Below are positions 1 through 64,000 of a DNA stretch of 64,000 nt, one piece after another. The notes below the pieces were generated by a model that was not told where the DNA came from, ran no database searches, and was given only the letters and a program-made list of their open reading frames with translations. How positions within the stretch are numbered: the first letter of the stretch is position 1; the number at the start of each line of letters is the position of its first letter. Source of the stretch: Chloroflexota bacterium (GTDB lineage: Bacteria; Chloroflexota; UBA11872; VXOZ01); the NCBI GenBank assembly GCA_964291655.2, contig OZ219802.1:1856001-1920000 (forward strand). The letters are read 5' to 3'. The position numbers were made by a program, and so were the translations under genes.

Positions 1-119
1 TCCGTACGAAATCCGGCGCGGGTTGCGGCACTACGCTATCGGATCGCAGGTTACAAACCTGCGCTACCAGACCGCAAGTTGCGGAACTACGCTTCCGAAT
101 CGCAGGTTTCAAACCTGCG

Positions 120-794
120 CTACTGGGTTTCCATCTCTTGCCGGGCTTGCATAATGGCCGCCCGCATCGCTCGCGTCGCTGCCGTTACACGTTCGAATTC
201 ACCGTCCAAACGCTGCCAATCCAGCAGTCCCGCACCGACGCCGAGCGCCAAGGCGCCGCTCTTGATGTATGTTCCGGCGTTCTCGAAAGTGATCCCACCG
301 GTCGGCAGTAAAGGAATCTGACCAAAGGGGCCTTGCAGGTCCCTGAAGAACTGCGGTCCGACAATATTGGCGGGAAATACTTTTACGATGTCCGCGCCTG
401 CCCGCAGAGCGGTGAACACCTCCGTGGGCGTGAATGCGCCGGGTACCACCATGCAGTCGTGCTCGTTGGCAAATGCCACGATCGCGGTATCAAGGTGCGG
501 CGAGACGAAGAACTCCGCTCCGGCGGCCAGTGCTTGCTCGGCCTCCGCTACGGAGAGCACCGTACCTGCGCCAATCGCCATCTGCTCGCCCAGGCTCGCG
601 TGCAATTCGGCGATCATGTCCAGCGCGTGGGGCGTATTGAGCGTGATTTCCATCACGTTCACGTCCGCTGCCAGCAGCGCCTCGCCAATGTGCACCGCCC
701 ACTCAGGAGGCACGCCCCGGATGATCATGACCATTCCGGCTGCCTCGGTGCGCGCTACCTGCGCCTGCGCGCGGGTGCGCTGGAGTGTCTGCAT
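120..794 (-). CDS. eda: KDPG/KHG aldolase
   Basis: EIT, IGAGTV, FFVSPH, PGAFTPTE, VKVFPA (Schiff-base Lys) and PTGGI motifs. Confidence 0.9.
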   Translation of the reverse strand: MQTLQRTRAQAQVARTEAAGMVMIIRGVPPEWAVHIGEALLAADVNVMEITLNTPHALDMIAELHASLGEQMAIGAGTVLSVAEAEQALAAGAEFFVSPHLDTAIVAFANEHDCMVVPGAFTPTEVFTALRAGADIVKVFPANIVGPQFFRDLQGPFGQIPLLPTGGITFENAGTYIKSGALALGVGAGLLDWQRLDGEFERVTAATRAMRAAIMQARQEMETQ

Positions 795-1067
795 AGTGCT
801 GCCCTACTTGGGGTTCTTGCGTGCCGCCTCGGCGGTCTTCCGCCGCTTGTTGCTTCCTACTACTATAAACTACTCGCGGTCACTTTATGTGCTGTGCCGT
901 GGGCTTGGTCTGTTATGTTTGCATGCTTCTCCGGTCGAGACCTTTGTGCAACTTTGCGAGACAGTTTGATGTTGGCCGAGCCGGTATTTGTCCCCTTACC
1001 CCAGCCCTCTCCCCCAGGAGACCTTTGCAAAACCCCACTTTCAAGCAGGGGCACTCCCTCTCCTGGG

Positions 1068-2711
1068 GAGGGTGTCTCAAAAATAGATCTACTGGATATA
1101 TACTGGTGTGAAGAGAAGCAAGGTGAGGTTGTGGGATAGTTTGTAGAGAGGTAGTGACGATGCCGTTGAGACCGTTTAGTCGTGAACAGGCCTGGCTGTT
1201 GCCGCCGACGCTGGACGAACTGATCCCGGACGACCATCCTGTCAGGTTTGCGGCAGCGTTCGTGGACAGCCTCGATGCTGCGGCCTGGGAGGCGATGGAG
1301 ATTGACCTGCAAGGCGATCCGCGTGGCGCCGGGGCCTACCATCCGCGCGCGCTGCTGGGCGTATGGGTCTACGGCTTCATGACCGGCGTGCGCTCGAGCC
1401 GCAAGCTGGAGGCAGCCTGCCGGGATCAGGTACCGTACCTGTGGCTGGTGGGGATGCAGCAGCCGGACCACAACACGCTGTGGCGCTTCTACAAGGCGCA
1501 CCGCGACCGGATGCGGACGCTGCTCAAGCGCACGGTGCGCACGGCGGTGCGAGCCGGCCTGGTGGAGTTGGCAATCCAGGCGGTGGACGGCACCAGGATC
1601 GCGGCCAACGCCGGGACGCGGCATACCCACGACGCGCAGGGGCTGCAGCGGCTGTTGTCCCGCACCGAGCAAGCGATCGCGGACCTGGAGGCGCAGAACG
1701 CCACGGGGGGCGACGCGCCGCCAGCGACTTTGCCGCAGGAACTTGCCGATGCCCAGGCCCTGCGGCGGCGGGTGGACGACGCGCTCGCCCGCGTCGCGGC
1801 TGAGGACGGGCCGCGCTACACGAACCTGACTGATGCGGACGCGGCCCTGCTCAAGACTGGCATGGGTGGCTTCATCACCGGCTACAACGCCCAGGCGCTG
1901 GTCTCCCCTCTTGCGTCCCCGGACGAGGGCGCAGGGGGGAGGTTGATCACAGCCGTGGACGTGAGCGCCAGTGCCGACGACCATCCCCACCTGGCGCCGC
2001 TGATCGAGGCGGCGCAGGAGAACATCGACGCCGCGCGGGACGTGGTGACCGTTGCGGACGCCGGCTACCATTCGGGGGCCAACCTCGCCACGTGCCACGC
2101 CGGCGGCCACACGGTATTGATGCCCACGACCCACGAGCGCAGACGCCGCAACCCCTACCATAAAGACCACTTCACCTACCGTCCAGAGACCGACACCTAC
2201 CTGTGTCCCCAGCAAAAGGTGCTCACCTACACGCACCGCTTGACCCACAGCAACGGCTACCGGGTCAAGCGGTACCAAGCCAACGGCCGGGACTGCAGAA
2301 CCTGTCCGGCCTTCGGCGTCTGCACCTCCTCCCAGAGGGGCCGCTCCATAAAGATCAGCGCCTACGAGCCAATACTGCAACGGCACAGGCAGTTGATGGC
2401 CACCGCGCCTGCCAAGCAGGTGTACCGCCGCCGGAGTACCATCGTCGAGCCGGTCTTTGGCCTGCTCAAGGAGTGGCACAGTGCCAGGCGCTTCCTGCTC
2501 AGAGGCCGCAGCCACGTGACGTCCGAATGGCACCTGCTGGCCACCGCGTTCAATCTCAAGAGCCTCCACGCCCTGTGGCGGTCTGGGTGTAGTCCAGCGT
2601 CGCCCCGGGGACGAGTCTCTCACTGGCACCGTCTTGTTCATACCACCCGCCATCTGTCTGTCCTTCTCACCCCATTCACCGTGCCCCGCACCAAAATATT
2701 GAGACAGCCTC
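1068..2711 (+). mobile_element. IS1182-family insertion sequence, copy 1 (1644 bp)
   Basis: IRs GAGGGTGTCTCAAAA / TATTGAGACAGCCTC; TGGG duplicated on both sides; an empty-site equivalent is present near 42558-42594. Confidence 0.93.
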
Positions 2712-2839
2712 TGGGGGAGAGGGTTGGGGTGAGGGGGTCTCTTGTTACAATGGCCCTTTACGCTGGGCAGTGTCAAGACGTATCAGGGCAGATTCGGTGT
2801 GCACATGGAGAGACTTCAGGAAATTCACCCTCACCCTAG
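1154..2839 (+). CDS. IS1182-family DDE transposase
   Basis: LLPPTLDELIPDDHPVR, YHPRALL, SSRKLE, PDHNTL, AVDGT, GYNAQ, ADAGY, Cys-rich segment, VEPVFG; ORF runs past the right IR. Confidence 0.93.
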   Translation: MTMPLRPFSREQAWLLPPTLDELIPDDHPVRFAAAFVDSLDAAAWEAMEIDLQGDPRGAGAYHPRALLGVWVYGFMTGVRSSRKLEAACRDQVPYLWLVGMQQPDHNTLWRFYKAHRDRMRTLLKRTVRTAVRAGLVELAIQAVDGTRIAANAGTRHTHDAQGLQRLLSRTEQAIADLEAQNATGGDAPPATLPQELADAQALRRRVDDALARVAAEDGPRYTNLTDADAALLKTGMGGFITGYNAQALVSPLASPDEGAGGRLITAVDVSASADDHPHLAPLIEAAQENIDAARDVVTVADAGYHSGANLATCHAGGHTVLMPTTHERRRRNPYHKDHFTYRPETDTYLCPQQKVLTYTHRLTHSNGYRVKRYQANGRDCRTCPAFGVCTSSQRGRSIKISAYEPILQRHRQLMATAPAKQVYRRRSTIVEPVFGLLKEWHSARRFLLRGRSHVTSEWHLLATAFNLKSLHALWRSGCSPASPRGRVSHWHRLVHTTRHLSVLLTPFTVPRTKILRQPLGERVGVRGSLVTMALYAGQCQDVSGQIRCAHGETSGNSPSP

Positions 2840-3100
2840 CCCTCTCCCGTCGAGGGAGAGGGAACGTTCTCGCTTCCGCTTGGGTTTCGCAAAGGTCTCC
2901 CCAGGGAGAGGGAGTGGCTTTGGTCTGGTGGAAGCTATGCAAAGTGAAGGAGGTTTTTGCCTGGAGGCCCGATTTTAGCAAAGTTCTTCCAAGGAAGAGA
3001 CTATGAGTTTCGCGCTCTGTCCGCGTTTTTCCAGGGCCTTCCCAGTGTGATGGGGCTAGTCGCTTGACCTGGCCAGGTTATGCTAAGGTCTGCAAGCGGT

Positions 3101-3787
3101 CTACGGCGCGGCGCCGCAGGCTTCCAGGTGGCGGCGGAGGATCTTTTCCGCACGCTGGCGGATAGCGCGCACGGCTTGCGGGCTCACACCCATGCGCGCG
3201 GCGATATCCACCACGCGGCGGTCCTGCCAGTAGATGGCGTAGAGCACGGTTTTCTGCTTCGGCGTGAGCGCCTGCAGGGCTATTTCGAGCTCGGCGTGGA
3301 TGGCCGGTTCCGCCGTGGGCTTGCCTTTGCGCAAGCACTGCTCGGCGAGGTAGGCCGTAATCTCATCGCTGAGCGACTGGTTATGGGCGGGATCCGGCGG
3401 CGCGATGCGCCGGGAGGTGCGGCCGAAGTTGTGCACGCGCCACTTGAGCATGGTGCACATGTAGGCTTCGAAGTTGCCGTTGCGCCGGTAGTCGTACTCG
3501 TAGAGCAGCTCCAGAAAGAGGCGCTGCACCTCCTGGCGGGCGTCTTCAGCTTCCGAAGGCCGGAAGCTCCGCTTCAGACGCCGTATCTGGCGCTCCATGG
3601 GCAGGCGCAAGCGGTCCATGAGCAGCATCTGGGCGGTGGTGTTGCCCTGCTTTGCCGCTTGCACCGTGACGAACAGTTCGTCAGGCAGATTTTGCCCGCG
3701 GCGCGGCTGCGCGGGCGTGGGCTCTTTCGCCACAGGCGCCGCTTTTGCCAACGGCGTCGCATTCACTAAGGGCATTGTCGCTGCCAT
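3101..3787 (-). CDS. Sigma-70 family RNA polymerase sigma factor (regions 2 and 4)
   Basis: Region 2 EDARQEV..YDYRRNGNFEAYM; region 4 ALQALTPKQKTVL..IAARMGVSPQAVR; RBS AAGGAGAGG upstream. Confidence 0.85.
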   Translation of the reverse strand: MAATMPLVNATPLAKAAPVAKEPTPAQPRRGQNLPDELFVTVQAAKQGNTTAQMLLMDRLRLPMERQIRRLKRSFRPSEAEDARQEVQRLFLELLYEYDYRRNGNFEAYMCTMLKWRVHNFGRTSRRIAPPDPAHNQSLSDEITAYLAEQCLRKGKPTAEPAIHAELEIALQALTPKQKTVLYAIYWQDRRVVDIAARMGVSPQAVRAIRQRAEKILRRHLEACGAAP

Positions 3788-4043
3788 TGCTCTTTCCTCT
3801 CCTTCGTTAGCTGGAACGGTTTCTGGTATGTAACGTAGGGTCGTATTGCGTAGGATCGTTTGGTGCAGGGGCGCTGTAGGGGCGCTTCGCGAAGCGCCCC
3901 TACAGCGCCCCTACGGCGTCGGACGTTCATCCACATGTTGGGGATTTTCCCGTTCGTCCTTCGGTCCTTCGACAAGCTCAGGACGAACGGTACGTACCAT
4001 GCGCTCGGGATCCCTTGCTGTCGGCTCATGCTTACGGCTCCCC

Positions 4044-4670
4044 TCATGCGAACACGCGGATCACGCCCACCACCTTGCCGAGAATGGTGATGTTGTCGCC
4101 GGGGAGCGTCGGGTAGTACGGGTTGGCGGGCACGAGGAAGACCTGTCCGCCGTCGCGCTGGAGGTGCTTCAGCGTGGCGGTGCCGTCCTCGCGCAAGGCC
4201 GCCACCATCTCGCCGTTCTCCGCGGCGGGCTGGGGGCGAAGGAGCACGTGGTCGCCGTCGCAGACGCAGGCATCCACCATGCTGTCACCCTGCACGCGCA
4301 GCGCGTAGACGTCCGGGTGACGGGCGAAGACGCTATCCACGGTGAGCCAGTCTTCCACGGCCTCCACCGCTTCCACGCCGGTACCGGCGGCAATCGTGCC
4401 GCGCACCGGCACGCGCGCCACGCCCAAGCCCTCCAGCATCTGGACCTGGGGCGTCAGCTCGTAGCTGCCCCAGGCCGTGCGGCGCAGGTAGCCCTTGGTC
4501 TCCAAGCGCTTCAGGTGGTGGTGCGCCGCCGCCGGTGCGCGCGCGCCGATGCAGCGGGCAATCTCTTCCAAGGTGGGCCAGCGTCCCTCCTGCTGTATGC
4601 GCGTGACAAACGTCAGCACCTGCCGCTGCTTGCCGGTTAGTGGCTTACCCGTCGTATGCGTTTCCTTCAT
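4044..4670 (-). CDS. lexA: LexA-family repressor (wHTH + S24 peptidase)
   Basis: LTGKQRQVL..PTLEEIA wHTH, Ala-Gly cleavage site (IAAG), catalytic Ser (GDSM) and Lys (ATLK), NPYY, GKVVGVIR; ATG 4670 follows an RBS. May be a paralog rather than the host SOS repressor. Confidence 0.88.
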   Translation of the reverse strand: MKETHTTGKPLTGKQRQVLTFVTRIQQEGRWPTLEEIARCIGARAPAAAHHHLKRLETKGYLRRTAWGSYELTPQVQMLEGLGVARVPVRGTIAAGTGVEAVEAVEDWLTVDSVFARHPDVYALRVQGDSMVDACVCDGDHVLLRPQPAAENGEMVAALREDGTATLKHLQRDGGQVFLVPANPYYPTLPGDNITILGKVVGVIRVFA

Positions 4671-4882
4671 GTGCACCTTCCTCTCTGTCGCCAACTATCG
4701 CTAACGAATGAATCTGTCATCGGGTGTCTCCGGTGTGGGAAACCTTTACACAACTCAAGCCGGTAAGTGAGAAGATCCCCTCACCCTAACCCTCTCCCCC
4801 AGGAGAGGGAACCGGAGCCGCTCCATGTTTGCTCGGTTCCGTACTCTGCACTCTCTCCTGGGAGAGAGGAAACCGGAGCGGC

Positions 4883-6481
4883 TCAATGTTTGCTTGGTTC
4901 CGTACTCTGCTCCCTCTCCTGGGGAGGCTGTCTCAATATTTTGGTGCGGGGCACGGTGAATGGGGTGAGAAGGACAGACAGATGGCGGGTGGTATGAACA
5001 AGACGGTGCCAGTGAGAGACTCGTCCCCGGGGCGACGCTGGACTACACCCAGACCGCCACAGGGCGTGGAGGCTCTTGAGATTGAACGCGGTGGCCAGCA
5101 GGTGCCATTCGGACGTCACGTGGCTGCGGCCTCTGAGCAGGAAGCGCCTGGCACTGTGCCACTCCTTGAGCAGGCCAAAGACCGGCTCGACGATGGTACT
5201 CCGGCGGCGGTACACCTGCTTGGCAGGCGCGGTGGCCATCAACTGCCTGTGCCGTTGCAGTATTGGCTCGTAGGCGCTGATCTTTATGGAGCGGCCCCTC
5301 TGGGAGGAGGTGCAGACGCCGAAGGCCGGACAGGTTCTGCAGTCCCGGCCGTTGGCTTGGTACCGCTTGACCCGGTAGCCGTTGCTGTGGGTCAAGCGGT
5401 GCGTGTAGGTGAGCACCTTTTGCTGGGGACACAGGTAGGTGTCGGTCTCTGGACGGTAGGTGAAGTGGTCTTTATGGTAGGGGTTGCGGCGTCTGCGCTC
5501 GTGGGTCGTGGGCATCAATACCGTGTGGCCGCCGGCGTGGCACGTGGCGAGGTTGGCCCCCGAATGGTAGCCGGCGTCCGCAACGGTCACCACGTCCCGC
5601 GCGGCGTCGATGTTCTCCTGCGCCGCCTCGATCAGCGGCGCCAGGTGGGGATGGTCGTCGGCACTGGCGCTCACGTCCACGGCTGTGATCAACCTCCCCC
5701 CTGCGCCCTCGTCCGGGGACGCAAGAGGGGAGACCAGCGCCTGGGCGTTGTAGCCGGTGATGAAGCCACCCATGCCAGTCTTGAGCAGGGCCGCGTCCGC
5801 ATCAGTCAGGTTCGTGTAGCGCGGCCCGTCCTCAGCCGCGACGCGGGCGAGCGCGTCGTCCACCCGCCGCCGCAGGGCCTGGGCATCGGCAAGTTCCTGC
5901 GGCAAAGTCGCTGGCGGCGCGTCGCCCCCCGTGGCGTTCTGCGCCTCCAGGTCCGCGATCGCTTGCTCGGTGCGGGACAACAGCCGCTGCAGCCCCTGCG
6001 CGTCGTGGGTATGCCGCGTCCCGGCGTTGGCCGCGATCCTGGTGCCGTCCACCGCCTGGATTGCCAACTCCACCAGGCCGGCTCGCACCGCCGTGCGCAC
6101 CGTGCGCTTGAGCAGCGTCCGCATCCGGTCGCGGTGCGCCTTGTAGAAGCGCCACAGCGTGTTGTGGTCCGGCTGCTGCATCCCCACCAGCCACAGGTAC
6201 GGTACCTGATCCCGGCAGGCTGCCTCCAGCTTGCGGCTCGAGCGCACGCCGGTCATGAAGCCGTAGACCCATACGCCCAGCAGCGCGCGCGGATGGTAGG
6301 CCCCGGCGCCACGCGGATCGCCTTGCAGGTCAATCTCCATCGCCTCCCAGGCCGCAGCATCGAGGCTGTCCACGAACGCTGCCGCAAACCTGACAGGATG
6401 GTCGTCCGGGATCAGTTCGTCCAGCGTCGGCGGCAACAGCCAGGCCTGTTCACGACTAAACGGTCTCAACGGCATCGTCAC
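4883..6481 (-). CDS. IS1182-family transposase
   Basis: Identical to 1154..2839 up to ..KILRQP, then a different tail. Confidence 0.93.
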   Translation of the reverse strand: MTMPLRPFSREQAWLLPPTLDELIPDDHPVRFAAAFVDSLDAAAWEAMEIDLQGDPRGAGAYHPRALLGVWVYGFMTGVRSSRKLEAACRDQVPYLWLVGMQQPDHNTLWRFYKAHRDRMRTLLKRTVRTAVRAGLVELAIQAVDGTRIAANAGTRHTHDAQGLQRLLSRTEQAIADLEAQNATGGDAPPATLPQELADAQALRRRVDDALARVAAEDGPRYTNLTDADAALLKTGMGGFITGYNAQALVSPLASPDEGAGGRLITAVDVSASADDHPHLAPLIEAAQENIDAARDVVTVADAGYHSGANLATCHAGGHTVLMPTTHERRRRNPYHKDHFTYRPETDTYLCPQQKVLTYTHRLTHSNGYRVKRYQANGRDCRTCPAFGVCTSSQRGRSIKISAYEPILQRHRQLMATAPAKQVYRRRSTIVEPVFGLLKEWHSARRFLLRGRSHVTSEWHLLATAFNLKSLHALWRSGCSPASPRGRVSHWHRLVHTTRHLSVLLTPFTVPRTKILRQPPQEREQSTEPSKH

Positions 6482-6567
6482 TACCTCTCTACAAACTATC
6501 CCACCACCTCACCTTGCTTCTCTTCACACCAGTATATATCCAGTAGATCTATTTTTGAGACACCCTC
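4924..6567 (-). mobile_element. IS1182-family insertion sequence, copy 2 (1644 bp)
   Basis: Near-identical to copy 1, inverted; sits in the hairpin loop; flanks TGGG / TTGG. Confidence 0.93.
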
Positions 6568-7009
6568 TTGGGGAGAGGGCTGGGGTGAGGGCGAATCTTC
6601 ACCGTTCCAGCCCAATTCCGCGTGCTCGTTAGAGTTGCGCAAAGCTCTCCTGAGGGAAAGAGGGTTTTCCTTGCTGCCACAAGGCAAGCCGTAGCGCGGG
6701 GGACAAACCCTCCGCTGCCCCGTGCTCCGACACGGGACAGGCTTGGAGTCAAGGGTAAACACCGTCTTGGCCTAGTCATCGGCAACGGCCACATCATCAT
6801 AAGGTTCCTCTCTGTCGCGCCGCTGCAGCCTGTTCCCCCAGCACAACACCTACCAGTCCTCCCCTGTTCTCGTGCACTGTGGTTCCCTCGACACCACCGT
6901 TCACCCTTCGACAGGCCTGTACTGAGCTTGTCGAAGTGCTCAGGGCGAACGGTGAGCCACGCCATCGGCACCTGCCAGACCTCCCGTGTTCGCGTCCCCT
7001 GCACGGCGT

Positions 7010-7095
7010 TTTTCCCAGTATAGTAAATACTTTGTAAAATTACAACCCCTTTTACCCCTTAATTTTTACATTATTTTTGAATATAACTCTATGCA
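7010..7095. promoter_or_regulatory. AT-rich putative promoter/operator region upstream of the virion module
   Basis: Sharp AT-rich island; palindrome TTGTAA-AA-TTACAA at 7032-7045. Confidence 0.45.
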
Positions 7096-7305
7096 GCCCC
7101 AAAATCACGGGAAACACACTTCCCACTGCCGTCTACCCACTCCCGAAACGCCTGGCAAAGCACGCGCTCCGCGGCGATGTATGCACGCCACACCCTGAGC
7201 GCGCGGCTCTATGGAGAGGAAAAGAGCACGGCCGGGGGTACACAGAAAACCGCACTTTCAACCAAAGCACACGTGCCTTGCCATGACGCAAAGGAAAACA
7301 CCCAG

Positions 7306-7671
7306 GTGACCCAAAACCAGAAGCACGCCAAGAGCCTCTACGCCGATCTCCTCACCGAGCAGGAACTGGCAGCGCTGGAGCGCACCGCCGACAATCCCCT
7401 GCTCCAGGACGAGATTGGCCTGCTGCGCATGCTCATCCGCCGCATCGCAGCCCAGTTGCTCACCGCCGAAGACGATGAACGCGCGCCGGCGGACAAGATC
7501 AAGGCGGTCAAAGACCTGACGGACATCCTCCTCAACGCCCTGAAGGCGCGCCACCAGCTCTCGCCCCGAGCGGAAGACAACCTGACTGAGGCGATGCGTC
7601 AGGTGGTTGCCGAGATCGAATCGCTGGAACGACAGGAAGAGAAAGCGCAGGAACACCACCATGCTGAATGA
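7306..7671 (+). CDS. Putative terminase small subunit-like protein
   Basis: GTG start after AAGGA; helical, with LY..L...LQDEIGLLR..IRR pattern; two genes upstream of TerL. Confidence 0.55.
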   Translation: MTQNQKHAKSLYADLLTEQELAALERTADNPLLQDEIGLLRMLIRRIAAQLLTAEDDERAPADKIKAVKDLTDILLNALKARHQLSPRAEDNLTEAMRQVVAEIESLERQEEKAQEHHHAE

Positions 7672-7903
7672 AACACCGACACAGACGCCCAGGCAGCACG
7701 ACGCGCACTTCCACAAACTGGCAGACGATCTGGACCGGCACGGCTGCGCTTTCGGCCAGGTGACGCGCGAGTTGGCTGAGAACACGCGGGAGGACTATGC
7801 CCGGCTGGAAGCCAAGATCAACATCATCCTGATCGGCATCTTTGCTTCGCCGTTTGCCGCGGCTTTTCTCAACGGCATCCTCCGCAGCGTGCCGGGCCAG
7901 TAG
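7661..7903 (+). CDS. Small coiled-coil protein with C-terminal TM helix (holin/XhlA-like?)
   Basis: 80 aa; YARLEAKIN followed by IILIGIFASPFAAAFL; overlaps the upstream stop. Confidence 0.5.
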   Translation: MLNETPTQTPRQHDAHFHKLADDLDRHGCAFGQVTRELAENTREDYARLEAKINIILIGIFASPFAAAFLNGILRSVPGQ

Positions 7904-7919
7904 AGGCGCACATTCTTAT

Positions 7920-9476
7920 ATGAAGACGAACGTTCAAGCAAAGCAGCGTGAGTGCCGCGAGAGCGGCACATTCGGCCTATCCGAGCCATCTCGCGGAGAA
8001 GAACCGGACTCGCTTGCCCGTACCTTCTTCCGCTACACCCTCAGCGACATTGCCTATTTTTCCCGTGTGCTCGTGGGGCGGCCTTTGCGGTCCTACCAGT
8101 TGGCGGTGGCACGGGCGGTGCTTGCGAGTGTGCGGCAACGTGAAGGGGCAATCTTCACCGTAGAGATGGCGCGGCAGATGGGGAAGAACGAGCTATCCGC
8201 TCATCTGGAAGCCTACCTGTTGTATCGCCATCAACAGCGCGGCGGCACTATCGTCAAATGCGCGCCCACGCTCAGCCCCCAGACCCTTGTCTCCCGCCTG
8301 CGCCTTGAATCCGTGCTGGACCGTCCCTGGCTGGCGCCCTATTGGCAGCGCGCCCACGGCTACATGGTCGCGGTCGGCAAGGCGCGGGTGATGTTCCTCT
8401 CAGCCCACGAGCAGTCCAATGTCGTCGGCGCGACTGCCGATCTGCTGCTGGAAGTCGACGAAGCTCAGGACGTGGACGAGGAGAAATTCGCCAAAGAATT
8501 CCTGCCCATGGCGACGGCGCAGAATGCCACCATCGTGCTCTACGGCACGCCCTGGACGCAAGACACGCTCCTCGCCAAGTACAAGGCGCTGAACCTCGCG
8601 CATGAAGAAAACACCGGCGAGCGGCGGCACTTCTCGTTTCCGTGGCAGGTGGGCGCGCGGGAAAATCCGCGCTACGGCGCGGCGGTTAAGGCGCAGATTC
8701 GCCAGCGCGGGGAGGACGACCTGGTCATCCGCACCCAGTACTGCCTGGAGGAAGTGGACGACGCCACGGGCTTTTTCACCCCGCCGCTGCAGGCGGCCCT
8801 GCAAGGCACGCACGCGCGACAGCAGCAACCGCAGGCGGATGCGCATTACGTGGCAGCCGTGGACGTGGCCGGCGAGGATGCTGTTGGGGCAAATCAACAA
8901 GGCCGTCAGTCGCGGCGCGACAGCACGGTGGTCTTGATCGGCGAGCGAATCTGGCGGCACGACCCGGTGTTGGGGTTCGCCCTGCCCGCGGTCAACGTGG
9001 TGAATGCCTACCAGTGGACCGGCCTGCCCACCACCGAGCAGTACGCCCGCCTCGTGCGCTTGCTCGGTGAAGAGTGGCGGGTGCAACGGGCAATGACTGA
9101 CGCCACCGGCATCGGAGATGCACTGGCGCGTTTCTTGCAAGCGCGGCTGGGTGAGGACCGCATCGAGCCGTTTACGTTTACGGCGCAATCTAAGAGCGCC
9201 TTGGGCTACGACCTGCGCACCCTCGCCGGCAGCGGACGCCTGCAACTCTGGGCGGATGACGGCTCGGCGGAATACCGGGAGTGCTGGCATCAGGTGCGAC
9301 GCTGCCAATTGGCGCTGCATCCCGGCAACCGGATTGGATTCCATGTACCCGCCGGTCAGGGGCACGACGACTACGTGTCGGCCTTGGCACTGCTCACGCG
9401 CACGGTTGAGGCCGGCGCGCCACCTGCCGTATCGGTCGCGCTGCCGCCGGAAGAGAGGGAGACGGAGGGGTATTGA
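7920..9476 (+). CDS. Terminase large subunit
   Basis: Q motif LRSYQ, Walker A MARQMGKNE, Walker B LLEVDEAQ, motif III YGTP, RNase H-fold nuclease VAAVDVAG..DST..DATGIG..HDDYVSA; start uncertain. Confidence 0.88.
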   Translation: MKTNVQAKQRECRESGTFGLSEPSRGEEPDSLARTFFRYTLSDIAYFSRVLVGRPLRSYQLAVARAVLASVRQREGAIFTVEMARQMGKNELSAHLEAYLLYRHQQRGGTIVKCAPTLSPQTLVSRLRLESVLDRPWLAPYWQRAHGYMVAVGKARVMFLSAHEQSNVVGATADLLLEVDEAQDVDEEKFAKEFLPMATAQNATIVLYGTPWTQDTLLAKYKALNLAHEENTGERRHFSFPWQVGARENPRYGAAVKAQIRQRGEDDLVIRTQYCLEEVDDATGFFTPPLQAALQGTHARQQQPQADAHYVAAVDVAGEDAVGANQQGRQSRRDSTVVLIGERIWRHDPVLGFALPAVNVVNAYQWTGLPTTEQYARLVRLLGEEWRVQRAMTDATGIGDALARFLQARLGEDRIEPFTFTAQSKSALGYDLRTLAGSGRLQLWADDGSAEYRECWHQVRRCQLALHPGNRIGFHVPAGQGHDDYVSALALLTRTVEAGAPPAVSVALPPEERETEGY

Positions 9477-9512
9477 TGTGGGATTTGGGTCCTGTCCCAA
9501 TCAACCACGGCA

Positions 9513-9934
9513 GATTGGCGACCCCCGGGCGCAGGTTGCAAACCTGCGCTACCGGTCCGTCACTCCGGCGAAAGCCGGAGTCCAGTCAGAGGCGGGACGG
9601 AAGGATCGTAGCGCGGAGGCATGCCTCCCGCTTGGAGACCGGGGACGCAGGTTGCAAACCTGCGCTACCGGTCCGTCACTCCGGCGAAAGCCGGAGTCCA
9701 GGGGGGAGGCGGGACGGAAGGATCGTAGCGCGGGGGCATGCCTCCCGCTTGGCGACCGGGGACGCAGGTTGCAAACCTGCGCTACCGGTCCGTCACTCCG
9801 GCGAAAGCCGGAGTCCAGGGGGAGGCGGGGTGGAAGGATCGTAGCGCGGGGGCATGCCTCCCGCTTGGCGACCCCGGACGCAGGTTGCAGACCAGCGCTA
9901 CCGGTTCGTCACTCCGGCGAAAGCCGGAGTCCAG
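9513..9934. repeat. Tandem BIME-like array, ~116-117 bp unit x ~3.6
   Basis: GCAGGTTGCA(A/G)ACC recurs at 9531, 9647, 9764, 9880; each unit also has GTCACTCCGGCGAAAGCCGGAGTCC, and the first three a GTAGCGCGG REP. Confidence 0.9.
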
Positions 9935-10213
9935 AGGGACGGCCGACGTGAAGCGATAACGCTTGTTCCTTGAATGAGAGGCACTGTTGAAGCAGAGAAG
10001 ATGGATTCCGGCTTGCGCCGGAATGACGGAACTGGCGGCTCCTCGGGGAGTAGCGCGGGGGCTTGTCCCCCGCAGTGGGTCGGGGGTGTGTAGAACGAAG
10101 AAAAGATGGATTCCGGCTTTCGCCGGAATGACGGGCAAGAGCGACTTTCGTAAGTAGACAGAATTCGTACGTGAATCGAATTTGTACATGAATCGAAATA
10201 GAAAGCGAGCACG

Positions 10214-11452
10214 ATGGCAGTACCAGCAACACAGTGGTGGCAGCGCGTGGGCGAACGCCTCTTTGGCGACGTGATCCAGGCACGAGTGCAGGAAGCGGTG
10301 GCGGCGGAAGACATCGGCTACCGGCAGGCAGCCGGCGGCGCCGAGTCTCGAGACGATCCGCTCTGGGATCACCAAAGGCTGCTGCGTGAAGTTTACGAAG
10401 CCTATATCACGAACCCCTTGGCGTATACCGTCATCGACGTGCAGGCAAACTTCGTGCTGGGCGGCGGCGTGCGCATCGCCTGCACGAGCGCGGCGGTGCA
10501 GGAGGTCGTGGACGCTTTTTGGCAGCACCCCGACAACAGTATGGACACGCGCATCTACAGTCTCTACACCGAGCTGGCGCTTTACGGCGAGCAGTTCGTG
10601 CGGGTGTTCACGGACCCGCTCTCAGGCGAGATGCGCCTGCGCCAGCTTGACCCGCTCCTCATCGATCAGATCGAGACCGCGCCGGAAGACATCGAGCAGG
10701 TGGTGCGCTACCGCGTGCGGGGCGTGGGCCAGGACCCAGGCTACTGGGTGGCGGCGGGTGAGATGGAGCACTTCACCATCAACCGCGTGTCGAATGCCCT
10801 ACGGGGACGCAGCGACCTGGCGCCGCTCTTGCCGTGGCTCAAGCGCTACCGCGACTGGCTCGTCGACCGCGCCCGCATCAACCGCCTGAAAGGCAGCTTC
10901 ATCTACGACGTAACCGTGCGGGGCGCGACGCGAAACGACCTGCTCGCTAAGATGGCCGCCTACGCCCAGCCGCCCGCGCCCGGTTCGGTGGTCTTTCACA
11001 ACGAAGCGGAGACGTGGCAGCCGGTGCAGCCATCCATTGGCGCGGACGACGTGGCCGCGGACGGGCGCGCGCTGAAGCTCATGATCGCGGCCGGCGCGGG
11101 CTTGCCTGAGCACTATCTCGCTGAAGGCGGGCACGTGAACCGGGCAACCGCGGCGGAGATGGGTCTGCCGACCCTGCGGCGCTTCCAACGCCGCCAGGAG
11201 CTGTTCGGCCGCTACCTGCGTCGTCTTGTTACGCGAGCAATTCAGTCGAAGCAGGACGCCGGCGCATTGGGGACAGACGTCGATACGGCATTCCGTGTGG
11301 TTTTCCAGGAAGTCCAGCCGGACGTTGCCCACGTGGCGGGGCCGCACGCGGAATCTTTTGCGCGCTCGCTCCAGCTTGCCCAAGCCGAGGGCTGGCTGGA
11401 AACGGATGACGCCGCGCGTCTCTTCCGCCGTTTTCTCGCTGCGGGGGAGTAA
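10214..11452 (+). CDS. Phage portal protein
   Basis: 412 aa after TerL; NPLAYTVID..FVLG, ELALYGEQF, RGRSDLAP, AGLPEHYL, NRATA are typical of portal families. Confidence 0.8.
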   Translation: MAVPATQWWQRVGERLFGDVIQARVQEAVAAEDIGYRQAAGGAESRDDPLWDHQRLLREVYEAYITNPLAYTVIDVQANFVLGGGVRIACTSAAVQEVVDAFWQHPDNSMDTRIYSLYTELALYGEQFVRVFTDPLSGEMRLRQLDPLLIDQIETAPEDIEQVVRYRVRGVGQDPGYWVAAGEMEHFTINRVSNALRGRSDLAPLLPWLKRYRDWLVDRARINRLKGSFIYDVTVRGATRNDLLAKMAAYAQPPAPGSVVFHNEAETWQPVQPSIGADDVAADGRALKLMIAAGAGLPEHYLAEGGHVNRATAAEMGLPTLRRFQRRQELFGRYLRRLVTRAIQSKQDAGALGTDVDTAFRVVFQEVQPDVAHVAGPHAESFARSLQLAQAEGWLETDDAARLFRRFLAAGE

Positions 11453-11846
11453 AAGGATGCGGGAGCGGCCTACCGAACTTAAGTTTGGCAGCTTACTGCT
11501 CGATTTAAGGGAATCTTATCCGTCACTCCCGCGAAAGCGGGAGTCCATCGGGTCTGCACGGATGGATTGCCGCTCCGTTTCGAATGCGTGGCAACGTTCC
11601 CGGGCAATTGATGTGCCAGGCAGCCGCGGACGCAGGTTGCAAACCTGCGCTACCGGTCCGTCACTCCGGCGAATGCCGGAGTCCAGGGAGGCTGGGTGGA
11701 TGGATTCCTACATTTGCGAAAATGGCGAATCGCAAGAAGATCCCATAGCGTCACAGTCGTGCAAAGTGGACAGGACCGTACCGCAGAGAATCCCCCTCAC
11801 CCCGGCCCTTTCCCTCGAGGGAGAAGGTGGTTCCGAGCGGATTCAG

Positions 11847-12437
11847 TCACTCCGGTTCGTAGTCCAGCATCTCGCTAAGCTGCTCTTTGGTCATGCCCGC
11901 GGCGCGGAGCAGGACCAGGACGACTTCAGGCTTGAGGGCTTCGGACTGGGAGAGCGGCGCGCCGGTTGCTTCGCCGACACGCGGGTGGATTATTGCCACA
12001 TCGGCAACGCCCACCACCGGGACGTTCTCGCCCTCGACAAGATCGGCGGCGATCCAGGCCGGGAGCAGCCTGCCAAGCTGTGCCAGCGCTTTCTCCACCG
12101 TCTTGCCGTGGGCCACACGGTCGTGAAGGGGAATTGCTACGACACTGACCCGCTGCTCGCCCTGCCAGGAAACGGCCGGCAGGCGGTACGTGGCATCGCC
12201 GATGCCAACGGTCACGGTGTGCAATTCAAGGGTATCGGCGGGCGGGTCTTCCTGCGAGAGGAACATCTCCGCAGCCAACGTGAGATCGGCCACGACGGCA
12301 TCAACCGTATCGCCTTGCACCACGCAGCCCGGGAGCGTGGGCAGTTCCGCCCAATAGCCGCCCGCCTGGGAAGGCGCGACAACGACGGTGAGCGACGCAG
12401 TAGGTGAAGGAGGTCTGTGAAGGTTCATGCTGACCAT
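11847..12437 (-). CDS. HicB-family protein with tandem HicB domains and a HicA-like C-terminal helix
   Basis: GGYWAELPTLPGCVVQGDTVDAV (HicB); second repeat VAHGKTVEKALAQL; tail LKPEVVLVLLRAAGMTKEQL. Confidence 0.65.
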   Translation of the reverse strand: MVSMNLHRPPSPTASLTVVVAPSQAGGYWAELPTLPGCVVQGDTVDAVVADLTLAAEMFLSQEDPPADTLELHTVTVGIGDATYRLPAVSWQGEQRVSVVAIPLHDRVAHGKTVEKALAQLGRLLPAWIAADLVEGENVPVVGVADVAIIHPRVGEATGAPLSQSEALKPEVVLVLLRAAGMTKEQLSEMLDYEPE

Positions 12438-12564
12438 TGTACCAATTGGCAGGATCACGGCCACGGACGAGAGCAGAGTTGTGATCTCTTCCCTCATTGA
12501 CAATCGCGTGCAAACGGGAATCCGTCTTCGTCGCCCGCCACGGCCAGGAAGAGGAACAACGCCA

Positions 12565-13420
12565 AGTTCGGAGCGGGGGACAGGCCCCCGCACTAGGGGG
12601 AATGGGTTTCCGCCAGGTCGGCGGATGCAGGTTGCAATCCTGCGCTACCGATCGTGTCGGTGCGTCATTCCCGCGAAAGGCTTGCCCGATACGAGATACG
12701 GGAGTGGAAATTTCTTCCGTTGTTCCCGCGAAAGCACGCCACCGAGCGGGGTCGTGGAAGTCATCCTCGTTGCTTCCCAGCTACTCTCCCGGAGTGGGGG
12801 ACAATCCCCCACGCTACGGGGAATGGTGCACCGCCAGGTCGGCGGACGCAGGTTACAAACCTGCGCTACCGATCGTGCCGGTCCGTCGTTCCCGCGAAAG
12901 GCTTGCCCGATACGAGATACGGGTGGGGGATTTGCTTCCGTTATTCCCGCGAAAGCACGCCGCCGAGCGGGGTCGTGGAATTCATCTTCGTTGCTTCCCG
13001 GCTACTCTCCCGGAGCAGGGGACAATCCCCCACGCTACGGGGAATGGGGCACCGCCAGGTCGGCGGACGCAGGTTACAAACCTGCGCTACCGATCGTGCC
13101 GGTCCGTCATTCCCGCGAATGCACGCCACCGAGCGGGGTCGTGGAATTCATCTTCGTTGCTTCCCGGCTACTCTCCCGGAGCGGGGGACAAGCCCCCATG
13201 CTACGGGGAATGGGGCACCGCCAGGTCGGCGGACGCAGGTTACAAACCTGCGCTACCGATCATGCCGGTCCGTCATTCTCGCGAAAGGCTTGCCCGATAC
13301 GAGATACGGGAGTGGAAATTTCTTCCGTTATTCCCGCGAAAGCTCGCCCCCTGCGGGGGCGCGGAATCCATCTTGCCGTGTGCAGCGGCTCGGAGCGGGG
13401 GACAAGCCCCCGCGCTACGA
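12565..13420. repeat. Composite REP/BIME tandem array (~170-220 bp units x ~4)
   Basis: Recurring CGCCAGGTCGGCGGACGCAGGTTACAAACCTGCGCTACCGATC, TTCCCGCGAAAG and GGGGACAA..CCCC blocks. Confidence 0.85.
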
Positions 13421-13493
13421 GGATTTGCAGCCGCCACTTAGAGGGACTGGCATCCGGCACAGGCCGGCAGGCAAAAGGCCCCCCTCTCCCTGG

Positions 13494-15137
13494 GAGGGTG
13501 TCTCAAAAATAGATCTACTGGATATATACTGGTGTGAAGAGAAGCAAGGTGAGGTGGTGGGATAGTTTGTAGAGAGGTAGTGACGATGCCGTTGAGACCG
13601 TTTAGTCGTGAACAGGCCTGGCTGTTGCCGCCGACGCTGGACGAACTGATCCCGGACGACCATCCTGTCAGGTTTGCGGCAGCGTTCGTGGACAGCCTCG
13701 ATGCTGCGGCCTGGGAGGCGATGGAGATTGACCTGCAAGGCGATCCGCGTGGCGCCGGGGCCTACCATCCGCGCGCGCTGCTGGGCGTATGGGTCTACGG
13801 CTTCATGACCGGCGTGCGCTCGAGCCGCAAGCTGGAGGCAGCCTGCCGGGATCAGGTACCGTACCTGTGGCTGGTGGGGATGCAGCAGCCGGACCACAAC
13901 ACGCTGTGGCGCTTCTACAAGGCGCACCGCGACCGGATGCGGACGCTGCTCAAGCGCACGGTGCGCACGGCGGTGCGAGCCGGCCTGGTGGAGTTGGCAA
14001 TCCAGGCGGTGGACGGCACCAGGATCGCGGCCAACGCCGGGACGCGGCATACCCACGACGCGCAGGGGCTGCAGCGGCTGTTGTCCCGCACCGAGCAAGC
14101 GATCGCGGACCTGGAGGCGCAGAACGCCACGGGGGGCGACGCGCCGCCAGCGACTTTGCCGCAGGAACTTGCCGATGCCCAGGCCCTGCGGCGGCGGGTG
14201 GACGACGCGCTCGCCCGCGTCGCGGCTGAGGACGGGCCGCGCTACACGAACCTGACTGATGCGGACGCGGCCCTGCTCAAGACTGGCATGGGTGGCTTCA
14301 TCACCGGCTACAACGCCCAGGCGCTGGTCTCCCCTCTTGCGTCCCCGGACGAGGGCGCAGGGGGGAGGTTGATCACAGCCGTGGACGTGAGCGCCAGTGC
14401 CGACGACCATCCCCACCTGGCGCCGCTGATCGAGGCGGCGCAGGAGAACATCGACGCCGCGCGGGACGTGGTGACCGTTGCGGACGCCGGCTACCATTCG
14501 GGGGCCAACCTCGCCACGTGCCACGCCGGCGGCCACACGGTATTGATGCCCACGACCCACGAGCGCAGACGCCGCAACCCCTACCATAAAGACCACTTCA
14601 CCTACCGTCCAGAGACCGACACCTACCTGTGTCCCCAGCAAAAGGTGCTCACCTACACGCACCGCTTGACCCACAGCAACGGCTACCGGGTCAAGCGGTA
14701 CCAAGCCAACGGCCGGGACTGCAGAACCTGTCCGGCCTTCGGCGTCTGCACCTCCTCCCAGAGGGGCCGCTCCATAAAGATCAGCGCCTACGAGCCAATA
14801 CTGCAACGGCACAGGCAGTTGATGGCCACCGCGCCTGCCAAGCAGGTGTACCGCCGCCGGAGTACCATCGTCGAGCCGGTCTTTGGCCTGCTCAAGGAGT
14901 GGCACAGTGCCAGGCGCTTCCTGCTCAGAGGCCGCAGCCACGTGACGTCCGAATGGCACCTGCTGGCCACCGCGTTCAATCTCAAGAGCCTCCACGCCCT
15001 GTGGCGGTCTGGGTGTAGTCCAGCGTCGCCCCGGGGACGAGTCTCTCACTGGCACCGTCTTGTTCATACCACCCGCCATCTGTCTGTCCTTCTCACCCCA
15101 TTCACCGTGCCCCGCACCAAAATATTGAGACAGCCTC
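13494..15137 (+). mobile_element. IS1182-family insertion sequence, copy 3 (1644 bp)
   Basis: Near-identical to copies 1 and 2; in the hairpin loop; flanks CTGG / CGGG. Confidence 0.93.
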
Positions 15138-15187
15138 CGGGGGAGAGGGTCGGGGTGAGGGGAAGCGACCCAGACAAAGCCGAATGA
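13580..15187 (+). CDS. IS1182-family transposase
   Basis: Identical core to the other two copies. Confidence 0.93.
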   Translation: MTMPLRPFSREQAWLLPPTLDELIPDDHPVRFAAAFVDSLDAAAWEAMEIDLQGDPRGAGAYHPRALLGVWVYGFMTGVRSSRKLEAACRDQVPYLWLVGMQQPDHNTLWRFYKAHRDRMRTLLKRTVRTAVRAGLVELAIQAVDGTRIAANAGTRHTHDAQGLQRLLSRTEQAIADLEAQNATGGDAPPATLPQELADAQALRRRVDDALARVAAEDGPRYTNLTDADAALLKTGMGGFITGYNAQALVSPLASPDEGAGGRLITAVDVSASADDHPHLAPLIEAAQENIDAARDVVTVADAGYHSGANLATCHAGGHTVLMPTTHERRRRNPYHKDHFTYRPETDTYLCPQQKVLTYTHRLTHSNGYRVKRYQANGRDCRTCPAFGVCTSSQRGRSIKISAYEPILQRHRQLMATAPAKQVYRRRSTIVEPVFGLLKEWHSARRFLLRGRSHVTSEWHLLATAFNLKSLHALWRSGCSPASPRGRVSHWHRLVHTTRHLSVLLTPFTVPRTKILRQPPGERVGVRGSDPDKAE

Positions 15188-15239
15188 CACCAGGTACGCA
15201 GGTCTAAGAAATAGCTCTCATTGAAAGGAGCAAGATGCA

Positions 15240-17234
15240 TTGAATCAAGAGAACCTCACGCTGCTCGTGCCGTTGCAGGAAGCGCAGCTCGATGCGCCGC
15301 GGCGGGACATAGCCGTGACCGTCCTAAAGGAGGGGCTATCGCGAAACGGCCGCTATTTCACGCCTCAAGCGCTGCAGGATGTGGCAGCGCAACTCGACGG
15401 CCTAAAGGCCTTCGCCGACCACCCCGCGCCTACATCCGATAGCATCGGCAAGCCACGGAGCATACGCGACGTGGTGGGATTCTATCGCGAGCCCCGGCTG
15501 GAGGGCGACCGCGTACGGGCCACCCTCCACATATTCGCCAGTGCCGATTGGCTCTGGAGTCTGGTGCAAGAAGCCGTGGAACTGGGTCGCCCCGACGTTT
15601 TGGGACTCTCAATCGACTCGCTGGCGGCGGTGCGCACCCAGCAGCAGAACGGCAAGCGCAGGCAGGTCGTGGAGAATATCCCGGCGCTGCGCTCTTGTGA
15701 CGTGGTCACCCGGGCAGCGGCCGGCGGCGCGTTCGAGCGCATTTTGGCAGAGCAGGAGATTTTCGACACAAGCAAGGGAGAGAAAATGCAGGAAGACGAA
15801 CGGAACAGTTCAGCAACTGACACCCCCATCTCCGGGACAAGCCCGGCGCATTCACCCCATATAGAGGAGGTTTCTATGGGAGACACAACCGCAACAACCA
15901 TCGATTCGCGTCTCGCCGAGGCCGAGGCCAAGCTCGCGTGCATGACCGCGCTGCACGAGCGCCTTGATAGCGCGGCCCTGCCCGCCACGATCAAGGGCAA
16001 GCTACGCCGCCGCTTCGAGGGTCAAACCTTTACCACCGAGGTGCTGGAGCAAGCCATTCAGGACGAGGTCGACACCGTGCGCGCACTGACGGGTTCGGCA
16101 CACGTTGTGCACGGCGTGGGCACGGAGAAAGCGCGCCTCAGCGTGGGCGGCACCGGCGCGGGCCGGGGACTTGCCGCCGCCGAGGCGGGCTTGGCCCGGC
16201 TCCTGGGAGTAAGGGACATCAGTTCCGACGAGCCGGTACCCGCGTGGTCCAGCATCCGGGAGGCGTACGTGCAGATTACGGGCGACGCCGAGGTGCGGGG
16301 CGCCATGAACCCGGAGCTCTCGCTGGTGCGCGAGGCCAACGAGGTCACTACAAGCGTGCTCAACCACGCCCTCGCCAACGCCATTACGAAGCGTCTCGTC
16401 CAGGACTACGGTGCGCAGCCGCAGGACTGGCGGAAGTTCTGCGTGATCCGCAATATCCGCGATTACAAGCCCCAGTACCGGGTGCTCTTGCACGACTTTG
16501 GCGCGCTCGACTCCGTCGATGAGAATGCTGCCTACACGAACCTTGCCTGGGACGACACGCGGGAGACGTATACGCCCGCCAAGCGCGGCAATCTGGTGGT
16601 GGTCACCCGCGAGGCGATCCTGAACGACGACCTGGAAGCCGTCCGGCGCATCCCCACCAAGCTGGCGATTGCGGCCGCCACCACCATCAATGAGTTTGTG
16701 TACGGCCTCCTTACCGACAATCCGCAGCTTGCCGACAACACGACGGTTTTCGATAAAGAGAGCCAGACCTCCCACAAGAACCGCGGCACCGCCGCGCTGG
16801 CGGCCTCGGCGCTGCAAGCCGCCATCACGCAGATGATGAAGCAAACCAACAGCGCGGGCAAGCGGCTGGGCCTCAAGCCGCGGTACCTCCTGCTGCCGCC
16901 GGACCTCTACTGGACGGCAGTAACCATCCTCAACAGCACGCTGCTGCCCGGCACGCAGAACAATGACGCCAATCCGCTGCAGGGCATGCTGGAGCCCATC
17001 GTGGTGCCGCAGTTCAGCGATGCCAAGGACTACTATCTGATGGCCGATCCGGCCCAGATCGAGTGCCTGGAGGTGGGCTTCATCAACGGCCAGGAGACGC
17101 CGGAGTTGCTGGTGCAGGATAACCCGACGGCGGGATCGGTCTTCACCAACGACGCCATCAGCTACAAGGTGCGCTGGGAGTTCGGCGGCGGCTGGCTGGA
17201 CTACCGGGGCGCGTATTGGGCGGAGGTGGCGTAG
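15240..17234 (+). CDS. Prohead protease - scaffold - major capsid protein fusion (HK97-fold / Mu gpT-like)
   Basis: N-terminal SRNGRYF, FADHP, RSIRDVVG, LGLSID, CDVVTRAAAGG (prohead protease-like); C-terminal KRGNLVVVTREAILNDDL, KPRYLLLPPDL, LEVGFING..PEL, YKVRWEFG..DYRG; RBS GAAAGGAG. Confidence 0.85.
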   Translation: MNQENLTLLVPLQEAQLDAPRRDIAVTVLKEGLSRNGRYFTPQALQDVAAQLDGLKAFADHPAPTSDSIGKPRSIRDVVGFYREPRLEGDRVRATLHIFASADWLWSLVQEAVELGRPDVLGLSIDSLAAVRTQQQNGKRRQVVENIPALRSCDVVTRAAAGGAFERILAEQEIFDTSKGEKMQEDERNSSATDTPISGTSPAHSPHIEEVSMGDTTATTIDSRLAEAEAKLACMTALHERLDSAALPATIKGKLRRRFEGQTFTTEVLEQAIQDEVDTVRALTGSAHVVHGVGTEKARLSVGGTGAGRGLAAAEAGLARLLGVRDISSDEPVPAWSSIREAYVQITGDAEVRGAMNPELSLVREANEVTTSVLNHALANAITKRLVQDYGAQPQDWRKFCVIRNIRDYKPQYRVLLHDFGALDSVDENAAYTNLAWDDTRETYTPAKRGNLVVVTREAILNDDLEAVRRIPTKLAIAAATTINEFVYGLLTDNPQLADNTTVFDKESQTSHKNRGTAALAASALQAAITQMMKQTNSAGKRLGLKPRYLLLPPDLYWTAVTILNSTLLPGTQNNDANPLQGMLEPIVVPQFSDAKDYYLMADPAQIECLEVGFINGQETPELLVQDNPTAGSVFTNDAISYKVRWEFGGGWLDYRGAYWAEVA

Positions 17235-17480
17235 GGTGTTTGCGCGCCAGGAGGCGATTTGAGGGCTGGATCGACGCCAGTTTCCCCTCACACCGGCCCT
17301 CTTCCCAGGGAAAGAGAGTCTTTTGCGCCCGTCGGCCTGGGTTGTGCGGAGGCCTCCCTAGGGAGAGGGAGGCCTCTTTCGGCTGGCGTTCCAGGACGAG
17401 TTGAGGTCTCCCCAGGGAGAGGGAGCAGAAAGCGAAACCGAGTGAATGTGAAGCCGCTCCGGTTCCCTCTCCTGGGGGAG

Positions 17481-18745
17481 TGTACAGACCGGGGACATAG
17501 GTAACAGATGTTCGGGTAGATAGGTTACACATTTTGTGCTCTGAGGTCTATGGTTTTTACTCTTTGGATCGAGAAGTACACGTCCCAGACACCGTCCGTT
17601 CGGGTGGGTCGCAGGGCGACTTGCTTGTGCGTGAAGGCCCTGCCCACACGGAGCCGTCTGCCTTGGAAGGAGATGCGGCCGGAGACATCGACGCTGCGTA
17701 CGCGGTCGTCGGGAGCGTAGGCGAGGGCAGGCAAGGTCTCTGGGAAAGGGCGAGGACTAGGCGTGTATCTGGTAATGGGAGTGTCGAGATCGAGGGCATG
17801 GTGTGGGCGTTCCAAGTTGTAGAAGTGGCGCCAGGTGTCAAAGGCGCGCTGGCAATGGTCCAGGTCGGTAAAGGTGGTCCCTGCCAGCAGTTCGCTCTTG
17901 AGGGAGCGGTGGAAGCGTTCCAGCTTGCCGAGTGTCTGGGGATGGTAGGGTCGGCTGTGCAGGACGTTGATGCCCAGCTGCATGAGCCAGACGGTGAGGG
18001 GCGTGAAGGGCTGGGCACTGTCGTTACCCCAGGGAGAGCCGTTGTCCATGAGCATGGCCTGGGGCAAGCCGTAGCGGCGAAAGACAGCGGTGAGGCGGTC
18101 TTGGACCGTCTCTCCCCGCTCGTTGGCACAGGCCTGTAACCCGAGGTTGAAGCGGGAGTGATCGTCTAGGAGGGTGAGAGGATGACAGCGGTTCTGCTGC
18201 ATGACGAAATGTCCCTTGAAGTCCATCTGCCACAGCTCGTTGGGCTGGGGTCGTTCGAAGCGCACATGGGGCGTGTGCTTGGCGCTCTGGGCTGGATCGA
18301 TGAGCCCATGGCGTTTGAGAATGGCATTGATGGTGCTCTTGGCCGGCACGTCGGTGACCCCCTGGTCCTGCAGCATCCGGCGCAGCACGTGTGCGCCTTT
18401 CTTCGGATGCGCCAGGCGCAAGGCGATGATGCGCTCCTCCAGCGCCGGGCGCGTGCGGTGCGGACACGTGTGCGGCCGCCGCGACCGGTCGTGCAAACCG
18501 TCTTCGCCAGCTTTCGCATACCGCTCCAGCGTCTTGTACGCCGTCTTGCGACTGATCTCCAGACGGCGACACAGCTCGCTGATGTTGGCCCCTTCCATCA
18601 GTGCCAGTGCAATGAACTCCTTGCGTTCAGACACAACCGTACTCTCCTTCCAAGGCATGGCGCTCCTCCATCTGTAAGAATCTCCATGCCTTAAGGTGTA
18701 ACCTATGTGCCCGAACATGTGTAACCCATGTACCCGGTCTATACA
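17481..18745 (-). mobile_element. IS481-family insertion sequence, copy A (1265 bp)
   Basis: TGT...ACA ends with ~50 bp imperfect IRs; GGGAG duplicated; inserted in the GGAGAGGG arm of the hairpin. Confidence 0.92.
17525..18658 (-). CDS. IS481-family transposase
   Basis: MPWKE start with GGAGGAG RBS; HTH; WQMDFKG, LDDHSR, MDNG, HPQTLGKLERFH, YNLERPH. Confidence 0.93.
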   Translation of the reverse strand: MPWKESTVVSERKEFIALALMEGANISELCRRLEISRKTAYKTLERYAKAGEDGLHDRSRRPHTCPHRTRPALEERIIALRLAHPKKGAHVLRRMLQDQGVTDVPAKSTINAILKRHGLIDPAQSAKHTPHVRFERPQPNELWQMDFKGHFVMQQNRCHPLTLLDDHSRFNLGLQACANERGETVQDRLTAVFRRYGLPQAMLMDNGSPWGNDSAQPFTPLTVWLMQLGINVLHSRPYHPQTLGKLERFHRSLKSELLAGTTFTDLDHCQRAFDTWRHFYNLERPHHALDLDTPITRYTPSPRPFPETLPALAYAPDDRVRSVDVSGRISFQGRRLRVGRAFTHKQVALRPTRTDGVWDVYFSIQRVKTIDLRAQNV

Positions 18746-18971
18746 GGGAGAGGGCTAGGGTGAGGGGAAATCTCCCGCATCCGGCCCCGTTGCACCGGCT
18801 TGGCATGGGCACACATCGGACTGGAAGTCCGCGCCTGCCCTTTTACCCGATACGGGGGTCTCCCGGTAGGGGCACGACATGTCGTGCCTCTACCCCGCGC
18901 CGGTTGCGGTGAAGAGCGTCGAGCTTCGCTATGACGAGCATCACAGTAGTTTTTTCACATGAGGATTGCGT

Positions 18972-19622
18972 ATGACATTGAGCGACTTTCGCAGCTCGTT
19001 GCGTAACGAGTTGTTCGATCCGGCGGACAGCAAGCCGCGATTCAGCGATGCGGACCTGGACCACGCCATTGACCGCGCCCTGACAGAGCTTTCGCGAGTT
19101 GTGCCTTGGACGCGTGACGCGACGCTGACCACCAGTCCGGACTCGCGTTTGGTTGACCTCGGCAGCCTGTCGGATGTGTGGAGCGTGGAAGAGGTGGAGT
19201 GGCCCACGGGCGCCTACCCGCCGGAGCACTGCACCTTCATGGTGCTGCCGACCAGTGCGGGCACGCCGGGCTTCGTCTTTCTCCTCGTGCCGGAAGCGCC
19301 GAGTGCCGTGGACCCGGTGCGCGTGCGCTGGGGCACGAAGCACGTGGCGAGTGACAGCATGTGGTCGCTGCCGGAATCCTACACCGGCTTGCTGACAACC
19401 GGCGCGTACGCCCACGCGTGCCTGGCTTTCGCCACGCCCAAGTCTGAAAACTTCCGCTATCAGGACGGCCAGCAGGGCGCGGGCGTGGATACGAGCATGG
19501 TGAGCGGGTCGTGGTGGGAGAAAGGCACATCCGCCCGTGACAGATTTGAGCAGGAGCTCGACGCGCTGCGCCAGGAGCGGGCGCAGCAGGTCCGGGGCAG
19601 CGTGGCGTGGTCGGTGGATTAA
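18972..19622 (+). CDS. Putative head-tail adaptor (connector)
   Basis: MTLSDFRSSLRNELFD..RFSDADLDHAIDRAL helical start typical of adaptors; follows the capsid gene. Confidence 0.65.
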   Translation: MTLSDFRSSLRNELFDPADSKPRFSDADLDHAIDRALTELSRVVPWTRDATLTTSPDSRLVDLGSLSDVWSVEEVEWPTGAYPPEHCTFMVLPTSAGTPGFVFLLVPEAPSAVDPVRVRWGTKHVASDSMWSLPESYTGLLTTGAYAHACLAFATPKSENFRYQDGQQGAGVDTSMVSGSWWEKGTSARDRFEQELDALRQERAQQVRGSVAWSVD

Positions 19623-19748
19623 GCCGATCTGGCGGGCAGATCACGGTGATTGGTCAACTTGCTCACACCGGCTTGGGGTGGACTCAGCGTACTGCGTTGC
19701 GCGAGGGTCTGTGCTCACATAGCCCTGGTCAGTGCGTTGTCAGGGAAG

Positions 19749-20064
19749 ACCTGGATTCCGGCCTGCGCCGGAATGACGGACCTAGGGCTGTAGCGCGGGG
19801 GCTTGTCCTCCGCCTCGGGCGCTGAGCCTACGCAAAGCAGAAGAACTGGATTCCGGCCTGCGCCGGAATGACGGACCCAATGTCGTAGCGCGGGGGCTTG
19901 TCCCACGCCTCGGGCGCTGAGCTTACGCAAAGCAGAAGAACTGGATTCCGGCCTGCGCCGGCATGACGGACCTAGGGCTGTAGCGCGGGGGCTTGTCCCC
20001 CGCCTCGGGCGCTGAGCTTACGCAAATTAGAAGAACTGGATTCCGGCGGACGCCGGAATGACGG
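19749..20064. repeat. Tandem BIME-like array, 95 bp unit x ~3.3
   Basis: CTGGATTCCGGC at 19751, 19846, 19941, 20036, alternating with GTAGCGCGGGGGCTTGTCC. Confidence 0.9.
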
Positions 20065-20153
20065 ATCGCGCCGCTTGGACGGATTGCGCCGTTCGAACAG
20101 AGATGGCGGCGCGATCTGCAAACTTCGGCACGGAGAACCGACGGAGATTAACT

Positions 20154-20525
20154 ATGCTCGATAGGAAGCAGATCGAACAGGTAGCGGCGAACCGGGAGCG
20201 GATCCGGCAAGGGCGGCTGCGCACGGTCACACTGATCCGCACCAGCAGCGGCGCCACCACCTACGCCGCGGCACAGTGCACCTGGAAAGAGGAGCACAGC
20301 ACCGCTTCCGGCGCGGCAAATCAGTTACGCCGCAGCAGCAGCGGGCCTGACGTTTCAGCAGAGTTCGGCGCGGATGCCGACCTTTCCACTGTTGTGGCCA
20401 TTGCCGACACGCCGGATCGCGCGCAGGTGGCCGGCGCACGCAAGTATCGTGTGCTGGAACACCTGAGTCTAGGGTTGACCGGTACACCAAACCGCATTCT
20501 CGTCAAGCTTGTAGAGATAAGGTAA
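20154..20525 (+). CDS. Putative head-closure (stopper) protein
   Basis: 123 aa, beta-rich, RTVTLIR..KYRVLE; position after the adaptor; RBS GGAG. Confidence 0.5.
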   Translation: MLDRKQIEQVAANRERIRQGRLRTVTLIRTSSGATTYAAAQCTWKEEHSTASGAANQLRRSSSGPDVSAEFGADADLSTVVAIADTPDRAQVAGARKYRVLEHLSLGLTGTPNRILVKLVEIR

Positions 20526-20530
20526 AGCCC

Positions 20531-20938
20531 ATGCCAACCGTCGGTGAAGATTGCTCCGTGATTCTGGATGGAAACGGTTATTTCGTAAAGCCCGGTTCAT
20601 ATCGTATTGAGGTGCCAAAGATCATGGCAGCCGAGCCGGATGCCGCCGCCGGGCCGGCGGCAGTCAATCTGGGGGCGGGCAAACAAGTGTGGCATTTCAC
20701 CGCGCTTGCCTACACCAACCACCTCAACCACAACGGCACGGTGAATACCACAACCGCCGATTCCTACCGCGCAAACTTGCGGGCTACCCACGCGAAGTCC
20801 GAGGCGCTCTCGTTCACCGACCGCCTCGGAACCGCGCATACCGTGCACGTGCTCACGCTGGAGGAGCGGATTGCGGAAGCTGCGGGGTTTTGGGAGCAGC
20901 CGGAGTGGGAGATTGCGGTAACGCTGGTGGAGGCGTGA
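20531..20938 (+). CDS. Putative tail/baseplate protein (Dit- or tube-like), paralog 1
   Basis: Beta-rich 135 aa; ends WEIAVTLVEA; similar to 21379..21816. Confidence 0.5.
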   Translation: MPTVGEDCSVILDGNGYFVKPGSYRIEVPKIMAAEPDAAAGPAAVNLGAGKQVWHFTALAYTNHLNHNGTVNTTTADSYRANLRATHAKSEALSFTDRLGTAHTVHVLTLEERIAEAAGFWEQPEWEIAVTLVEA

Positions 20939-21029
20939 TAGGCGAAGGACGATCGGCGGCAACTTACCGATCGCCTTTGCCGTACCGGGCCGCACACCGG
21001 AGATACGCACGAGGATCACCCGTCATTCG

Positions 21030-21258
21030 TGTATGTGTTGAGTAATTCGCTGACAAAACTTCTACTCACTGGACTGTGTCGAACGTACATGTCATTCCGA
21101 GCGAAGCGAGGAATCTAGAGTGCTGAGGCCGTGAAAGTGCGTTGAGCAGGGACCCTAGATTCCGCGAACAGTGTTCGACGCTGCGCTCGGTATGACATGC
21201 ACCGACAACTCTTCAGAATGGAGAGCGAATTCTGTCAACCAATTACTCAACACTTACA
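21030..21258. mobile_element. MITE with TGTAAGTGTTGAGTAATT..TTGACAGAA-type ends and REP cargo
   Basis: ~30 bp IRs; internal GTCATTCCGAGCG..GGAATCTAG REP pair; relatives at 36636, 37508, 47959. Confidence 0.7.
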
Positions 21259-21378
21259 GGAATGACAGTCGGCCGCTATCGCACCCATGTACATGAATGA
21301 TCTGCACAGACTGTTGCCGGATGCCCTGGGGCTTGCACGCTGCCAGGCAACAGCCACGAGGAAGGGAGAACATACCAC

Positions 21379-21816
21379 ATGCCAGCCATTGGGGTGGACT
21401 GCAACGTGACGCTCGCGAACGCCAGCATAAACGACGGCGCGCCGGTGGGATTCTATATAAAGCCCGGTACGTACACCATGACTCGACCCCGCCGCGCGCA
21501 GGCGCGTGAAACAGCGGGCGGCACGCTTTCTTACGTCGAAAGCGGCCTGGCGAAGCGCGAGTTTGGCTTCACGGTCCTCTGCCGCAGTAACATTCGCAAC
21601 CTGGACGGCACGACGAACGCAACCAAGGCGCGGCAGTGGCGCGACCGGCTCTGGGAATTCTACGAACGCCTGAACGAAAACCATACGTTCGTCGATCCGC
21701 TGGAAGATAGCTATGCAGTGCGCTTTGCCGCCTGCGAAGATCGGGTGATCCCCTTTGGCAAAGAGCAGTTGTGGGTGCTGGAGTGGGAGACCCGCGTCGT
21801 GTTGCAGGAGGTCTAG
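21379..21816 (+). CDS. Putative tail/baseplate protein (Dit- or tube-like), paralog 2
   Basis: MPAIGVDCNVTL..FYIKPGTY; FVDP; ends WETRVVLQEV; RBS GGGAG. Confidence 0.5.
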   Translation: MPAIGVDCNVTLANASINDGAPVGFYIKPGTYTMTRPRRAQARETAGGTLSYVESGLAKREFGFTVLCRSNIRNLDGTTNATKARQWRDRLWEFYERLNENHTFVDPLEDSYAVRFAACEDRVIPFGKEQLWVLEWETRVVLQEV

Positions 21817-22042
21817 CACCATTGTCCCGACGGATTCTTACCTTGTCCGTTCGCCCTGAGCCTGTCGAAGTGCAAGTCTAACAGAGCGATGTATGTACGA
21901 GACAAGTCCTAGGCTCCGAGCTTGTGCTCTCCCCCGCAGCAGACTCTTGGATTGCGCAGCCAGGTCAGGCGACGAGACGCCCTCTCCCAGGGGACCTTTA
22001 AGGGCCCCACCTGAAGGCGAGAAGTCTCCCTCTCCCTGGGGA

Positions 22043-22330
22043 TGTACAGACCGGGGACATAGGTAACAGTTGTTCGGGGACATGGGTTACACATTTTACT
22101 GATTGACACCTACGAGAGCATTGGGTTGGTCCGGGTTTGATAAGAGACTGGCGACACAGTGCACTCACTTTCCGCCTGTCAGCTTGTGCCAGAGAAACAA
22201 ACAGTGTGCATAAGGATATTGAGTGGATCTAACTTTCAAGGCAAGGACATCGCATACTACGAAAACCCCCTCGTTCTATGGTGTTACCTATGAGCCCGAA
22301 CAACTGTTACCCATGTCCCCGGTCTATACA
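22043..22330. mobile_element. Non-autonomous IS481-type MITE (288 bp)
   Basis: Ends TGTACAGACCGGGGACATAGGTAAC / GTTACCCATGTCCCCGGTCTATACA match IS481 copies A/B; no transposase; flanks GGGGA / GGGCA in the hairpin. Confidence 0.8.
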
Positions 22331-22391
22331 GGGCAGAGGGTTGGGGTGAGGGGAAACATCAGAGCAAAGCTATATTTGAAGGGAATTACCG

Positions 22392-24353
22392 ATGGCGCGT
22401 ACGTTGACTAAGACTCTCGCCGCGGCGGTAGACGCGCCGTCCCGGCAACCGGCCATGCAGTTTACGATGCGGGATGCGGCGCACCACTACGCGCTCTTTC
22501 GTTCCGATCCGCGCCCGGCCGCCGCCAACGCCTGTTTCGTGGATACGAGCGGCGCGCTCTGGCGCGTGGACGTTTCTACGGAACGGGGCGTCGTCGCCGC
22601 CACCGTTTCGTATCAGCGCATCACGGATCCCAGCCAGGAGAGCCAATGGGCTGCTTGGACTCCCTTACAGACACGCGCCACCGGGGCTGCGGGCGTAGCG
22701 GCGGGTGTCCTGCCGAACGGCGACGTGATGGTGGTCTACGTGACGTTCACCACCGTCTACCGCCGGACGAGCAGCGACGGCGGGACCACGTGGGAAGCCC
22801 CGGAGACGCTGTGGAATCCGCGAAAGATCGTGCGCGCGCTGTGTTACGGCGGCAACGGCAGCATATTCGTGGCGGCAGATAAGTCCGGCGGCGGTGTGAC
22901 GGTCTACCGGCTCAACGAATCCGACGGGAGTTGGCAGGCGGATGAATGGACCCATGGCACGTATTCGGCATGCGGGGGCATCGGCGGCGTATGGGACGGC
23001 ACGGCCTGGCATCTGGCGCTTTCGCTATGGGGCGGCGTGCCCGGCACCACGGGTACCTCTATTGTGGGCTGCCGCACCGACGGCGCGACGTGGGAGTCGC
23101 TGACGCCTATCGCGCGAGTGGATGACAGCACATCGCGGCGCAACCTGCTCAGTCCCACGGTCGAACAGTGGGAGCAGGAGTTTCGCGTGGCGTTCCTGGA
23201 ACGGGACCACGGCATCGTCTCGGGCCTCAATTTTGGGCGCTGGCGTTACTGCACGGCGCACACCTGGGGCATCTTCAGCGAAGCGACGCCGGTGGAAGAC
23301 GAATCCTTTGCCGGGTTCTGGTGGCTGCGGCAAGATGCCTCCCACTACTGGCTGTTGAACCAAGAGATCGCTCACCAATACGGCGGCTACGCGGCCACGA
23401 ATGCGGACCAGAATCTCGACGTGACGGCGCGTGTGCTGGACTTCAGGTGGGAAGAGGAAGCCAACGAAACCAGCAATGCGCGATTGCTCTTGGAAAATGC
23501 CGACCACGCGCTCGATAGCCGGCTTGGCAAGACGCTTCAGGCTGGCGCGACGCTGGACGTGCATTCCGGGTACGTGACGGGCAGCGGCGTCGAAACAGCG
23601 CCAATGGCGGAGCTTGTCGTGCAAGACATCACAATCCTGCCGGATAGCACGGTGCGGGTCGACGCTGCCGACGCGAGCGTGCACGCGCGCCGCCGCGTTG
23701 CGCAGACGTGGGCCTACAGCGGGCGGACCGTGCGCGCATTGCTCGCCGAGGCATGGTACCGCGCCGGCGCGCTGCGCATGACCGACGACGGCGATAGCCG
23801 CTTCGATCGGGTTCTGCCCGCTTTCGCCCTGCATGCCGGTCAAGCCTGGCAGACGATGCTGGACCGTCTCACCGCGCTGGACGGTCTCCAGTGGCGGATA
23901 GAAGCGGACGGCACCGTGCATTGCGGTTTTCCAGGCACGGACCAGACGGCTTGGACGTATGCCGGCTGGGAGTTTGTGGGCGAATGGCAGCAGCGCAACG
24001 GGGCTAACCACGTGCTGGTGCAGGGCACAGGTGTGCTGGGCGAGGCCTGGGACTGGGACGCGGTCCGTACACTCGGCAGCGCGCAAACGACGCTCGTCAC
24101 CGACAGTCAACTCACGCAGGCCGTTGATTGTCAAAACCGGGCGGAAGCCGTGCTCGCCGAGGCCCGCCGCGACAGCAAAGCCTACACCGTGGACGTGCCC
24201 TATAATTCGGCGCTCCAAATCGGTGACGTGATTGACTTTCAAACACCGGGCTTCGCCTATGGCAAGCTGCGCATCGCCCGCATCAGCCACCGTTTCACAC
24301 CGCACGAGGCGGAGTTCACGATGTCGCTGCAGTGCGGCGAATTAGAAGAGTAG
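22392..24353 (+). CDS. Putative baseplate hub/tail protein with N-terminal BNR (Asp-box) beta-propeller
   Basis: Asp-box SSDGGTTW; Trp/Gly-rich propeller-like half; C-terminal hub-like LDVTARV..ARLLLEN..NHVLVQG..LQIGDVI..RIARISH. Confidence 0.6.
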   Translation: MARTLTKTLAAAVDAPSRQPAMQFTMRDAAHHYALFRSDPRPAAANACFVDTSGALWRVDVSTERGVVAATVSYQRITDPSQESQWAAWTPLQTRATGAAGVAAGVLPNGDVMVVYVTFTTVYRRTSSDGGTTWEAPETLWNPRKIVRALCYGGNGSIFVAADKSGGGVTVYRLNESDGSWQADEWTHGTYSACGGIGGVWDGTAWHLALSLWGGVPGTTGTSIVGCRTDGATWESLTPIARVDDSTSRRNLLSPTVEQWEQEFRVAFLERDHGIVSGLNFGRWRYCTAHTWGIFSEATPVEDESFAGFWWLRQDASHYWLLNQEIAHQYGGYAATNADQNLDVTARVLDFRWEEEANETSNARLLLENADHALDSRLGKTLQAGATLDVHSGYVTGSGVETAPMAELVVQDITILPDSTVRVDAADASVHARRRVAQTWAYSGRTVRALLAEAWYRAGALRMTDDGDSRFDRVLPAFALHAGQAWQTMLDRLTALDGLQWRIEADGTVHCGFPGTDQTAWTYAGWEFVGEWQQRNGANHVLVQGTGVLGEAWDWDAVRTLGSAQTTLVTDSQLTQAVDCQNRAEAVLAEARRDSKAYTVDVPYNSALQIGDVIDFQTPGFAYGKLRIARISHRFTPHEAEFTMSLQCGELEE

Positions 24354-24370
24354 GCTGTGTTGAATCCACC

Positions 24371-25196
24371 TACCGGTAGGGGCGGTTCGCGAACCGCCCC
24401 TACTACAACCCCACGCAGGGGAGAACCCGATGCCCTACGCTCCGTGTTCGTCATACAGGCGCAGAGTCTGGCCCGAACCCGACTCAGTAATCATATGCGA
24501 CTGTAGCGCGGGGGCTTGTCCCCCGCATCCCTCCTTACAGTGACCCGGCAAACTGGTGTCAGGTACAGAAGGCCTGTGCGCGCTACGCGAACAACCGGTG
24601 CAGGTTGGCCTCGTCAGGAATGCAGACGTGGACAAGGGTACAGTTACTATCCGGTAGCGCAGGTTTGCAACCTGCGGCCCGGCAAAATCCATACCCATGC
24701 ACGCAAGAATCCATCCACCGTAGGGGCGGTTCGCGAACCGCCCCTACTACATCCCACGCAAGGGAGAACCCAAAGTGCTACGCTCCGTGTTCGTCATCCG
24801 GGCGCAGAGTCTGCCTCGAACCCGATTCAGGGCGGTTTGTGAACCGCCTCTACGTCTCAATCCGGCAGCGCAGGCCCTTCGACAAAACCTGTACTGAACT
24901 TGTCGAAGGGCTCATGACACGTTTGCACCCTGCGGCCTGGCAAAATCCATACCCATGCACGCAAGAATCTATCCACCGGTAGGGGCGGTTCGCGAACCGC
25001 CTCTACTGCATCCCACGCAAGGGAGAACCCGATGCCCTACGCTCCGTGCTCGTCATCCAGGCGCAGAGTCTGCCCCGATCCCGACTCAGGGCGGTTCGCG
25101 AACCGCCTCTACTGCATCCCACGCAGGGGAGAACCCGATGCTATACGCTCCGTGCTCGTCATCCAGGCGCAGAGTCTGCCCCGAACCCGATTCAGC
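24371..25196. repeat. REP/BIME array with four ~110 bp units
   Basis: GGGCGGTTCGCGAACCGCC..TAC followed by GGAGAACCC..TACGCTCCGTG..GCGCAGAGTCTG, near 24376, 24720, 24979, 25089. Confidence 0.85.
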
Positions 25197-25405
25197 GTAC
25201 CGAGACGGTGCTGGGCCGCAGCCCAGAGCTTGCCTACGGCGAGCACAGCGAATTGTGCGCTGCAGCCCTACTCGCGCGCTGTTGCGCGGCACATCAGCAA
25301 ATTAGATCGGTCTCACATAGGAATAACTTCGCCAGGAAAAGCCACACCGGTAGCTGCGTGAAGTCAACAGATATACGGTCCACCATTTGTAGAAAGGGGC
25401 AATCC

Positions 25406-25654
25406 ATGCCACAGCGAGCAGAAACGAGAGGCATCACACCCGGGTCCGCCTTGAGCGGCGTACTGCGGGCATTCGACGCGACGAACTGGCAGGCGGACGT
25501 ACAACTGACCGGCTCATTCCCCACGATTCTCACAGGCATCGCAGTAAATCGGGGGCTGGACGCCTCCGCAATCACCGTGGGCCAGCGCTGCATCGTCGTC
25601 TTCAACGACCTGCAGAACCCCAACGACGCCGTGCTCGTGGCGGTATATGTCTAG
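25406..25654 (+). CDS. Small OB-fold spike/baseplate-like protein (gpV N-terminal-like)
   Basis: GVLRAFDATNWQADVQL..VGQRCIVVF..PNDAVLVAV; RBS GAAAGGGG; follows the hub gene. Confidence 0.55.
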   Translation: MPQRAETRGITPGSALSGVLRAFDATNWQADVQLTGSFPTILTGIAVNRGLDASAITVGQRCIVVFNDLQNPNDAVLVAVYV

Positions 25655-26131
25655 AGGCTGTCAGGTTACGATGGCGAGCAGAGTTGCCATGCCCGCTGGC
25701 TCTCCTCCAATTGTGAGAGTGGTGCGCGTAGAGGTTACACGCAGACGGGCAGAGGCGCCATGCCTGTACGTGTCTGGAGATTCGAATCCAGATAGCGGAA
25801 CATCAAACGATAGGTAACAAAGTCCAAGTTTAGGCTGTCTTACGCGATAGGTTACTCCAACACGAGACGTGATTGCTCATGCATCAGAGGCGAACGTGGT
25901 AAGCGGCAGGAGAGCCGTCACTCCGGCGAATGCCGGAGTCCAGGGGGTGCAGCGAAGATGGATTCCGGCGCACGTCGGAATGACGGAGGTGAAGGTCTTC
26001 TGCCGGCAGTGGTTTAAATTGTAATGATTGAATTGTCAACAAAACAGTCAACACTCACAATTCCCACGCACGCCTCTCCCGCATTCGCCACGCCGAATCG
26101 ACACGAAACGGTGTGGGAAACAAGACGAGCG

Positions 26132-26434
26132 TTACGTTCGCACAGTTTGGCCGCTCTTGAGTGTTGGCAGAGTCTTAATAGCATTGCCTACTTTCTCCTC
26201 AGCCAGCCGCAGTTCGTAAAGCTTCTGGAGGTTCAGCCAAAACTCTGCGCTGGAGCCAAAGAAGTGGGCCAATCTGAGTGCTGTATCACCGGTAATTGCG
26301 CGCTGTCCGTTGAGAATGCTGGTGATGCGGTTGGTGGGCACATTTAGCTGTCGCGCAAGCGATGCGGCGCTCATTTCGAGCTCGCACAACTCCTCAGCGA
26401 GGTGCTCTCCCGGTTGAATAGCAGGCACAGTCAT
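26132..26434 (-). CDS. higA: HigA antitoxin
   Basis: QPGEHLAEEL, NRITSILNGQRAITGDTALRLAHFFGSSAEFWLNLQ. Confidence 0.92.
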   Translation of the reverse strand: MTVPAIQPGEHLAEELCELEMSAASLARQLNVPTNRITSILNGQRAITGDTALRLAHFFGSSAEFWLNLQKLYELRLAEEKVGNAIKTLPTLKSGQTVRT

Positions 26435-26448
26435 TCGCTTACTCCCTA

Positions 26449-26733
26449 CTAATGATAGTCGACCATCTCCACGCTGGTAGGTTCCCGCGAAGCCTGCCGC
26501 CACTCAAAGCAGATTCGCCATTGGTCGTTGATGCGAATGCTCTATTGGCCTTTGCGGTTTCCTTTCAGGGCTTCGAGCCGGTTGCCCGGCAATGCAGCAA
26601 TGTCCTCAAGAGAAGTTGCCGTCTCCAGACGGTCTAGTTTTAGCCGGGCGGCGCGTTCGATGCCGGAAAATGACCTAACACGCTTTCCAGCCGCAAAGTC
26701 CCTGGTTCGCTTGTCACGAAAGCTAATGATCAT
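26449..26733 (-). pseudogene. higB: HigB (RelE-fold) toxin with an in-frame TAG
   Basis: MIISFRDK..PGNRLEALKGNRKGQ*SIRINDQWRICFEW..VDYH; the stop at 26542-26544 replaces the usual Y/H. Confidence 0.85.
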
Positions 26734-27083
26734 TACCAGCAATGGGCTGAGTTATGCGTTACGTCACGGATAACGGTACCAGAAAAAGCCGCTACTGTAA
26801 AGAGGGCTGCGCGACTGCCGGGCAATTGCTTTACGCCAGCACTGGGTAGTTGATGAGTCGCAGCGTAAAGCGTGGCTCATCAAGATGGATATAGGGGTGG
26901 ATTACCGTCCCTGTCAACACAGTGGAGAGAGCCACTTCGCGGTACGTGGACAAGCCCCCGCGCTACGCTCTTCCGGTGCATTGTAGGGGAAGATACACGC
27001 CAACACACCCCTTTCGGTATCCCGCTATAGATGTGTTACCAACGGACCAAGTGCGCAAACGCGCCGCGGCCAAACCGGTGTCT

Positions 27084-28220
27084 CTATGCCTGCTTCAGTC
27101 CTGAATGGGACAGCAGCCCGCCTAAGGCACTCAGGAACGTGCGCACGTTATCCGGTTGCGCCACGTAGCCCATCAGGCCGACGCGCCAGATCTGGCCCAT
27201 CAGTGGGCCTAAGCCGCCGGCAATCTCGATGCCGTGCTCGGCCAAGAGGGCTTTGCGCACATCCAGGTCTTCAACGCCGTCGGGGATTCTGACGGTCGTC
27301 AGCATTGGCAGGCGGTGGCCTGCTGCCGCGACCAGCGAGAGGCCCATGCCTTCCAAGCCGGCCTTCAGCGCGTCGCCGCTCTGCTGATGGCGCGCAAAGC
27401 GGTTTTCGATGCCTTCCTCGTCCATCAGGTCGAGAGCAGCTTTCAGGCCGTAGACCAGCGTACTGGAGCATGTGTGGTGATAGAAGCCCTGCGCCGACCA
27501 GTACTGGTGCAGCGCCTCGACATCGTGGTACCACGTCGGCAGCGCCGCACTGCGCTCGGCCAGGCGCTCGCGGGCGCGGGCGCTGAACGTCAGCGGCGCG
27601 AGGCCCGAAATTGTGCCGACGCACTTCTGGCTGGCGCTATAGGCGGCGTCCACACCCCACGCATCTACCTGGACCGGCAGGCCGCCCAGCGTGGTTACCG
27701 CGTCCATGAGCACCAGTGCACCGTGCGCGTGGGCGGCATCCGCGATCTCCTGAATTGGCTGGCGGACGCCCGTCGACGTTTCGCCATGCACGATGCCGAC
27801 CACCTTGACCGCAGGGTGTGCTTGCAGAGCGTTCTTCACGTCGGCAGCGTCAATGGGCTCCCCCCACGGCGCGGTGACCTCCACTACCTCCGCGCCGAAG
27901 CGCTTGGCGAAGTCGGCCATGCGCGTGCCGAAGAAGCCGTTCACGCCCACGAGCATGGTATCGCCCGGCTCGATGAGATTTGCCAGGCACGACTCCATGC
28001 CGGAGAAACCGGTACCGGTGACAGCGAGTGTGAGTTCGTTCTCCGTGCCGAAGAGCCGCCGCAACTGCCCCGCCGTCTCCACGAGAAGCTCTTGGAATAC
28101 CGGATCGAGGTGTCCCAGCACCGGCTGTTGCAGCGCCGCCATGATCTGCGGATGCACGTTGGCCGGTCCCGGACCGAGCAGCCGCCGCTGTGGGAGGGTT
28201 CTTTGCGCCATGTTTGTCAT
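27084..28220 (-). CDS. Alanine-glyoxylate/serine-pyruvate aminotransferase (class V PLP)
   Basis: LLGPGP, HGETSTG, DAVTTLGG, SASQK (PLP Lys), YHHT, WRVGLMG. Confidence 0.92.
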   Translation of the reverse strand: MTNMAQRTLPQRRLLGPGPANVHPQIMAALQQPVLGHLDPVFQELLVETAGQLRRLFGTENELTLAVTGTGFSGMESCLANLIEPGDTMLVGVNGFFGTRMADFAKRFGAEVVEVTAPWGEPIDAADVKNALQAHPAVKVVGIVHGETSTGVRQPIQEIADAAHAHGALVLMDAVTTLGGLPVQVDAWGVDAAYSASQKCVGTISGLAPLTFSARARERLAERSAALPTWYHDVEALHQYWSAQGFYHHTCSSTLVYGLKAALDLMDEEGIENRFARHQQSGDALKAGLEGMGLSLVAAAGHRLPMLTTVRIPDGVEDLDVRKALLAEHGIEIAGGLGPLMGQIWRVGLMGYVAQPDNVRTFLSALGGLLSHSGLKQA

Positions 28221-28391
28221 TGAGTTTCGTCCTTCCGCTTATTCAGACTGAGGCTGATTGCGATGGTCTGCACCTTTGCTATAGTATCCTAAATCCCTCT
28301 CTCTGCTCCTGGGGAATTACGGGCGAACTATCCTGAAATGCCCCAAAGCGGCGCAACCCCATTGAGCTCCCCTTACGCCTCTCCCTGCAAG

Positions 28392-28575
28392 GAGACCTTT
28401 GCGAAACCTAAGGGGAAACGAGAGCGTTCCCTCTCCCTCGACGGGAGAGGGCTAGGGTGAGGGTGAATCTCCTGAAATCTCTCCATATGCACACCGATTC
28501 TGCCCTGATACGTATTGACACTGCACAGCGTAAAGGGCCATTGTCACAAAAGACCCCCTCACCCCAACCCTCTCC
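28392..28575. mobile_element. Partial GAGACCTTTGC-ended MITE (inverted relative of 2712-2899)
   Basis: Close reverse-complement match to 2716-2899. Confidence 0.65.
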
Positions 28576-28579
28576 TGGG

Positions 28580-28792
28580 GAGGCCGTCTCATAATTCCGC
28601 TACAGAGCACGGTAGGTAAAATGAGGAACGCAGCCAAGTGGCGGATTGTATTGACAGAGTGGTATAAGTGATGGAACCGTAGCTTGAAAGCTTGATGCGA
28701 TGCCCAGAAAGCAACTAAAGTCTATCTCAAGACCTCGCTTAGCCTCTCTGCACGGCAGTGTACCTCGGAATAGGCAATTATGAGACAGCCTC
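28580..28792. mobile_element. Non-autonomous IS1182-type MITE (213 bp)
   Basis: 17 bp IRs GAGGCCGTCTCATAATT / AATTATGAGACAGCCTC resemble the IS1182 ends; between CCCTCTCC and GGAGAGGG arms. Confidence 0.78.
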
Positions 28793-28923
28793 CTTGGGAG
28801 AGGGTCGGGCCGAGGGGATCCTCACTGCTCTCAATTCCACACTCCCAGGCGGCGATTACTCCATCTCCCAGGCAGCGATTACTCGCCCTTCCCAGGCTCC
28901 GAATACCCCCTCTCCTTGGGGAG

Positions 28924-30188
28924 TGTATAGACCGGGTACATGGGTTACACATGTTCGGGCACATAGGTTACACCTTAAGGCATGGAGATTCTTACAGATG
29001 GAGGAGCGCCATGCCTTGGAAGGAGAGTACGGTTGTGTCTGAACGCAAGGAGTTCATTGCACTGGCACTGATGGAAGGGGCCAACATCAGCGAGCTGTGT
29101 CGCCGTCTGGAGATCAGTCGCAAGACGGCGTACAAGACGCTGGAGCGGTATGCGAAAGCTGGCGAAGACGGTTTGCACGACCGGTCGCGGCGGCCGCACA
29201 CGTGTCCGCACCGCACGCGCCCGGCGCTGGAGGAACGCATCATCGCGCTGCGTCTGGCGCATCCTACGAAGGGCGCCCATGTGCTGCGCAGAATGCTGCA
29301 GGACCAGGGGCATACCGACGTGCCGGCCAAGAGCACCATCAATGCCATTCTCAAACGCCATGGGCTCATCGATCCAGCCCAGAGCGCCAAGCACACGCCC
29401 CATGTGCGCTTCGAACGACCCCAGCCCAACGAGCTGTGGCAGATGGACTTCAAGGGACATTTCGTCATGCAGCAGAACCGCTGTCATCCTCTCACCCTCC
29501 TAGACGATCACTCCCGCTTCAACCTCGGGTTACAGGCCTGTGCCAACGAGCGGGGAGAGACGGTCCAAGACCGCCTCACCGCTGTCTTTCGCCGCTACGG
29601 CTTGCCCCAGGCCATGCTCATGGACAACGGCTCTCCCTGGGGTAACGACAGTGCCCAGCCCTTCACGCCCCTCACCGTCTGGCTCATGCAGCTGGGCATC
29701 AACGTCCTGCACAGCCGACCCTACCATCCCCAGACACTCGGCAAGCTGGAACGCTTCCACCGCTCCCTCAAGAGCGAACTGCTGGCAGGGACCACCTTTA
29801 CCGACCTGGACCATTGCCAGCGCGCCTTTGACACCTGGCGCCACTTCTACAACTTGGAACGCCCACACCATGCCCTCGATCTCGACACTCCCATTACCAG
29901 ATACACGCCTAGTCCTCGCCCTTTCCCAGAGACCTTGCCTGCCCTCGCCTACGCTCCCGACGACCGCGTACGCAGCGTCGATGTCTCCGGCCGCATCTCC
30001 TTCCAAGGCAGACGGCTCCGTGTGGGCAGGGCCTTCACGCACAAGCAAGTCGCCCTGCGACCCACCCGAACGGACGGTGTCTGGGACGTGTACTTCTCGA
30101 TCCAAAGAGTAAAAACCATAGACCTCAGAGCACAAAATGTGTAACCTATCTACCCGAACATCTGTTACCTATGTCCCCGGTCTGTACA
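28924..30188 (+). mobile_element. IS481-family insertion sequence, copy B (1265 bp)
   Basis: TGT...ACA ends; GGGGAG duplicated; near-identical to copy A. Confidence 0.92.
29011..30144 (+). CDS. IS481-family transposase
   Basis: Same motifs as copy A. Confidence 0.93.
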   Translation: MPWKESTVVSERKEFIALALMEGANISELCRRLEISRKTAYKTLERYAKAGEDGLHDRSRRPHTCPHRTRPALEERIIALRLAHPTKGAHVLRRMLQDQGHTDVPAKSTINAILKRHGLIDPAQSAKHTPHVRFERPQPNELWQMDFKGHFVMQQNRCHPLTLLDDHSRFNLGLQACANERGETVQDRLTAVFRRYGLPQAMLMDNGSPWGNDSAQPFTPLTVWLMQLGINVLHSRPYHPQTLGKLERFHRSLKSELLAGTTFTDLDHCQRAFDTWRHFYNLERPHHALDLDTPITRYTPSPRPFPETLPALAYAPDDRVRSVDVSGRISFQGRRLRVGRAFTHKQVALRPTRTDGVWDVYFSIQRVKTIDLRAQNV

Positions 30189-30223
30189 GGGGAGAGGGCC
30201 GGGGTGAGGGGATCCTGTCCCTA

Positions 30224-30988
30224 TTATTCTCCCTTGAAGACCGGTTCCCGCTTCTCAACGAAGGCCTGCAGCCCCTCTGCGGCGTCTGCCGAGCCGCGCA
30301 CACGTTCGAACAAGAGGCTCGCCAGATTTACACGCTCTTCCAAACCCAGGTTTTGGCCCCGGACGGATGCTTCCTTCATGCCGCGGGTTGCCAGCGGAGC
30401 GTTCTGCGCGATGGTTTGCGCATACTCGTCGGCCGTTGCTGCGAGCGCATCCAGCGGCACGACCTTGTTGACGAGGTGCAGCCGGTGCGCCTCCTCCGCG
30501 CTGATGAATGCGCCGGTGAGCAAGAACTCCAGCGCATAATTCAGCGGGATACGATTGGCGAGCATGGAGGGGCCGCTGATAGAGCTAATGCCGCGTTTGG
30601 CTTGCGGCCAGCCAAACTGGGCGGTGTCGGCGGCGATTCTGATGTCGGACGCCAGCGCGATGCCGCCGCCTTGCGCCAGGCAAAAGCCGTTGATCGCGGC
30701 GATGATGGGTTTCCAGATGCGTGTCTGCATCACATAGAGGTCCTCGATTGACGTTCCCGGCGCCTCGTCGCCGGACGGTCCTCCCATCTCCTCCAGGTCA
30801 TGCCCCACGGAGAACGCCCGGCCCGTGCCGGTGATTACTGCCACCCAGGCATCCCCCCGCGACGCGAAGTCGGCGAATACCCGAAATAGCTCCTCCCGCA
30901 TGGCGCGGTTGATGGCGTTGAGCTTATCCGGCCGGTTCAATGTGATCTTGGCGACTTTGTCGTTGACGTTGTAATCGATGAACGACAT
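30224..30988 (-). CDS. Enoyl-CoA hydratase/isomerase family protein
   Basis: ITLNRPDKLNAIN, AFSVGHDL, KPIIAAING, AFVEKREPVFKG; usual catalytic Glu positions read GGGI and WPQ. Confidence 0.88.
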   Translation of the reverse strand: MSFIDYNVNDKVAKITLNRPDKLNAINRAMREELFRVFADFASRGDAWVAVITGTGRAFSVGHDLEEMGGPSGDEAPGTSIEDLYVMQTRIWKPIIAAINGFCLAQGGGIALASDIRIAADTAQFGWPQAKRGISSISGPSMLANRIPLNYALEFLLTGAFISAEEAHRLHLVNKVVPLDALAATADEYAQTIAQNAPLATRGMKEASVRGQNLGLEERVNLASLLFERVRGSADAAEGLQAFVEKREPVFKGE

Positions 30989-31122
30989 GGTTAGTCCTTT
31001 GCTGTGGATAAAGTGTGCGGCCTGTCTACTGTGGCTCCGGTGACTTTTGTGTAGGCTCGAGCAACCTTGGCATTGGGCGAGGACGACATGCAGTGAGCGC
31101 TCGCCACATGGCAAGCGCCGTG

Positions 31123-31422
31123 CTATGTCCGCTCTGCCCCAACGAGCGGCACGATGTCAGTGACATCCGCAGAGATTCGCGCCACGTCCAGGTCGTACAT
31201 CCGCTGGAGATTTAGCCAGAAGTCAGGCGTCATGCTCAGCGCCTTGCCGATGCGCAGGGCAGTATCCGCCGTAATGGTGCGCCGTCCATGCACAATTTGA
31301 TTAATGCGTACGGGAGACACACCAATCGTCTTGGCCAAGCGATACTGGCTAATGCCAAGCTCATCGAGCATCTCTGCCAAGTGTTCTCCAGGATGCATCG
31401 GGGCGTCAATTGAAATTGTCAG
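31123..31422 (-). CDS. higA: Orphan HigA-family antitoxin
   Basis: MHPGEHLAEML..RINQIVHGRRTITADTALRI..FWLNLQ; RBS AAGGAGAGG precedes CTG 31422; alternative ATG 31398. Confidence 0.8.
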   Translation of the reverse strand: MTISIDAPMHPGEHLAEMLDELGISQYRLAKTIGVSPVRINQIVHGRRTITADTALRIGKALSMTPDFWLNLQRMYDLDVARISADVTDIVPLVGAERT

Positions 31423-31465
31423 TTCCTCTCCTTGACGATAGTTCGTGATCCCAATAATAGCTTCA

Positions 31466-33871
31466 TCAGTTCCGCAGTGGTTTGCCGGTCTTGAGGATGT
31501 GGGCGATGCGGTCTTGGGTCTTGGGTTCGCCGCAGAGGCTGACGAAGGCTTCACGCTCCAGGTCGATGAAGTGCTCCTCAGTTGCCAGCGTGCCCGCAGA
31601 GGCGTCGCCGCCGGTAAGGATGCAGGCGAGCTTCCGTGCAATAGCCAGGTCGTGGTCGCTGGCTTTGCCTGCGCGCGCGAGTTCTTCGATCGGCGCAAGC
31701 AATGCGTCGCGTTCGTCTACGCCGAGTGCGGGAAGTATAACGGGTTCAGCACGTGAAGAGTCACCTGCTTCAGACAGCGCCAGCGCTTCCCCTTTGGCAC
31801 GATAGAGCAGGTGATCGGGATTTGCTTCGATCACGTCGCTTGCACGGAGGTAGCCGATGGCTGCGGCGTCCGGCGCGTGCTGTGAGACTTTCGCGAGGCG
31901 GATGGTAGCGAATGTTCGCTGCACCGCCTGGGCCGGATAGGATGGACTCCCGCTTTCGCGGGAATCCATCCTATCTTCATCCCCTTCCGCCAGCATGCGC
32001 AGCAGCAGTTCTTTGCAGCCGCCGCCGGCGGGCACCAGGCCCACGGCGGTCTCCACCAAGCCCACGTAGCTCTCTCGCGCCGCCACCACGCGCTGCGCCG
32101 AAAGACCGAGTTCCAGCCCGCCGCCAAGCGCGCGCCCATACAGGACGGTCACAAAGGGTACGGGCATGCGCTTGAGCGCCAGCAGCGAGTACTGCAGCTT
32201 GTGGATGAAGCGCTCGATAACGTCCCATTGCTGCTCTTGGGCGGCCTGGAGAATCATCGCGAGGTTCGCGCCGACGCAGACGTTAGGCTGCACGTGGCTG
32301 CTGAGCACGAGACCCCGAAACGCGGACGGCACTTGCTCAGCGGCAATTTGAAGCATGTCGAGCACGTCCGCATCAATCGTCTGCTTCGGCCCGTGCACGT
32401 CCAGAAAGGCGATGCCCTCGCCCAGGTCGCGGAGGGTCGCACCGGCGCGAGAAACGATCGTTTGGGACTGCGCCTGCAACCACGGCAGCGAGAGTGACTT
32501 TTCACTGCCGCTGACATGCGCGTAACCGGACGCCGGTGTGGCCTGCTCTGTGCCCTTGTCGGTATAGCGGTAAAAGGGTTCGCTCTGCCGCGCCAGCGCG
32601 TCTACCCACGGCGGTACCGCCAGGCCGTCGCGCCCCATGCGGCGTGCCGTCTCGGCAATGCCCAGGGCTTCCCAGGTCTCAAAGGGTCCCAATTCCCAGG
32701 CGAATCCCCAACGCATGGCGTTATCGATGCTGGCGATTTCGTCGGCGACTTCGGGGATCTTGGCGACGGCAAAGGCGAAGAGCCGCGAGAGAATGCGCCA
32801 GGCAAGCCGCCCGGCATCATCGTCGGCCCGTGCCAAAGCGGATATCCGGTCGCCGGTATCTTCTAGCTTTCGCACAGCACGGAGTGAAGGCGCATCCAAC
32901 GAGCGCTGCGGACGGTACTCTAAGGCCTCTGGGTCGAGCACCAGGATCTCCCTGCCGCCGTCCGTCTCCTCGCGCTTGTAGAAGCCTTGACCGCTCTTTG
33001 CGCCCAGCCAGCCGCGCGCAACCATCTCTCTAACGAAGGCTGGCACGGCGAACGCCTCTTTCTCCCACGCCGCCGGCACCGTGGCCTGCAGCTTGTCGCA
33101 GATGTCTACGTAGACATCCAAGCCGATCAGGTCGAGGGTGCGAAAGGTGGCACTGCGGGGACGGCCCAGCGGCAGGCCGGTGACGGCGTCCACCTCGTCC
33201 GGACCAAGGCCCAAGTCCTGCATTGCGCGCAGGGTCTCCGCGAAAACGTAGAGCCCGATGCGGTTGCCGACGAAGCCGGGCACGTCGTGGGCAAGCACGC
33301 AACCCTTGCCCAGCGTCTCGCTGCCGAGCCGTTGCACGGCTGCCGTAACCGCGGGATCAGTCTCGTCCGTGGGGATCAGTTCGAAGAGCCGCAGGTAGCG
33401 GGGCGGGTTGAAGAAGTGCGCACCGAGAAATCTTTGTCTCACGGCCGGCGGCAGCACGTTGGCTATGGAGTGGATGGGAATGCTGGACGTATTGGTGCTG
33501 GCGATGGCGTCGTCCCGCACATGCGGCGCCAGTGTCGACCAGAGGCGCTGCTTGATCGCAAGGTCCTCGAAGACCGCCTCGACAATCCAATCACATTCGG
33601 CTAACCGCTCGCAGTGGTCCTCCACGTTGCCGGGGCGGACACGGTCCAGGTCGCCGCGATTGAAAAGCGGCGACGGACGCATGGCAGCGAGTTTTTCCAG
33701 GGCCGCTTCCGCCCGCCGGTCGCGACCTTCTGCATCCGGCACGTCGAGCAATTCGCATTCAATGCCGAAACCGGCCAACAGCGCGGCAATCTGCGCGCCC
33801 ATGGTGCCCGCGCCGATGACGGCAGCGCGGCGGACGGTCCAATCGCCTTTCGCAAGACCCGAATTTGCCAA
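31466..33871 (-). CDS. 3-hydroxyacyl-CoA dehydrogenase / enoyl-CoA hydratase fusion (FadN-like)
   Basis: GAGTMG, IVEAVFE, STNTSS, HFFNPPRYL, GFVGNRIG, GGGLE, GLVE..VGLVPAGGG, KTGKPLRN. Confidence 0.92.
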   Translation of the reverse strand: MANSGLAKGDWTVRRAAVIGAGTMGAQIAALLAGFGIECELLDVPDAEGRDRRAEAALEKLAAMRPSPLFNRGDLDRVRPGNVEDHCERLAECDWIVEAVFEDLAIKQRLWSTLAPHVRDDAIASTNTSSIPIHSIANVLPPAVRQRFLGAHFFNPPRYLRLFELIPTDETDPAVTAAVQRLGSETLGKGCVLAHDVPGFVGNRIGLYVFAETLRAMQDLGLGPDEVDAVTGLPLGRPRSATFRTLDLIGLDVYVDICDKLQATVPAAWEKEAFAVPAFVREMVARGWLGAKSGQGFYKREETDGGREILVLDPEALEYRPQRSLDAPSLRAVRKLEDTGDRISALARADDDAGRLAWRILSRLFAFAVAKIPEVADEIASIDNAMRWGFAWELGPFETWEALGIAETARRMGRDGLAVPPWVDALARQSEPFYRYTDKGTEQATPASGYAHVSGSEKSLSLPWLQAQSQTIVSRAGATLRDLGEGIAFLDVHGPKQTIDADVLDMLQIAAEQVPSAFRGLVLSSHVQPNVCVGANLAMILQAAQEQQWDVIERFIHKLQYSLLALKRMPVPFVTVLYGRALGGGLELGLSAQRVVAARESYVGLVETAVGLVPAGGGCKELLLRMLAEGDEDRMDSRESGSPSYPAQAVQRTFATIRLAKVSQHAPDAAAIGYLRASDVIEANPDHLLYRAKGEALALSEAGDSSRAEPVILPALGVDERDALLAPIEELARAGKASDHDLAIARKLACILTGGDASAGTLATEEHFIDLEREAFVSLCGEPKTQDRIAHILKTGKPLRN

Positions 33872-33954
33872 GACTATTCCCTTCTTGTGCTGTGCTAACG
33901 GTGTCGGCGTGGGAAGTATCTAGTCCGCTATGGTGCTAACATCCCGCTTCAAAG

Positions 33955-34823
33955 AGCGGGGGACAAGCCCCCCAGTTGCGTCATTCCCGTGAAAACGGGA
34001 ATCCATCCTCTCTTCGCTGCACGCACACAGTGCTGAAGATGCGGGGGACAAGCCCCCGCGCTACAGTCCAGAGGCCGTCATTCCGGCGAAAGCCGGAATC
34101 CAGTCGCCACACATTCAGTAGAGCGGAAGTGTGTCGAGCCTGACGACCGATGCGTCCAGGTCAACAAGCTACTTACGATAGCCCAAGTATATTCCTTGTT
34201 GCGCTGCGGCGAAGGCGGCAAGCCCGCCAGAACCTTCGCCGCATTGTTAGTCTTCCTGCGCCCAGGAGCGGGGGGTTATACCCCTTCCAGTGCCGTCAAT
34301 CCCGTGAAAACGGGAATCCGTCCACTCTTCGCTGCACGCGCACTGTGCTAAAGATGCGGGGGACAAGCCCCCGCGCTACTACAGTTCAAAGGCCATCACT
34401 CCCGCGAAAGTTCGCCTCCGCATCGGGGGCGCGGAATCCATCTTCTCCGCAACGTGTGCGCACTGCCACAGGCGGGAGACTAGCTTCAATGACGTTGCAA
34501 TTGCCACTAAAGCGCGGAACATGGTACTTGCAAGTCCCCACATCCCCGGTAGCGCAGGTTTGTAACCTGCGTCTGTATTGGGCCAATCGTTGTGTGCCCT
34601 CTTCCCCAGTACGGTGCCCATGGGAAAAGGCCTGTTTCTCCTTGTATCCAGGAGCGGGGGACAAGCCCCCGCTCTACAGTCCAGAGGCCGTCATTCCGGC
34701 GAAAGCCGGAATCCAGTCGCCACACATTCAGTAGAGCGGAAGTGTGTCGAGCCTGACGACCGATGCGTCCAGGTCAACAGGCAACTTACGATAGCCCAAG
34801 TATATTCCTTGTTGCGCTGCGGC
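33955..34823. repeat. REP-rich region with a ~170 bp direct duplication (34041-34210 / 34654-34823)
   Basis: Near-identical blocks, including non-REP sequence. Confidence 0.8.
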
Positions 34824-34877
34824 TTGCATTCCAGGTTCGAGCTAACACTCGCACAAGACTCCGCCTACTCAAAAAGC

Positions 34878-36491
34878 CTAGGTGCACGCGATGATTACCG
34901 CCCCCTCACCACGCGGGTCGGAGCCGCCATCCAGCCTGCCGTCTGTCCCGATTGTAACGAGCTGGCAGAGCGCAAAGCGGGACGGATAGCTGATGGGGCT
35001 TTGCTCCACGGTGAAACCCTTTGACCGCAGCGCGTCGCACGTATCCGTGCGCATGCGGGCGTCGCACCAGATTGTGTCGCCTTCGGCGTGGATGCGCGGC
35101 GCTGTCACCGCTTCCGTGGCGGTCATGCCGAAATCGACCACGTTCGTAAATGCCTGCAACAGGGCGCTCAGGATGGCGTTGCCGCCCGGCGCGCCCCACG
35201 CCACACACGGCTTGCCATCCCGCGTGGCAATGGCCGGCATCATCAGGTGCAGCCGCGCTTTGCGGGGAGCGAAGGAACTGGCGCGGCCCGGCCGGGGATC
35301 AAAGCGGTTCATGCCGTTGTTGTAGACAAATCCCATGCCCGGCGTGATGACGCCCGAATGGTTCCCGTTGCTGTGGGTAATGCACGCGATATTGCCCGCC
35401 GCGTCCACCACGGTGAGGTGGGTCGTATCCCCGTGCTCATGGGGTGGCGCGACGCCGCCTACGGTACCGGCCGTCACCGCCGCCCGGAGTTGGGCCGTGC
35501 GCTCCGTCGAAAGCAGCACCGACTCTGGTTTGTGAGATAGGAAATCCGGGTCTCCCAAGTAATCGCGCCGGTCTTGATTTACCAATTGCAGCGTAGACCC
35601 CAGATGGGAAAAATAATCCGTGCTGCCGTGTCCCAGCCCGGTGAGATCGAACCCCGCGAGCACGTTCAGCGACTGCAGCAGCAGCGGCCCGCCGCCCGGC
35701 GCGCCGTTGCTATACACCGTGTAGTCGCGGTAGGAAGTTGCGCGGGGGGCGTACGTGACCGGTCTGTACACGGCCAGATCGTCGCGGGTTACAAACGCGC
35801 CGTTGCGCTCCAGGTCATTGCCTATGCGCTGGGCCAACTCGCCGTGGTAGAAGTCATCCGCCCCGGCCGCGGCAAGCTGTTCGAGTGTATCGGCATACGC
35901 GGGATTGCAAAGCTGCTCGTCCGCGTCAAACAGCGCTCCGTCCGGTTTCAGGTAAAGCGCGGCACAATCGGCCGTTGCGCTCAGACGTTCGACACGGCTG
36001 GGTCTGTAGGGCTCCGGTTGCTCGTTGGTGACTTGCGCCATGCCCGGCAGCACGGGAAAGCCCTGCCGCGCGATGCGGATTGCCGGCTGCAGGAGGTCGC
36101 GCCAGGGCATGGTGCCAAAGCTGCGGTGCACCTCGCCCAAGGCGGCCACCGCGCCGGGCGTGCAGATAGAGGTGTAGCCCATAGTGCTGCGGTAGTCCTC
36201 GAAGAGGCTCTCACCGCTGAACTCGCCTTCACCGCGATAGTCGGCAAGCCACATGTCCTCCGTCACCTGCGATCCGGCGCGCAGGCAGCCATCCACGATT
36301 ACGTGGGCATCGTGCGCACGCGAAAAGAGGTGCGCCGACACCATGCCCCCGACACCGCAACTGAAGGGCGTCACGATCATCTGCACGAAAGCGGTGGCAA
36401 TGGCAGCGTCAAAGGCATTTCCGCCCGCTTCCAGAATTTTCGCGCCTTCCTCAGCGGCGCGGGGATGGACGCAGGCTACGATTCCAGGCAT
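34878..36491 (-). CDS. ggt: Gamma-glutamyltransferase family protein
   Basis: GGNAFDAA, CGVGG, nucleophile DTTHLTVVD, YNNGM, GAPGG, APRIH, SDPR. Confidence 0.88.
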   Translation of the reverse strand: MPGIVACVHPRAAEEGAKILEAGGNAFDAAIATAFVQMIVTPFSCGVGGMVSAHLFSRAHDAHVIVDGCLRAGSQVTEDMWLADYRGEGEFSGESLFEDYRSTMGYTSICTPGAVAALGEVHRSFGTMPWRDLLQPAIRIARQGFPVLPGMAQVTNEQPEPYRPSRVERLSATADCAALYLKPDGALFDADEQLCNPAYADTLEQLAAAGADDFYHGELAQRIGNDLERNGAFVTRDDLAVYRPVTYAPRATSYRDYTVYSNGAPGGGPLLLQSLNVLAGFDLTGLGHGSTDYFSHLGSTLQLVNQDRRDYLGDPDFLSHKPESVLLSTERTAQLRAAVTAGTVGGVAPPHEHGDTTHLTVVDAAGNIACITHSNGNHSGVITPGMGFVYNNGMNRFDPRPGRASSFAPRKARLHLMMPAIATRDGKPCVAWGAPGGNAILSALLQAFTNVVDFGMTATEAVTAPRIHAEGDTIWCDARMRTDTCDALRSKGFTVEQSPISYPSRFALCQLVTIGTDGRLDGGSDPRGEGAVIIACT

Positions 36492-36635
36492 CCTTTGCGC
36501 TCCTCAAATTGCGGAAACTCGTTACTTCAAGACTCTTCTCGTGTAGGACTCTCATCTCTTACTTGCCCTGGGCGAGCTGGCAGTTTGCTCGGCTCTCTAT
36601 TCCAACGAATGTGGCCGGCCCACGTCCGTTATTCC

Positions 36636-36889
36636 TGTAAGTGATGAGTAATTCGTTGACAGAATACTCTCCCAAATTGGCAGTGTTGACAGATCATGTC
36701 ATTCCGAGCGCAGTGAGGAATCTAGGGCCCATGCAACGTGTCGCCCAATAGGCTCAACATCTTAGATTCCGCGCTCCGAGCGACTCTTCGCTGCGCTCCG
36801 TTCGGAATGACATGTGTACTGTTCATGTAGAGTACTGCGTTCAGCTGCTTCTGTTCTCAAATCTGTCAACGAATTACCTGACATTTACA
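36636..36889. mobile_element. TGT..ACA MITE with REP cargo
   Basis: Terminal IRs; 5 bp duplication ATTCC. Confidence 0.75.
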
Positions 36890-37029
36890 ATTCCGTCGGA
36901 AGCCAGCAGCCATCTTTGCCGCGTCCAGCGCACAGTCCTCACCCGAGACTCCGGCGTGCGCCGGAGTGACAGGTGGAATTCCATTCGCCGCTCGCTCCAC
37001 GTCACGGCCTGGCGCGCGATAGGCCGGTA

Positions 37030-37464
37030 TCACTCCAGCCTGCCGCTCGCCGTACCGACGACGACCGGCGTGCCGTCCTGGTTTTCGCACCAGACGTCGA
37101 GCGAGAATTGGACACCTGAATCTGTACTCTCTATGTCAGTGACGCGAGCCTTGGAAACGATGTCGTCACCGGCGTCGATGATGCCGATGAACTTAGAGGT
37201 GAGCTCACCGTGGCTAAGCCACGCCTCGCCAAAGAGGTCAACCAGCAGTTCCGTCAGGTGGCCGAGGCACATGGCGCCGGAGGCGGCTCGGGTGGGCAGG
37301 CCGCTCGCCTGCGCGGCGGCAAGGTCGGTGTGCACATTCTTGGCGGGCCAGCCGTCAAAACGCGGCCAGCCGCCGGAAAAGAGCCACGTGCGGTACGATG
37401 TAACCTTCTTCGTGCGGCCCGTTACGGTGTGGCCTACGGGCGCGTCGGGCGAGATCTGTTGCAT
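37030..37464 (-). CDS. MaoC-like (hotdog) dehydratase
   Basis: NVHTD..AQASGLPTRAASG; WCENQDG..VVGTA. Confidence 0.75.
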   Translation of the reverse strand: MQQISPDAPVGHTVTGRTKKVTSYRTWLFSGGWPRFDGWPAKNVHTDLAAAQASGLPTRAASGAMCLGHLTELLVDLFGEAWLSHGELTSKFIGIIDAGDDIVSKARVTDIESTDSGVQFSLDVWCENQDGTPVVVGTASGRLE

Positions 37465-37507
37465 CTATGTGTCCTTGCTGCGTTATCTTCCAGCTTTCCG
37501 TCATTCC

Positions 37508-37751
37508 TGTAAGTGTTGAGTAATTTGTTGACAGAATTCTCTCTCTCAAATTGGCAGTGTTGACAGATCATGTCATTCCGAGCGGAGCGAGGAATCTAGG
37601 GCCCATGCAACGTGTCGCACAATAGGCTCAACATCCTAGATTCCTCTCTTCGCTGCGCTCCGTTCGGAATGACATGTGTACTGTTCATGTAGAGTACTGC
37701 GTTCAGTTGCTTTTGTTCTCAAATCTGTCAACGAATTACTCAACGCTTACA
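37508..37751. mobile_element. TGT..ACA MITE with REP cargo
   Basis: Close match to 36636-36889; flanked by GTCATTCC / GGAATGAC. Confidence 0.72.
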
Positions 37752-37760
37752 GGAATGACA

Positions 37761-38189
37761 TTACTCTTTCCCCATGTAGATGTTCGTCGAAACACGGCGA
37801 AGCACTTGTGCGCCGGTCTCGGTGGTAATGAGCGCCTCGACAACCTGGTACTCTCGTTCCCGCTTACTATAGGTGTCTAAGATTTTCCAGGAAACGATGA
37901 TAGTGCTCCCAACAGGCGCGGGCTCATAGTACGTGGCTTCTTCATGAGTGTGAATGGCCGCCACACCGGCGGGCAGGGAAAACGAAGGACTGCGCGTCAG
38001 ATTGCTGAAGTTGAAGAGCAGCCCGGCGTGGATGATAGGCGGCGCGCCATCCTCGCCTGTCACATAGCGTAGATGTAAGTCCTCCACTGCGTGCAGGAAG
38101 TTCTCGTTGAATTCCTCCGTCACCTGAAAGGTGAACGGGTCCAGTTCATCACCGGCGACGAGCCGGTCGGTACGTTGCGGTGTTCCCAC
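37761..38189 (-). CDS. Hotdog-fold (MaoC-partner) protein
   Basis: GDELDPFTF, AIHTHEEATYYEP, YSKREREY. Confidence 0.6.
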   Translation of the reverse strand: MGTPQRTDRLVAGDELDPFTFQVTEEFNENFLHAVEDLHLRYVTGEDGAPPIIHAGLLFNFSNLTRSPSFSLPAGVAAIHTHEEATYYEPAPVGSTIIVSWKILDTYSKREREYQVVEALITTETGAQVLRRVSTNIYMGKE

Positions 38190-38233
38190 GATGGCGCACT
38201 CTTTCTTAGATTGAGAAGTCTTGCTAATACTGC

Positions 38234-39643
38234 TTACATATCCACTCGTTCGTCCACAAAGCGCTTGAACTTGTAGCCGCCCGCGATTTCGCCAAAGCCG
38301 TCCGCCGGCAGGAACTCAATTTCGGGACTTATCTCCGTTTCGGCGCGCACGGTGGCCGCGATCTCGTGCCGTAAGCGCTCTCGTTCTGCCTCAGCGCAGG
38401 CGGCTCGCACCCGGAGTATGTCGGCGGAGAGCGGATCGTGGGGAGTCTCTCGACTGATGACAACCTGGTACTCCCTCACCCCGCGGCTGAGCAAACCCGA
38501 TAGTCCTTCTAACAGCATAGCCGGATTCACCAAGGTGCCCTTGACCTTCGTCAGGCCGTCTACGCGATACGGGCTGCCCAGGAAGCGCGGCTCATTGCGG
38601 CCGCAGTGGGGACACTGCTCGTGAGAGAGCGCCACGACGTCGCCGGCCGCGTAACGCAGCAGCACCGTGCCGCGCCGGTTGAGGTGCGTCAGGACCAGCA
38701 GGCCCCGCGCGCCGTCGGGTACGGGCGCATAGGTCTGCGGGTCAACCACCTCAAAGTGGAACTGCTCGGGCGCGGGCAGATGAGCGCCGCCGTTTTCGCG
38801 GCACTCGGTGGACGGCCCCATGAGCTCCGTCATGCCGTAGCCGTTATTGACCGTGACGTGCGGGCTGCCCAGGCGCGTGAGCCGCGCGCGCATGTCGTCG
38901 CGCATAGCCGTGGGGCAGGGCTCGCCCATTGCCATGACCAGCCGCACGGCGCTGAAGTCTTTTCCAAGTTCCTCAGCGCGCAAGATGATGCGCCGGACGT
39001 ACGAGGTGATGCCCCACAACACCGTGGCGCGTTGGCTCTCGATGAGGTCTATGGCCTCGTCCATGCGCCTATGCACCGGAAAGTCAGCATAGGCACGGCC
39101 GGTATGGGCGCTGAGCAGCTTACTGCCGGTCGCCATGGCGCCCCACGTGGCGCTCAAGTAACCCTGGTGCGGCACAGCGCTTAAAGGAAAGAGATTCATC
39201 ACCGTGTCGTCAGGCCCGACGCCCGCAATGCGCGCGCCGCGCTCCAGCAGATCGATGCGCGCAAAGCGATCGTGCACCGTGTCGTAGAACGGTGTCGGCT
39301 CGCCGGTTGACCCCGACGTATAGATGATGTCGGCAATCGTTCGCTCCTCCAGGCTCAGGCCGGCGGCGCGGGCGGGGTCAAGCCGAAACGACTCCGGATC
39401 GCGGACGTAGTCCTGTTTGGTCATGGGCGGCAGTTTGGGAATGTCATCTACGGTGCGGAAGTCGTCGGGCGTCAGCCCGTGCTCCCGCAGAACCCGGCGC
39501 GCATAGGGATGCGCCTGCGCCCACAGCGGCGCCATGCGCTGCAGGTAGGCGTTCTGCCGCTCGCGCAGCCGCTGGAGGTACGCGCTGGTTGCTGCCTCAG
39601 CGGACGGTTCTTGCATCTGCCGACTCTCAATGCGTGCGCTCAT
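38234..39643 (-). CDS. Phenylacetate-CoA ligase family (PaaK-like) protein
   Basis: YTSGSTGEP, YGMTE, LLRYAAGD, CPHCGR, RVD..KVKG. Confidence 0.85.
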   Translation of the reverse strand: MSARIESRQMQEPSAEAATSAYLQRLRERQNAYLQRMAPLWAQAHPYARRVLREHGLTPDDFRTVDDIPKLPPMTKQDYVRDPESFRLDPARAAGLSLEERTIADIIYTSGSTGEPTPFYDTVHDRFARIDLLERGARIAGVGPDDTVMNLFPLSAVPHQGYLSATWGAMATGSKLLSAHTGRAYADFPVHRRMDEAIDLIESQRATVLWGITSYVRRIILRAEELGKDFSAVRLVMAMGEPCPTAMRDDMRARLTRLGSPHVTVNNGYGMTELMGPSTECRENGGAHLPAPEQFHFEVVDPQTYAPVPDGARGLLVLTHLNRRGTVLLRYAAGDVVALSHEQCPHCGRNEPRFLGSPYRVDGLTKVKGTLVNPAMLLEGLSGLLSRGVREYQVVISRETPHDPLSADILRVRAACAEAERERLRHEIAATVRAETEISPEIEFLPADGFGEIAGGYKFKRFVDERVDM

Positions 39644-40142
39644 CGTTGCCGTACTCAGTTGCCGTGCGTTGTTTTCCGCGACCTACGCCCATGTTGTGGC
39701 TATGGGAATTGGGCAAGGGTTGTGCAGGCTGCTTGGTTGCCTGTATGGATTTACCGATTCTAGCGCGGCGGGTAGGTGGTTTCAAGGAGCAGCGGTGCGA
39801 GCGGGCGGGCGTGAAGGGCTGAATCGCTGCCATTACTGTCCGAGGGATGTGCTTTGCTGTATCCCGGAATGAGGCGGACCCCTGCTAGGGCCGCGGGGTT
39901 GGTTCTGGCTCGGTGGTGTAAAATGTCACCAACGGTCGTAGACCCTGAAGCACGATTGGATTGTCTCGAGTTGGACGGGAGCAGGCGGAAGGGCGCGTGC
40001 TCGTTTCCATTTCGAGTTAGGAGGCGGGGGACAAGCCCCCGCGCTACCTGAAGCCGGATTTGCAGTTGCAAAAGCATATTGACCGTAATTTGAGGTCAGA
40101 CACTGAGGTGACACAAGCCAGCAAAGTTGGGAGGAAATTAGC

Positions 40143-41120
40143 ATGGCAAGCACGCAGATGTTGTCGGAAGTGATCACCGATTCTCGGGCGTGGACCGCGC
40201 AGTCAATCGATGGGGGCGAGTCGTGGCGCTACACTCTGACGGCGGACTGCTTTGCGGAGCTTGACGCCTTTGTCGCACAGCGGCGAGGCCAGTCCCAGCC
40301 GATTACTGAGACGCGGATTGCAAGCGCCGACTTTCCGGCTTGCGCCGCAGTCCTGAACGATGCTGTTGTCGCCTTGGAGAGCGGGCGGGGATTCATTATC
40401 GTCGAGCGGCTGTCGTTCGAGCGGTATTCCCGCGAGGAGGCCCAGATGGTCTATTGGGTCATCGGCCAGCTTCTCGGTGCGCCGTTCGCCCAGGACGTGA
40501 AAGGCACGCTGCTCTATGACGTGCGCGATACCGGGCAGGACGTATCCAAAGGGGCGCGCTTCTCCGTGAGCAACCTGGAGAGCAGTTTTCACATGGACCA
40601 CTGCTTCGGCGACCCCATTCCCGACATTCTCGGTCTGCTCAGCTTGCAGGGGGCGAAGTCCGGCGGCAGGAGCCAGTTCCTCAGCGCGTATACGCTGCAC
40701 AACGAACTGCTCACCAAGTGCCCGGACGCGCTGCCGATCCTCTATGAAAATTTCTACTTCGACCGGCGGGGGCAGTTCAAAGAGGGCGAAAAGCCGGTCT
40801 TCGAAGCGCCAATCTTTCGCTGGGATGCGCAGGGCCTGCACATCCGCTACCTGTACTACTACATTCAGGTGGGGCAAGAGAAGATGGGTGAGCCATTCAG
40901 TCCCGCGCAAGCCAAGGCGCTAGAGGCGGTGGAAGCGACGCTGACCCGCCAAGACCTGCACGTTGAGATGCTGCTCGAGCCGGGCCAGATGCTCTTCACA
41001 AGCAACCATTGGCTGCTGCACAACCGCACCTCTTTTGAAGACTATCCCGAACCGGAGCGGCGGCGGCACCTGGTGCGTCTCTGGTTGAGCAACCGCAACG
41101 GCGCAGTGGCACACCATTAG
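40143..41120 (+). CDS. TauD/TfdA family Fe(II)/2OG dioxygenase
   Basis: HxD (FHMD), GGRS, LHNRT, RHLVRLWL. Confidence 0.88.
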   Translation: MASTQMLSEVITDSRAWTAQSIDGGESWRYTLTADCFAELDAFVAQRRGQSQPITETRIASADFPACAAVLNDAVVALESGRGFIIVERLSFERYSREEAQMVYWVIGQLLGAPFAQDVKGTLLYDVRDTGQDVSKGARFSVSNLESSFHMDHCFGDPIPDILGLLSLQGAKSGGRSQFLSAYTLHNELLTKCPDALPILYENFYFDRRGQFKEGEKPVFEAPIFRWDAQGLHIRYLYYYIQVGQEKMGEPFSPAQAKALEAVEATLTRQDLHVEMLLEPGQMLFTSNHWLLHNRTSFEDYPEPERRRHLVRLWLSNRNGAVAHH

Positions 41121-41197
41121 GCAGGCAGATGGGAAGCTGCCGGCAGTTTAGGCTCTGTACGCAATGGCCTTCTAGGTACCTCGCCACGCGAAGGAGC

Positions 41198-41371
41198 CCC
41201 TCTCCCGTGGCGAAGAGCATTGCGTAGCCGCCGCTGCAGGGAGAAAGTCCCCTCTCCCTTGAGGAGAGCTTTGCGTAACCCACGCCGGGACGGGAAAGTC
41301 CCCTCTCCCGGCGGAGACCTTTGCATAACCCCACTTTCAAGCAGGGGCACTCCCTCTCCCCGAGGAGAGGG
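41198..41371. repeat. ~50 bp-period stack of hairpin arms and MITE ends
   Basis: Four CCCTCTCC arms; the first three are followed by GAGACCTTTGC-like ends of increasing fidelity. Confidence 0.7.
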
Positions 41372-41834
41372 TACAGAGCGCGGAACCGAGTGAAAATTAA
41401 GCCGCTCCGGTTCCCTCTCCTGGGGGAGAGGGTTAGAGCCTGCCCCGTACTCGATACGGGGGTGAGGGGGAAATAAACGCAGTACTGGCCAGCTCTAACT
41501 GAATTACCGTAGGCATGCAGTAGATTCTCTCTATAGGTGAGACGACTCATGCAAGAATCCCCTCACCCCGACCCTCTCTCCGAGGAGAGGGAGAAATTGC
41601 TGCGTCCCTGACCGAACTCCTACAAGACTTTCCATGGCGAGAGCAGGCCGGGATGAGGGTGAGATTTCGGCAAGACGTATGAAAGCGTAGAGGCACGACA
41701 TGTCGTGCCCCTACCGGTTAGGTGGCAGACCGGTTTCCTCGTTCGCTAGAATCCCAAAACAAAAGGGAACAACCGCCTCGCTACGCTGAATTTGATGGAA
41801 GACCCAAGAATTCCTGACCTAAAGGAGAATTGCC

Positions 41835-42422
41835 ATGGCCGCCAACGAAGAACTGCGGGCAAGCGTCCGCCAAAGCTTTCCGGAATTAGCCGAGATCTCA
41901 GACACGACGCTGCGGGAGCAGGTGGTGGAGGCCTGGGCGTTTGCCCTCTCGGAAACCGAATTCACGGCCATCGAGCAGATGCGCGCGTCCGGCAACCCGG
42001 ATACCCCCGCCATGAAGCAAGGCACCCAAGCCGACCACCTGCGCGGCGTGGCCCGCATTGCCTTGGCCATGGCCGATTCCCTGGAGCAGGTGGTGGGGCC
42101 GCTGGGCATCGACCGCGACCTGCTATGCGCCGCTGCGCTCTGTCACGATCTGGGCAAGCCGTTCGAATTCAGTCCCGCCAACCAGGCGCGCTGGCGCGCC
42201 GACCCCCGCAAGGCGGGCTTCCCTGCAGTGCGGCATCCCGCGTATGGCGTGCACGTGGCGCTTACCGTGGGTCTGCCGGAAGCTATTGTGCACACGGCCG
42301 GCGCCCACTCCGCCGAGGGTGAAAACGTCGAGCGCAGCCTGGTAAACACCATCGTGCATCTGGCAGACCATGCGTATTGGACTATCCTGCGACGCGCCGG
42401 AGCCTTAGAAGAGGAAGCGTAG
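41835..42422 (+). CDS. HD-domain phosphohydrolase
   Basis: H..CHDLGK..RH..H..H..LAD metal-binding pattern. Confidence 0.85.
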   Translation: MAANEELRASVRQSFPELAEISDTTLREQVVEAWAFALSETEFTAIEQMRASGNPDTPAMKQGTQADHLRGVARIALAMADSLEQVVGPLGIDRDLLCAAALCHDLGKPFEFSPANQARWRADPRKAGFPAVRHPAYGVHVALTVGLPEAIVHTAGAHSAEGENVERSLVNTIVHLADHAYWTILRRAGALEEEA

Positions 42423-43038
42423 CCGCACGACATGTCGTGCCCATAGGGGCAAATCTCCCATCCTTGCAGGAGAACTTTGCTTAACGAGGCCCCGAGGAAA
42501 AACGTGTTGCCCCCGCTCCTTGGGAGACCTTTGCATAACCCCACTTTCAAGCAGGGGCACTCCCTCTCCTGGGGGAGAGGGTTGGGGTGAGGGGACGTCT
42601 CACTCTTCTAATCGCACAGCTTGTACAATCAATTCAATCCAGATCCAAACCGGTCAATCACCGGCTTGCATTTCGAGCAACTTCACCCTCACCCCCGTAT
42701 CAAGTACGTGGGGAAGGGGAGAATCCCCGCAACCCGGATAGTTCTCACCAGTCTTGCACATTTTCCGATTGGCCATAGCGGAGAAAGCGACCTGTACATG
42801 CTGCAATCTTCTCACCCCAACTCTCTGCCTGGGAGAGGGAGGAAGCCTTGCGCCGCCAGCCCTAATGGTGCTTAGGTCTCCCAGGGAGAGGGAACAACTG
42901 CTGCCGGGAAGACGGAGTGGTTGCCGGTGAGAAGGGGGATTCCCCTGCCGGAGAGAGGGTGTAAGGCTTGCGCCTTTGGCTGAGGCGATGCTACGGCCTC
43001 CCTCAAGGTGCGGGAATTCTCAAGGGAATGGCGGTCGG

Positions 43039-43746
43039 TTAGGAATCTGACCCAACGCGTTCCATGACAAAGCTTCCCCCGATGATGCCTACTCTGAACT
43101 TGCCTGAAATCACATCATCTTCCAACATACCGTCAAAGGTCAGTGGGGGGTCCTGGTCCGGGATCACGAAACGAATCCGGCCGTCCGGGAAGACTTCGGC
43201 GGTAAAGGCGAGGTTCTCGATCCGCCGCGAAGAAATGTCGAGCGTGCCGCGCAACTCGCCGTCCTCGACAATGAGTGTAGCGCTTACCGGGATATCAGAC
43301 CCAAGCACCCGAGCATTCCCCTCCCAGTCTCCGACAAGCGATGCTCCCGGGACATCCGGCGTCGGTGTCGGGATGGGTGTGGGAACGACAGTAGGTACTG
43401 GAATGGGGGTAAGCGCCGGCGATGGCGTCGGCGTGGAAGTAGCCGTTGGCGCAAGAGTCGGCGTCGCCGTCGGGGTTGGTGTGGGAGCTGCCGTCGGGAT
43501 TGGCGAAGGAGCCGCGGTTGGTATCGGCGTAGGTACTGCTGTTGGCTGCGGCGTAACGGGGCCTGGGTTAAACGGCCCGCACGTGCTCAACAACACGACA
43601 AGCATGCCGAGCGCACATGTTCGTATGAAGAGCAGCTTTGGTACCCGTAGATACCAAGCTTGTGGGCCGTGCCGCGTTGACGTCGAAAGCCGTGTTGAAT
43701 TCTTCAGAGCGATGCAACCAAGATGTAGTGAGAATGTACCTGCCAA
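43039..43746 (-). CDS. Pro/Thr-repeat lipoprotein
   Basis: Lipobox LLSTC, long PT linker, GDWEG beta domain; true start probably downstream of the ORF-track start. Confidence 0.7.
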
Positions 43747-43830
43747 TAGATCAACTATAGCGCACCCAATGGCACTCTTGGCTTGCCGCCAGCGGCTGAC
43801 CCCCAGTTTCTTAGGAATATCTTAATGTGG

Positions 43831-43858
43831 AGAAGGGCCGGCAGACGCCGGCCCTTCT
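43831..43858. terminator. Perfect 12 bp hairpin downstream of the SBP gene
   Basis: AGAAGGGCCGGC-AGAC-GCCGGCCCTTCT; no clear U tract. Confidence 0.45.
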
Positions 43859-43899
43859 GTAATTTCCAGCTACCGAAAACGTGCCCCCTCCTCGCGTCA

Positions 43900-45312
43900 C
43901 TAGCCAGCAAGCGCCTCGTCCACCAGCGCCTGCATCGGCTGCTTCATGCCGCGCAGGGCCTCCTGGACTGTCACCTTGCCCTCGAAGAGGTCACCAAAGA
44001 TCGGAGTGATGAGCTGGTCGCGGATCTGGTTGTAGGCGGCGGAACGGAAGGAGCGCCCCGCCGGCACCGCGTATTGCAGCGCGTCGCGGTACACCTCCAG
44101 GCGCACCTCCGCCTGGAACTCTGCATCACCGTAGATGTTCTGGGCCCATTCGTCGAAGAAGTCCACGCGGTGGAAGCCGGTACCGCGTGAGATCGCCCAG
44201 TTGATAGTCTGGCTGCCCCACTTGATGAGCGCCCAACCGGCATCCGGCTGCTTGGAACCGACCACGATGCCGTTGCCGTCCAGGTTCAGGTGCGAGACAG
44301 GCTGTGCGCTGGTGCCTCGCACGACCGGGCTATAGACGAACGGCGCGCCGCGCTGAATCGCCTCCAGTATCATGAAGAAACCGCCGGGCGCGCTGCGCAA
44401 CATGGCGCCCCGCTCTTCGACGAATGCCGTCCTGACGTTGGTGCCAAAGAGGTCGTTCACCTGCCCCGGCTTGTCCACGGAGCGGTCCTGAATCGCCATG
44501 GTGAAGAAGCGCTCGTAAGCGTCCACGAGCGCGGGATCGTCGGAAGTCACCGTGCGGTTGTCATCGGCGATCCATTCCGTGTCGAAGAGGTTCGGCCAGT
44601 CGATGAAGAGGTAGACCGGGCTCGCGCCCAGCAAGCCGAACTGCGAAGTCTTGCCGCCGTCTTCCTTCGTCAGCAGCTTCATTTCAGAGGTAAAGCGGTC
44701 GAAGTCCCAGTCGGGGTCTGTCCAGTCGGTGGGTGGCAGGTTCAGACCGGCCTCTTCGTACATGCGCTTGTTGGTTGGCGACACGGGCCAGTCGCCGCCG
44801 GACTGGTTCGGCAGCGCGAACAGCTTGCCGTCGCGCCGGAACCACGCGTCCATGGCGGCTTCGGGGAAGGGACTGAGGTCGACCTGGTCCTTGGCGACCC
44901 GATCGTCGATGGCTTCCACCGCTCCGAGCGCTGTGAGCGCCGGGTCGGTGAGCCAGGCTACGTCGGGCGCTTGGCCGCCGGCCACGAGAGTCTGCAGGAA
45001 CTCACGCCGGTCGCCGGTCCAGATGATCCACTTCAGCGTAATGCCGGGGTTGTCGTTCTCAAACGGCTCCTTAACCAGCCCGTCGACGTTATCCAATTGG
45101 CGGCTGTTGTGGTGGGTGAGCCATTGCACTTCCACGGGTTCGGCCATGGCGGGTTTCTCTTCCTCCGCCTTGGCAGTCTCTTCCTCGGCCATCTCTCCGC
45201 CGGGTTCCATCGCCGCGGGCTGTCCGCACGCGGCGAACAAGAGACTGCCTGCGGAGAATGCGCCGACACCGCCGAGCAGGCGACGTCGCGAAAAACGATC
45301 TCGAATGTCCAC
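43900..45312 (-). CDS. ABC transporter extracellular solute-binding lipoprotein (sugar-binding family 1), Tat-exported
   Basis: SRRRLL, lipobox FAAC, AGGQAPDV, DGKLFALP, PDAGWALIKW; no permease nearby. Confidence 0.85.
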   Translation of the reverse strand: MDIRDRFSRRRLLGGVGAFSAGSLLFAACGQPAAMEPGGEMAEEETAKAEEEKPAMAEPVEVQWLTHHNSRQLDNVDGLVKEPFENDNPGITLKWIIWTGDRREFLQTLVAGGQAPDVAWLTDPALTALGAVEAIDDRVAKDQVDLSPFPEAAMDAWFRRDGKLFALPNQSGGDWPVSPTNKRMYEEAGLNLPPTDWTDPDWDFDRFTSEMKLLTKEDGGKTSQFGLLGASPVYLFIDWPNLFDTEWIADDNRTVTSDDPALVDAYERFFTMAIQDRSVDKPGQVNDLFGTNVRTAFVEERGAMLRSAPGGFFMILEAIQRGAPFVYSPVVRGTSAQPVSHLNLDGNGIVVGSKQPDAGWALIKWGSQTINWAISRGTGFHRVDFFDEWAQNIYGDAEFQAEVRLEVYRDALQYAVPAGRSFRSAAYNQIRDQLITPIFGDLFEGKVTVQEALRGMKQPMQALVDEALAG

Positions 45313-45575
45313 TCTTCACTCTCCTTCGTTTGGAGCAAACCTGAAGTCACGTAGATCTTTGCCTCGTAGGGCCGCAGAGACTTCTCCTCCTTTCCGTAAG
45401 TGTCAAGTCTAACAATCTTAAATTATGCTTGTTAAAGGTGATTCGTCAAGCTCTACGGGGAGCAATAGTGTTGATTATCCCGGTATCGTGTAAGAGCGCA
45501 CGTCTGCGGCTACAATGTCTATATGAATGTATGAACTCTCTATGTTTGGGAAGAGTGTAGTAAGGAGCATGCCCC

Positions 45576-46454
45576 GTGAATGAGCGTTCCGCCCAACTAC
45601 GGGCTTTGATCGAGCGACCCGGCATTGTCGTCTTGCCCGGCGCGTATGACTGCTTGAGCGCGCGTCTCGCGGAGCAAGCCGGTTTCGAGACCGTTTTTAC
45701 GACCGGCTTCGGCTTCGCCGCCAGCGCGCTCGGCGTACCGGACCTCGGCTTGATGACTGCCAGCGAGATTCTGGACCGCGTACACAACATCGTGAACAGC
45801 GTGAACGTGCCCCTCGTCGCGGACATGGATACCGGTTACGGCAATCCGCTGAACGTCATCCGTACCGTGAGCGAGTGCGTGGCGCAGGGCGTGGCCGGCA
45901 TAATCTTGGAAGACCAGGAGTGGCCGAAGAAGTGCGGCCACCTGGAAGGCAAGCGCGTGATCCCTATGGAAGACCACGTGCAAAAGCTGCGCGCCGCGGT
46001 GGACGCCCGGGGCGATTCCGGCCTGGTGATCATCGCCCGCACCGATGCGCGCGCAGTGCTGGGTCTGGATGATGCCCTTGAACGCGGTCAGGCCTATTAC
46101 GAAGCCGGCGCCGACGTGGTCTTCATCGAAGCGCCCCAGTCGCTGGAGGAACTGCACGCTATCGCCGCAGCATTTCCTACCGCGCCGCTCTTCGCCAACA
46201 TGATCGAAGGCGGCAAGACGCCCGTCCTCTCACCCGCTGAACTCGCCGAGATTGGCTTCAAGATCGTGGTCTATCCGCTTTCGAGTCTCTTCTCCGCGGC
46301 GCGCGCCATGCAGCACGTCTATAAGGCGCTCAAAGAGCACGGCACGACCGGCACCATCACCGATATGACCACCCTGGATGAATTCACGGAGTGCGTGAAC
46401 GTGGACCAGTTCCGCGCCTGGGAGAAGCAATTCGCCACACCGGGTAGCGGTTGA
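45576..46454 (+). CDS. Isocitrate lyase/PEP mutase family protein (PrpB-like)
   Basis: YDCLSA, ADMDTGYG, EDQ..PKKCGH, IARTDA, NMIEGGKTP. Confidence 0.9.
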   Translation: MNERSAQLRALIERPGIVVLPGAYDCLSARLAEQAGFETVFTTGFGFAASALGVPDLGLMTASEILDRVHNIVNSVNVPLVADMDTGYGNPLNVIRTVSECVAQGVAGIILEDQEWPKKCGHLEGKRVIPMEDHVQKLRAAVDARGDSGLVIIARTDARAVLGLDDALERGQAYYEAGADVVFIEAPQSLEELHAIAAAFPTAPLFANMIEGGKTPVLSPAELAEIGFKIVVYPLSSLFSAARAMQHVYKALKEHGTTGTITDMTTLDEFTECVNVDQFRAWEKQFATPGSG

Positions 46455-46925
46455 CGGCAGACTTCCGCCCAAGACAGCAGCCGCGCCCACATCGTGCCGA
46501 GGCAGGACCGACCCATCTCACGAGAAATACACACGGCGGTAGGGCTTGTGGTAAAATCATACTCCAGAATGTAGCGGCATCTTGCCGTTACGAATCAGAT
46601 ATGGTACGGGATGTTCCTCTGCACGTGCCGCGTGCAGGTTGCGCTCCCCGGCACTGTACAGCACACTTCTGACGGCTAACTCGTTGCTTGCAAGACGGCA
46701 TGTTTTAGACCGGCATTGGTGGGCTGCGCGAGTCCCCGTACATCCGGCAGTAGTCTGCATACTTGGCTAAACTCGTGCCAGCAATCTATTACGCAAACAC
46801 AAACGCCGCACCGGCATCTCAGAGCCGCGCCTTGCACACAAGCGCATATGCAAGCCAATATAGCTTGATCGCACCGGCCGGTGTATCCAGTAACACCTTT
46901 GTCACCCACGCGAGACCGTGAGACC

Positions 46926-47354
46926 ATGCGCCTCCCCAATGACCGGACGTCAGCACGCGTAACCAAGTACGTGCTCCTCATTGCGGGATTAGTCATTGCG
47001 GCCACGTTGACCGGATTTCCGGCGCGCGTGCTCAATAGCTATGAAGTCAACCAGCGGGTCCTGGCGCTGGAGCAGCGCCTGGCCGCGCGCCAAGCTGAGA
47101 ATGAATCCCTGCAACACGAGCTGGCGCGCCGCCACACGGAGGCGTACATCCGCACGATGGCCAAAGAGCGTCTGGGATTGGTGGAGCCGGGTGAAGAGCT
47201 GGTGCTATTGCCCCTGGATGGGGAGCGTCCGGATTCCGCCATGGAAAAAACCAGCGTTCCTGTCAAAGACCTGTTGATTTCCGATACACCGTACGATGCG
47301 GAATGGGGGTACTTTTTGGAATGGGTTGCGCTGCTCAAGCGCAATTTCACATGA
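46926..47354 (+). CDS. Septum formation initiator FtsB/DivIC family
   Basis: TM helix, coiled coil, YIRTMAKERLGLVEPGE. Confidence 0.8.
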   Translation: MRLPNDRTSARVTKYVLLIAGLVIAATLTGFPARVLNSYEVNQRVLALEQRLAARQAENESLQHELARRHTEAYIRTMAKERLGLVEPGEELVLLPLDGERPDSAMEKTSVPVKDLLISDTPYDAEWGYFLEWVALLKRNFT

Positions 47355-47803
47355 AGGATCACATACGAGATATGGACGTTCGCATCAAACGCATCGATCC
47401 CACGCTCCCGCTGCCCCGTTACGCCACCGCCGGGGCAGTTGCTTTTGATTTGTGCGCCCGCGCGAGCGTGACTATCGCGCCGCAAGCAACCTCTCGCGTA
47501 CCCTGCAACGTGGTGATTGAGGTGCCGCCGGGATACGCGCTTGTGGTGGCGAGCCGCAGCAGCACGCCGGTGCGCAAGGGCCTGCTGAAAGCGAACGGTA
47601 TCGGCATCATCGACCAGGACTACTGCGGTGATACCGACGAGATCCAAGCCCTCTTCTATAACGTGACGTCCGCGCCGGTAACCGTGGAGCGCGGCGAACG
47701 GATCGCCCAGGCGTTGCTTATCCCAGTTCCGCGCGTCACGTGGGAAGAGGTGGCAAGTCTTGACACTGAAGACCGCGGCGGCTTTGGCAGCACCGGCGTC
47801 TAG
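47351..47803 (+). CDS. dut: dUTPase
   Basis: PRYAT.GAVAFDL, SRSS, GIIDQDYCG, GERIAQ, RGGFGSTG. Confidence 0.93.
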   Translation: MKDHIRDMDVRIKRIDPTLPLPRYATAGAVAFDLCARASVTIAPQATSRVPCNVVIEVPPGYALVVASRSSTPVRKGLLKANGIGIIDQDYCGDTDEIQALFYNVTSAPVTVERGERIAQALLIPVPRVTWEEVASLDTEDRGGFGSTGV

Positions 47804-47958
47804 CTGAAGTGCCGTTGCCTAGCAACGGAATGTCTCTCTCTACGCCGTTCTTCCTTCGACAAGCTCAGGACGAACGGATTATTTTTCCGGGCTCCGCACG
47901 TGTGACCGTTAGATTGTTTCCACGCTCGCGTCGGCAAACCGGCACGCCTCGCCTGGAC

Positions 47959-48225
47959 TGTAAGTGTTGAGTAAATCGTTGACAGAATACGCTTTCCCGT
48001 AGAAAGCGCTACAAGGCCTTGTCATTCCGAGCGTAGCGTCGAACACTGTTCGCGGAATCTAGGGTCCCTGCTCAACACACTTTCACGGCCTCAGCACTCT
48101 AGATTCCGCGCTAAGAGCGTCACTCCGCTACGCTCCGTTCGGAATGACATGTATGTAGGCGAACACAGAGTTCTGCTCCCATGTTTCTTCTACCAATTCT
48201 GTCAACGAATTACCTGACATCTACA
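47959..48225. mobile_element. TGT..ACA MITE with REP cargo
   Basis: Terminal IRs; 5 bp duplication TGGAC (47954-47958 / 48226-48230). Confidence 0.78.
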
Positions 48226-48271
48226 TGGACGACACACTGCATCCCTGTGGTTACGCCGGGCAACTTGCCCG

Positions 48272-49909
48272 GTGAACAACGCATCTCTCGTAGGACATGT
48301 GGCTGAAGCTCTACAGCGTGCGCGCCTGGGGTACCATGATCACATGATGTACCAAGATCGAACTGCGGAGGCGGCGGTGAGTGGGGTGAATAAACCAAGG
48401 CCGCCGCGCGATCCGTTGCTGGATACTGTAGCGCAGACCATTGCCAGCCATGACCTGCTACCCAGTGGCAGCAGGATTGTCGTGGCCGTGTCCGGCGGGG
48501 CGGATTCCATCGCTCTGCTCGACGCCCTGCAACAGCTTGCGCCGGGTCACCGCTGGCACCTCCACGTGGCACACGTGAATCACCAGCTCCGAGGCGCAGA
48601 ATCTGACGCGGACGCCGCGCTTGTTGCGCAATTTGCCGCGCGCGCAGGTTTGCCCTGCACGGTACGATCAATCGATGTCGCGCGGGCGCAGCAAGACCAC
48701 GCCTCACCGGAGAACACCGCCCGGCGGCTGCGCTACCGGCAGCTTGCCGCAATCGCCCGGCAAGCGGAAGCGCGCTACATTGCCCTAGCCCACCACCAGA
48801 ACGATCAAGCCGAGACCGTATTGCTCCATCTGCTGCGGGGCAGCGGTCCGGGCGGCCTTGCCGGCATGCGCTACGCGAGCCCGCTGCTGCTTACCGATGA
48901 TGCTGTGCCGGGTCCAGCTAACGTTGCCAGCGCTCGAGAAGACCGGCAGGAGGCGTACCATCCGCCTGACCCTACCATCACCCTGGTGCGACCACTGCTG
49001 AACGTAGCGCGCGCCGACATCCGCGCCTATTGCACCCACCGGGAACTGGCGTTTCGCGAAGACAGCAGTAATGAGACCACCACGCCGCAGCGGAACTGGC
49101 TGCGCCATGAAGTGCTCCCATTGCTCGAGACGCGTTACCCCGCAGCAGCGCGCACGCTGGCCCGCGCCGCCCGCGTATTCGAGGAAGACTCTGCGTATTT
49201 GAATGCATTGGCTGAAGACTGGTTACATCGGCATTCTCAGCGGCAGACAGACGGTGTGCTTTTCGCTCGCTCCCCGTGGCTCGCTCAGCCGCCCGCCTTG
49301 CAAGCGGCAGTGTTGCGCTCCGCCGTGGCGCGTGTGGTGGGGCACGTTCAAGGGCTGGAATACGCGCACGTCATTAGTGCGCGCGAGGTGCTGCGTCAGG
49401 ACAAGACCGGCGTCGCAAGTCCGCTTCCCGGCGGTTTGCTGTGCCGTGCCGAGCATGACGGCATCTGGATCGGATATGCGCCTGCGCCAGCATTCTTCCC
49501 GCCGATCACGCTCGCCGTACCCGGCCGCACGGAGATTGCGCAGCTCGGCTGCGCCATTCACGCCGCGCTGGTTAGACCAAGCGAGGTAGACTTCCACACC
49601 GGAACTATCGGTGAGGTCGCCTGGATCGACGCCGGACAGGCGGCCGGAGTTCTCAAGGTGCGGACGCGCCTGCCCGGCGACCGTTTCGTGCCGCTGGGCA
49701 TGACCGGCGAGAAGAAACTCCAGGACTTCCTGGTGGATGCTCGGGTGCCGGCGCGTCTGCGGGACCTTGTGCCGCTCATCGTTACAGAGAATAATGCTAT
49801 CGTTTGGGTCGCGGGACACCGCAGCGACGCCCGCTATCGCATCACCGATGAGACGCGGCATGTAATTCAGTTGCGCCTTGAATCATTGCCTGCGGAGAAC
49901 CTTACGTGA
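48272..49909 (+). CDS. tilS: tRNA(Ile)-lysidine synthetase
   Basis: VAVSGGADS, HVNHQLR, ARRLRY, AHHQNDQAET, RPLL, EDSSN, RNWLRH, KKLQDFLVD; start uncertain. Confidence 0.93.
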   Translation: MNNASLVGHVAEALQRARLGYHDHMMYQDRTAEAAVSGVNKPRPPRDPLLDTVAQTIASHDLLPSGSRIVVAVSGGADSIALLDALQQLAPGHRWHLHVAHVNHQLRGAESDADAALVAQFAARAGLPCTVRSIDVARAQQDHASPENTARRLRYRQLAAIARQAEARYIALAHHQNDQAETVLLHLLRGSGPGGLAGMRYASPLLLTDDAVPGPANVASAREDRQEAYHPPDPTITLVRPLLNVARADIRAYCTHRELAFREDSSNETTTPQRNWLRHEVLPLLETRYPAAARTLARAARVFEEDSAYLNALAEDWLHRHSQRQTDGVLFARSPWLAQPPALQAAVLRSAVARVVGHVQGLEYAHVISAREVLRQDKTGVASPLPGGLLCRAEHDGIWIGYAPAPAFFPPITLAVPGRTEIAQLGCAIHAALVRPSEVDFHTGTIGEVAWIDAGQAAGVLKVRTRLPGDRFVPLGMTGEKKLQDFLVDARVPARLRDLVPLIVTENNAIVWVAGHRSDARYRITDETRHVIQLRLESLPAENLT

Positions 49910-50012
49910 GCGGTGCCTTCAAGTCCGCACTCAAGGTCAATCCCCTCTCCTGGGGAGATTCTTGCGTTACTCATCTGCAGGCGAGTAAACCTCCCTCTCC
50001 CTGGGGAGAGGG

Positions 50013-51299
50013 TGTATAGACCTGACACATAGTTTACAGGTGTACGAGGACATACTTTACACATGAGTTGGTATTTCTACACGGGGCAGAGGTCCGCGCA
50101 GGTTCAGCTCTGCTATGTGGTGGGTCATGAACCACACACTCCACACGCCGTCACTGGTGGTTGGTCTCAGGCCGATGTGGCAACCCACAAACGCCTTGCC
50201 GACGCGGAACTCTCGTCCCTGAAAGTTGACCCAACCTTCCGCCATCACCTTGCGCGTCTCGTCGCCGTCGCCATACGTGATCGGGGGGAGTTCCTCGGGG
50301 AAGGAGCGGCGGCTCGGCGCGTAGCGGCTCAGGGGCGTTGCCATGTGGAGGGCCTGGTGCGGTCGTTCCAGGTTGTAGACGTCCCGCCAGCGGTCCAGGG
50401 CCGCTTGGCAGGTCGCGAGGTCGGCGAACCGCCTGCCTTGCAGCGCCTCAGCCTGCAAGGTGCGGTGGAACCGCTCCTCTTTGCCCTGGGTCTGCGGATG
50501 GTAGGGGCGACCATGGCTCACCGACACGCCCAGCCGCAGCAGCCAGACGGTAAGCCTGGTGTACGGGTGCGCGGCATTGCTGCCCCACGGCGACCCGTTG
50601 TCCATCAGCATACGCGCCGGCAGTCCGTAGCGGCGAAAGGCACTCGTCAGACATGCCCGCACCGTGTCTGCCCGCTCGTCCCCACAGGCCCACAGACCCA
50701 CGGCGAAGCGGGAGTGGTCGTCCAAGACGGTGAGCGGGTGGCAGCGCCCGGCGTCCACGGCGAAGTGACCCTTGTAGTCCATCTGCCACAGGTCGTTGGG
50801 ATACGGGTGTTCAAAGCGCTGCCAGTCCCGGTGCGTTCGCTCCACCGGGTCGATGAGATCGTGCCGATGGAGGATGTTGGTGATGGCGCTGGGGCTGGGA
50901 ACCACCGTGTGACCGGCGTTCAGCAGTGCGTGGTGGAGCTTGCGACCGCCCCACGCCGGGTGGCGCTTGCGCAGTTCTACCACGACCGCCTCCACCGCAG
51001 ATGGCGTGCGCCGCGGCGAGTGGTGCGGCCGACGCGAGCGGGACGTGAAGGCCTCTTCCCCCTCTTCGGCGTAACGATGCAGCAAGGCATAGCCAGTGGG
51101 CGGCGAGATCGCAAAGCGTCGACACAACGCGCGTATGTTCGCCCCCGGCGCTCGCGCCAAAGCGACGAATTCGCGCTTAGCATCCACAGCAGTACTCTCC
51201 TTCCAAGGCATGAGGCACCTCCTTCTTTACTCAGAAAGAGTGCCATACTGTGTAAAGTATGTCTGCGCACACCCGTTAAGTATCTCTCTGGTCTATACA
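50013..51299 (-). mobile_element. Second IS481-family element (1287 bp)
   Basis: TGTATAGACC...GGTCTATACA ends; AGAGGG duplicated; in the hairpin arm. Confidence 0.92.
50057..51211 (-). CDS. IS481-family transposase
   Basis: MPWKE, WQMDYKG, LDDHSR, MDNG, HPQTQGKEERFH. Confidence 0.93.
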   Translation of the reverse strand: MPWKESTAVDAKREFVALARAPGANIRALCRRFAISPPTGYALLHRYAEEGEEAFTSRSRRPHHSPRRTPSAVEAVVVELRKRHPAWGGRKLHHALLNAGHTVVPSPSAITNILHRHDLIDPVERTHRDWQRFEHPYPNDLWQMDYKGHFAVDAGRCHPLTVLDDHSRFAVGLWACGDERADTVRACLTSAFRRYGLPARMLMDNGSPWGSNAAHPYTRLTVWLLRLGVSVSHGRPYHPQTQGKEERFHRTLQAEALQGRRFADLATCQAALDRWRDVYNLERPHQALHMATPLSRYAPSRRSFPEELPPITYGDGDETRKVMAEGWVNFQGREFRVGKAFVGCHIGLRPTTSDGVWSVWFMTHHIAELNLRGPLPRVEIPTHV

Positions 51300-51707
51300 A
51301 GAGGGTCGGGGTGAGGGGGTTATTTGCTACAATGGCCCTTTGCGTTGTGCAGCGTCAAGATGTATCAGAGTAGAATCGGTATGCATGTGGTGAGATTTCA
51401 GGAGATTCACCCTTACCCCCGTATCACGTACGGCGCAGGCTCTCGCCCTCTCCCGCCGAGAAAAACTTAGCGTAACTCCGTCATTCCGGCGAACGCCGGA
51501 ATCCAGAGCGCCCTTACAACTAAAGCTAGCATGATGTCAGGTCATTTCACCCCCATCCCAACCTTTCCCCTCAAAGGTGAAGGGTTATGCAAGAGTCTCC
51601 GTCGAGGGAGAGGGAACTCACTCGCATCCGTTAGGTTTCGCAGAGGGTCTCCTGGGCGAGAGGACTAGAGTAAAAGCGAATCATCAATTGCCAATGGAAA
51701 ATCTAGC

Positions 51708-52751
51708 GTGAGCAGTGAACACTTTATGCGTAACGCAGGCCGCCAAAAGCGGGGCAACCGCGAGGTGCGCGAATCCGACGCACAGTCGGCAAATATTACC
51801 GCGCCAGAAAGTACCATCGCGGCTCCAGACTCGCCTTTGTCCGCCGACACGCGGCCCGCAACAGCCCAAGGTTCAGTGATCTCCGTTGCCGGCGCGCTGC
51901 TGCGTTCCACCCGTCCCCAGCAGTGGGTCAAGAATGTTCTCGTCTTTGCGGGTGTCATCTTTTCCCAGCAACTCACAGACGCCGATGCTGTGCAGTCCAG
52001 CGTGCTGACGTTCGGTCTCTTCGTGCTCGCGAGCGGCGGCATCTATCTCGTAAACGACATGCTCGATCTGGAAGCAGACCGCGCGCATCCGCTGAAACGG
52101 CGGCGTCCGCTGGCGGCGGGAGAAGTGCCGCTGCGCGCCGCCGTGGTCGCCGCCGTCGTCCTGCTGGGCGGCGCACTCATCGGTGCCTTCTTCATGCAGC
52201 TTGCGCTCGGGGCGATCCTGGCGCTCTATGTCGGCATGAATCTCGCCTACAGCGCGTGGTTGAAACACGTGATATTGCTGGACGTGTGCATAATTGCGTC
52301 CGGCTTCCTGCTGCGGGCAGCCGCGGGCGTCGTGGCCGTGCTTACGCCCATTTCACCTTGGCTCTACCTCTGCACGCTGCTGGCGGCACTGCTGATCATT
52401 CTGGGCAAGCGTCGCAGCGAACTGGCGCTGCTTGGCACTCAGGCCGCGGCCCACCGCCGCAATCTGGCGCGCTACACTACGGCGTCGCTCGACCGCTGGC
52501 TGAAACGCGTCGCCGTGACGACCGCAGCCGCGTATGTGCTCTATACGCTCTTTTCGCCCGCCACGTTCGGCAATCCGAAACTCATCGCCACGGTGCCCTT
52601 CGTCGTCTTCGGCTTGGTTCGCTACCTGCGCATAGCACGCGCGCCCGGCGGAGCCGAAAGCCCCGAGGCGCTGCTGGTCCGCGATCCCTGGCTGCTCGCC
52701 AGCGTCGTCCTCTGGGGCGCCACCGTGCTCGTGCTTTTGTATTTCGTATAG
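51708..52751 (+). CDS. UbiA-family decaprenyl-phosphate phosphoribosyltransferase
   Basis: RPQQWVKN, YLVND..D..ADRAHPLKRRRPLAAG, LKHV..LDV, GKRRSE. Confidence 0.88.
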   Translation: MSSEHFMRNAGRQKRGNREVRESDAQSANITAPESTIAAPDSPLSADTRPATAQGSVISVAGALLRSTRPQQWVKNVLVFAGVIFSQQLTDADAVQSSVLTFGLFVLASGGIYLVNDMLDLEADRAHPLKRRRPLAAGEVPLRAAVVAAVVLLGGALIGAFFMQLALGAILALYVGMNLAYSAWLKHVILLDVCIIASGFLLRAAAGVVAVLTPISPWLYLCTLLAALLIILGKRRSELALLGTQAAAHRRNLARYTTASLDRWLKRVAVTTAAAYVLYTLFSPATFGNPKLIATVPFVVFGLVRYLRIARAPGGAESPEALLVRDPWLLASVVLWGATVLVLLYFV

Positions 52752-53342
52752 GCCCCACTTGGCGCCTCTGTCGCTGTTGGCATGTCAAACTTGAATCCCC
52801 TAGGACTCACTGAGTGACAAGCGGAGGGTTTCCCCGCAAGGTAGCAGCTCAGCACACGGTAGAGTAAAGCCGCAAAGTGCCGTCATTTGTATGTTGAAAA
52901 TGGCGGACATATGAGCGAATGTACGTGGGTAACGCAAGGGGCGCGTTGTCCGTCATTCCCAAGCTAGGGGCGCGTTGTCCGTCATTCCCGCGCACGCGGG
53001 AATCCATCTTCTCCGGGGCATGTCAAAGAAGATCAGAATTGAGACGTGTAGCGCGGGGGCTTGTCCCCCGCTCTTTGCGCAAGAATCACGCACATGGCCC
53101 GACTTTCCCCAGCTAATCAAGGGATCGAGAAGCCTTGTGCCGGGAAATTGTGTTGCCGCTCCACTTTCGTCCTGTTCAGCAGAGAAACTCGACAGCGACG
53201 TGACGCCAATACCGACTGCAGTCCGTCATTCTCCTCCGGGGACAAAGACTTCACGCGCCAACTTCTTTGCTTCAACAGCCCAGGAGCGTATCCTTCGTGG
53301 CACAATTACAGTGACCCCGAATCCAATAGGACTATCGCACCC

Positions 53343-53735
53343 ATGACCACAACTGCTGAGACACCCGCCGCCATCCTGGAGCACCAGACCGCCGCCTGGA
53401 ACGCCGCGGACGTTGACGGCATTCTGCACGACTTCGCGCCGGATGCCGTGCTTACCAACGCCTCCGGCCAGACGCTCAGCGGCACCCCCGCCATTCGCCA
53501 GTCGCTCACGGCCTTCTTCAGCGCCTTCGCCCAGGTCCGCCTCACGGTGCGCGCGCTCGTCGCCCAGGGCGAAACCGCCGCCTGCGAGTGGGAGTTCTCC
53601 TGCCGCCACCGCCTCACCGGCAACGCCGCCCGCCTCCCCGCCAGTGTGTTTATCACCTGCAAGAACGGCAAAATCACCGAATGGCGCGAATACTACGACA
53701 CCGCCCAGTTCAAAGCGCAATTGGGACAAGGCTGA
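53343..53735 (+). CDS. SnoaL/NTF2-like protein
   Basis: AWNAADVD..FAPDA, GKITEWREYYD. Confidence 0.8.
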   Translation: MTTTAETPAAILEHQTAAWNAADVDGILHDFAPDAVLTNASGQTLSGTPAIRQSLTAFFSAFAQVRLTVRALVAQGETAACEWEFSCRHRLTGNAARLPASVFITCKNGKITEWREYYDTAQFKAQLGQG

Positions 53736-53991
53736 TACTGAGGCATCGATGTTGGCTGTGAGTAATTCTCGCTGCTCATCCAATCTCGGAGCATTTGTGC
53801 TCTTGCAAACCGTCCGCAGACTAAGAACCATCTCCTGTTCATGTGACAAGGATGTGTTGGATAGCTTAGATAGCAGCGCCTTTACGGATGAAGAAGCTGA
53901 ACCGCCTTTTCCGCAGTGGCGCGCTCAGTTTCGACCGGCACAATTGCGGTTCTTGCCTTACCCGCGATAGGCTATCGGTAAGGAGGAGATC

Positions 53992-54105
53992 ATGATAGTC
54001 AAGGTCACTGCCAAACGCCAGGTAACCTTTCCCAAACACGTTCTGGATGCCATGGGCGTAGGACCCGGCGACCGGCTTGAGTTGCTGGAGGGCCCTGATG
54101 ATTGA
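53992..54105 (+). pseudogene. Truncated AbrB/MazE-family antitoxin
   Basis: AAGGAGGAG RBS; MIVKVTAKRQVTFPKHVLDAMGVGPGDRLE; stops after 37 aa; not in the ORF track. Confidence 0.7.
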
Positions 54106-54168
54106 CCCGCGCAACCAGACGCTCAAGAGGCTGCCCGCTGTGCGTCTCAAAGTTCTCTTGAAGAGTCC

Positions 54169-54789
54169 ATGAGTGCGACGCAACGAAAGATATCCGACGC
54201 CGCGGTGCGGAAGGCGACCGGCAAGGGCTGGGACGAGTGGTTCGTGCTGCTCGATGGCGAGGGGGCGGAGGCGCTGCCGCACAAGCAGATTGCGCGCCTG
54301 CTGTACGACAAGGGCTACATCACGAGCGGCTGGTGGTGCCAGATGGTCACCGTGGAATACGAGCGCGCCCGGGGCAAGCGGGTGCTCGGCGGTACGGAGA
54401 AGGCCGAATTCCAGATCGGCGTGCAGAAGTCGCTGCCGCTCTCGCCGGAGCACGCCTGGGACCTCATCACGCAGCCGGAAGGGCTCGCCCTGTGGCTCGG
54501 CACTGCCCCTGACCTGCGCTGGGAAAAGGGCGCGGCATACGCTACGGCAGAGGGCACGCGCGGCGAGGTCCGCAGCTTCACGCCGGAAAAGCACCTGCGC
54601 TTGACCTGGCAGCCGCCGGACTTTCCCGCTCCCTCTACCTTACAAGTCTCTCTGGAGCCGAGCGGCACAAAGACCGCCGTTCGCTTTCATCAAGAGAAGC
54701 TCGCCAACGCCGAGGCACGCGAGCAGATGCGGACGCACTGGCGGGAGGTTCTGCAGAAGCTGGCGGAGCTTGTGGAAGCTCGCAAATGA
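54169..54789 (+). CDS. SRPBCC/AHSA1-domain protein
   Basis: AVRKATGKGWDEWF N-domain; LRLTW, VRFHQE, MRTHW. Confidence 0.8.
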   Translation: MSATQRKISDAAVRKATGKGWDEWFVLLDGEGAEALPHKQIARLLYDKGYITSGWWCQMVTVEYERARGKRVLGGTEKAEFQIGVQKSLPLSPEHAWDLITQPEGLALWLGTAPDLRWEKGAAYATAEGTRGEVRSFTPEKHLRLTWQPPDFPAPSTLQVSLEPSGTKTAVRFHQEKLANAEAREQMRTHWREVLQKLAELVEARK

Positions 54790-55060
54790 ATGCGCCGCAG
54801 TGTGGCACACGCGCCACGCATCACGACAAGTAATCCTTTAGGGATTCTCCCGCGAGATCCCAACCTAATTCAGGGGAAGAACCAAGATCGAGCGGAAAGA
54901 GGAACTTGACGACGCGTTCGCAGTGATCGAGACCTACACCCCCTGGATTCCGGCTTGCGCCGGAATGACGGTAAGTTCATCACCCTGCGCCGCAAGAGCA
55001 CGCATTACGTGACCGCCATTGCGACTCATTTCTCGCGTTCCGCCGGGTGAAGCTTCCGGC

Positions 55061-57055
55061 CTATACCGCGTCGGAGACGGCATCGGGTTGCTGTGCAACC
55101 CGTTCCTGGTGGACGTGCGGGGGCAGCTTGCTGGGGGCGGCTACGTAGCGGGCGGCGTTCACCACCACCGCCACTGAGCCGAGGTTATGTGTCAGCGCGG
55201 CAGCGATAGGGCCGAGCACTCCGGTCGCCGCCAAGGCGATACCGGCGAGGTTCCAGACCAGCGCGAAAAGGAGATTCTGCTTGATGCCGCGCAGGGTCAT
55301 CTGGCTGATGGCAATCGCTGTGGGCAGTTGGCCGATGTCGCCGCGCATCAGGGCGATGTCGGCGGTTTCCGCCGCTACCGCCGTGCCGGTGCCGCCCATC
55401 ACAATGCCGAGATCGGCAGCCGCCAGCGCCGGGGCATCGTTCACGCCGTCGCCGGCCATTGCTACCCGTCTGCCGTCGTCCCGTGCGCCCCGTATCCATT
55501 CAACCTTGCCTTGCGGCAGCAAGCGGGCGTGCCAATCGTCGATGCCCACGGTCTCTGCCAGGCGCTTTGCCTCTGGCTGACGGTCGCCGGTGAGCATCAC
55601 AACCTGCCGGATGCCAAGCGCGTGGAGGTGCTCGATTGCTTGCGCCGCCGCCGGTCGCACGGTATCGGCAAACTGTATCCAGCCGCAAAAAGCTCCTTCC
55701 ACAGCAACTAACAGCAAGCTGCCGTCATGCGGTGCGGCCTCCTGCGGCGGCACGCCCGCGACGCCGTTCTCGCGGAGAAGTTCTCCGGTGCCGACCAGGA
55801 CGTGCTGTTGCCCGACGCGTCCTTCCACCCCTCTGCCCGGATACGCGCGAAAGTCTGTTGCAGACGGCAGATCGAGGGTTTGTGCAGCGGCATGACTCAC
55901 GAGCGCTTTGCCGAGCGGGTGTTCGGAATAGCGTTCCACCGCCGCCGCGAGCGTAAGCAGAGTCTCCGCCGCCATGCCCTCAGCCGGGATAACCTGCTGT
56001 ACCACGGGCGTGCCGAGGGTGAGCGTCCCGGTCTTGTCCACTGCTACGGTATCCACAGCGCCGGCGGCCTCGAAGCGGGCGCCGCCCTTGATGAGAATGC
56101 CCTGCCGCGCCGCGTTCGCTACCCCGGCGACAATAGCGGTAGGCGTCGCCAGGACCAGCGCGCACGGGCAGGCGATGATCAACACCGCCAGCGCCGCGCT
56201 GAGATTACCGGAAATCAGCCACGTGGCGCTGGAGACCAGCAGAATGGCAGGCGTAAAGTACTTGGCGTAGCGATCCGCCGCGCGCACGATCGGGGCGCGC
56301 TCCTCTTCAAGGGCGTCCAGCAGCCGTCCAATCTGCCCCACATACGCATTCTCACCCACCGCTTCCGTGCGAATCGTAAGCGCGCCGTCCTGGTTCAACG
56401 TACCCGCATACACGCGGTGCCCCGGCTCCTTGTGCACAGGGAGCGATTCACCGGTGACCAGCGTCTCGTCAACTGCCGCCGTGCCCGCAATTACCACGCC
56501 GTCCACCGGCAGGCGCTCACCCGGCTTCACCAGCACCCTGTCGCCTGGCTGCAAAGCGTCCGTGCTGACCTCTTCAATCTCGTCGCCCTCCAGGCGATGG
56601 GCATGCTCGGGCTGGAGCTCGGCCAAGTGTTCCAGCGCCGCCGTGGCGCGCTGGCTGGTGGCCTCCTCGAGCAGCTGGCCGAAGATCATCATGAAGACCA
56701 CGAGTCCGGCGGAGAGGTACTCACCGACCAGCACCGAGGCGATGACGGCAATGCTCACGAGTTCATCCACGTTCACCTGCCGCTGCCGCATGCCCTGCAG
56801 CGCACCCCACACGATGCCAGTTCCGCCAATAACAACCGCCGCCAGCGCCAAGCCCACGGCCAGGTAGGACTGGCCTTCCGGCACCAGTGATATCGTCAGT
56901 GTCTGGCCCAGATGGAAGTGCTGTGCAGCTCCTCCCTCGCTCGTGAAGGAGACCAGCCAGGCGGCGAGAATCAAGACACCCGTCGCCGCTACGGTGCGAA
57001 AGTGCGACGACCGCACCACGGGGCCGTATGTCTGCCAGAGATTGGAGAAAGGCAT
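55061..57055 (-). CDS. P1B-type heavy-metal-translocating ATPase
   Basis: TGES, CPC, DKTGTLT, SEHP, MLTGD, GDGVNDAPALA. Confidence 0.92.
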   Translation of the reverse strand: MPFSNLWQTYGPVVRSSHFRTVAATGVLILAAWLVSFTSEGGAAQHFHLGQTLTISLVPEGQSYLAVGLALAAVVIGGTGIVWGALQGMRQRQVNVDELVSIAVIASVLVGEYLSAGLVVFMMIFGQLLEEATSQRATAALEHLAELQPEHAHRLEGDEIEEVSTDALQPGDRVLVKPGERLPVDGVVIAGTAAVDETLVTGESLPVHKEPGHRVYAGTLNQDGALTIRTEAVGENAYVGQIGRLLDALEEERAPIVRAADRYAKYFTPAILLVSSATWLISGNLSAALAVLIIACPCALVLATPTAIVAGVANAARQGILIKGGARFEAAGAVDTVAVDKTGTLTLGTPVVQQVIPAEGMAAETLLTLAAAVERYSEHPLGKALVSHAAAQTLDLPSATDFRAYPGRGVEGRVGQQHVLVGTGELLRENGVAGVPPQEAAPHDGSLLLVAVEGAFCGWIQFADTVRPAAAQAIEHLHALGIRQVVMLTGDRQPEAKRLAETVGIDDWHARLLPQGKVEWIRGARDDGRRVAMAGDGVNDAPALAAADLGIVMGGTGTAVAAETADIALMRGDIGQLPTAIAISQMTLRGIKQNLLFALVWNLAGIALAATGVLGPIAAALTHNLGSVAVVVNAARYVAAPSKLPPHVHQERVAQQPDAVSDAV

Positions 57056-57300
57056 CGTCTACACCTGCTGAATTCTATTCACGCGCATCACAGTCAGCCT
57101 GGGACGCCGGTTTTGCAGCCGCGGAGTCGAAACAAGGCTATCCTGAAATGGCGATTGACCTTCGGTACGGCCGCGGCACAAAGCGACTGCTTCTCTACAG
57201 CCAATAGACTATATGGAATCTGGGGGCGCACGCAATCCCTGCCCTGCAAACGGCCTCATCCACTGCCGATCCTTGTCAGACATTCTACACCGGTGCACTT

Positions 57301-57329
57301 TTGACATGCGCGGCCAACATCGCTATACT
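57301..57329 (+). promoter_or_regulatory. Sigma70-type promoter for pheST
   Basis: TTGACA-17 bp-TATACT. Confidence 0.8.
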
Positions 57330-57335
57330 ATTGTC

Positions 57336-57533
57336 TTGCAAAGTAGCATAGCCCTTGCTTTAGGGGCATTTCCCAACAATACCTGTGGCGAGGGGCAATT
57401 AATTTATCCGTGGGCGTGGCAGTTTACGGGCCCGGAGAGCCGGGCAAAGTCTAGGCGAACCACGGAGACGTAGCCTAGCAGATCACCCGCCTTTCCGGCT
57501 GAACAGAAAGTGTTTACCCGCTTTCTGTTTTTT
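57336..57533 (+). ncRNA. Candidate structured leader/attenuator RNA
   Basis: Several complementary segments, a possible pseudoknot, and an intrinsic terminator before pheS. Confidence 0.5.
57502..57533 (+). terminator. Intrinsic terminator in the pheS leader
   Basis: AACAGAAAGTG-TTTACC-CGCTTTCTGTT followed by a T run. Confidence 0.75.
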
Positions 57534-57583
57534 GTTTGTGAAACGCAGCATTACTATATCTTGAAACGTAGGAACGGCAACCG

Positions 57584-58654
57584 ATGGCAGACGAGACGAC
57601 GGCAGCGGACATCGTAGCGCAACTTGAAGCGCTGGAGCGCGAAGCGCAGGCGCAACTCGCGGAGTGCGCCGCGGAGGCAGACCTGAGTGATTGGCGTACC
57701 ACGTACCTGGGCCGCAGCGGCAAAGTTACCCAACTCTTACGCGGTCTGGGCGGCCTGCCTAAAGAGGAACGCCCCCGCGTAGGCCAACTCGCCAACACGG
57801 TGAAGGGTCGGCTGGCGGAGGCGTTGGAGGCGCAGCAGGCGCTGCTCAAGCGCGGCCAGCACGCCGAAACCCTAAAGTCAGAGGCCCTTGACGTCACGCT
57901 CCCCGGCGATCCGGTACGCATGGGACAGCTCCATCCCACCACACAGGTGCTCAACGCGATTCTGGGCATCTTCGAGCGCATGGGGTTCCAGGTGGTGGAG
58001 GGGCCTGAGGTGGAGTGGGACCACTATAACTTCGCGATGCTCAATATTCCCTCCGACCATCCCGCCCGCGATATGTGGGATACGTTCTACGTGGATGCGG
58101 ATGCAACCAAGAACTTCGGCTCCATGCTGCTGCGCACGCACACCTCGCCGGTGCAAATTCGCGTAATGGAAAACACGCCGCCGCCTGTGCGCATCGTGGC
58201 GCCGGGGCGCGTCTATCGCAACGAGGCTACCGACGCCAGCCACGAAGCAATCTTCTACCAAGTGGAAGGTCTCGCCGTGGACGAGCGGACGAACATGGGG
58301 GACCTGAAAGGCGTGCTCACGGCATTCGCACGCGACCTCTTCGGCGTCAATACGCGCGTGCGCTTCAATTGCTCATACTTTCCGTTTGTAGAGCCGGGAG
58401 CGGAAGTATCCATTAGCTGCCACGTTTGCGGCGGTGACGGTTGCCGCGTCTGCAAGCATACCGGCTGGCTGGAGATTCTCGGCTGCGGCATGGTGCACCC
58501 GAACGTGCTCGAGGCCGTAAACTACGATCCCGCCCGCTACTCCGGCTTTGCGTTCGGCATGGGCGTTGAGCGCATTGCCATGCTCAAGTACGGCATCGAT
58601 GACATTCGCTACTTCTACAACAACGACATCCGCTTCCTTCAGCAGTTTCGCTGA
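57584..58654 (+). CDS. pheS: Phenylalanyl-tRNA synthetase alpha subunit
   Basis: HPARDMWDTF, LRTHTS, FYQVEG, YFPFVEP, GFAFGMGVER. Confidence 0.97.
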   Translation: MADETTAADIVAQLEALEREAQAQLAECAAEADLSDWRTTYLGRSGKVTQLLRGLGGLPKEERPRVGQLANTVKGRLAEALEAQQALLKRGQHAETLKSEALDVTLPGDPVRMGQLHPTTQVLNAILGIFERMGFQVVEGPEVEWDHYNFAMLNIPSDHPARDMWDTFYVDADATKNFGSMLLRTHTSPVQIRVMENTPPPVRIVAPGRVYRNEATDASHEAIFYQVEGLAVDERTNMGDLKGVLTAFARDLFGVNTRVRFNCSYFPFVEPGAEVSISCHVCGGDGCRVCKHTGWLEILGCGMVHPNVLEAVNYDPARYSGFAFGMGVERIAMLKYGIDDIRYFYNNDIRFLQQFR

Positions 58655-58877
58655 AGTCGTTCAACACTTTCGTTGAGGTCCTGCAACAGATCTGTTGACA
58701 CTATGAAATAGCTGCGTTGACGCAGAATCTGATGTTCTCGATCTTATGCAAAGCGCAACGGCAGCACTGAAAGCAACGTACCCAGCGCCGCGCGCGAGGC
58801 GCACTTTAGTCCGAATACGATAGACGTGGAGAGCAACGTCCGTTGGAGCGGACGCTCCCCGGGAGGTTCTTGATCGC

Positions 58878-61343
58878 ATGCGTGTATCACTCCGCTGGCT
58901 CGAAGAGTATGTAGCAATCAAGCTACCGGCTGAAGAGTTGGCACATGAGTTGACGATGGCCGGCATAGAGGTCGCACAGGTCATTCAGATCGGCGACTTC
59001 TGGCAGAACACGTTTGTCGGCACGGTCGTGGACCTCAAGGGCCATCCCAACGCCGATCGCCTGCAGCTTGTCACCGTTGATTACGGGCAAGAAGAACAAC
59101 CCACGTTCGTAACCGGCGCTATGAACATCGCCAAAGGCGATAAGGTGCCGGTGGCGCTGCTTGGCGCCGTGCTCAATGATGCCTATAGCGATACGCCACA
59201 GCGCATCGAGCTTAAGCCGGTCGTCCTGCGGGGAGTCAAGTCCGAAGGCATGGTCTGCTCTGCCAGAGAGCTTGGCTTGGGCGAAGACCATGAAGGCATT
59301 CTGATCCTCGATGCCGAGGCGCCGGTGGGCACGCCGCTCCAAGAATACATGGGCGATACAATCCTGGAACTTGATCTCAAGCCCAACCGCAGCGATTGTC
59401 TCGCTATGATTAACGTGGCCCGGGAAGTTTCGGCAATTACGGGAGAACGCTTGCGCCAACCGGCAACGCACAGAATAGACACGCCAACGCTTCCCGTGGT
59501 GCGTGTGGATATCAAAGAGCCGAAGTTCTGTGCGCGCTATGCGGCGGGCGTTGTCATAGACGTGACGATTGGGGCGTCGCCGCGCTGGATGCAAGAGCGG
59601 CTGCTGGCAGCAGGCATGCGTCCCATCAATAACATCGTGGACATCACAAATTACGTGATGCTGGAGTTTGGGCAACCGCTCCACGCCTTCGACTACGACA
59701 AGGTAACGGACGGAAACATCATCGTCCGGCGCGCTCACTTGGGCGAGAAACTAACCACCCTGGACGGAGAAGAGCGGACATTGGCTGCCGGCATGCTGGT
59801 CATCGCCGACCCCAACGGTCCTATCGCCCTGGCAGGCGTGATGGGCGGTCTGGATTCAGAAGTGACCGAGCGGACCACGCGCATCCTGTTGGAATCCGCC
59901 AGCTTCCACGCTACGTCGATCCGCCGCACGCGGCAAGCGCTTAACTTACCCAGCGAGGCATCCCGAAGGTTCGAACAGGGCGTGCCGCCGGAATTAGCTC
60001 CCATTGCGCGGGATCGCGCCATCGAACTCATCGTCGAGATTGCCGGCGGACGCGCCCGCAGCCACGCCGCGGATTCTTACGTCCGCCCGCAGCAACGCCC
60101 GGAGATTGAACTCTCCGAAGAGGACATTTCGCGGCTGCTCGGCATGGACATTCCCTTGACGACAGCCGCCGAGAAACTCCGGCCCTTGGGCTTCTCGTAT
60201 CGCCGTCAGAACAGCCGGCTGCACGTCACGGTGCCGCTCCACCGGCTGGACGTAAGCTGCTCAGCCGACCTCGTTGAGGAAGTCGCCCGCCTGGTAGGCT
60301 ACGACAACATTCCCACCACTATGCCGTCCGGCCCTTTGCCGGAAGCAGAGCCCGTACCGCTGCGCACGTGGACGGACCGGGCCAAACAGATACTGGTGGG
60401 CGCGGGCTTTGCGGAAGCGATCACTTACACGCTGACGAATGCGGCGCGGATGGGTCGCCTCTTGCCAAAGGGGGTGGCGGCTGAATTGCCCGACGGCCTG
60501 GCGCGCGTCGTGGCCGAATCAGTGCTGCCGCTGCACTCCTCTCCCCTTGACCTCAAGAACCCCTTTACTTCGGAGGCCAGCGCGCTGCGCACCGTGACGC
60601 TCGCGGGTCTGCTGGAGACGCTGGCAGGCAACCTCCGCCGCCAGACAAGCGACGTGCACCTCTTTGAGATAGCGCCCGTATTCCTCCCCGTGCGCTCCAA
60701 GCTGCCGGAGGAACGCCGCCTGCTCACCGCCGTGATGGGAGAATTCCGCACCGAGCAGTGGGGCGCCCGCGCCGAGAATACTTTCTATACGATCAAGGGC
60801 GCGGCGGAACAGGTTCTGCGGCAGTTCGGTATCACGGACTATGGCTTCGCGCCGGTGGAGCATCCGACATTTCATCCCTACCGGGCCGCGGCGGTGACCG
60901 TGCGCCAGGACGAAGAAGATCACGTGGTAGGCATTGTGGGCGAAATCAACGCAGAGGTGAGCGCCGCATTCGATATCGATCAACGGGCGCTGGCCTTGGT
61001 GCTCAATCTCCAGGAGTTGGTGTCTCTGGCCCGCGCCACACCGGTGTTCACGCCGCCGTCACGTCATCCTGCCGTGGTGCAAGACCTGGCGATTGTGCTG
61101 GATGCGGAAATCTCCGCCGAGCGGGTGGTAGAGGAAGTGCGCGGGGCAGGCGGCGATCTGCTGGAGAGCGTCGATCTCTTCGATGTCTACCAGGGCCCGC
61201 AAGTCCCCGACGGCAAGCGCAGCCTGGCCTACACCCTCACCTTCCGCGCCCCCGAACGCACGCTCAATGACGCCGAAGTAACCACCATCCGCGACCGTAT
61301 CATCGCCAAGCTGCAGGCATCCCTCAACGCCACATTGCGTTAG
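58878..61343 (+). CDS. pheT: Phenylalanyl-tRNA synthetase beta subunit
   Basis: HPNADRL, PNRSDCL, VDITNYV, GQPLHAFD, DLVEEVAR, FDX-ACB domain. Confidence 0.97.
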   Translation: MRVSLRWLEEYVAIKLPAEELAHELTMAGIEVAQVIQIGDFWQNTFVGTVVDLKGHPNADRLQLVTVDYGQEEQPTFVTGAMNIAKGDKVPVALLGAVLNDAYSDTPQRIELKPVVLRGVKSEGMVCSARELGLGEDHEGILILDAEAPVGTPLQEYMGDTILELDLKPNRSDCLAMINVAREVSAITGERLRQPATHRIDTPTLPVVRVDIKEPKFCARYAAGVVIDVTIGASPRWMQERLLAAGMRPINNIVDITNYVMLEFGQPLHAFDYDKVTDGNIIVRRAHLGEKLTTLDGEERTLAAGMLVIADPNGPIALAGVMGGLDSEVTERTTRILLESASFHATSIRRTRQALNLPSEASRRFEQGVPPELAPIARDRAIELIVEIAGGRARSHAADSYVRPQQRPEIELSEEDISRLLGMDIPLTTAAEKLRPLGFSYRRQNSRLHVTVPLHRLDVSCSADLVEEVARLVGYDNIPTTMPSGPLPEAEPVPLRTWTDRAKQILVGAGFAEAITYTLTNAARMGRLLPKGVAAELPDGLARVVAESVLPLHSSPLDLKNPFTSEASALRTVTLAGLLETLAGNLRRQTSDVHLFEIAPVFLPVRSKLPEERRLLTAVMGEFRTEQWGARAENTFYTIKGAAEQVLRQFGITDYGFAPVEHPTFHPYRAAAVTVRQDEEDHVVGIVGEINAEVSAAFDIDQRALALVLNLQELVSLARATPVFTPPSRHPAVVQDLAIVLDAEISAERVVEEVRGAGGDLLESVDLFDVYQGPQVPDGKRSLAYTLTFRAPERTLNDAEVTTIRDRIIAKLQASLNATLR

Positions 61344-61401
61344 TTAGCGTGCTGAGGGAGAGAGATTAGTAAATTCGCCGCTGGTTTTGGCTAGTTAAGA
61401 C

Positions 61402-62055
61402 TCACTCAATTCCGGCGAGCTTACGAATCCCGTCGCGAAAAACCTGGAAACTCTTAGACTGGTTCCTCTCAACATCCATGTGCGGCGCGATGTTGCGGGC
61501 CCAATCACATTTTGCCTCCCCTGTTACCGGGTAGCCTTCTCGTTTCAATCGCGCTGCTCCGCCTGGATGGATTGCGTCCGCAAGGACCTCCCACGTGCCG
61601 CAGATACTGTCTTGCTCGTAACGGTTTAGAACTGGTTCTCTCGCTTTAGGATACGCGGCCTTCACGGCATTGGGGTCTCCCAGCAACCACGCCTCGCCTT
61701 CCTCGATAGCAATTCTAAAGAGCGTCGTTGGGCGCGGATAACATGAATACAGGACATTTAACAACTCTCTCTTAAGTGTCATGCAGTCGCGCCTGTCCAG
61801 GTCAACAACCACAATTACCGCAAAGCCCTCTTGCAAACTTTTACCGTAGCCCCTCAATACCTGTGGGAGTTGATTCAGTAGTAGCCGTTTCTGTTTGTCT
61901 ACCGATTCACGTAAGTCAGTTGGCAAGCGGCCTATACCCTTGTAGGCATGCACTCTCCAGGAATGAACCGAAGGGTCAGTACCAAGAATCCGCTCCAGTA
62001 TTTGCTCAAGTGCAATGCTGCCCGATGCATCTTCAACCAGCACCTCAAAGTGCAT
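61402..62055 (-). CDS. TOPRIM-like protein (DUF4276-like)
   Basis: EVLVED, VVVDLD, IEEGEAWLLGD, SKSF; overlaps the ATPase stop. Confidence 0.65.
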   Translation of the reverse strand: MHFEVLVEDASGSIALEQILERILGTDPSVHSWRVHAYKGIGRLPTDLRESVDKQKRLLLNQLPQVLRGYGKSLQEGFAVIVVVDLDRRDCMTLKRELLNVLYSCYPRPTTLFRIAIEEGEAWLLGDPNAVKAAYPKAREPVLNRYEQDSICGTWEVLADAIHPGGAARLKREGYPVTGEAKCDWARNIAPHMDVERNQSKSFQVFRDGIRKLAGIE

Positions 62056-63352
62056 TCGGCTCTCTCCACTCCAGGTAGTCACTGTACCAGAGACCTCCAA
62101 GCGGCAAGCCCTCGTCCACCATGGAAATGACAATCGGGTCGTCGCTGGCTCGTCGGATAGTGGCAAATCCATCCGCTTTTTTTTCTAAGACCCAGGTTTC
62201 ATCCGGCCTTAGTGCGTCAACGAAGTAAGGCTGATGCGTTGTAACGAAGATTTGAGGTGCGTTTTTTCTCCCAGTAGCATGTCGGCGAAACTCTTGAGCC
62301 AGTATCTCAAGCAGCCTATGGTAAAGGCCGTTCTCGGGCTCTTCAATGCAAATGAAAGGCGGCGGATGTGGATCTTCTAGCATGAGGAGATAGGCAAAGA
62401 CCTTGAGCGTGCCGTCGGACATTTGCTGTGCGTAGAAGGGATCTAAAAAACCTCGGTCACTAAAGCGCAGCAACAATCGCCCATCAGGGCTCCGTTCCGT
62501 TTCTACTTGCTTGATGCCGGGAATACGTCCAGCGATTCGTGCTAGAATTCGCTCGAACCTGTCTGGATGTTCTCTTTCCATAAATTGGACTACGTTGCCA
62601 AGATTGTCTCCATGCGCGTTCAATCGCCTTTGCGGGCCCGCCAAAGGCAGACTGCGGGCGGCGTCCGGTGTAAAATAGCTCAAGTACCACCCTTCAATAA
62701 ACTGACGAAATGCAGCAATCCTGGGATGCTGTTTTAGGGCACCAAGAGTTGAAATGCCAAGCCTACGTTTGTCCTGAAGCTCTACAAACTCAGTTTCCGC
62801 CTTCTCCTCACCTGCCAATTCACGCATGAATTCAACTAAGTCGATCCTAACTGTCCCATCTTCATCCACTTGTCGTCCTTGCGCATCACCCTTCCAGGCC
62901 ACGCCTACACCCTCGTTCATCATCAAGAATGAAAAAGGCCAACCACGTCTTTGCCCCTTACGACGTTGGCGCAAACGCTCGCGAGCTACATACGGGCGCC
63001 CCGAATCATCCAGATCAATTGCAACTTCATAGGTTATCGGCCGCGCTCTTGTCTCTTCCCTGTAGTAGATCGCGAACTCAATTGGCTCACTACTTCCTTG
63101 CGCGCGAATTCGCTCGAAGCCACCTCGCCCACTCGCATCGCATGCCTCTTCGATGCCCAGTTTGAGGCAGTCTGCCAAGAAGCCAAAGGCATCAAAAAGG
63201 GAACTCTTGCCCACACCATTCTTGCCAATCACCGCCGTCATGGGAGTCAGTGGTTGCGCAGCCTGAGTATTCCAGAGCTTTCCAAGTGTAATATCCTTGA
63301 GTACCCTATAGTTTTTGATTCTGATCCCCTCTATTCTTGCCATGACGGACAC
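62045..63352 (-). CDS. AAA_21/ABC-type ATPase
   Basis: IKNYR, GKNGVGKS, MSDGT, IEEPENGL, TTH. Confidence 0.88.
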   Translation of the reverse strand: MSVMARIEGIRIKNYRVLKDITLGKLWNTQAAQPLTPMTAVIGKNGVGKSSLFDAFGFLADCLKLGIEEACDASGRGGFERIRAQGSSEPIEFAIYYREETRARPITYEVAIDLDDSGRPYVARERLRQRRKGQRRGWPFSFLMMNEGVGVAWKGDAQGRQVDEDGTVRIDLVEFMRELAGEEKAETEFVELQDKRRLGISTLGALKQHPRIAAFRQFIEGWYLSYFTPDAARSLPLAGPQRRLNAHGDNLGNVVQFMEREHPDRFERILARIAGRIPGIKQVETERSPDGRLLLRFSDRGFLDPFYAQQMSDGTLKVFAYLLMLEDPHPPPFICIEEPENGLYHRLLEILAQEFRRHATGRKNAPQIFVTTHQPYFVDALRPDETWVLEKKADGFATIRRASDDPIVISMVDEGLPLGGLWYSDYLEWREPNAL

Positions 63353-63457
63353 TACCTCTTTTTACCCTGAAGTTTTCAGGAACATCGCAGTTGTTCTGAT
63401 AGTCTTCTCACTAGCCCAATCGCTACTATAGCAACTTTCCAAAATGCAGCTGTTCGT

Positions 63458-64000
63458 CTAAGACGCGTGGGCTTTTTCGAGCGCGCCGTCGCGTTCCAGG
63501 ACGGCGCGGAGGTAGACGCCGGTGTAGGAGTGGGGCAGGTGGGCCAGCGTTTCCGGGGTGCCTTCGGCGATGAGTTCACCGCCGGCGTCGCCGCCCTCGG
63601 GGCCGAGGTCGATCACCCAGTCCACGCACTTGATTACTTCCAGGTTGTGCTCGATCACGATCACCGTATTGCCGGTGTCTACGAGGCGTTGCAGCACCTC
63701 CAGCAGGCGTTCCACGTCGGCGAAGTGCAGGCCGGTGGTGGGTTCGTCCAGGATGTAGAGCGTGCGGCCGGTGGCGCGTTTGGAAAGCTCAGAAGCTAGC
63801 TTGATGCGTTGCGCCTCGCCGCCGGAGAGCGTGGTGGCGGGCTGTCCCACGCGCATGTAGCCCAGGCCCACGTCCACGAGCGTTCTGAGTTTATTGTGAA
63901 TGCTGGGTATGTTTTCAAAGTATGCGTTGGCCTCGTCGATGGTGAGGTCGAGCACGTCGGCGATGGTCTTGCCCTTATAGGTGATTTCCAGCGCCTCGCG
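63458..64000 (-). CDS. uvrA: Excinuclease ABC subunit A, C-terminal part (runs off the window)
   Basis: [39 protein letters not shown]. Confidence 0.95.

Follow-up and report, generated by a model that had tools for sequence, protein, structure and literature searches.

The Rhodobacter capsulatus gene transfer agent (RcGTA), a head-tail cluster from the Alphaproteobacteria, is encoded by ~14–15 kb of structural genes ordered from the terminase to the hub, with no genes for replication or integration. The cluster is inherited vertically under purifying selection. Some lineages have lost it or carry a degraded form, and in some hosts it is divided among separate loci. Defective Bacillus prophages of the PBSX type are fixed in the chromosome, conserved within their host group and linked to the SOS response, and they package host DNA. 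To our knowledge, only a few gene transfer agents (GTAs), from a small number of lineages, have been characterized experimentally; in the literature searched, no title or abstract describes one from Chloroflexota.

We analyzed a cluster of phage-like genes in a 64,000-nucleotide stretch of DNA (the window) from a Chloroflexota bacterium. Like RcGTA, the Chloroflexota set is a structural cluster of comparable length in phage order that has no replication or integration genes, is vertically inherited under purifying selection, is missing or damaged in some lineages, and is split among loci in some hosts. It differs from RcGTA in its phylum, its fused protease-capsid, the sialidase-like propeller on its hub, the absence of tape measure, major tube and chaperones, and in being known from its genes alone. 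The Pfam and PHROG matches included no RcGTA-related family, which membership of the RcGTA family would call for, and the sole link is at the fold level, between a tube-fold protein and neck chain 6toa_G (E = 8e-3). With PBSX the locus shares chromosomally fixed, phage-derived particle genes conserved in the host group, but the contractile tail, the lysis genes and the dedicated repressor of PBSX were not found in the Chloroflexota locus, where the adjoining lexA belongs to the host.

Similarity to phages is distant. The closest phage capsid shared 30.5% identity and the closest TerL 30.9%, and among 50,697 phage records only 6 matched TerL. Microcystis phage Mae-JY22 has a homologous protease-capsid fusion (30.5% identity over 96% of the protein), and over the capsid half the Chloroflexota protein is 32% identical to that of 933W-type Stx phages; of 23 Mae-JY22 genes compared with the cluster profiles, only the capsid gene matched. 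Unlike the Chloroflexota set, Mae-JY22 and the Stx phages are complete, equipped with genes for replication, tape measure and lysis. Over its C-terminal 320 residues the hub adopts the fold of the gp27, Mu gp44 and VgrG hubs, from which the protein differs in its BNR/sialidase-like N-terminal half and in having no sheath or baseplate wedge genes alongside. A functional or cryptic prophage was rejected as a match for the locus (no integrase, att site, replication or lysis genes; single copy in 16/16 genomes; dispersed in family f5), as was a capsid-forming phage satellite of the cf-PICI type (no integrase or replication genes; vertical, single-copy pattern).

Results

The cluster comprises 11 phage-like genes, all on the plus strand and all with open frames in the window copy. 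They encode a protein in the small-terminase position, g7607, TerL, portal, protease-capsid fusion, adaptor, g20058, the g20531/g21379 pair, hub and a small last protein. The block is flanked by eda (120–794) and a class-V aminotransferase gene (27084–28220), and in relatives free of insertion sequences (ISs) host genes abut the cluster directly. Pfam and PHROG scans of all ORFs from eda to the aminotransferase gene matched no phage integrase, excisionase, replication or lysin family, and the same scans of the locus ORFs recognized no tape measure, major tube, sheath, fiber or lysis gene. No repressor of its own, lysogeny module or att repeat was found at the locus, and no tRNA gene within the window. 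The initial annotation had described ten co-oriented ORFs and a final gene in phage order, all open, lying between eda and an aminotransferase gene and accompanied by no integrase, att repeat, replication gene or endolysin, and in each of these respects our analysis agrees with it. The GC content of the cluster equals that of the host, and the coding fraction of the IS-free cluster, computed from the feature coordinates, is ~63%. The features are as follows.

3101–3787, minus strand: sigma-70 family gene, downstream of lexA on the same strand (Sigma70_r4_2, E = 3.5e-9)
4044–4694, minus strand: lexA, divergent from the particle genes (Peptidase_S24, E = 1e-25; LexA_DNA_bind, E = 1e-14)
4912–6579, minus strand: IS with DDE_Tnp_1_6 transposase, 1668 bp, between lexA and the first particle gene
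7177–7671, plus strand: g7177, helical protein in the small-terminase position, kept in 12/12 genus genomes (dN/dS 0.23)
7607–7903, plus strand: g7607, 98 aa with one C-terminal hydrophobic helix, kept in the genus and in family f2 (dN/dS 0.32)
7842–9476, plus strand: TerL, large terminase (weak PHROG TerL match, E = 3e-7; dN/dS 0.14)
9518–10135, no strand: host repeat array of four 116-bp units plus hairpin repeats in the TerL-portal spacer (unit with 107 BLAST hits genome-wide)
10214–11452, plus strand: portal (phrog_10963, E = 5e-39; 89–99% identical in the genus; dN/dS 0.07)
11453–13481, no strand: non-coding, repeat-filled spacer (221-nt tandem repeats at 12495–13351)
13482–15149, plus strand: second copy of the DDE-transposase IS, 91 bp upstream of the capsid gene
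15240–17234, plus strand: fused head maturation protease, scaffold and HK97-type major capsid (PF25209, E = 1e-45; dN/dS 0.14)
17481–18745, minus strand: IS481-like element in the capsid-adaptor spacer (rve, E = 4.5e-17; LZ_Tnp_IS481)
18972–19622, plus strand: head-to-tail adaptor (PF24175 SU10_adaptor, E = 3e-6; dN/dS 0.13)
20154–20525, plus strand: g20058, neck protein, core from ORF residue 33 (dN/dS 0.24)
20531–20938, plus strand: tube-fold protein 1, g20531 (AF2 pLDDT 84.6; dN/dS 0.18)
21379–21816, plus strand: tube-fold protein 2, g21379, paralog 32–33% identical to g20531 (dN/dS 0.16)
22043–22330, no strand: 288-bp MITE built of IS481-like ends, between tube-fold protein 2 and the hub (inverted repeats I16 and I20)
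22392–24353, plus strand: tail hub, with an N-terminal sialidase-like beta-propeller bearing one Asp-box and a C-terminal gp27/Mu gp44/VgrG-type hub (dN/dS 0.16)
25406–25654, plus strand: small last gene, ~82 aa (dN/dS 0.14; Atlas lead to Phage_base_V, 0.92)

Genes for the head and for DNA packaging (TerL, portal and capsid) thus lie in the host chromosome, as expected of a GTA. The TerL motif columns GKN, LLLEVDEA, YGT, VDVAG, DATG and HDD are invariant in 13 sequences, confirming the earlier reading of intact ATPase and nuclease motifs, and both sets of motifs are also retained in four dispersed copies; a PDB profile match links the protein to the nuclease domain of a Thermus phage TerL (E = 1e-3). 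The true start of TerL lies downstream of the ORF start, with a conserved core from ~7986, and genomes G004 and G005 have stops upstream of this core. The protease-capsid fusion matches phrog_4523 (E = 2e-70) and, in its protease, phrog_15531 (E = 3e-8). For g7177 there was no Pfam or PHROG match, and Atlas returned only Chloroflexota hypothetical proteins, with TerS families below 0.9; its position suggests a TerS-like protein. g7607 appears to be a small membrane protein, for which holin is a candidate reading.

The adaptor has a conserved ATG and Shine-Dalgarno sequence, and Shine-Dalgarno sequences with start codons are conserved upstream of six cluster genes in all. g20058, by its position a putative stopper or closure protein, has homologs in f5, the Thermoflexus group and Ktedonobacteria, among which 35 members gave no Pfam match, and it has no PDB sequence match. 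The initial annotation had called a pair of tail paralogs and a hub, and AF2 models searched with Foldseek recovered tube-fold paralogs and a gp27/Mu gp44-type hub. Tube-fold protein 1 was most similar to baseplate tube-initiator or Dit-like chains (E = 3.5e-5), with lambda gpV and SPP1 Dit ranking lower. The hub model (pLDDT 90.7) matched hubs of contractile injection systems (CIS), Mu and T6SS with E-values of 1e-17 to 1e-13 and neuraminidases with 4e-10, and its residues S127, D129, G131, T133 and W134 are invariant. A final spike gene had also been proposed; a conserved gene is indeed present, yet it spans only ~82 aa (25406–25654), the rest of ORF 25046–25654 not being conserved. Its product is a tentative candidate for an OB-fold spike or cap, and in Ktedonobacteria it carries an extra C-terminal domain. 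A predicted complex between the C-terminal half of the hub and this cap scored 0.44, compared with 0.00 for the best of 3 controls, which is weak support; at scores of 0.60 or below only 7 of 80 solved complexes pass, together with both passing mismatches (58/80 solved complexes and 2/110 mismatched pairs reach the mark overall). The hub-cap runs agreed in at least 81% of contacts, with a partner pLDDT of at least 79. No solved model matched a stub tail of such make-up.

The spacers of the window copy are burdened with repeats. The IS at 4912–6579 is 100% identical to that at 13482–15149 and 99% identical to a third copy at 1056–2723, has 25 copies in the genome, and is missing from that site in the nearest relative, G008. 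The IS481-like element has a 99% identical copy at 28924–30188 and 24 copies in the genome, and the MITE has 45 near-full copies. The resulting IS load, 3 in 21 kb, compares with ~0.3 expected (49 copies in 3.47 Mb); all IS and MITE insertions are intergenic. Three recent IS insertions and one MITE in the spacers may already impair expression of this copy. The three ISs, the MITE and the host repeat arrays had been overlooked in the first reading of the sequence. Host-wide repeats in the cluster spacers gave 56–161 BLAST hits each in the genome, and the portal-capsid spacer varies from 736 to 2030 bp among the genus genomes. ORFs 11226–12407, 12427–13512, 24516–24842 and 26024–26347 were rejected as genes for their junk-like translations.

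The initial annotation had credited the module with a LexA and a sigma factor of its own. LexA is instead the host's, because its gene is the sole lexA of the genome, with a single match genome-wide. It adjoins the cluster in 12/12 genus genomes fetched, an adjacency found only in this genus, and no LexA box of the GAAC-N4-GTTC type occurred in 14 intergenic sequences. The sigma gene (PHROG sigma factor families, E = 5e-12; dN/dS 0.18) has one ortholog in 15/16 genus genomes, 85–100% identical; its link to the cluster is positional, and from this position it is a possible regulator of the cluster.

Within the genus the set behaves as a fixed chromosomal locus. The capsid gene occurs once in each of 16/16 other genus genomes (in two pieces in G013) and, in the same class, in families f2 (1/1), f5 (6/6) and f3 (3/6). 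Sigma gene, lexA and the 11 particle genes keep one order in 10/10 fetched genus genomes and likewise in G013, while G008 has the head half in matching order and the tail half inverted. Median pairwise dN/dS for the 11 genes ranged from 0.07 to 0.32 (13 genomes), far below 1 and near the 0.09–0.18 of the host genes eda, sigma, lexA and aminotransferase; the two measurable spurious ORFs gave 1.03 (in the spacer at 11453–13481) and 0.95. The dS of the cluster is of the same order as that of its flanks. Cluster and flanks are correlated in their protein distances (r = 0.70), and 0/5000 permutations were as high, a figure that overstates the support for co-divergence because cluster and flanks are linked and the genomes related. 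Vertical inheritance at a fixed locus under purifying selection, as judged with these linked flanks, is the pattern of a GTA. Eleven of 15 genus copies are fully intact, and four carry broken genes, as listed here.

G007: frameshifts in TerL and hub, TAA in capsid
G006: TAG in hub, frameshift in adaptor
G013: frameshift in capsid
G005: frameshift in tube-fold protein 1

The breaks in G007 are recent, since its lineage shows an omega of 0.12 against its sister.

Across Chloroflexota, a close portal homolog (E ≤ 1e-40) was present in 61/301 sampled genomes, always as one match. Positive families were nearly full (f1, 9/9; f25, 20/23; f18, 3/3), the 61 and the three f18 genomes both including G075, which is flagged unpublished. 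The distribution is patchy: a close portal was missing from 240/301 genomes, among them all those sampled from f4 (0/6) and f6 (0/19), two families in the class of the window's organism. In the portal tree the genus, f5, the Thermoflexus group and Ktedonobacteria each form one starred clade. Relatives of the window's organism were found in runs labeled sponge metagenome, and no RNA run was listed among the sequencing runs holding the window stretch.

In f5 the particle genes occupy three separate loci among housekeeping genes. Portal and capsid stand alone between mutL/Uma2/ankyrin genes and DUF433/fakA-like/valS genes, TerL lies 1.7 Mb away from them with its motifs retained, and the adaptor, neck and one tube gene are 30–180 kb away. 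Gene order is scrambled in Ktedonobacteria, where 5/5 cultured genomes have one intact TerL, apart from the portal in the four with readable distance. These dispersed forms, lone TerL included, show omega values of 0.08–0.23 in Thermogemmatispora and 0.13–0.22 in f5. Searches of f5 and f2 for hub and cap, including searches with wide profiles, found neither. Hence the core common to these families is confined to head and neck, which makes delivery into cells less well supported.

Discussion

Synteny, dN/dS and Chloroflexota-wide recurrence under selection support the proposal in the initial annotation of a host-maintained, domesticated virion module. Its homologs are not confined to sporadic complete prophages; they are single-copy, sit at one locus throughout the genus, and recur elsewhere in dispersed or scrambled form under purifying selection. 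We consider it very probable that the set consists of vertically inherited, domesticated, phage-derived particle genes maintained by the host rather than a prophage. Because the genes are inherited like ordinary chromosomal ones across the genus and scattered in other Chloroflexota, they probably encode a host-kept DNA-packaging particle. Sequence evidence makes it reasonably probable that such a particle is still made in most carriers, and suggests more tentatively that it may transfer DNA between cells as a true GTA. The window would then hold the local copy of an old, chromosomally fixed Chloroflexota particle set, a candidate GTA and no prophage, which as a whole is probably the best explanation.

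A particle domesticated and maintained by the host could also serve another purpose, such as PBSX-like killing, DNA release or protection (extracellular DNA, spore or filament biology), or anti-phage decoy or defense. Conservation shows that the genes are useful, not what for. The core shared with f5 has no recognized tail tip, no lysis genes were seen in the Pfam and PHROG scans, and the glycan-enzyme-like propeller of the hub suits cell binding or attack. We nevertheless regard such a purpose as unlikely. TerL keeps intact ATPase and nuclease motifs under purifying selection even when it stands alone, which points to DNA packaging as the selected activity, and the contractile tail and lysis genes typical of PBSX were not found.

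That the locus is an inert remnant of an ancient prophage, decaying slowly and kept by chance or by linkage to lexA, is improbable. The dN/dS values contrast with ~1 in spurious frames, six genes keep their Shine-Dalgarno sequences and start codons, most genus copies are fully intact, and the dispersed copies of two other lineages are intact and under selection; these observations outweigh the ISs, MITE and many repeats of the window copy, the absent tail-shaft and lysis genes, and the broken genes of four copies. In G007 the breaks are recent. An active or recent mobile element fits the data even less well and is very improbable. Head and neck genes with few tail genes do resemble capsid-forming satellites that borrow tails, and a temperate phage with a fixed attachment site might be suspected from the rve integrase-core domain of the IS481-like element, but that domain belongs to the ordinary transposase of an IS present in many copies. 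The cluster is accompanied by neither att repeats nor tRNA genes, and by no phage integrase, excisionase, replication gene or repressor of its own; host genes abut it in IS-free relatives, its one copy per genome co-diverges with the flanks, and in f5 as much as 1.7 Mb separates the loci that hold the genes.

For a DNA-packaging particle kept by the host, the gene set suggests a working model. TerL and portal would fill a protease-matured HK97-type head with DNA, which the adaptor and neck protein would close; a stub tail without a tape measure would consist of hub, cap and one or two tube-fold rings, and the hub propeller may bind a cell-surface glycan. A locus without replication, integration or lysogeny genes cannot spread itself, as is expected of a GTA, so the cargo is most likely host DNA. 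An SOS link through the shared lexA promoter region, and a link through the sigma factor, are guesses from position. In its fullest form, which we hold more tentatively still, the model would describe an ancient Chloroflexota GTA of independent origin that predates the split of this class from Ktedonobacteria, with a head built from the protease-capsid fusion and a stub tail that lacks a tape measure and bears a glycan-binding hub propeller, its genes scattered in some lineages and in this genus brought under SOS control by way of the promoter region shared with lexA and a sigma factor co-transcribed in the SOS response.

Several carriers are cultured (Thermogemmatispora, Ktedonobacter, Tengunoibacter, Thermoflexus), which opens the hypothesis to bench work. 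If it is true, the set would represent a new and independent phage domestication, carried as a single-copy, vertical set by about a fifth of sampled Chloroflexota, including nearly all sampled members of a family that is apparently Ktedonobacteraceae. The compact and dispersed forms in sister lineages would provide a natural series on the loss of phage gene order after domestication, and the set could provide soil, hot-spring and sponge-associated Chloroflexota with a major path for exchanging genes.

Gene content and predicted folds of the cluster

At a G+C content of 62%, long spurious ORFs are plentiful in the window, and we selected genes by third-position GC, family matches, and conservation. 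The eleven co-oriented genes named in the initial annotation were recovered as given, with all 11 frames open:

120–794, minus strand: eda, host flank
3101–3787, minus strand: sigma-70 family gene
4044–4694, minus strand: lexA
First two of the eleven genes, plus strand: g7177 (helical protein at the TerS position) and g7607 (98 aa, one C-terminal hydrophobic helix)
7842–9476, plus strand: TerL ORF, conserved core from ~7986
10214–11452, plus strand: portal
15240–17234, plus strand: protease-scaffold-capsid fusion
18972–19622, plus strand: adaptor
True start ~20154, plus strand: g20058, neck gene
Between g20058 and the hub gene, plus strand: g20531 and g21379, paralogous tube-fold proteins 1 and 2
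22392–24353, plus strand: gp27-type tail hub, 653 aa
25406–25654, plus strand: cap, ~82 aa, the small last gene
27084–28220, minus strand: class-V aminotransferase, host gene after the cluster

The remaining window holds housekeeping genes (fatty-acid oxidation, gamma-glutamyltranspeptidase, pheS/pheT, a P-type ATPase, and others), and no tRNA occurs anywhere in the window. The ORFs at 11226–12407, 12427–13512, 24516–24842, and 26024–26347 were rejected as genes, their translations being low-complexity junk, and the N-terminal 120 aa of ORF 25046–25654 were rejected as coding sequence. The two spacer ORFs that could be measured evolve neutrally (dN/dS 1.03 and 0.95). With insertion sequences (IS) and a MITE subtracted, the cluster spans ~15.3 kb and is ~63% coding, a density unlike that of a phage.

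The hub model (pLDDT 90.7) was built from 55 sequences out of 260 representatives found among 1.84 billion proteins. Foldseek matches the C-terminal half to gp27, Mu gp44, VgrG, and CIS hubs (E 1e-17 to 1e-13) and the N-terminal half to neuraminidase-type propellers (E ~4e-10); the protein carries an invariant Asp-box. The g20531 model (pLDDT 84.6) displays a tail-tube fold whose best Foldseek matches are tube-initiator or Dit-like baseplate chains (E 3.5e-5); lambda gpV, SPP1 Dit, and an RcGTA neck chain rank lower. For the cap, the Atlas lead is baseplate protein V (0.92). A predicted complex of the cap with the C-terminal half of the hub, scoring 0.44 against 0.00 for the best control, weakly supports their pairing. 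On this scale 58 of 80 solved complexes and 2 of 110 mismatched pairs passed the mark; only 7 of the 80 solved complexes, but both of the passing mismatches, did so at scores of 0.60 or less. Contact agreement between the runs is at least 81%, and the partner pLDDT is at least 79.

PDB sequence-profile searches with the tube paralogues, g20058, and the cap returned nothing meaningful; no Pfam family was found among 35 homologues of g20058, and no family for g20058, g7177, or g7607. For a TerS identity of g7177, the search gave only Atlas leads below 0.9. No gene for a tape measure, major tube, sheath, fibre, or lysin was recognised. These predictions point to a particle that would have a head, a neck, and a very short tail.

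Known phages are distant relatives. Against 50,697 phage records the capsid fusion reaches at most 30.5% identity (best match, Microcystis phage Mae-JY22), and 933W-type Stx phages match its capsid half at 32% identity. Mae-JY22 was ruled out as a model of the ancestral tail, since its capsid gene alone matches the cluster profiles. Six phage records match TerL, at no more than 30.9% identity, and in the PDB its sole match, at E 1e-3, is a Thermus phage TerL nuclease domain.

Inheritance and selection within the genus

Each of 16 other genomes of the genus encodes one homologue of the capsid protein, at 82–97% identity. The initial annotation had read the block as maintained by the host; in keeping with that reading, the order sigma–lexA–eleven genes is identical in ten fetched genus genomes, and all cluster genes have dN/dS well below 1 (median pairwise, Nei-Gojobori, 13 genomes). 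The value is 0.07 for portal, 0.13–0.18 for TerL, capsid, adaptor, tube genes, hub, and cap, and 0.23–0.32 for g7177, g20058, and g7607; host flanks give 0.09–0.18, and cluster dS is of the same order as theirs.

In 6 of the 10 fetched genomes eda lies beyond the sigma gene, and in 6 of the 10 the aminotransferase lies beyond the last cluster gene. In genomes G004 (locus L017), G005 (L020), and G007 (L030) the aminotransferase is next to the sigma gene instead, which indicates local rearrangement around the cluster. The locus of genome G013 is collinear with the genus cluster; in that of G008, the nearest relative in the set, an inversion close to the end of a contig takes in the tail half, beyond the capsid gene. 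Cluster and flank protein distances are correlated (r 0.70, a value reached in 0 of 5000 permutations), and the cluster evolves ~1.7 times faster than the flanks. Because the flanks are linked to the cluster and the genomes are kin, the correlation is supportive of co-divergence, not decisive.

Mobile elements, repeats, and decay

The initial annotation's account of the interval had omitted three IS copies, an IS481-like element, a MITE, and spacer repeats, all of which we found:

1056–2723, 4912–6579, and 13482–15149: 1668-bp IS with a DDE_Tnp_1_6 transposase, the three window copies 99–100% identical
17481–18745, with a second copy at 28924–30188: IS481-like element
22043–22330: 288-bp MITE built from the ends of the IS481-like element
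9518–10135, 11619–11729, 12495–13351, 19740–20065, 21061–21267, and 24377–25218: tandem or dispersed short repeats, present in nearly every spacer

Genome-wide there are 25 full copies of the 1668-bp IS (99.6–100% identity), 24 of the IS481-like element, and 45 near-full copies of its MITE derivative; the short repeats of the cluster spacers give 56–161 BLAST matches each. Two IS families are expanding in this genome. Positions 50013–51299 are grouped with the window sites of these two families. Between lexA and the last gene, a span of 21 kb, there are 3 IS, versus ~0.3 expected from genome-wide density, and the IS and MITE insertions in the cluster are intergenic in every case. Genome G008, with a capsid 97% identical, has no IS in the lexA/g7177 or portal/capsid spacers. 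The IS ends adjoin GAGAGGG/GGGGTGAGGGG-type repeats, suggesting that repeat elements serve as insertion targets.

Hairpin-forming repeat families with units of ~95, 116, and 221 nt (cores such as CGCAGGTTGCAAACCTGCG and GGATTCCGGC...GCCGGAATGACGG) occupy the intergenic spacers at 9518–9943, 12495–13351, 19740–20065, 33972–34823, and 36635–37760. They occur ~100 times in the genome and at very high depth in metagenome contigs, and the contigs of four runs break at the repeats. Contigs of two runs reproduce 15150–25000 exactly, in pieces; two other runs, one labelled sponge metagenome, contain relatives ~96% identical across the genes for capsid and hub. No RNA run was among those listed for this stretch.

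Checked gene by gene, 11 of 15 genus loci (14 plus the window) have all cluster genes whole, and four are broken:

G007: TerL frameshift, hub frameshift, TAA in the capsid gene
G006: TAG in the hub gene, adaptor frameshift
G013: capsid frameshift
G005: tube gene 1 frameshift

The breaks in G007 are recent, because omega against its sister G004 is still 0.12 over the intact genes. Given its IS load, the window copy may be on the same path of decay.

Relatives beyond the genus

In f2, another family of the class, the genes from g7177 to one tube gene are collinear with the genus cluster. In f5, a further family of the class, 6 of 6 genomes are positive for capsid, and the gene set is split over several loci. 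Portal and capsid stand alone: mutL, Uma2, and ankyrin genes flank the pair to one side, and DUF433, fakA-like, valS, and anthranilate synthase genes to the opposite side. In genome G020 the distance to TerL is 1.7 Mb, and in four genomes TerL sits by itself in a 4.4-kb locus. A third locus, 30–180 kb from capsid, combines adaptor and neck gene with just one tube gene. The TerL motif columns of f5 are unchanged, and omega between two f5 genomes is 0.13–0.22 over six genes. Searches of f5 and f2 for hub and cap with the genus profile and wide profiles gave only weak BNR-propeller matches.

A portal alignment scan with one genome per species yielded 167 confirmed relatives, among them Thermoflexus hugenholtzii, Thermogemmatispora, Ktedonobacter, Ktedonospora, and Tengunoibacter. 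The initial annotation had suggested similar proteins in Dehalococcoidia and other Chloroflexota; of the best 80 of the 167, 78 bear Chloroflexota titles and 2 are titled "uncultured bacterium". In an even phylum sample, portal matched at E ≤ 1e-40 in 61 of 301 genomes, always exactly once. Positive families are nearly full (f1 9/9, f25 20/23, f18 3/3; the f18 count and the total each include genome G075, flagged unpublished), and many others are negative, such as f6 (0/19), f12 (0/20), f16 (0/18), and f15 (0/15). In a FastTree of 65 portals, from which a length filter had removed 16 of 81 rows including the five of Thermogemmatispora, the genus, f5, the Thermoflexus group, and Ktedonobacteria form one starred clade each.

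The typical order in Ktedonobacteria is portal and neck gene on the plus strand, then, kilobases on, tube, adaptor, cap homologue, and capsid on the minus strand. In loci L087–L133 the adaptor has a ~170-aa insert and the cap homologue an extra beta-rich C-terminal domain of ~120 residues, both absent from the genus. Each of the five cultured Ktedonobacteria searched has exactly one intact TerL. Provided that the contig numbering follows the named records, the TerL–portal distance is ~0.38–0.39 Mb in the two Thermogemmatispora, ~14 kb in Tengunoibacter, and ~0.84 Mb in Ktedonobacter sp. SOSP1-85; Ktedonospora has the two genes on separate contigs. Omega between two Thermogemmatispora species is 0.08–0.23 over six genes, the lone TerL included.

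The adjacent lexA and sigma genes

The initial annotation had given the element its own LexA. A whole-genome search finds a single lexA, and the copy beside the cluster is therefore the host SOS repressor, not the element's own regulator. Together with the sigma gene it adjoins the TerS end of the cluster in 12 of 12 fetched genus genomes; neither gene was found beside homologous genes in f2, f5, or 66 non-genus loci. One orthologue of the sigma gene is present in 15 of 16 genus genomes, the exception being a 69%-complete genome, and f5 and f2 have only relatives 35–41% identical.

None of 14 lexA/g7177 intergenic sequences contains GAAC-N4-GTTC, which we take to be the LexA box consensus, and their alignment holds only loosely conserved short palindromes that define no operator. 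From the divergent arrangement alone, we infer that the cluster may be under SOS control. A scan of 6580–26000 gave 3 promoter-like sites versus 3.1 expected and 13 terminator-like sites versus 14.4 expected, and no promoter motif common to the gene-upstream regions of the cluster was evident. In the upstream regions of six cluster genes, only the Shine-Dalgarno sequence and start codon are conserved; the remaining spacer is variable repeat DNA.

In Thermogemmatispora aurantia (L152), a sigma-70 family gene with regions 2 and 4 (3433–4173, plus strand) lies divergently beside the lone TerL (1480–3294, minus strand). A sigma gene 89% identical to it occupies the same place in T. tikiterensis (L153:3431–4174), and a partial 42% match ends the TerL locus of Ktedonobacter SOSP1-85. 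The genus cluster likewise has a sigma gene at its TerL end. The two were not established as orthologues: BLASTP of the window sigma against the Thermogemmatispora protein gave E 0.014, and the genus sigma profile matches nothing outside the genus.

Interpretation

An ordinary prophage or satellite is excluded by the pattern, which fits a domesticated phage-derived machine: the genes are single-copy, present family-wide, and co-divergent with host flanks. The same reading follows from strong purifying selection in three separate lineages, from a phage gene order that has been broken up with its genes dispersed among housekeeping genes, and from the invasion of the cluster by host repeats together with the lack of a propagation module. 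Among the papers listed for Chloroflexi/Chloroflexota, none describes such an element by title or abstract; searches also gave no literature on phage-like particles in Ktedonobacter and, more broadly on gene transfer agents (GTAs), nothing on Chloroflexota.

The core common to all lineages has no recognised tail tip, and the particle could conceivably be put to a different use, such as killing, DNA release, or defence. Retention of TerL even where it stands alone argues that DNA packaging would be the selected activity of the domesticated machine. Since the locus has no means of replication or excision, host DNA would be what the particle carries. Carriage of host DNA is the definition of a GTA, and the cluster is a candidate for one.
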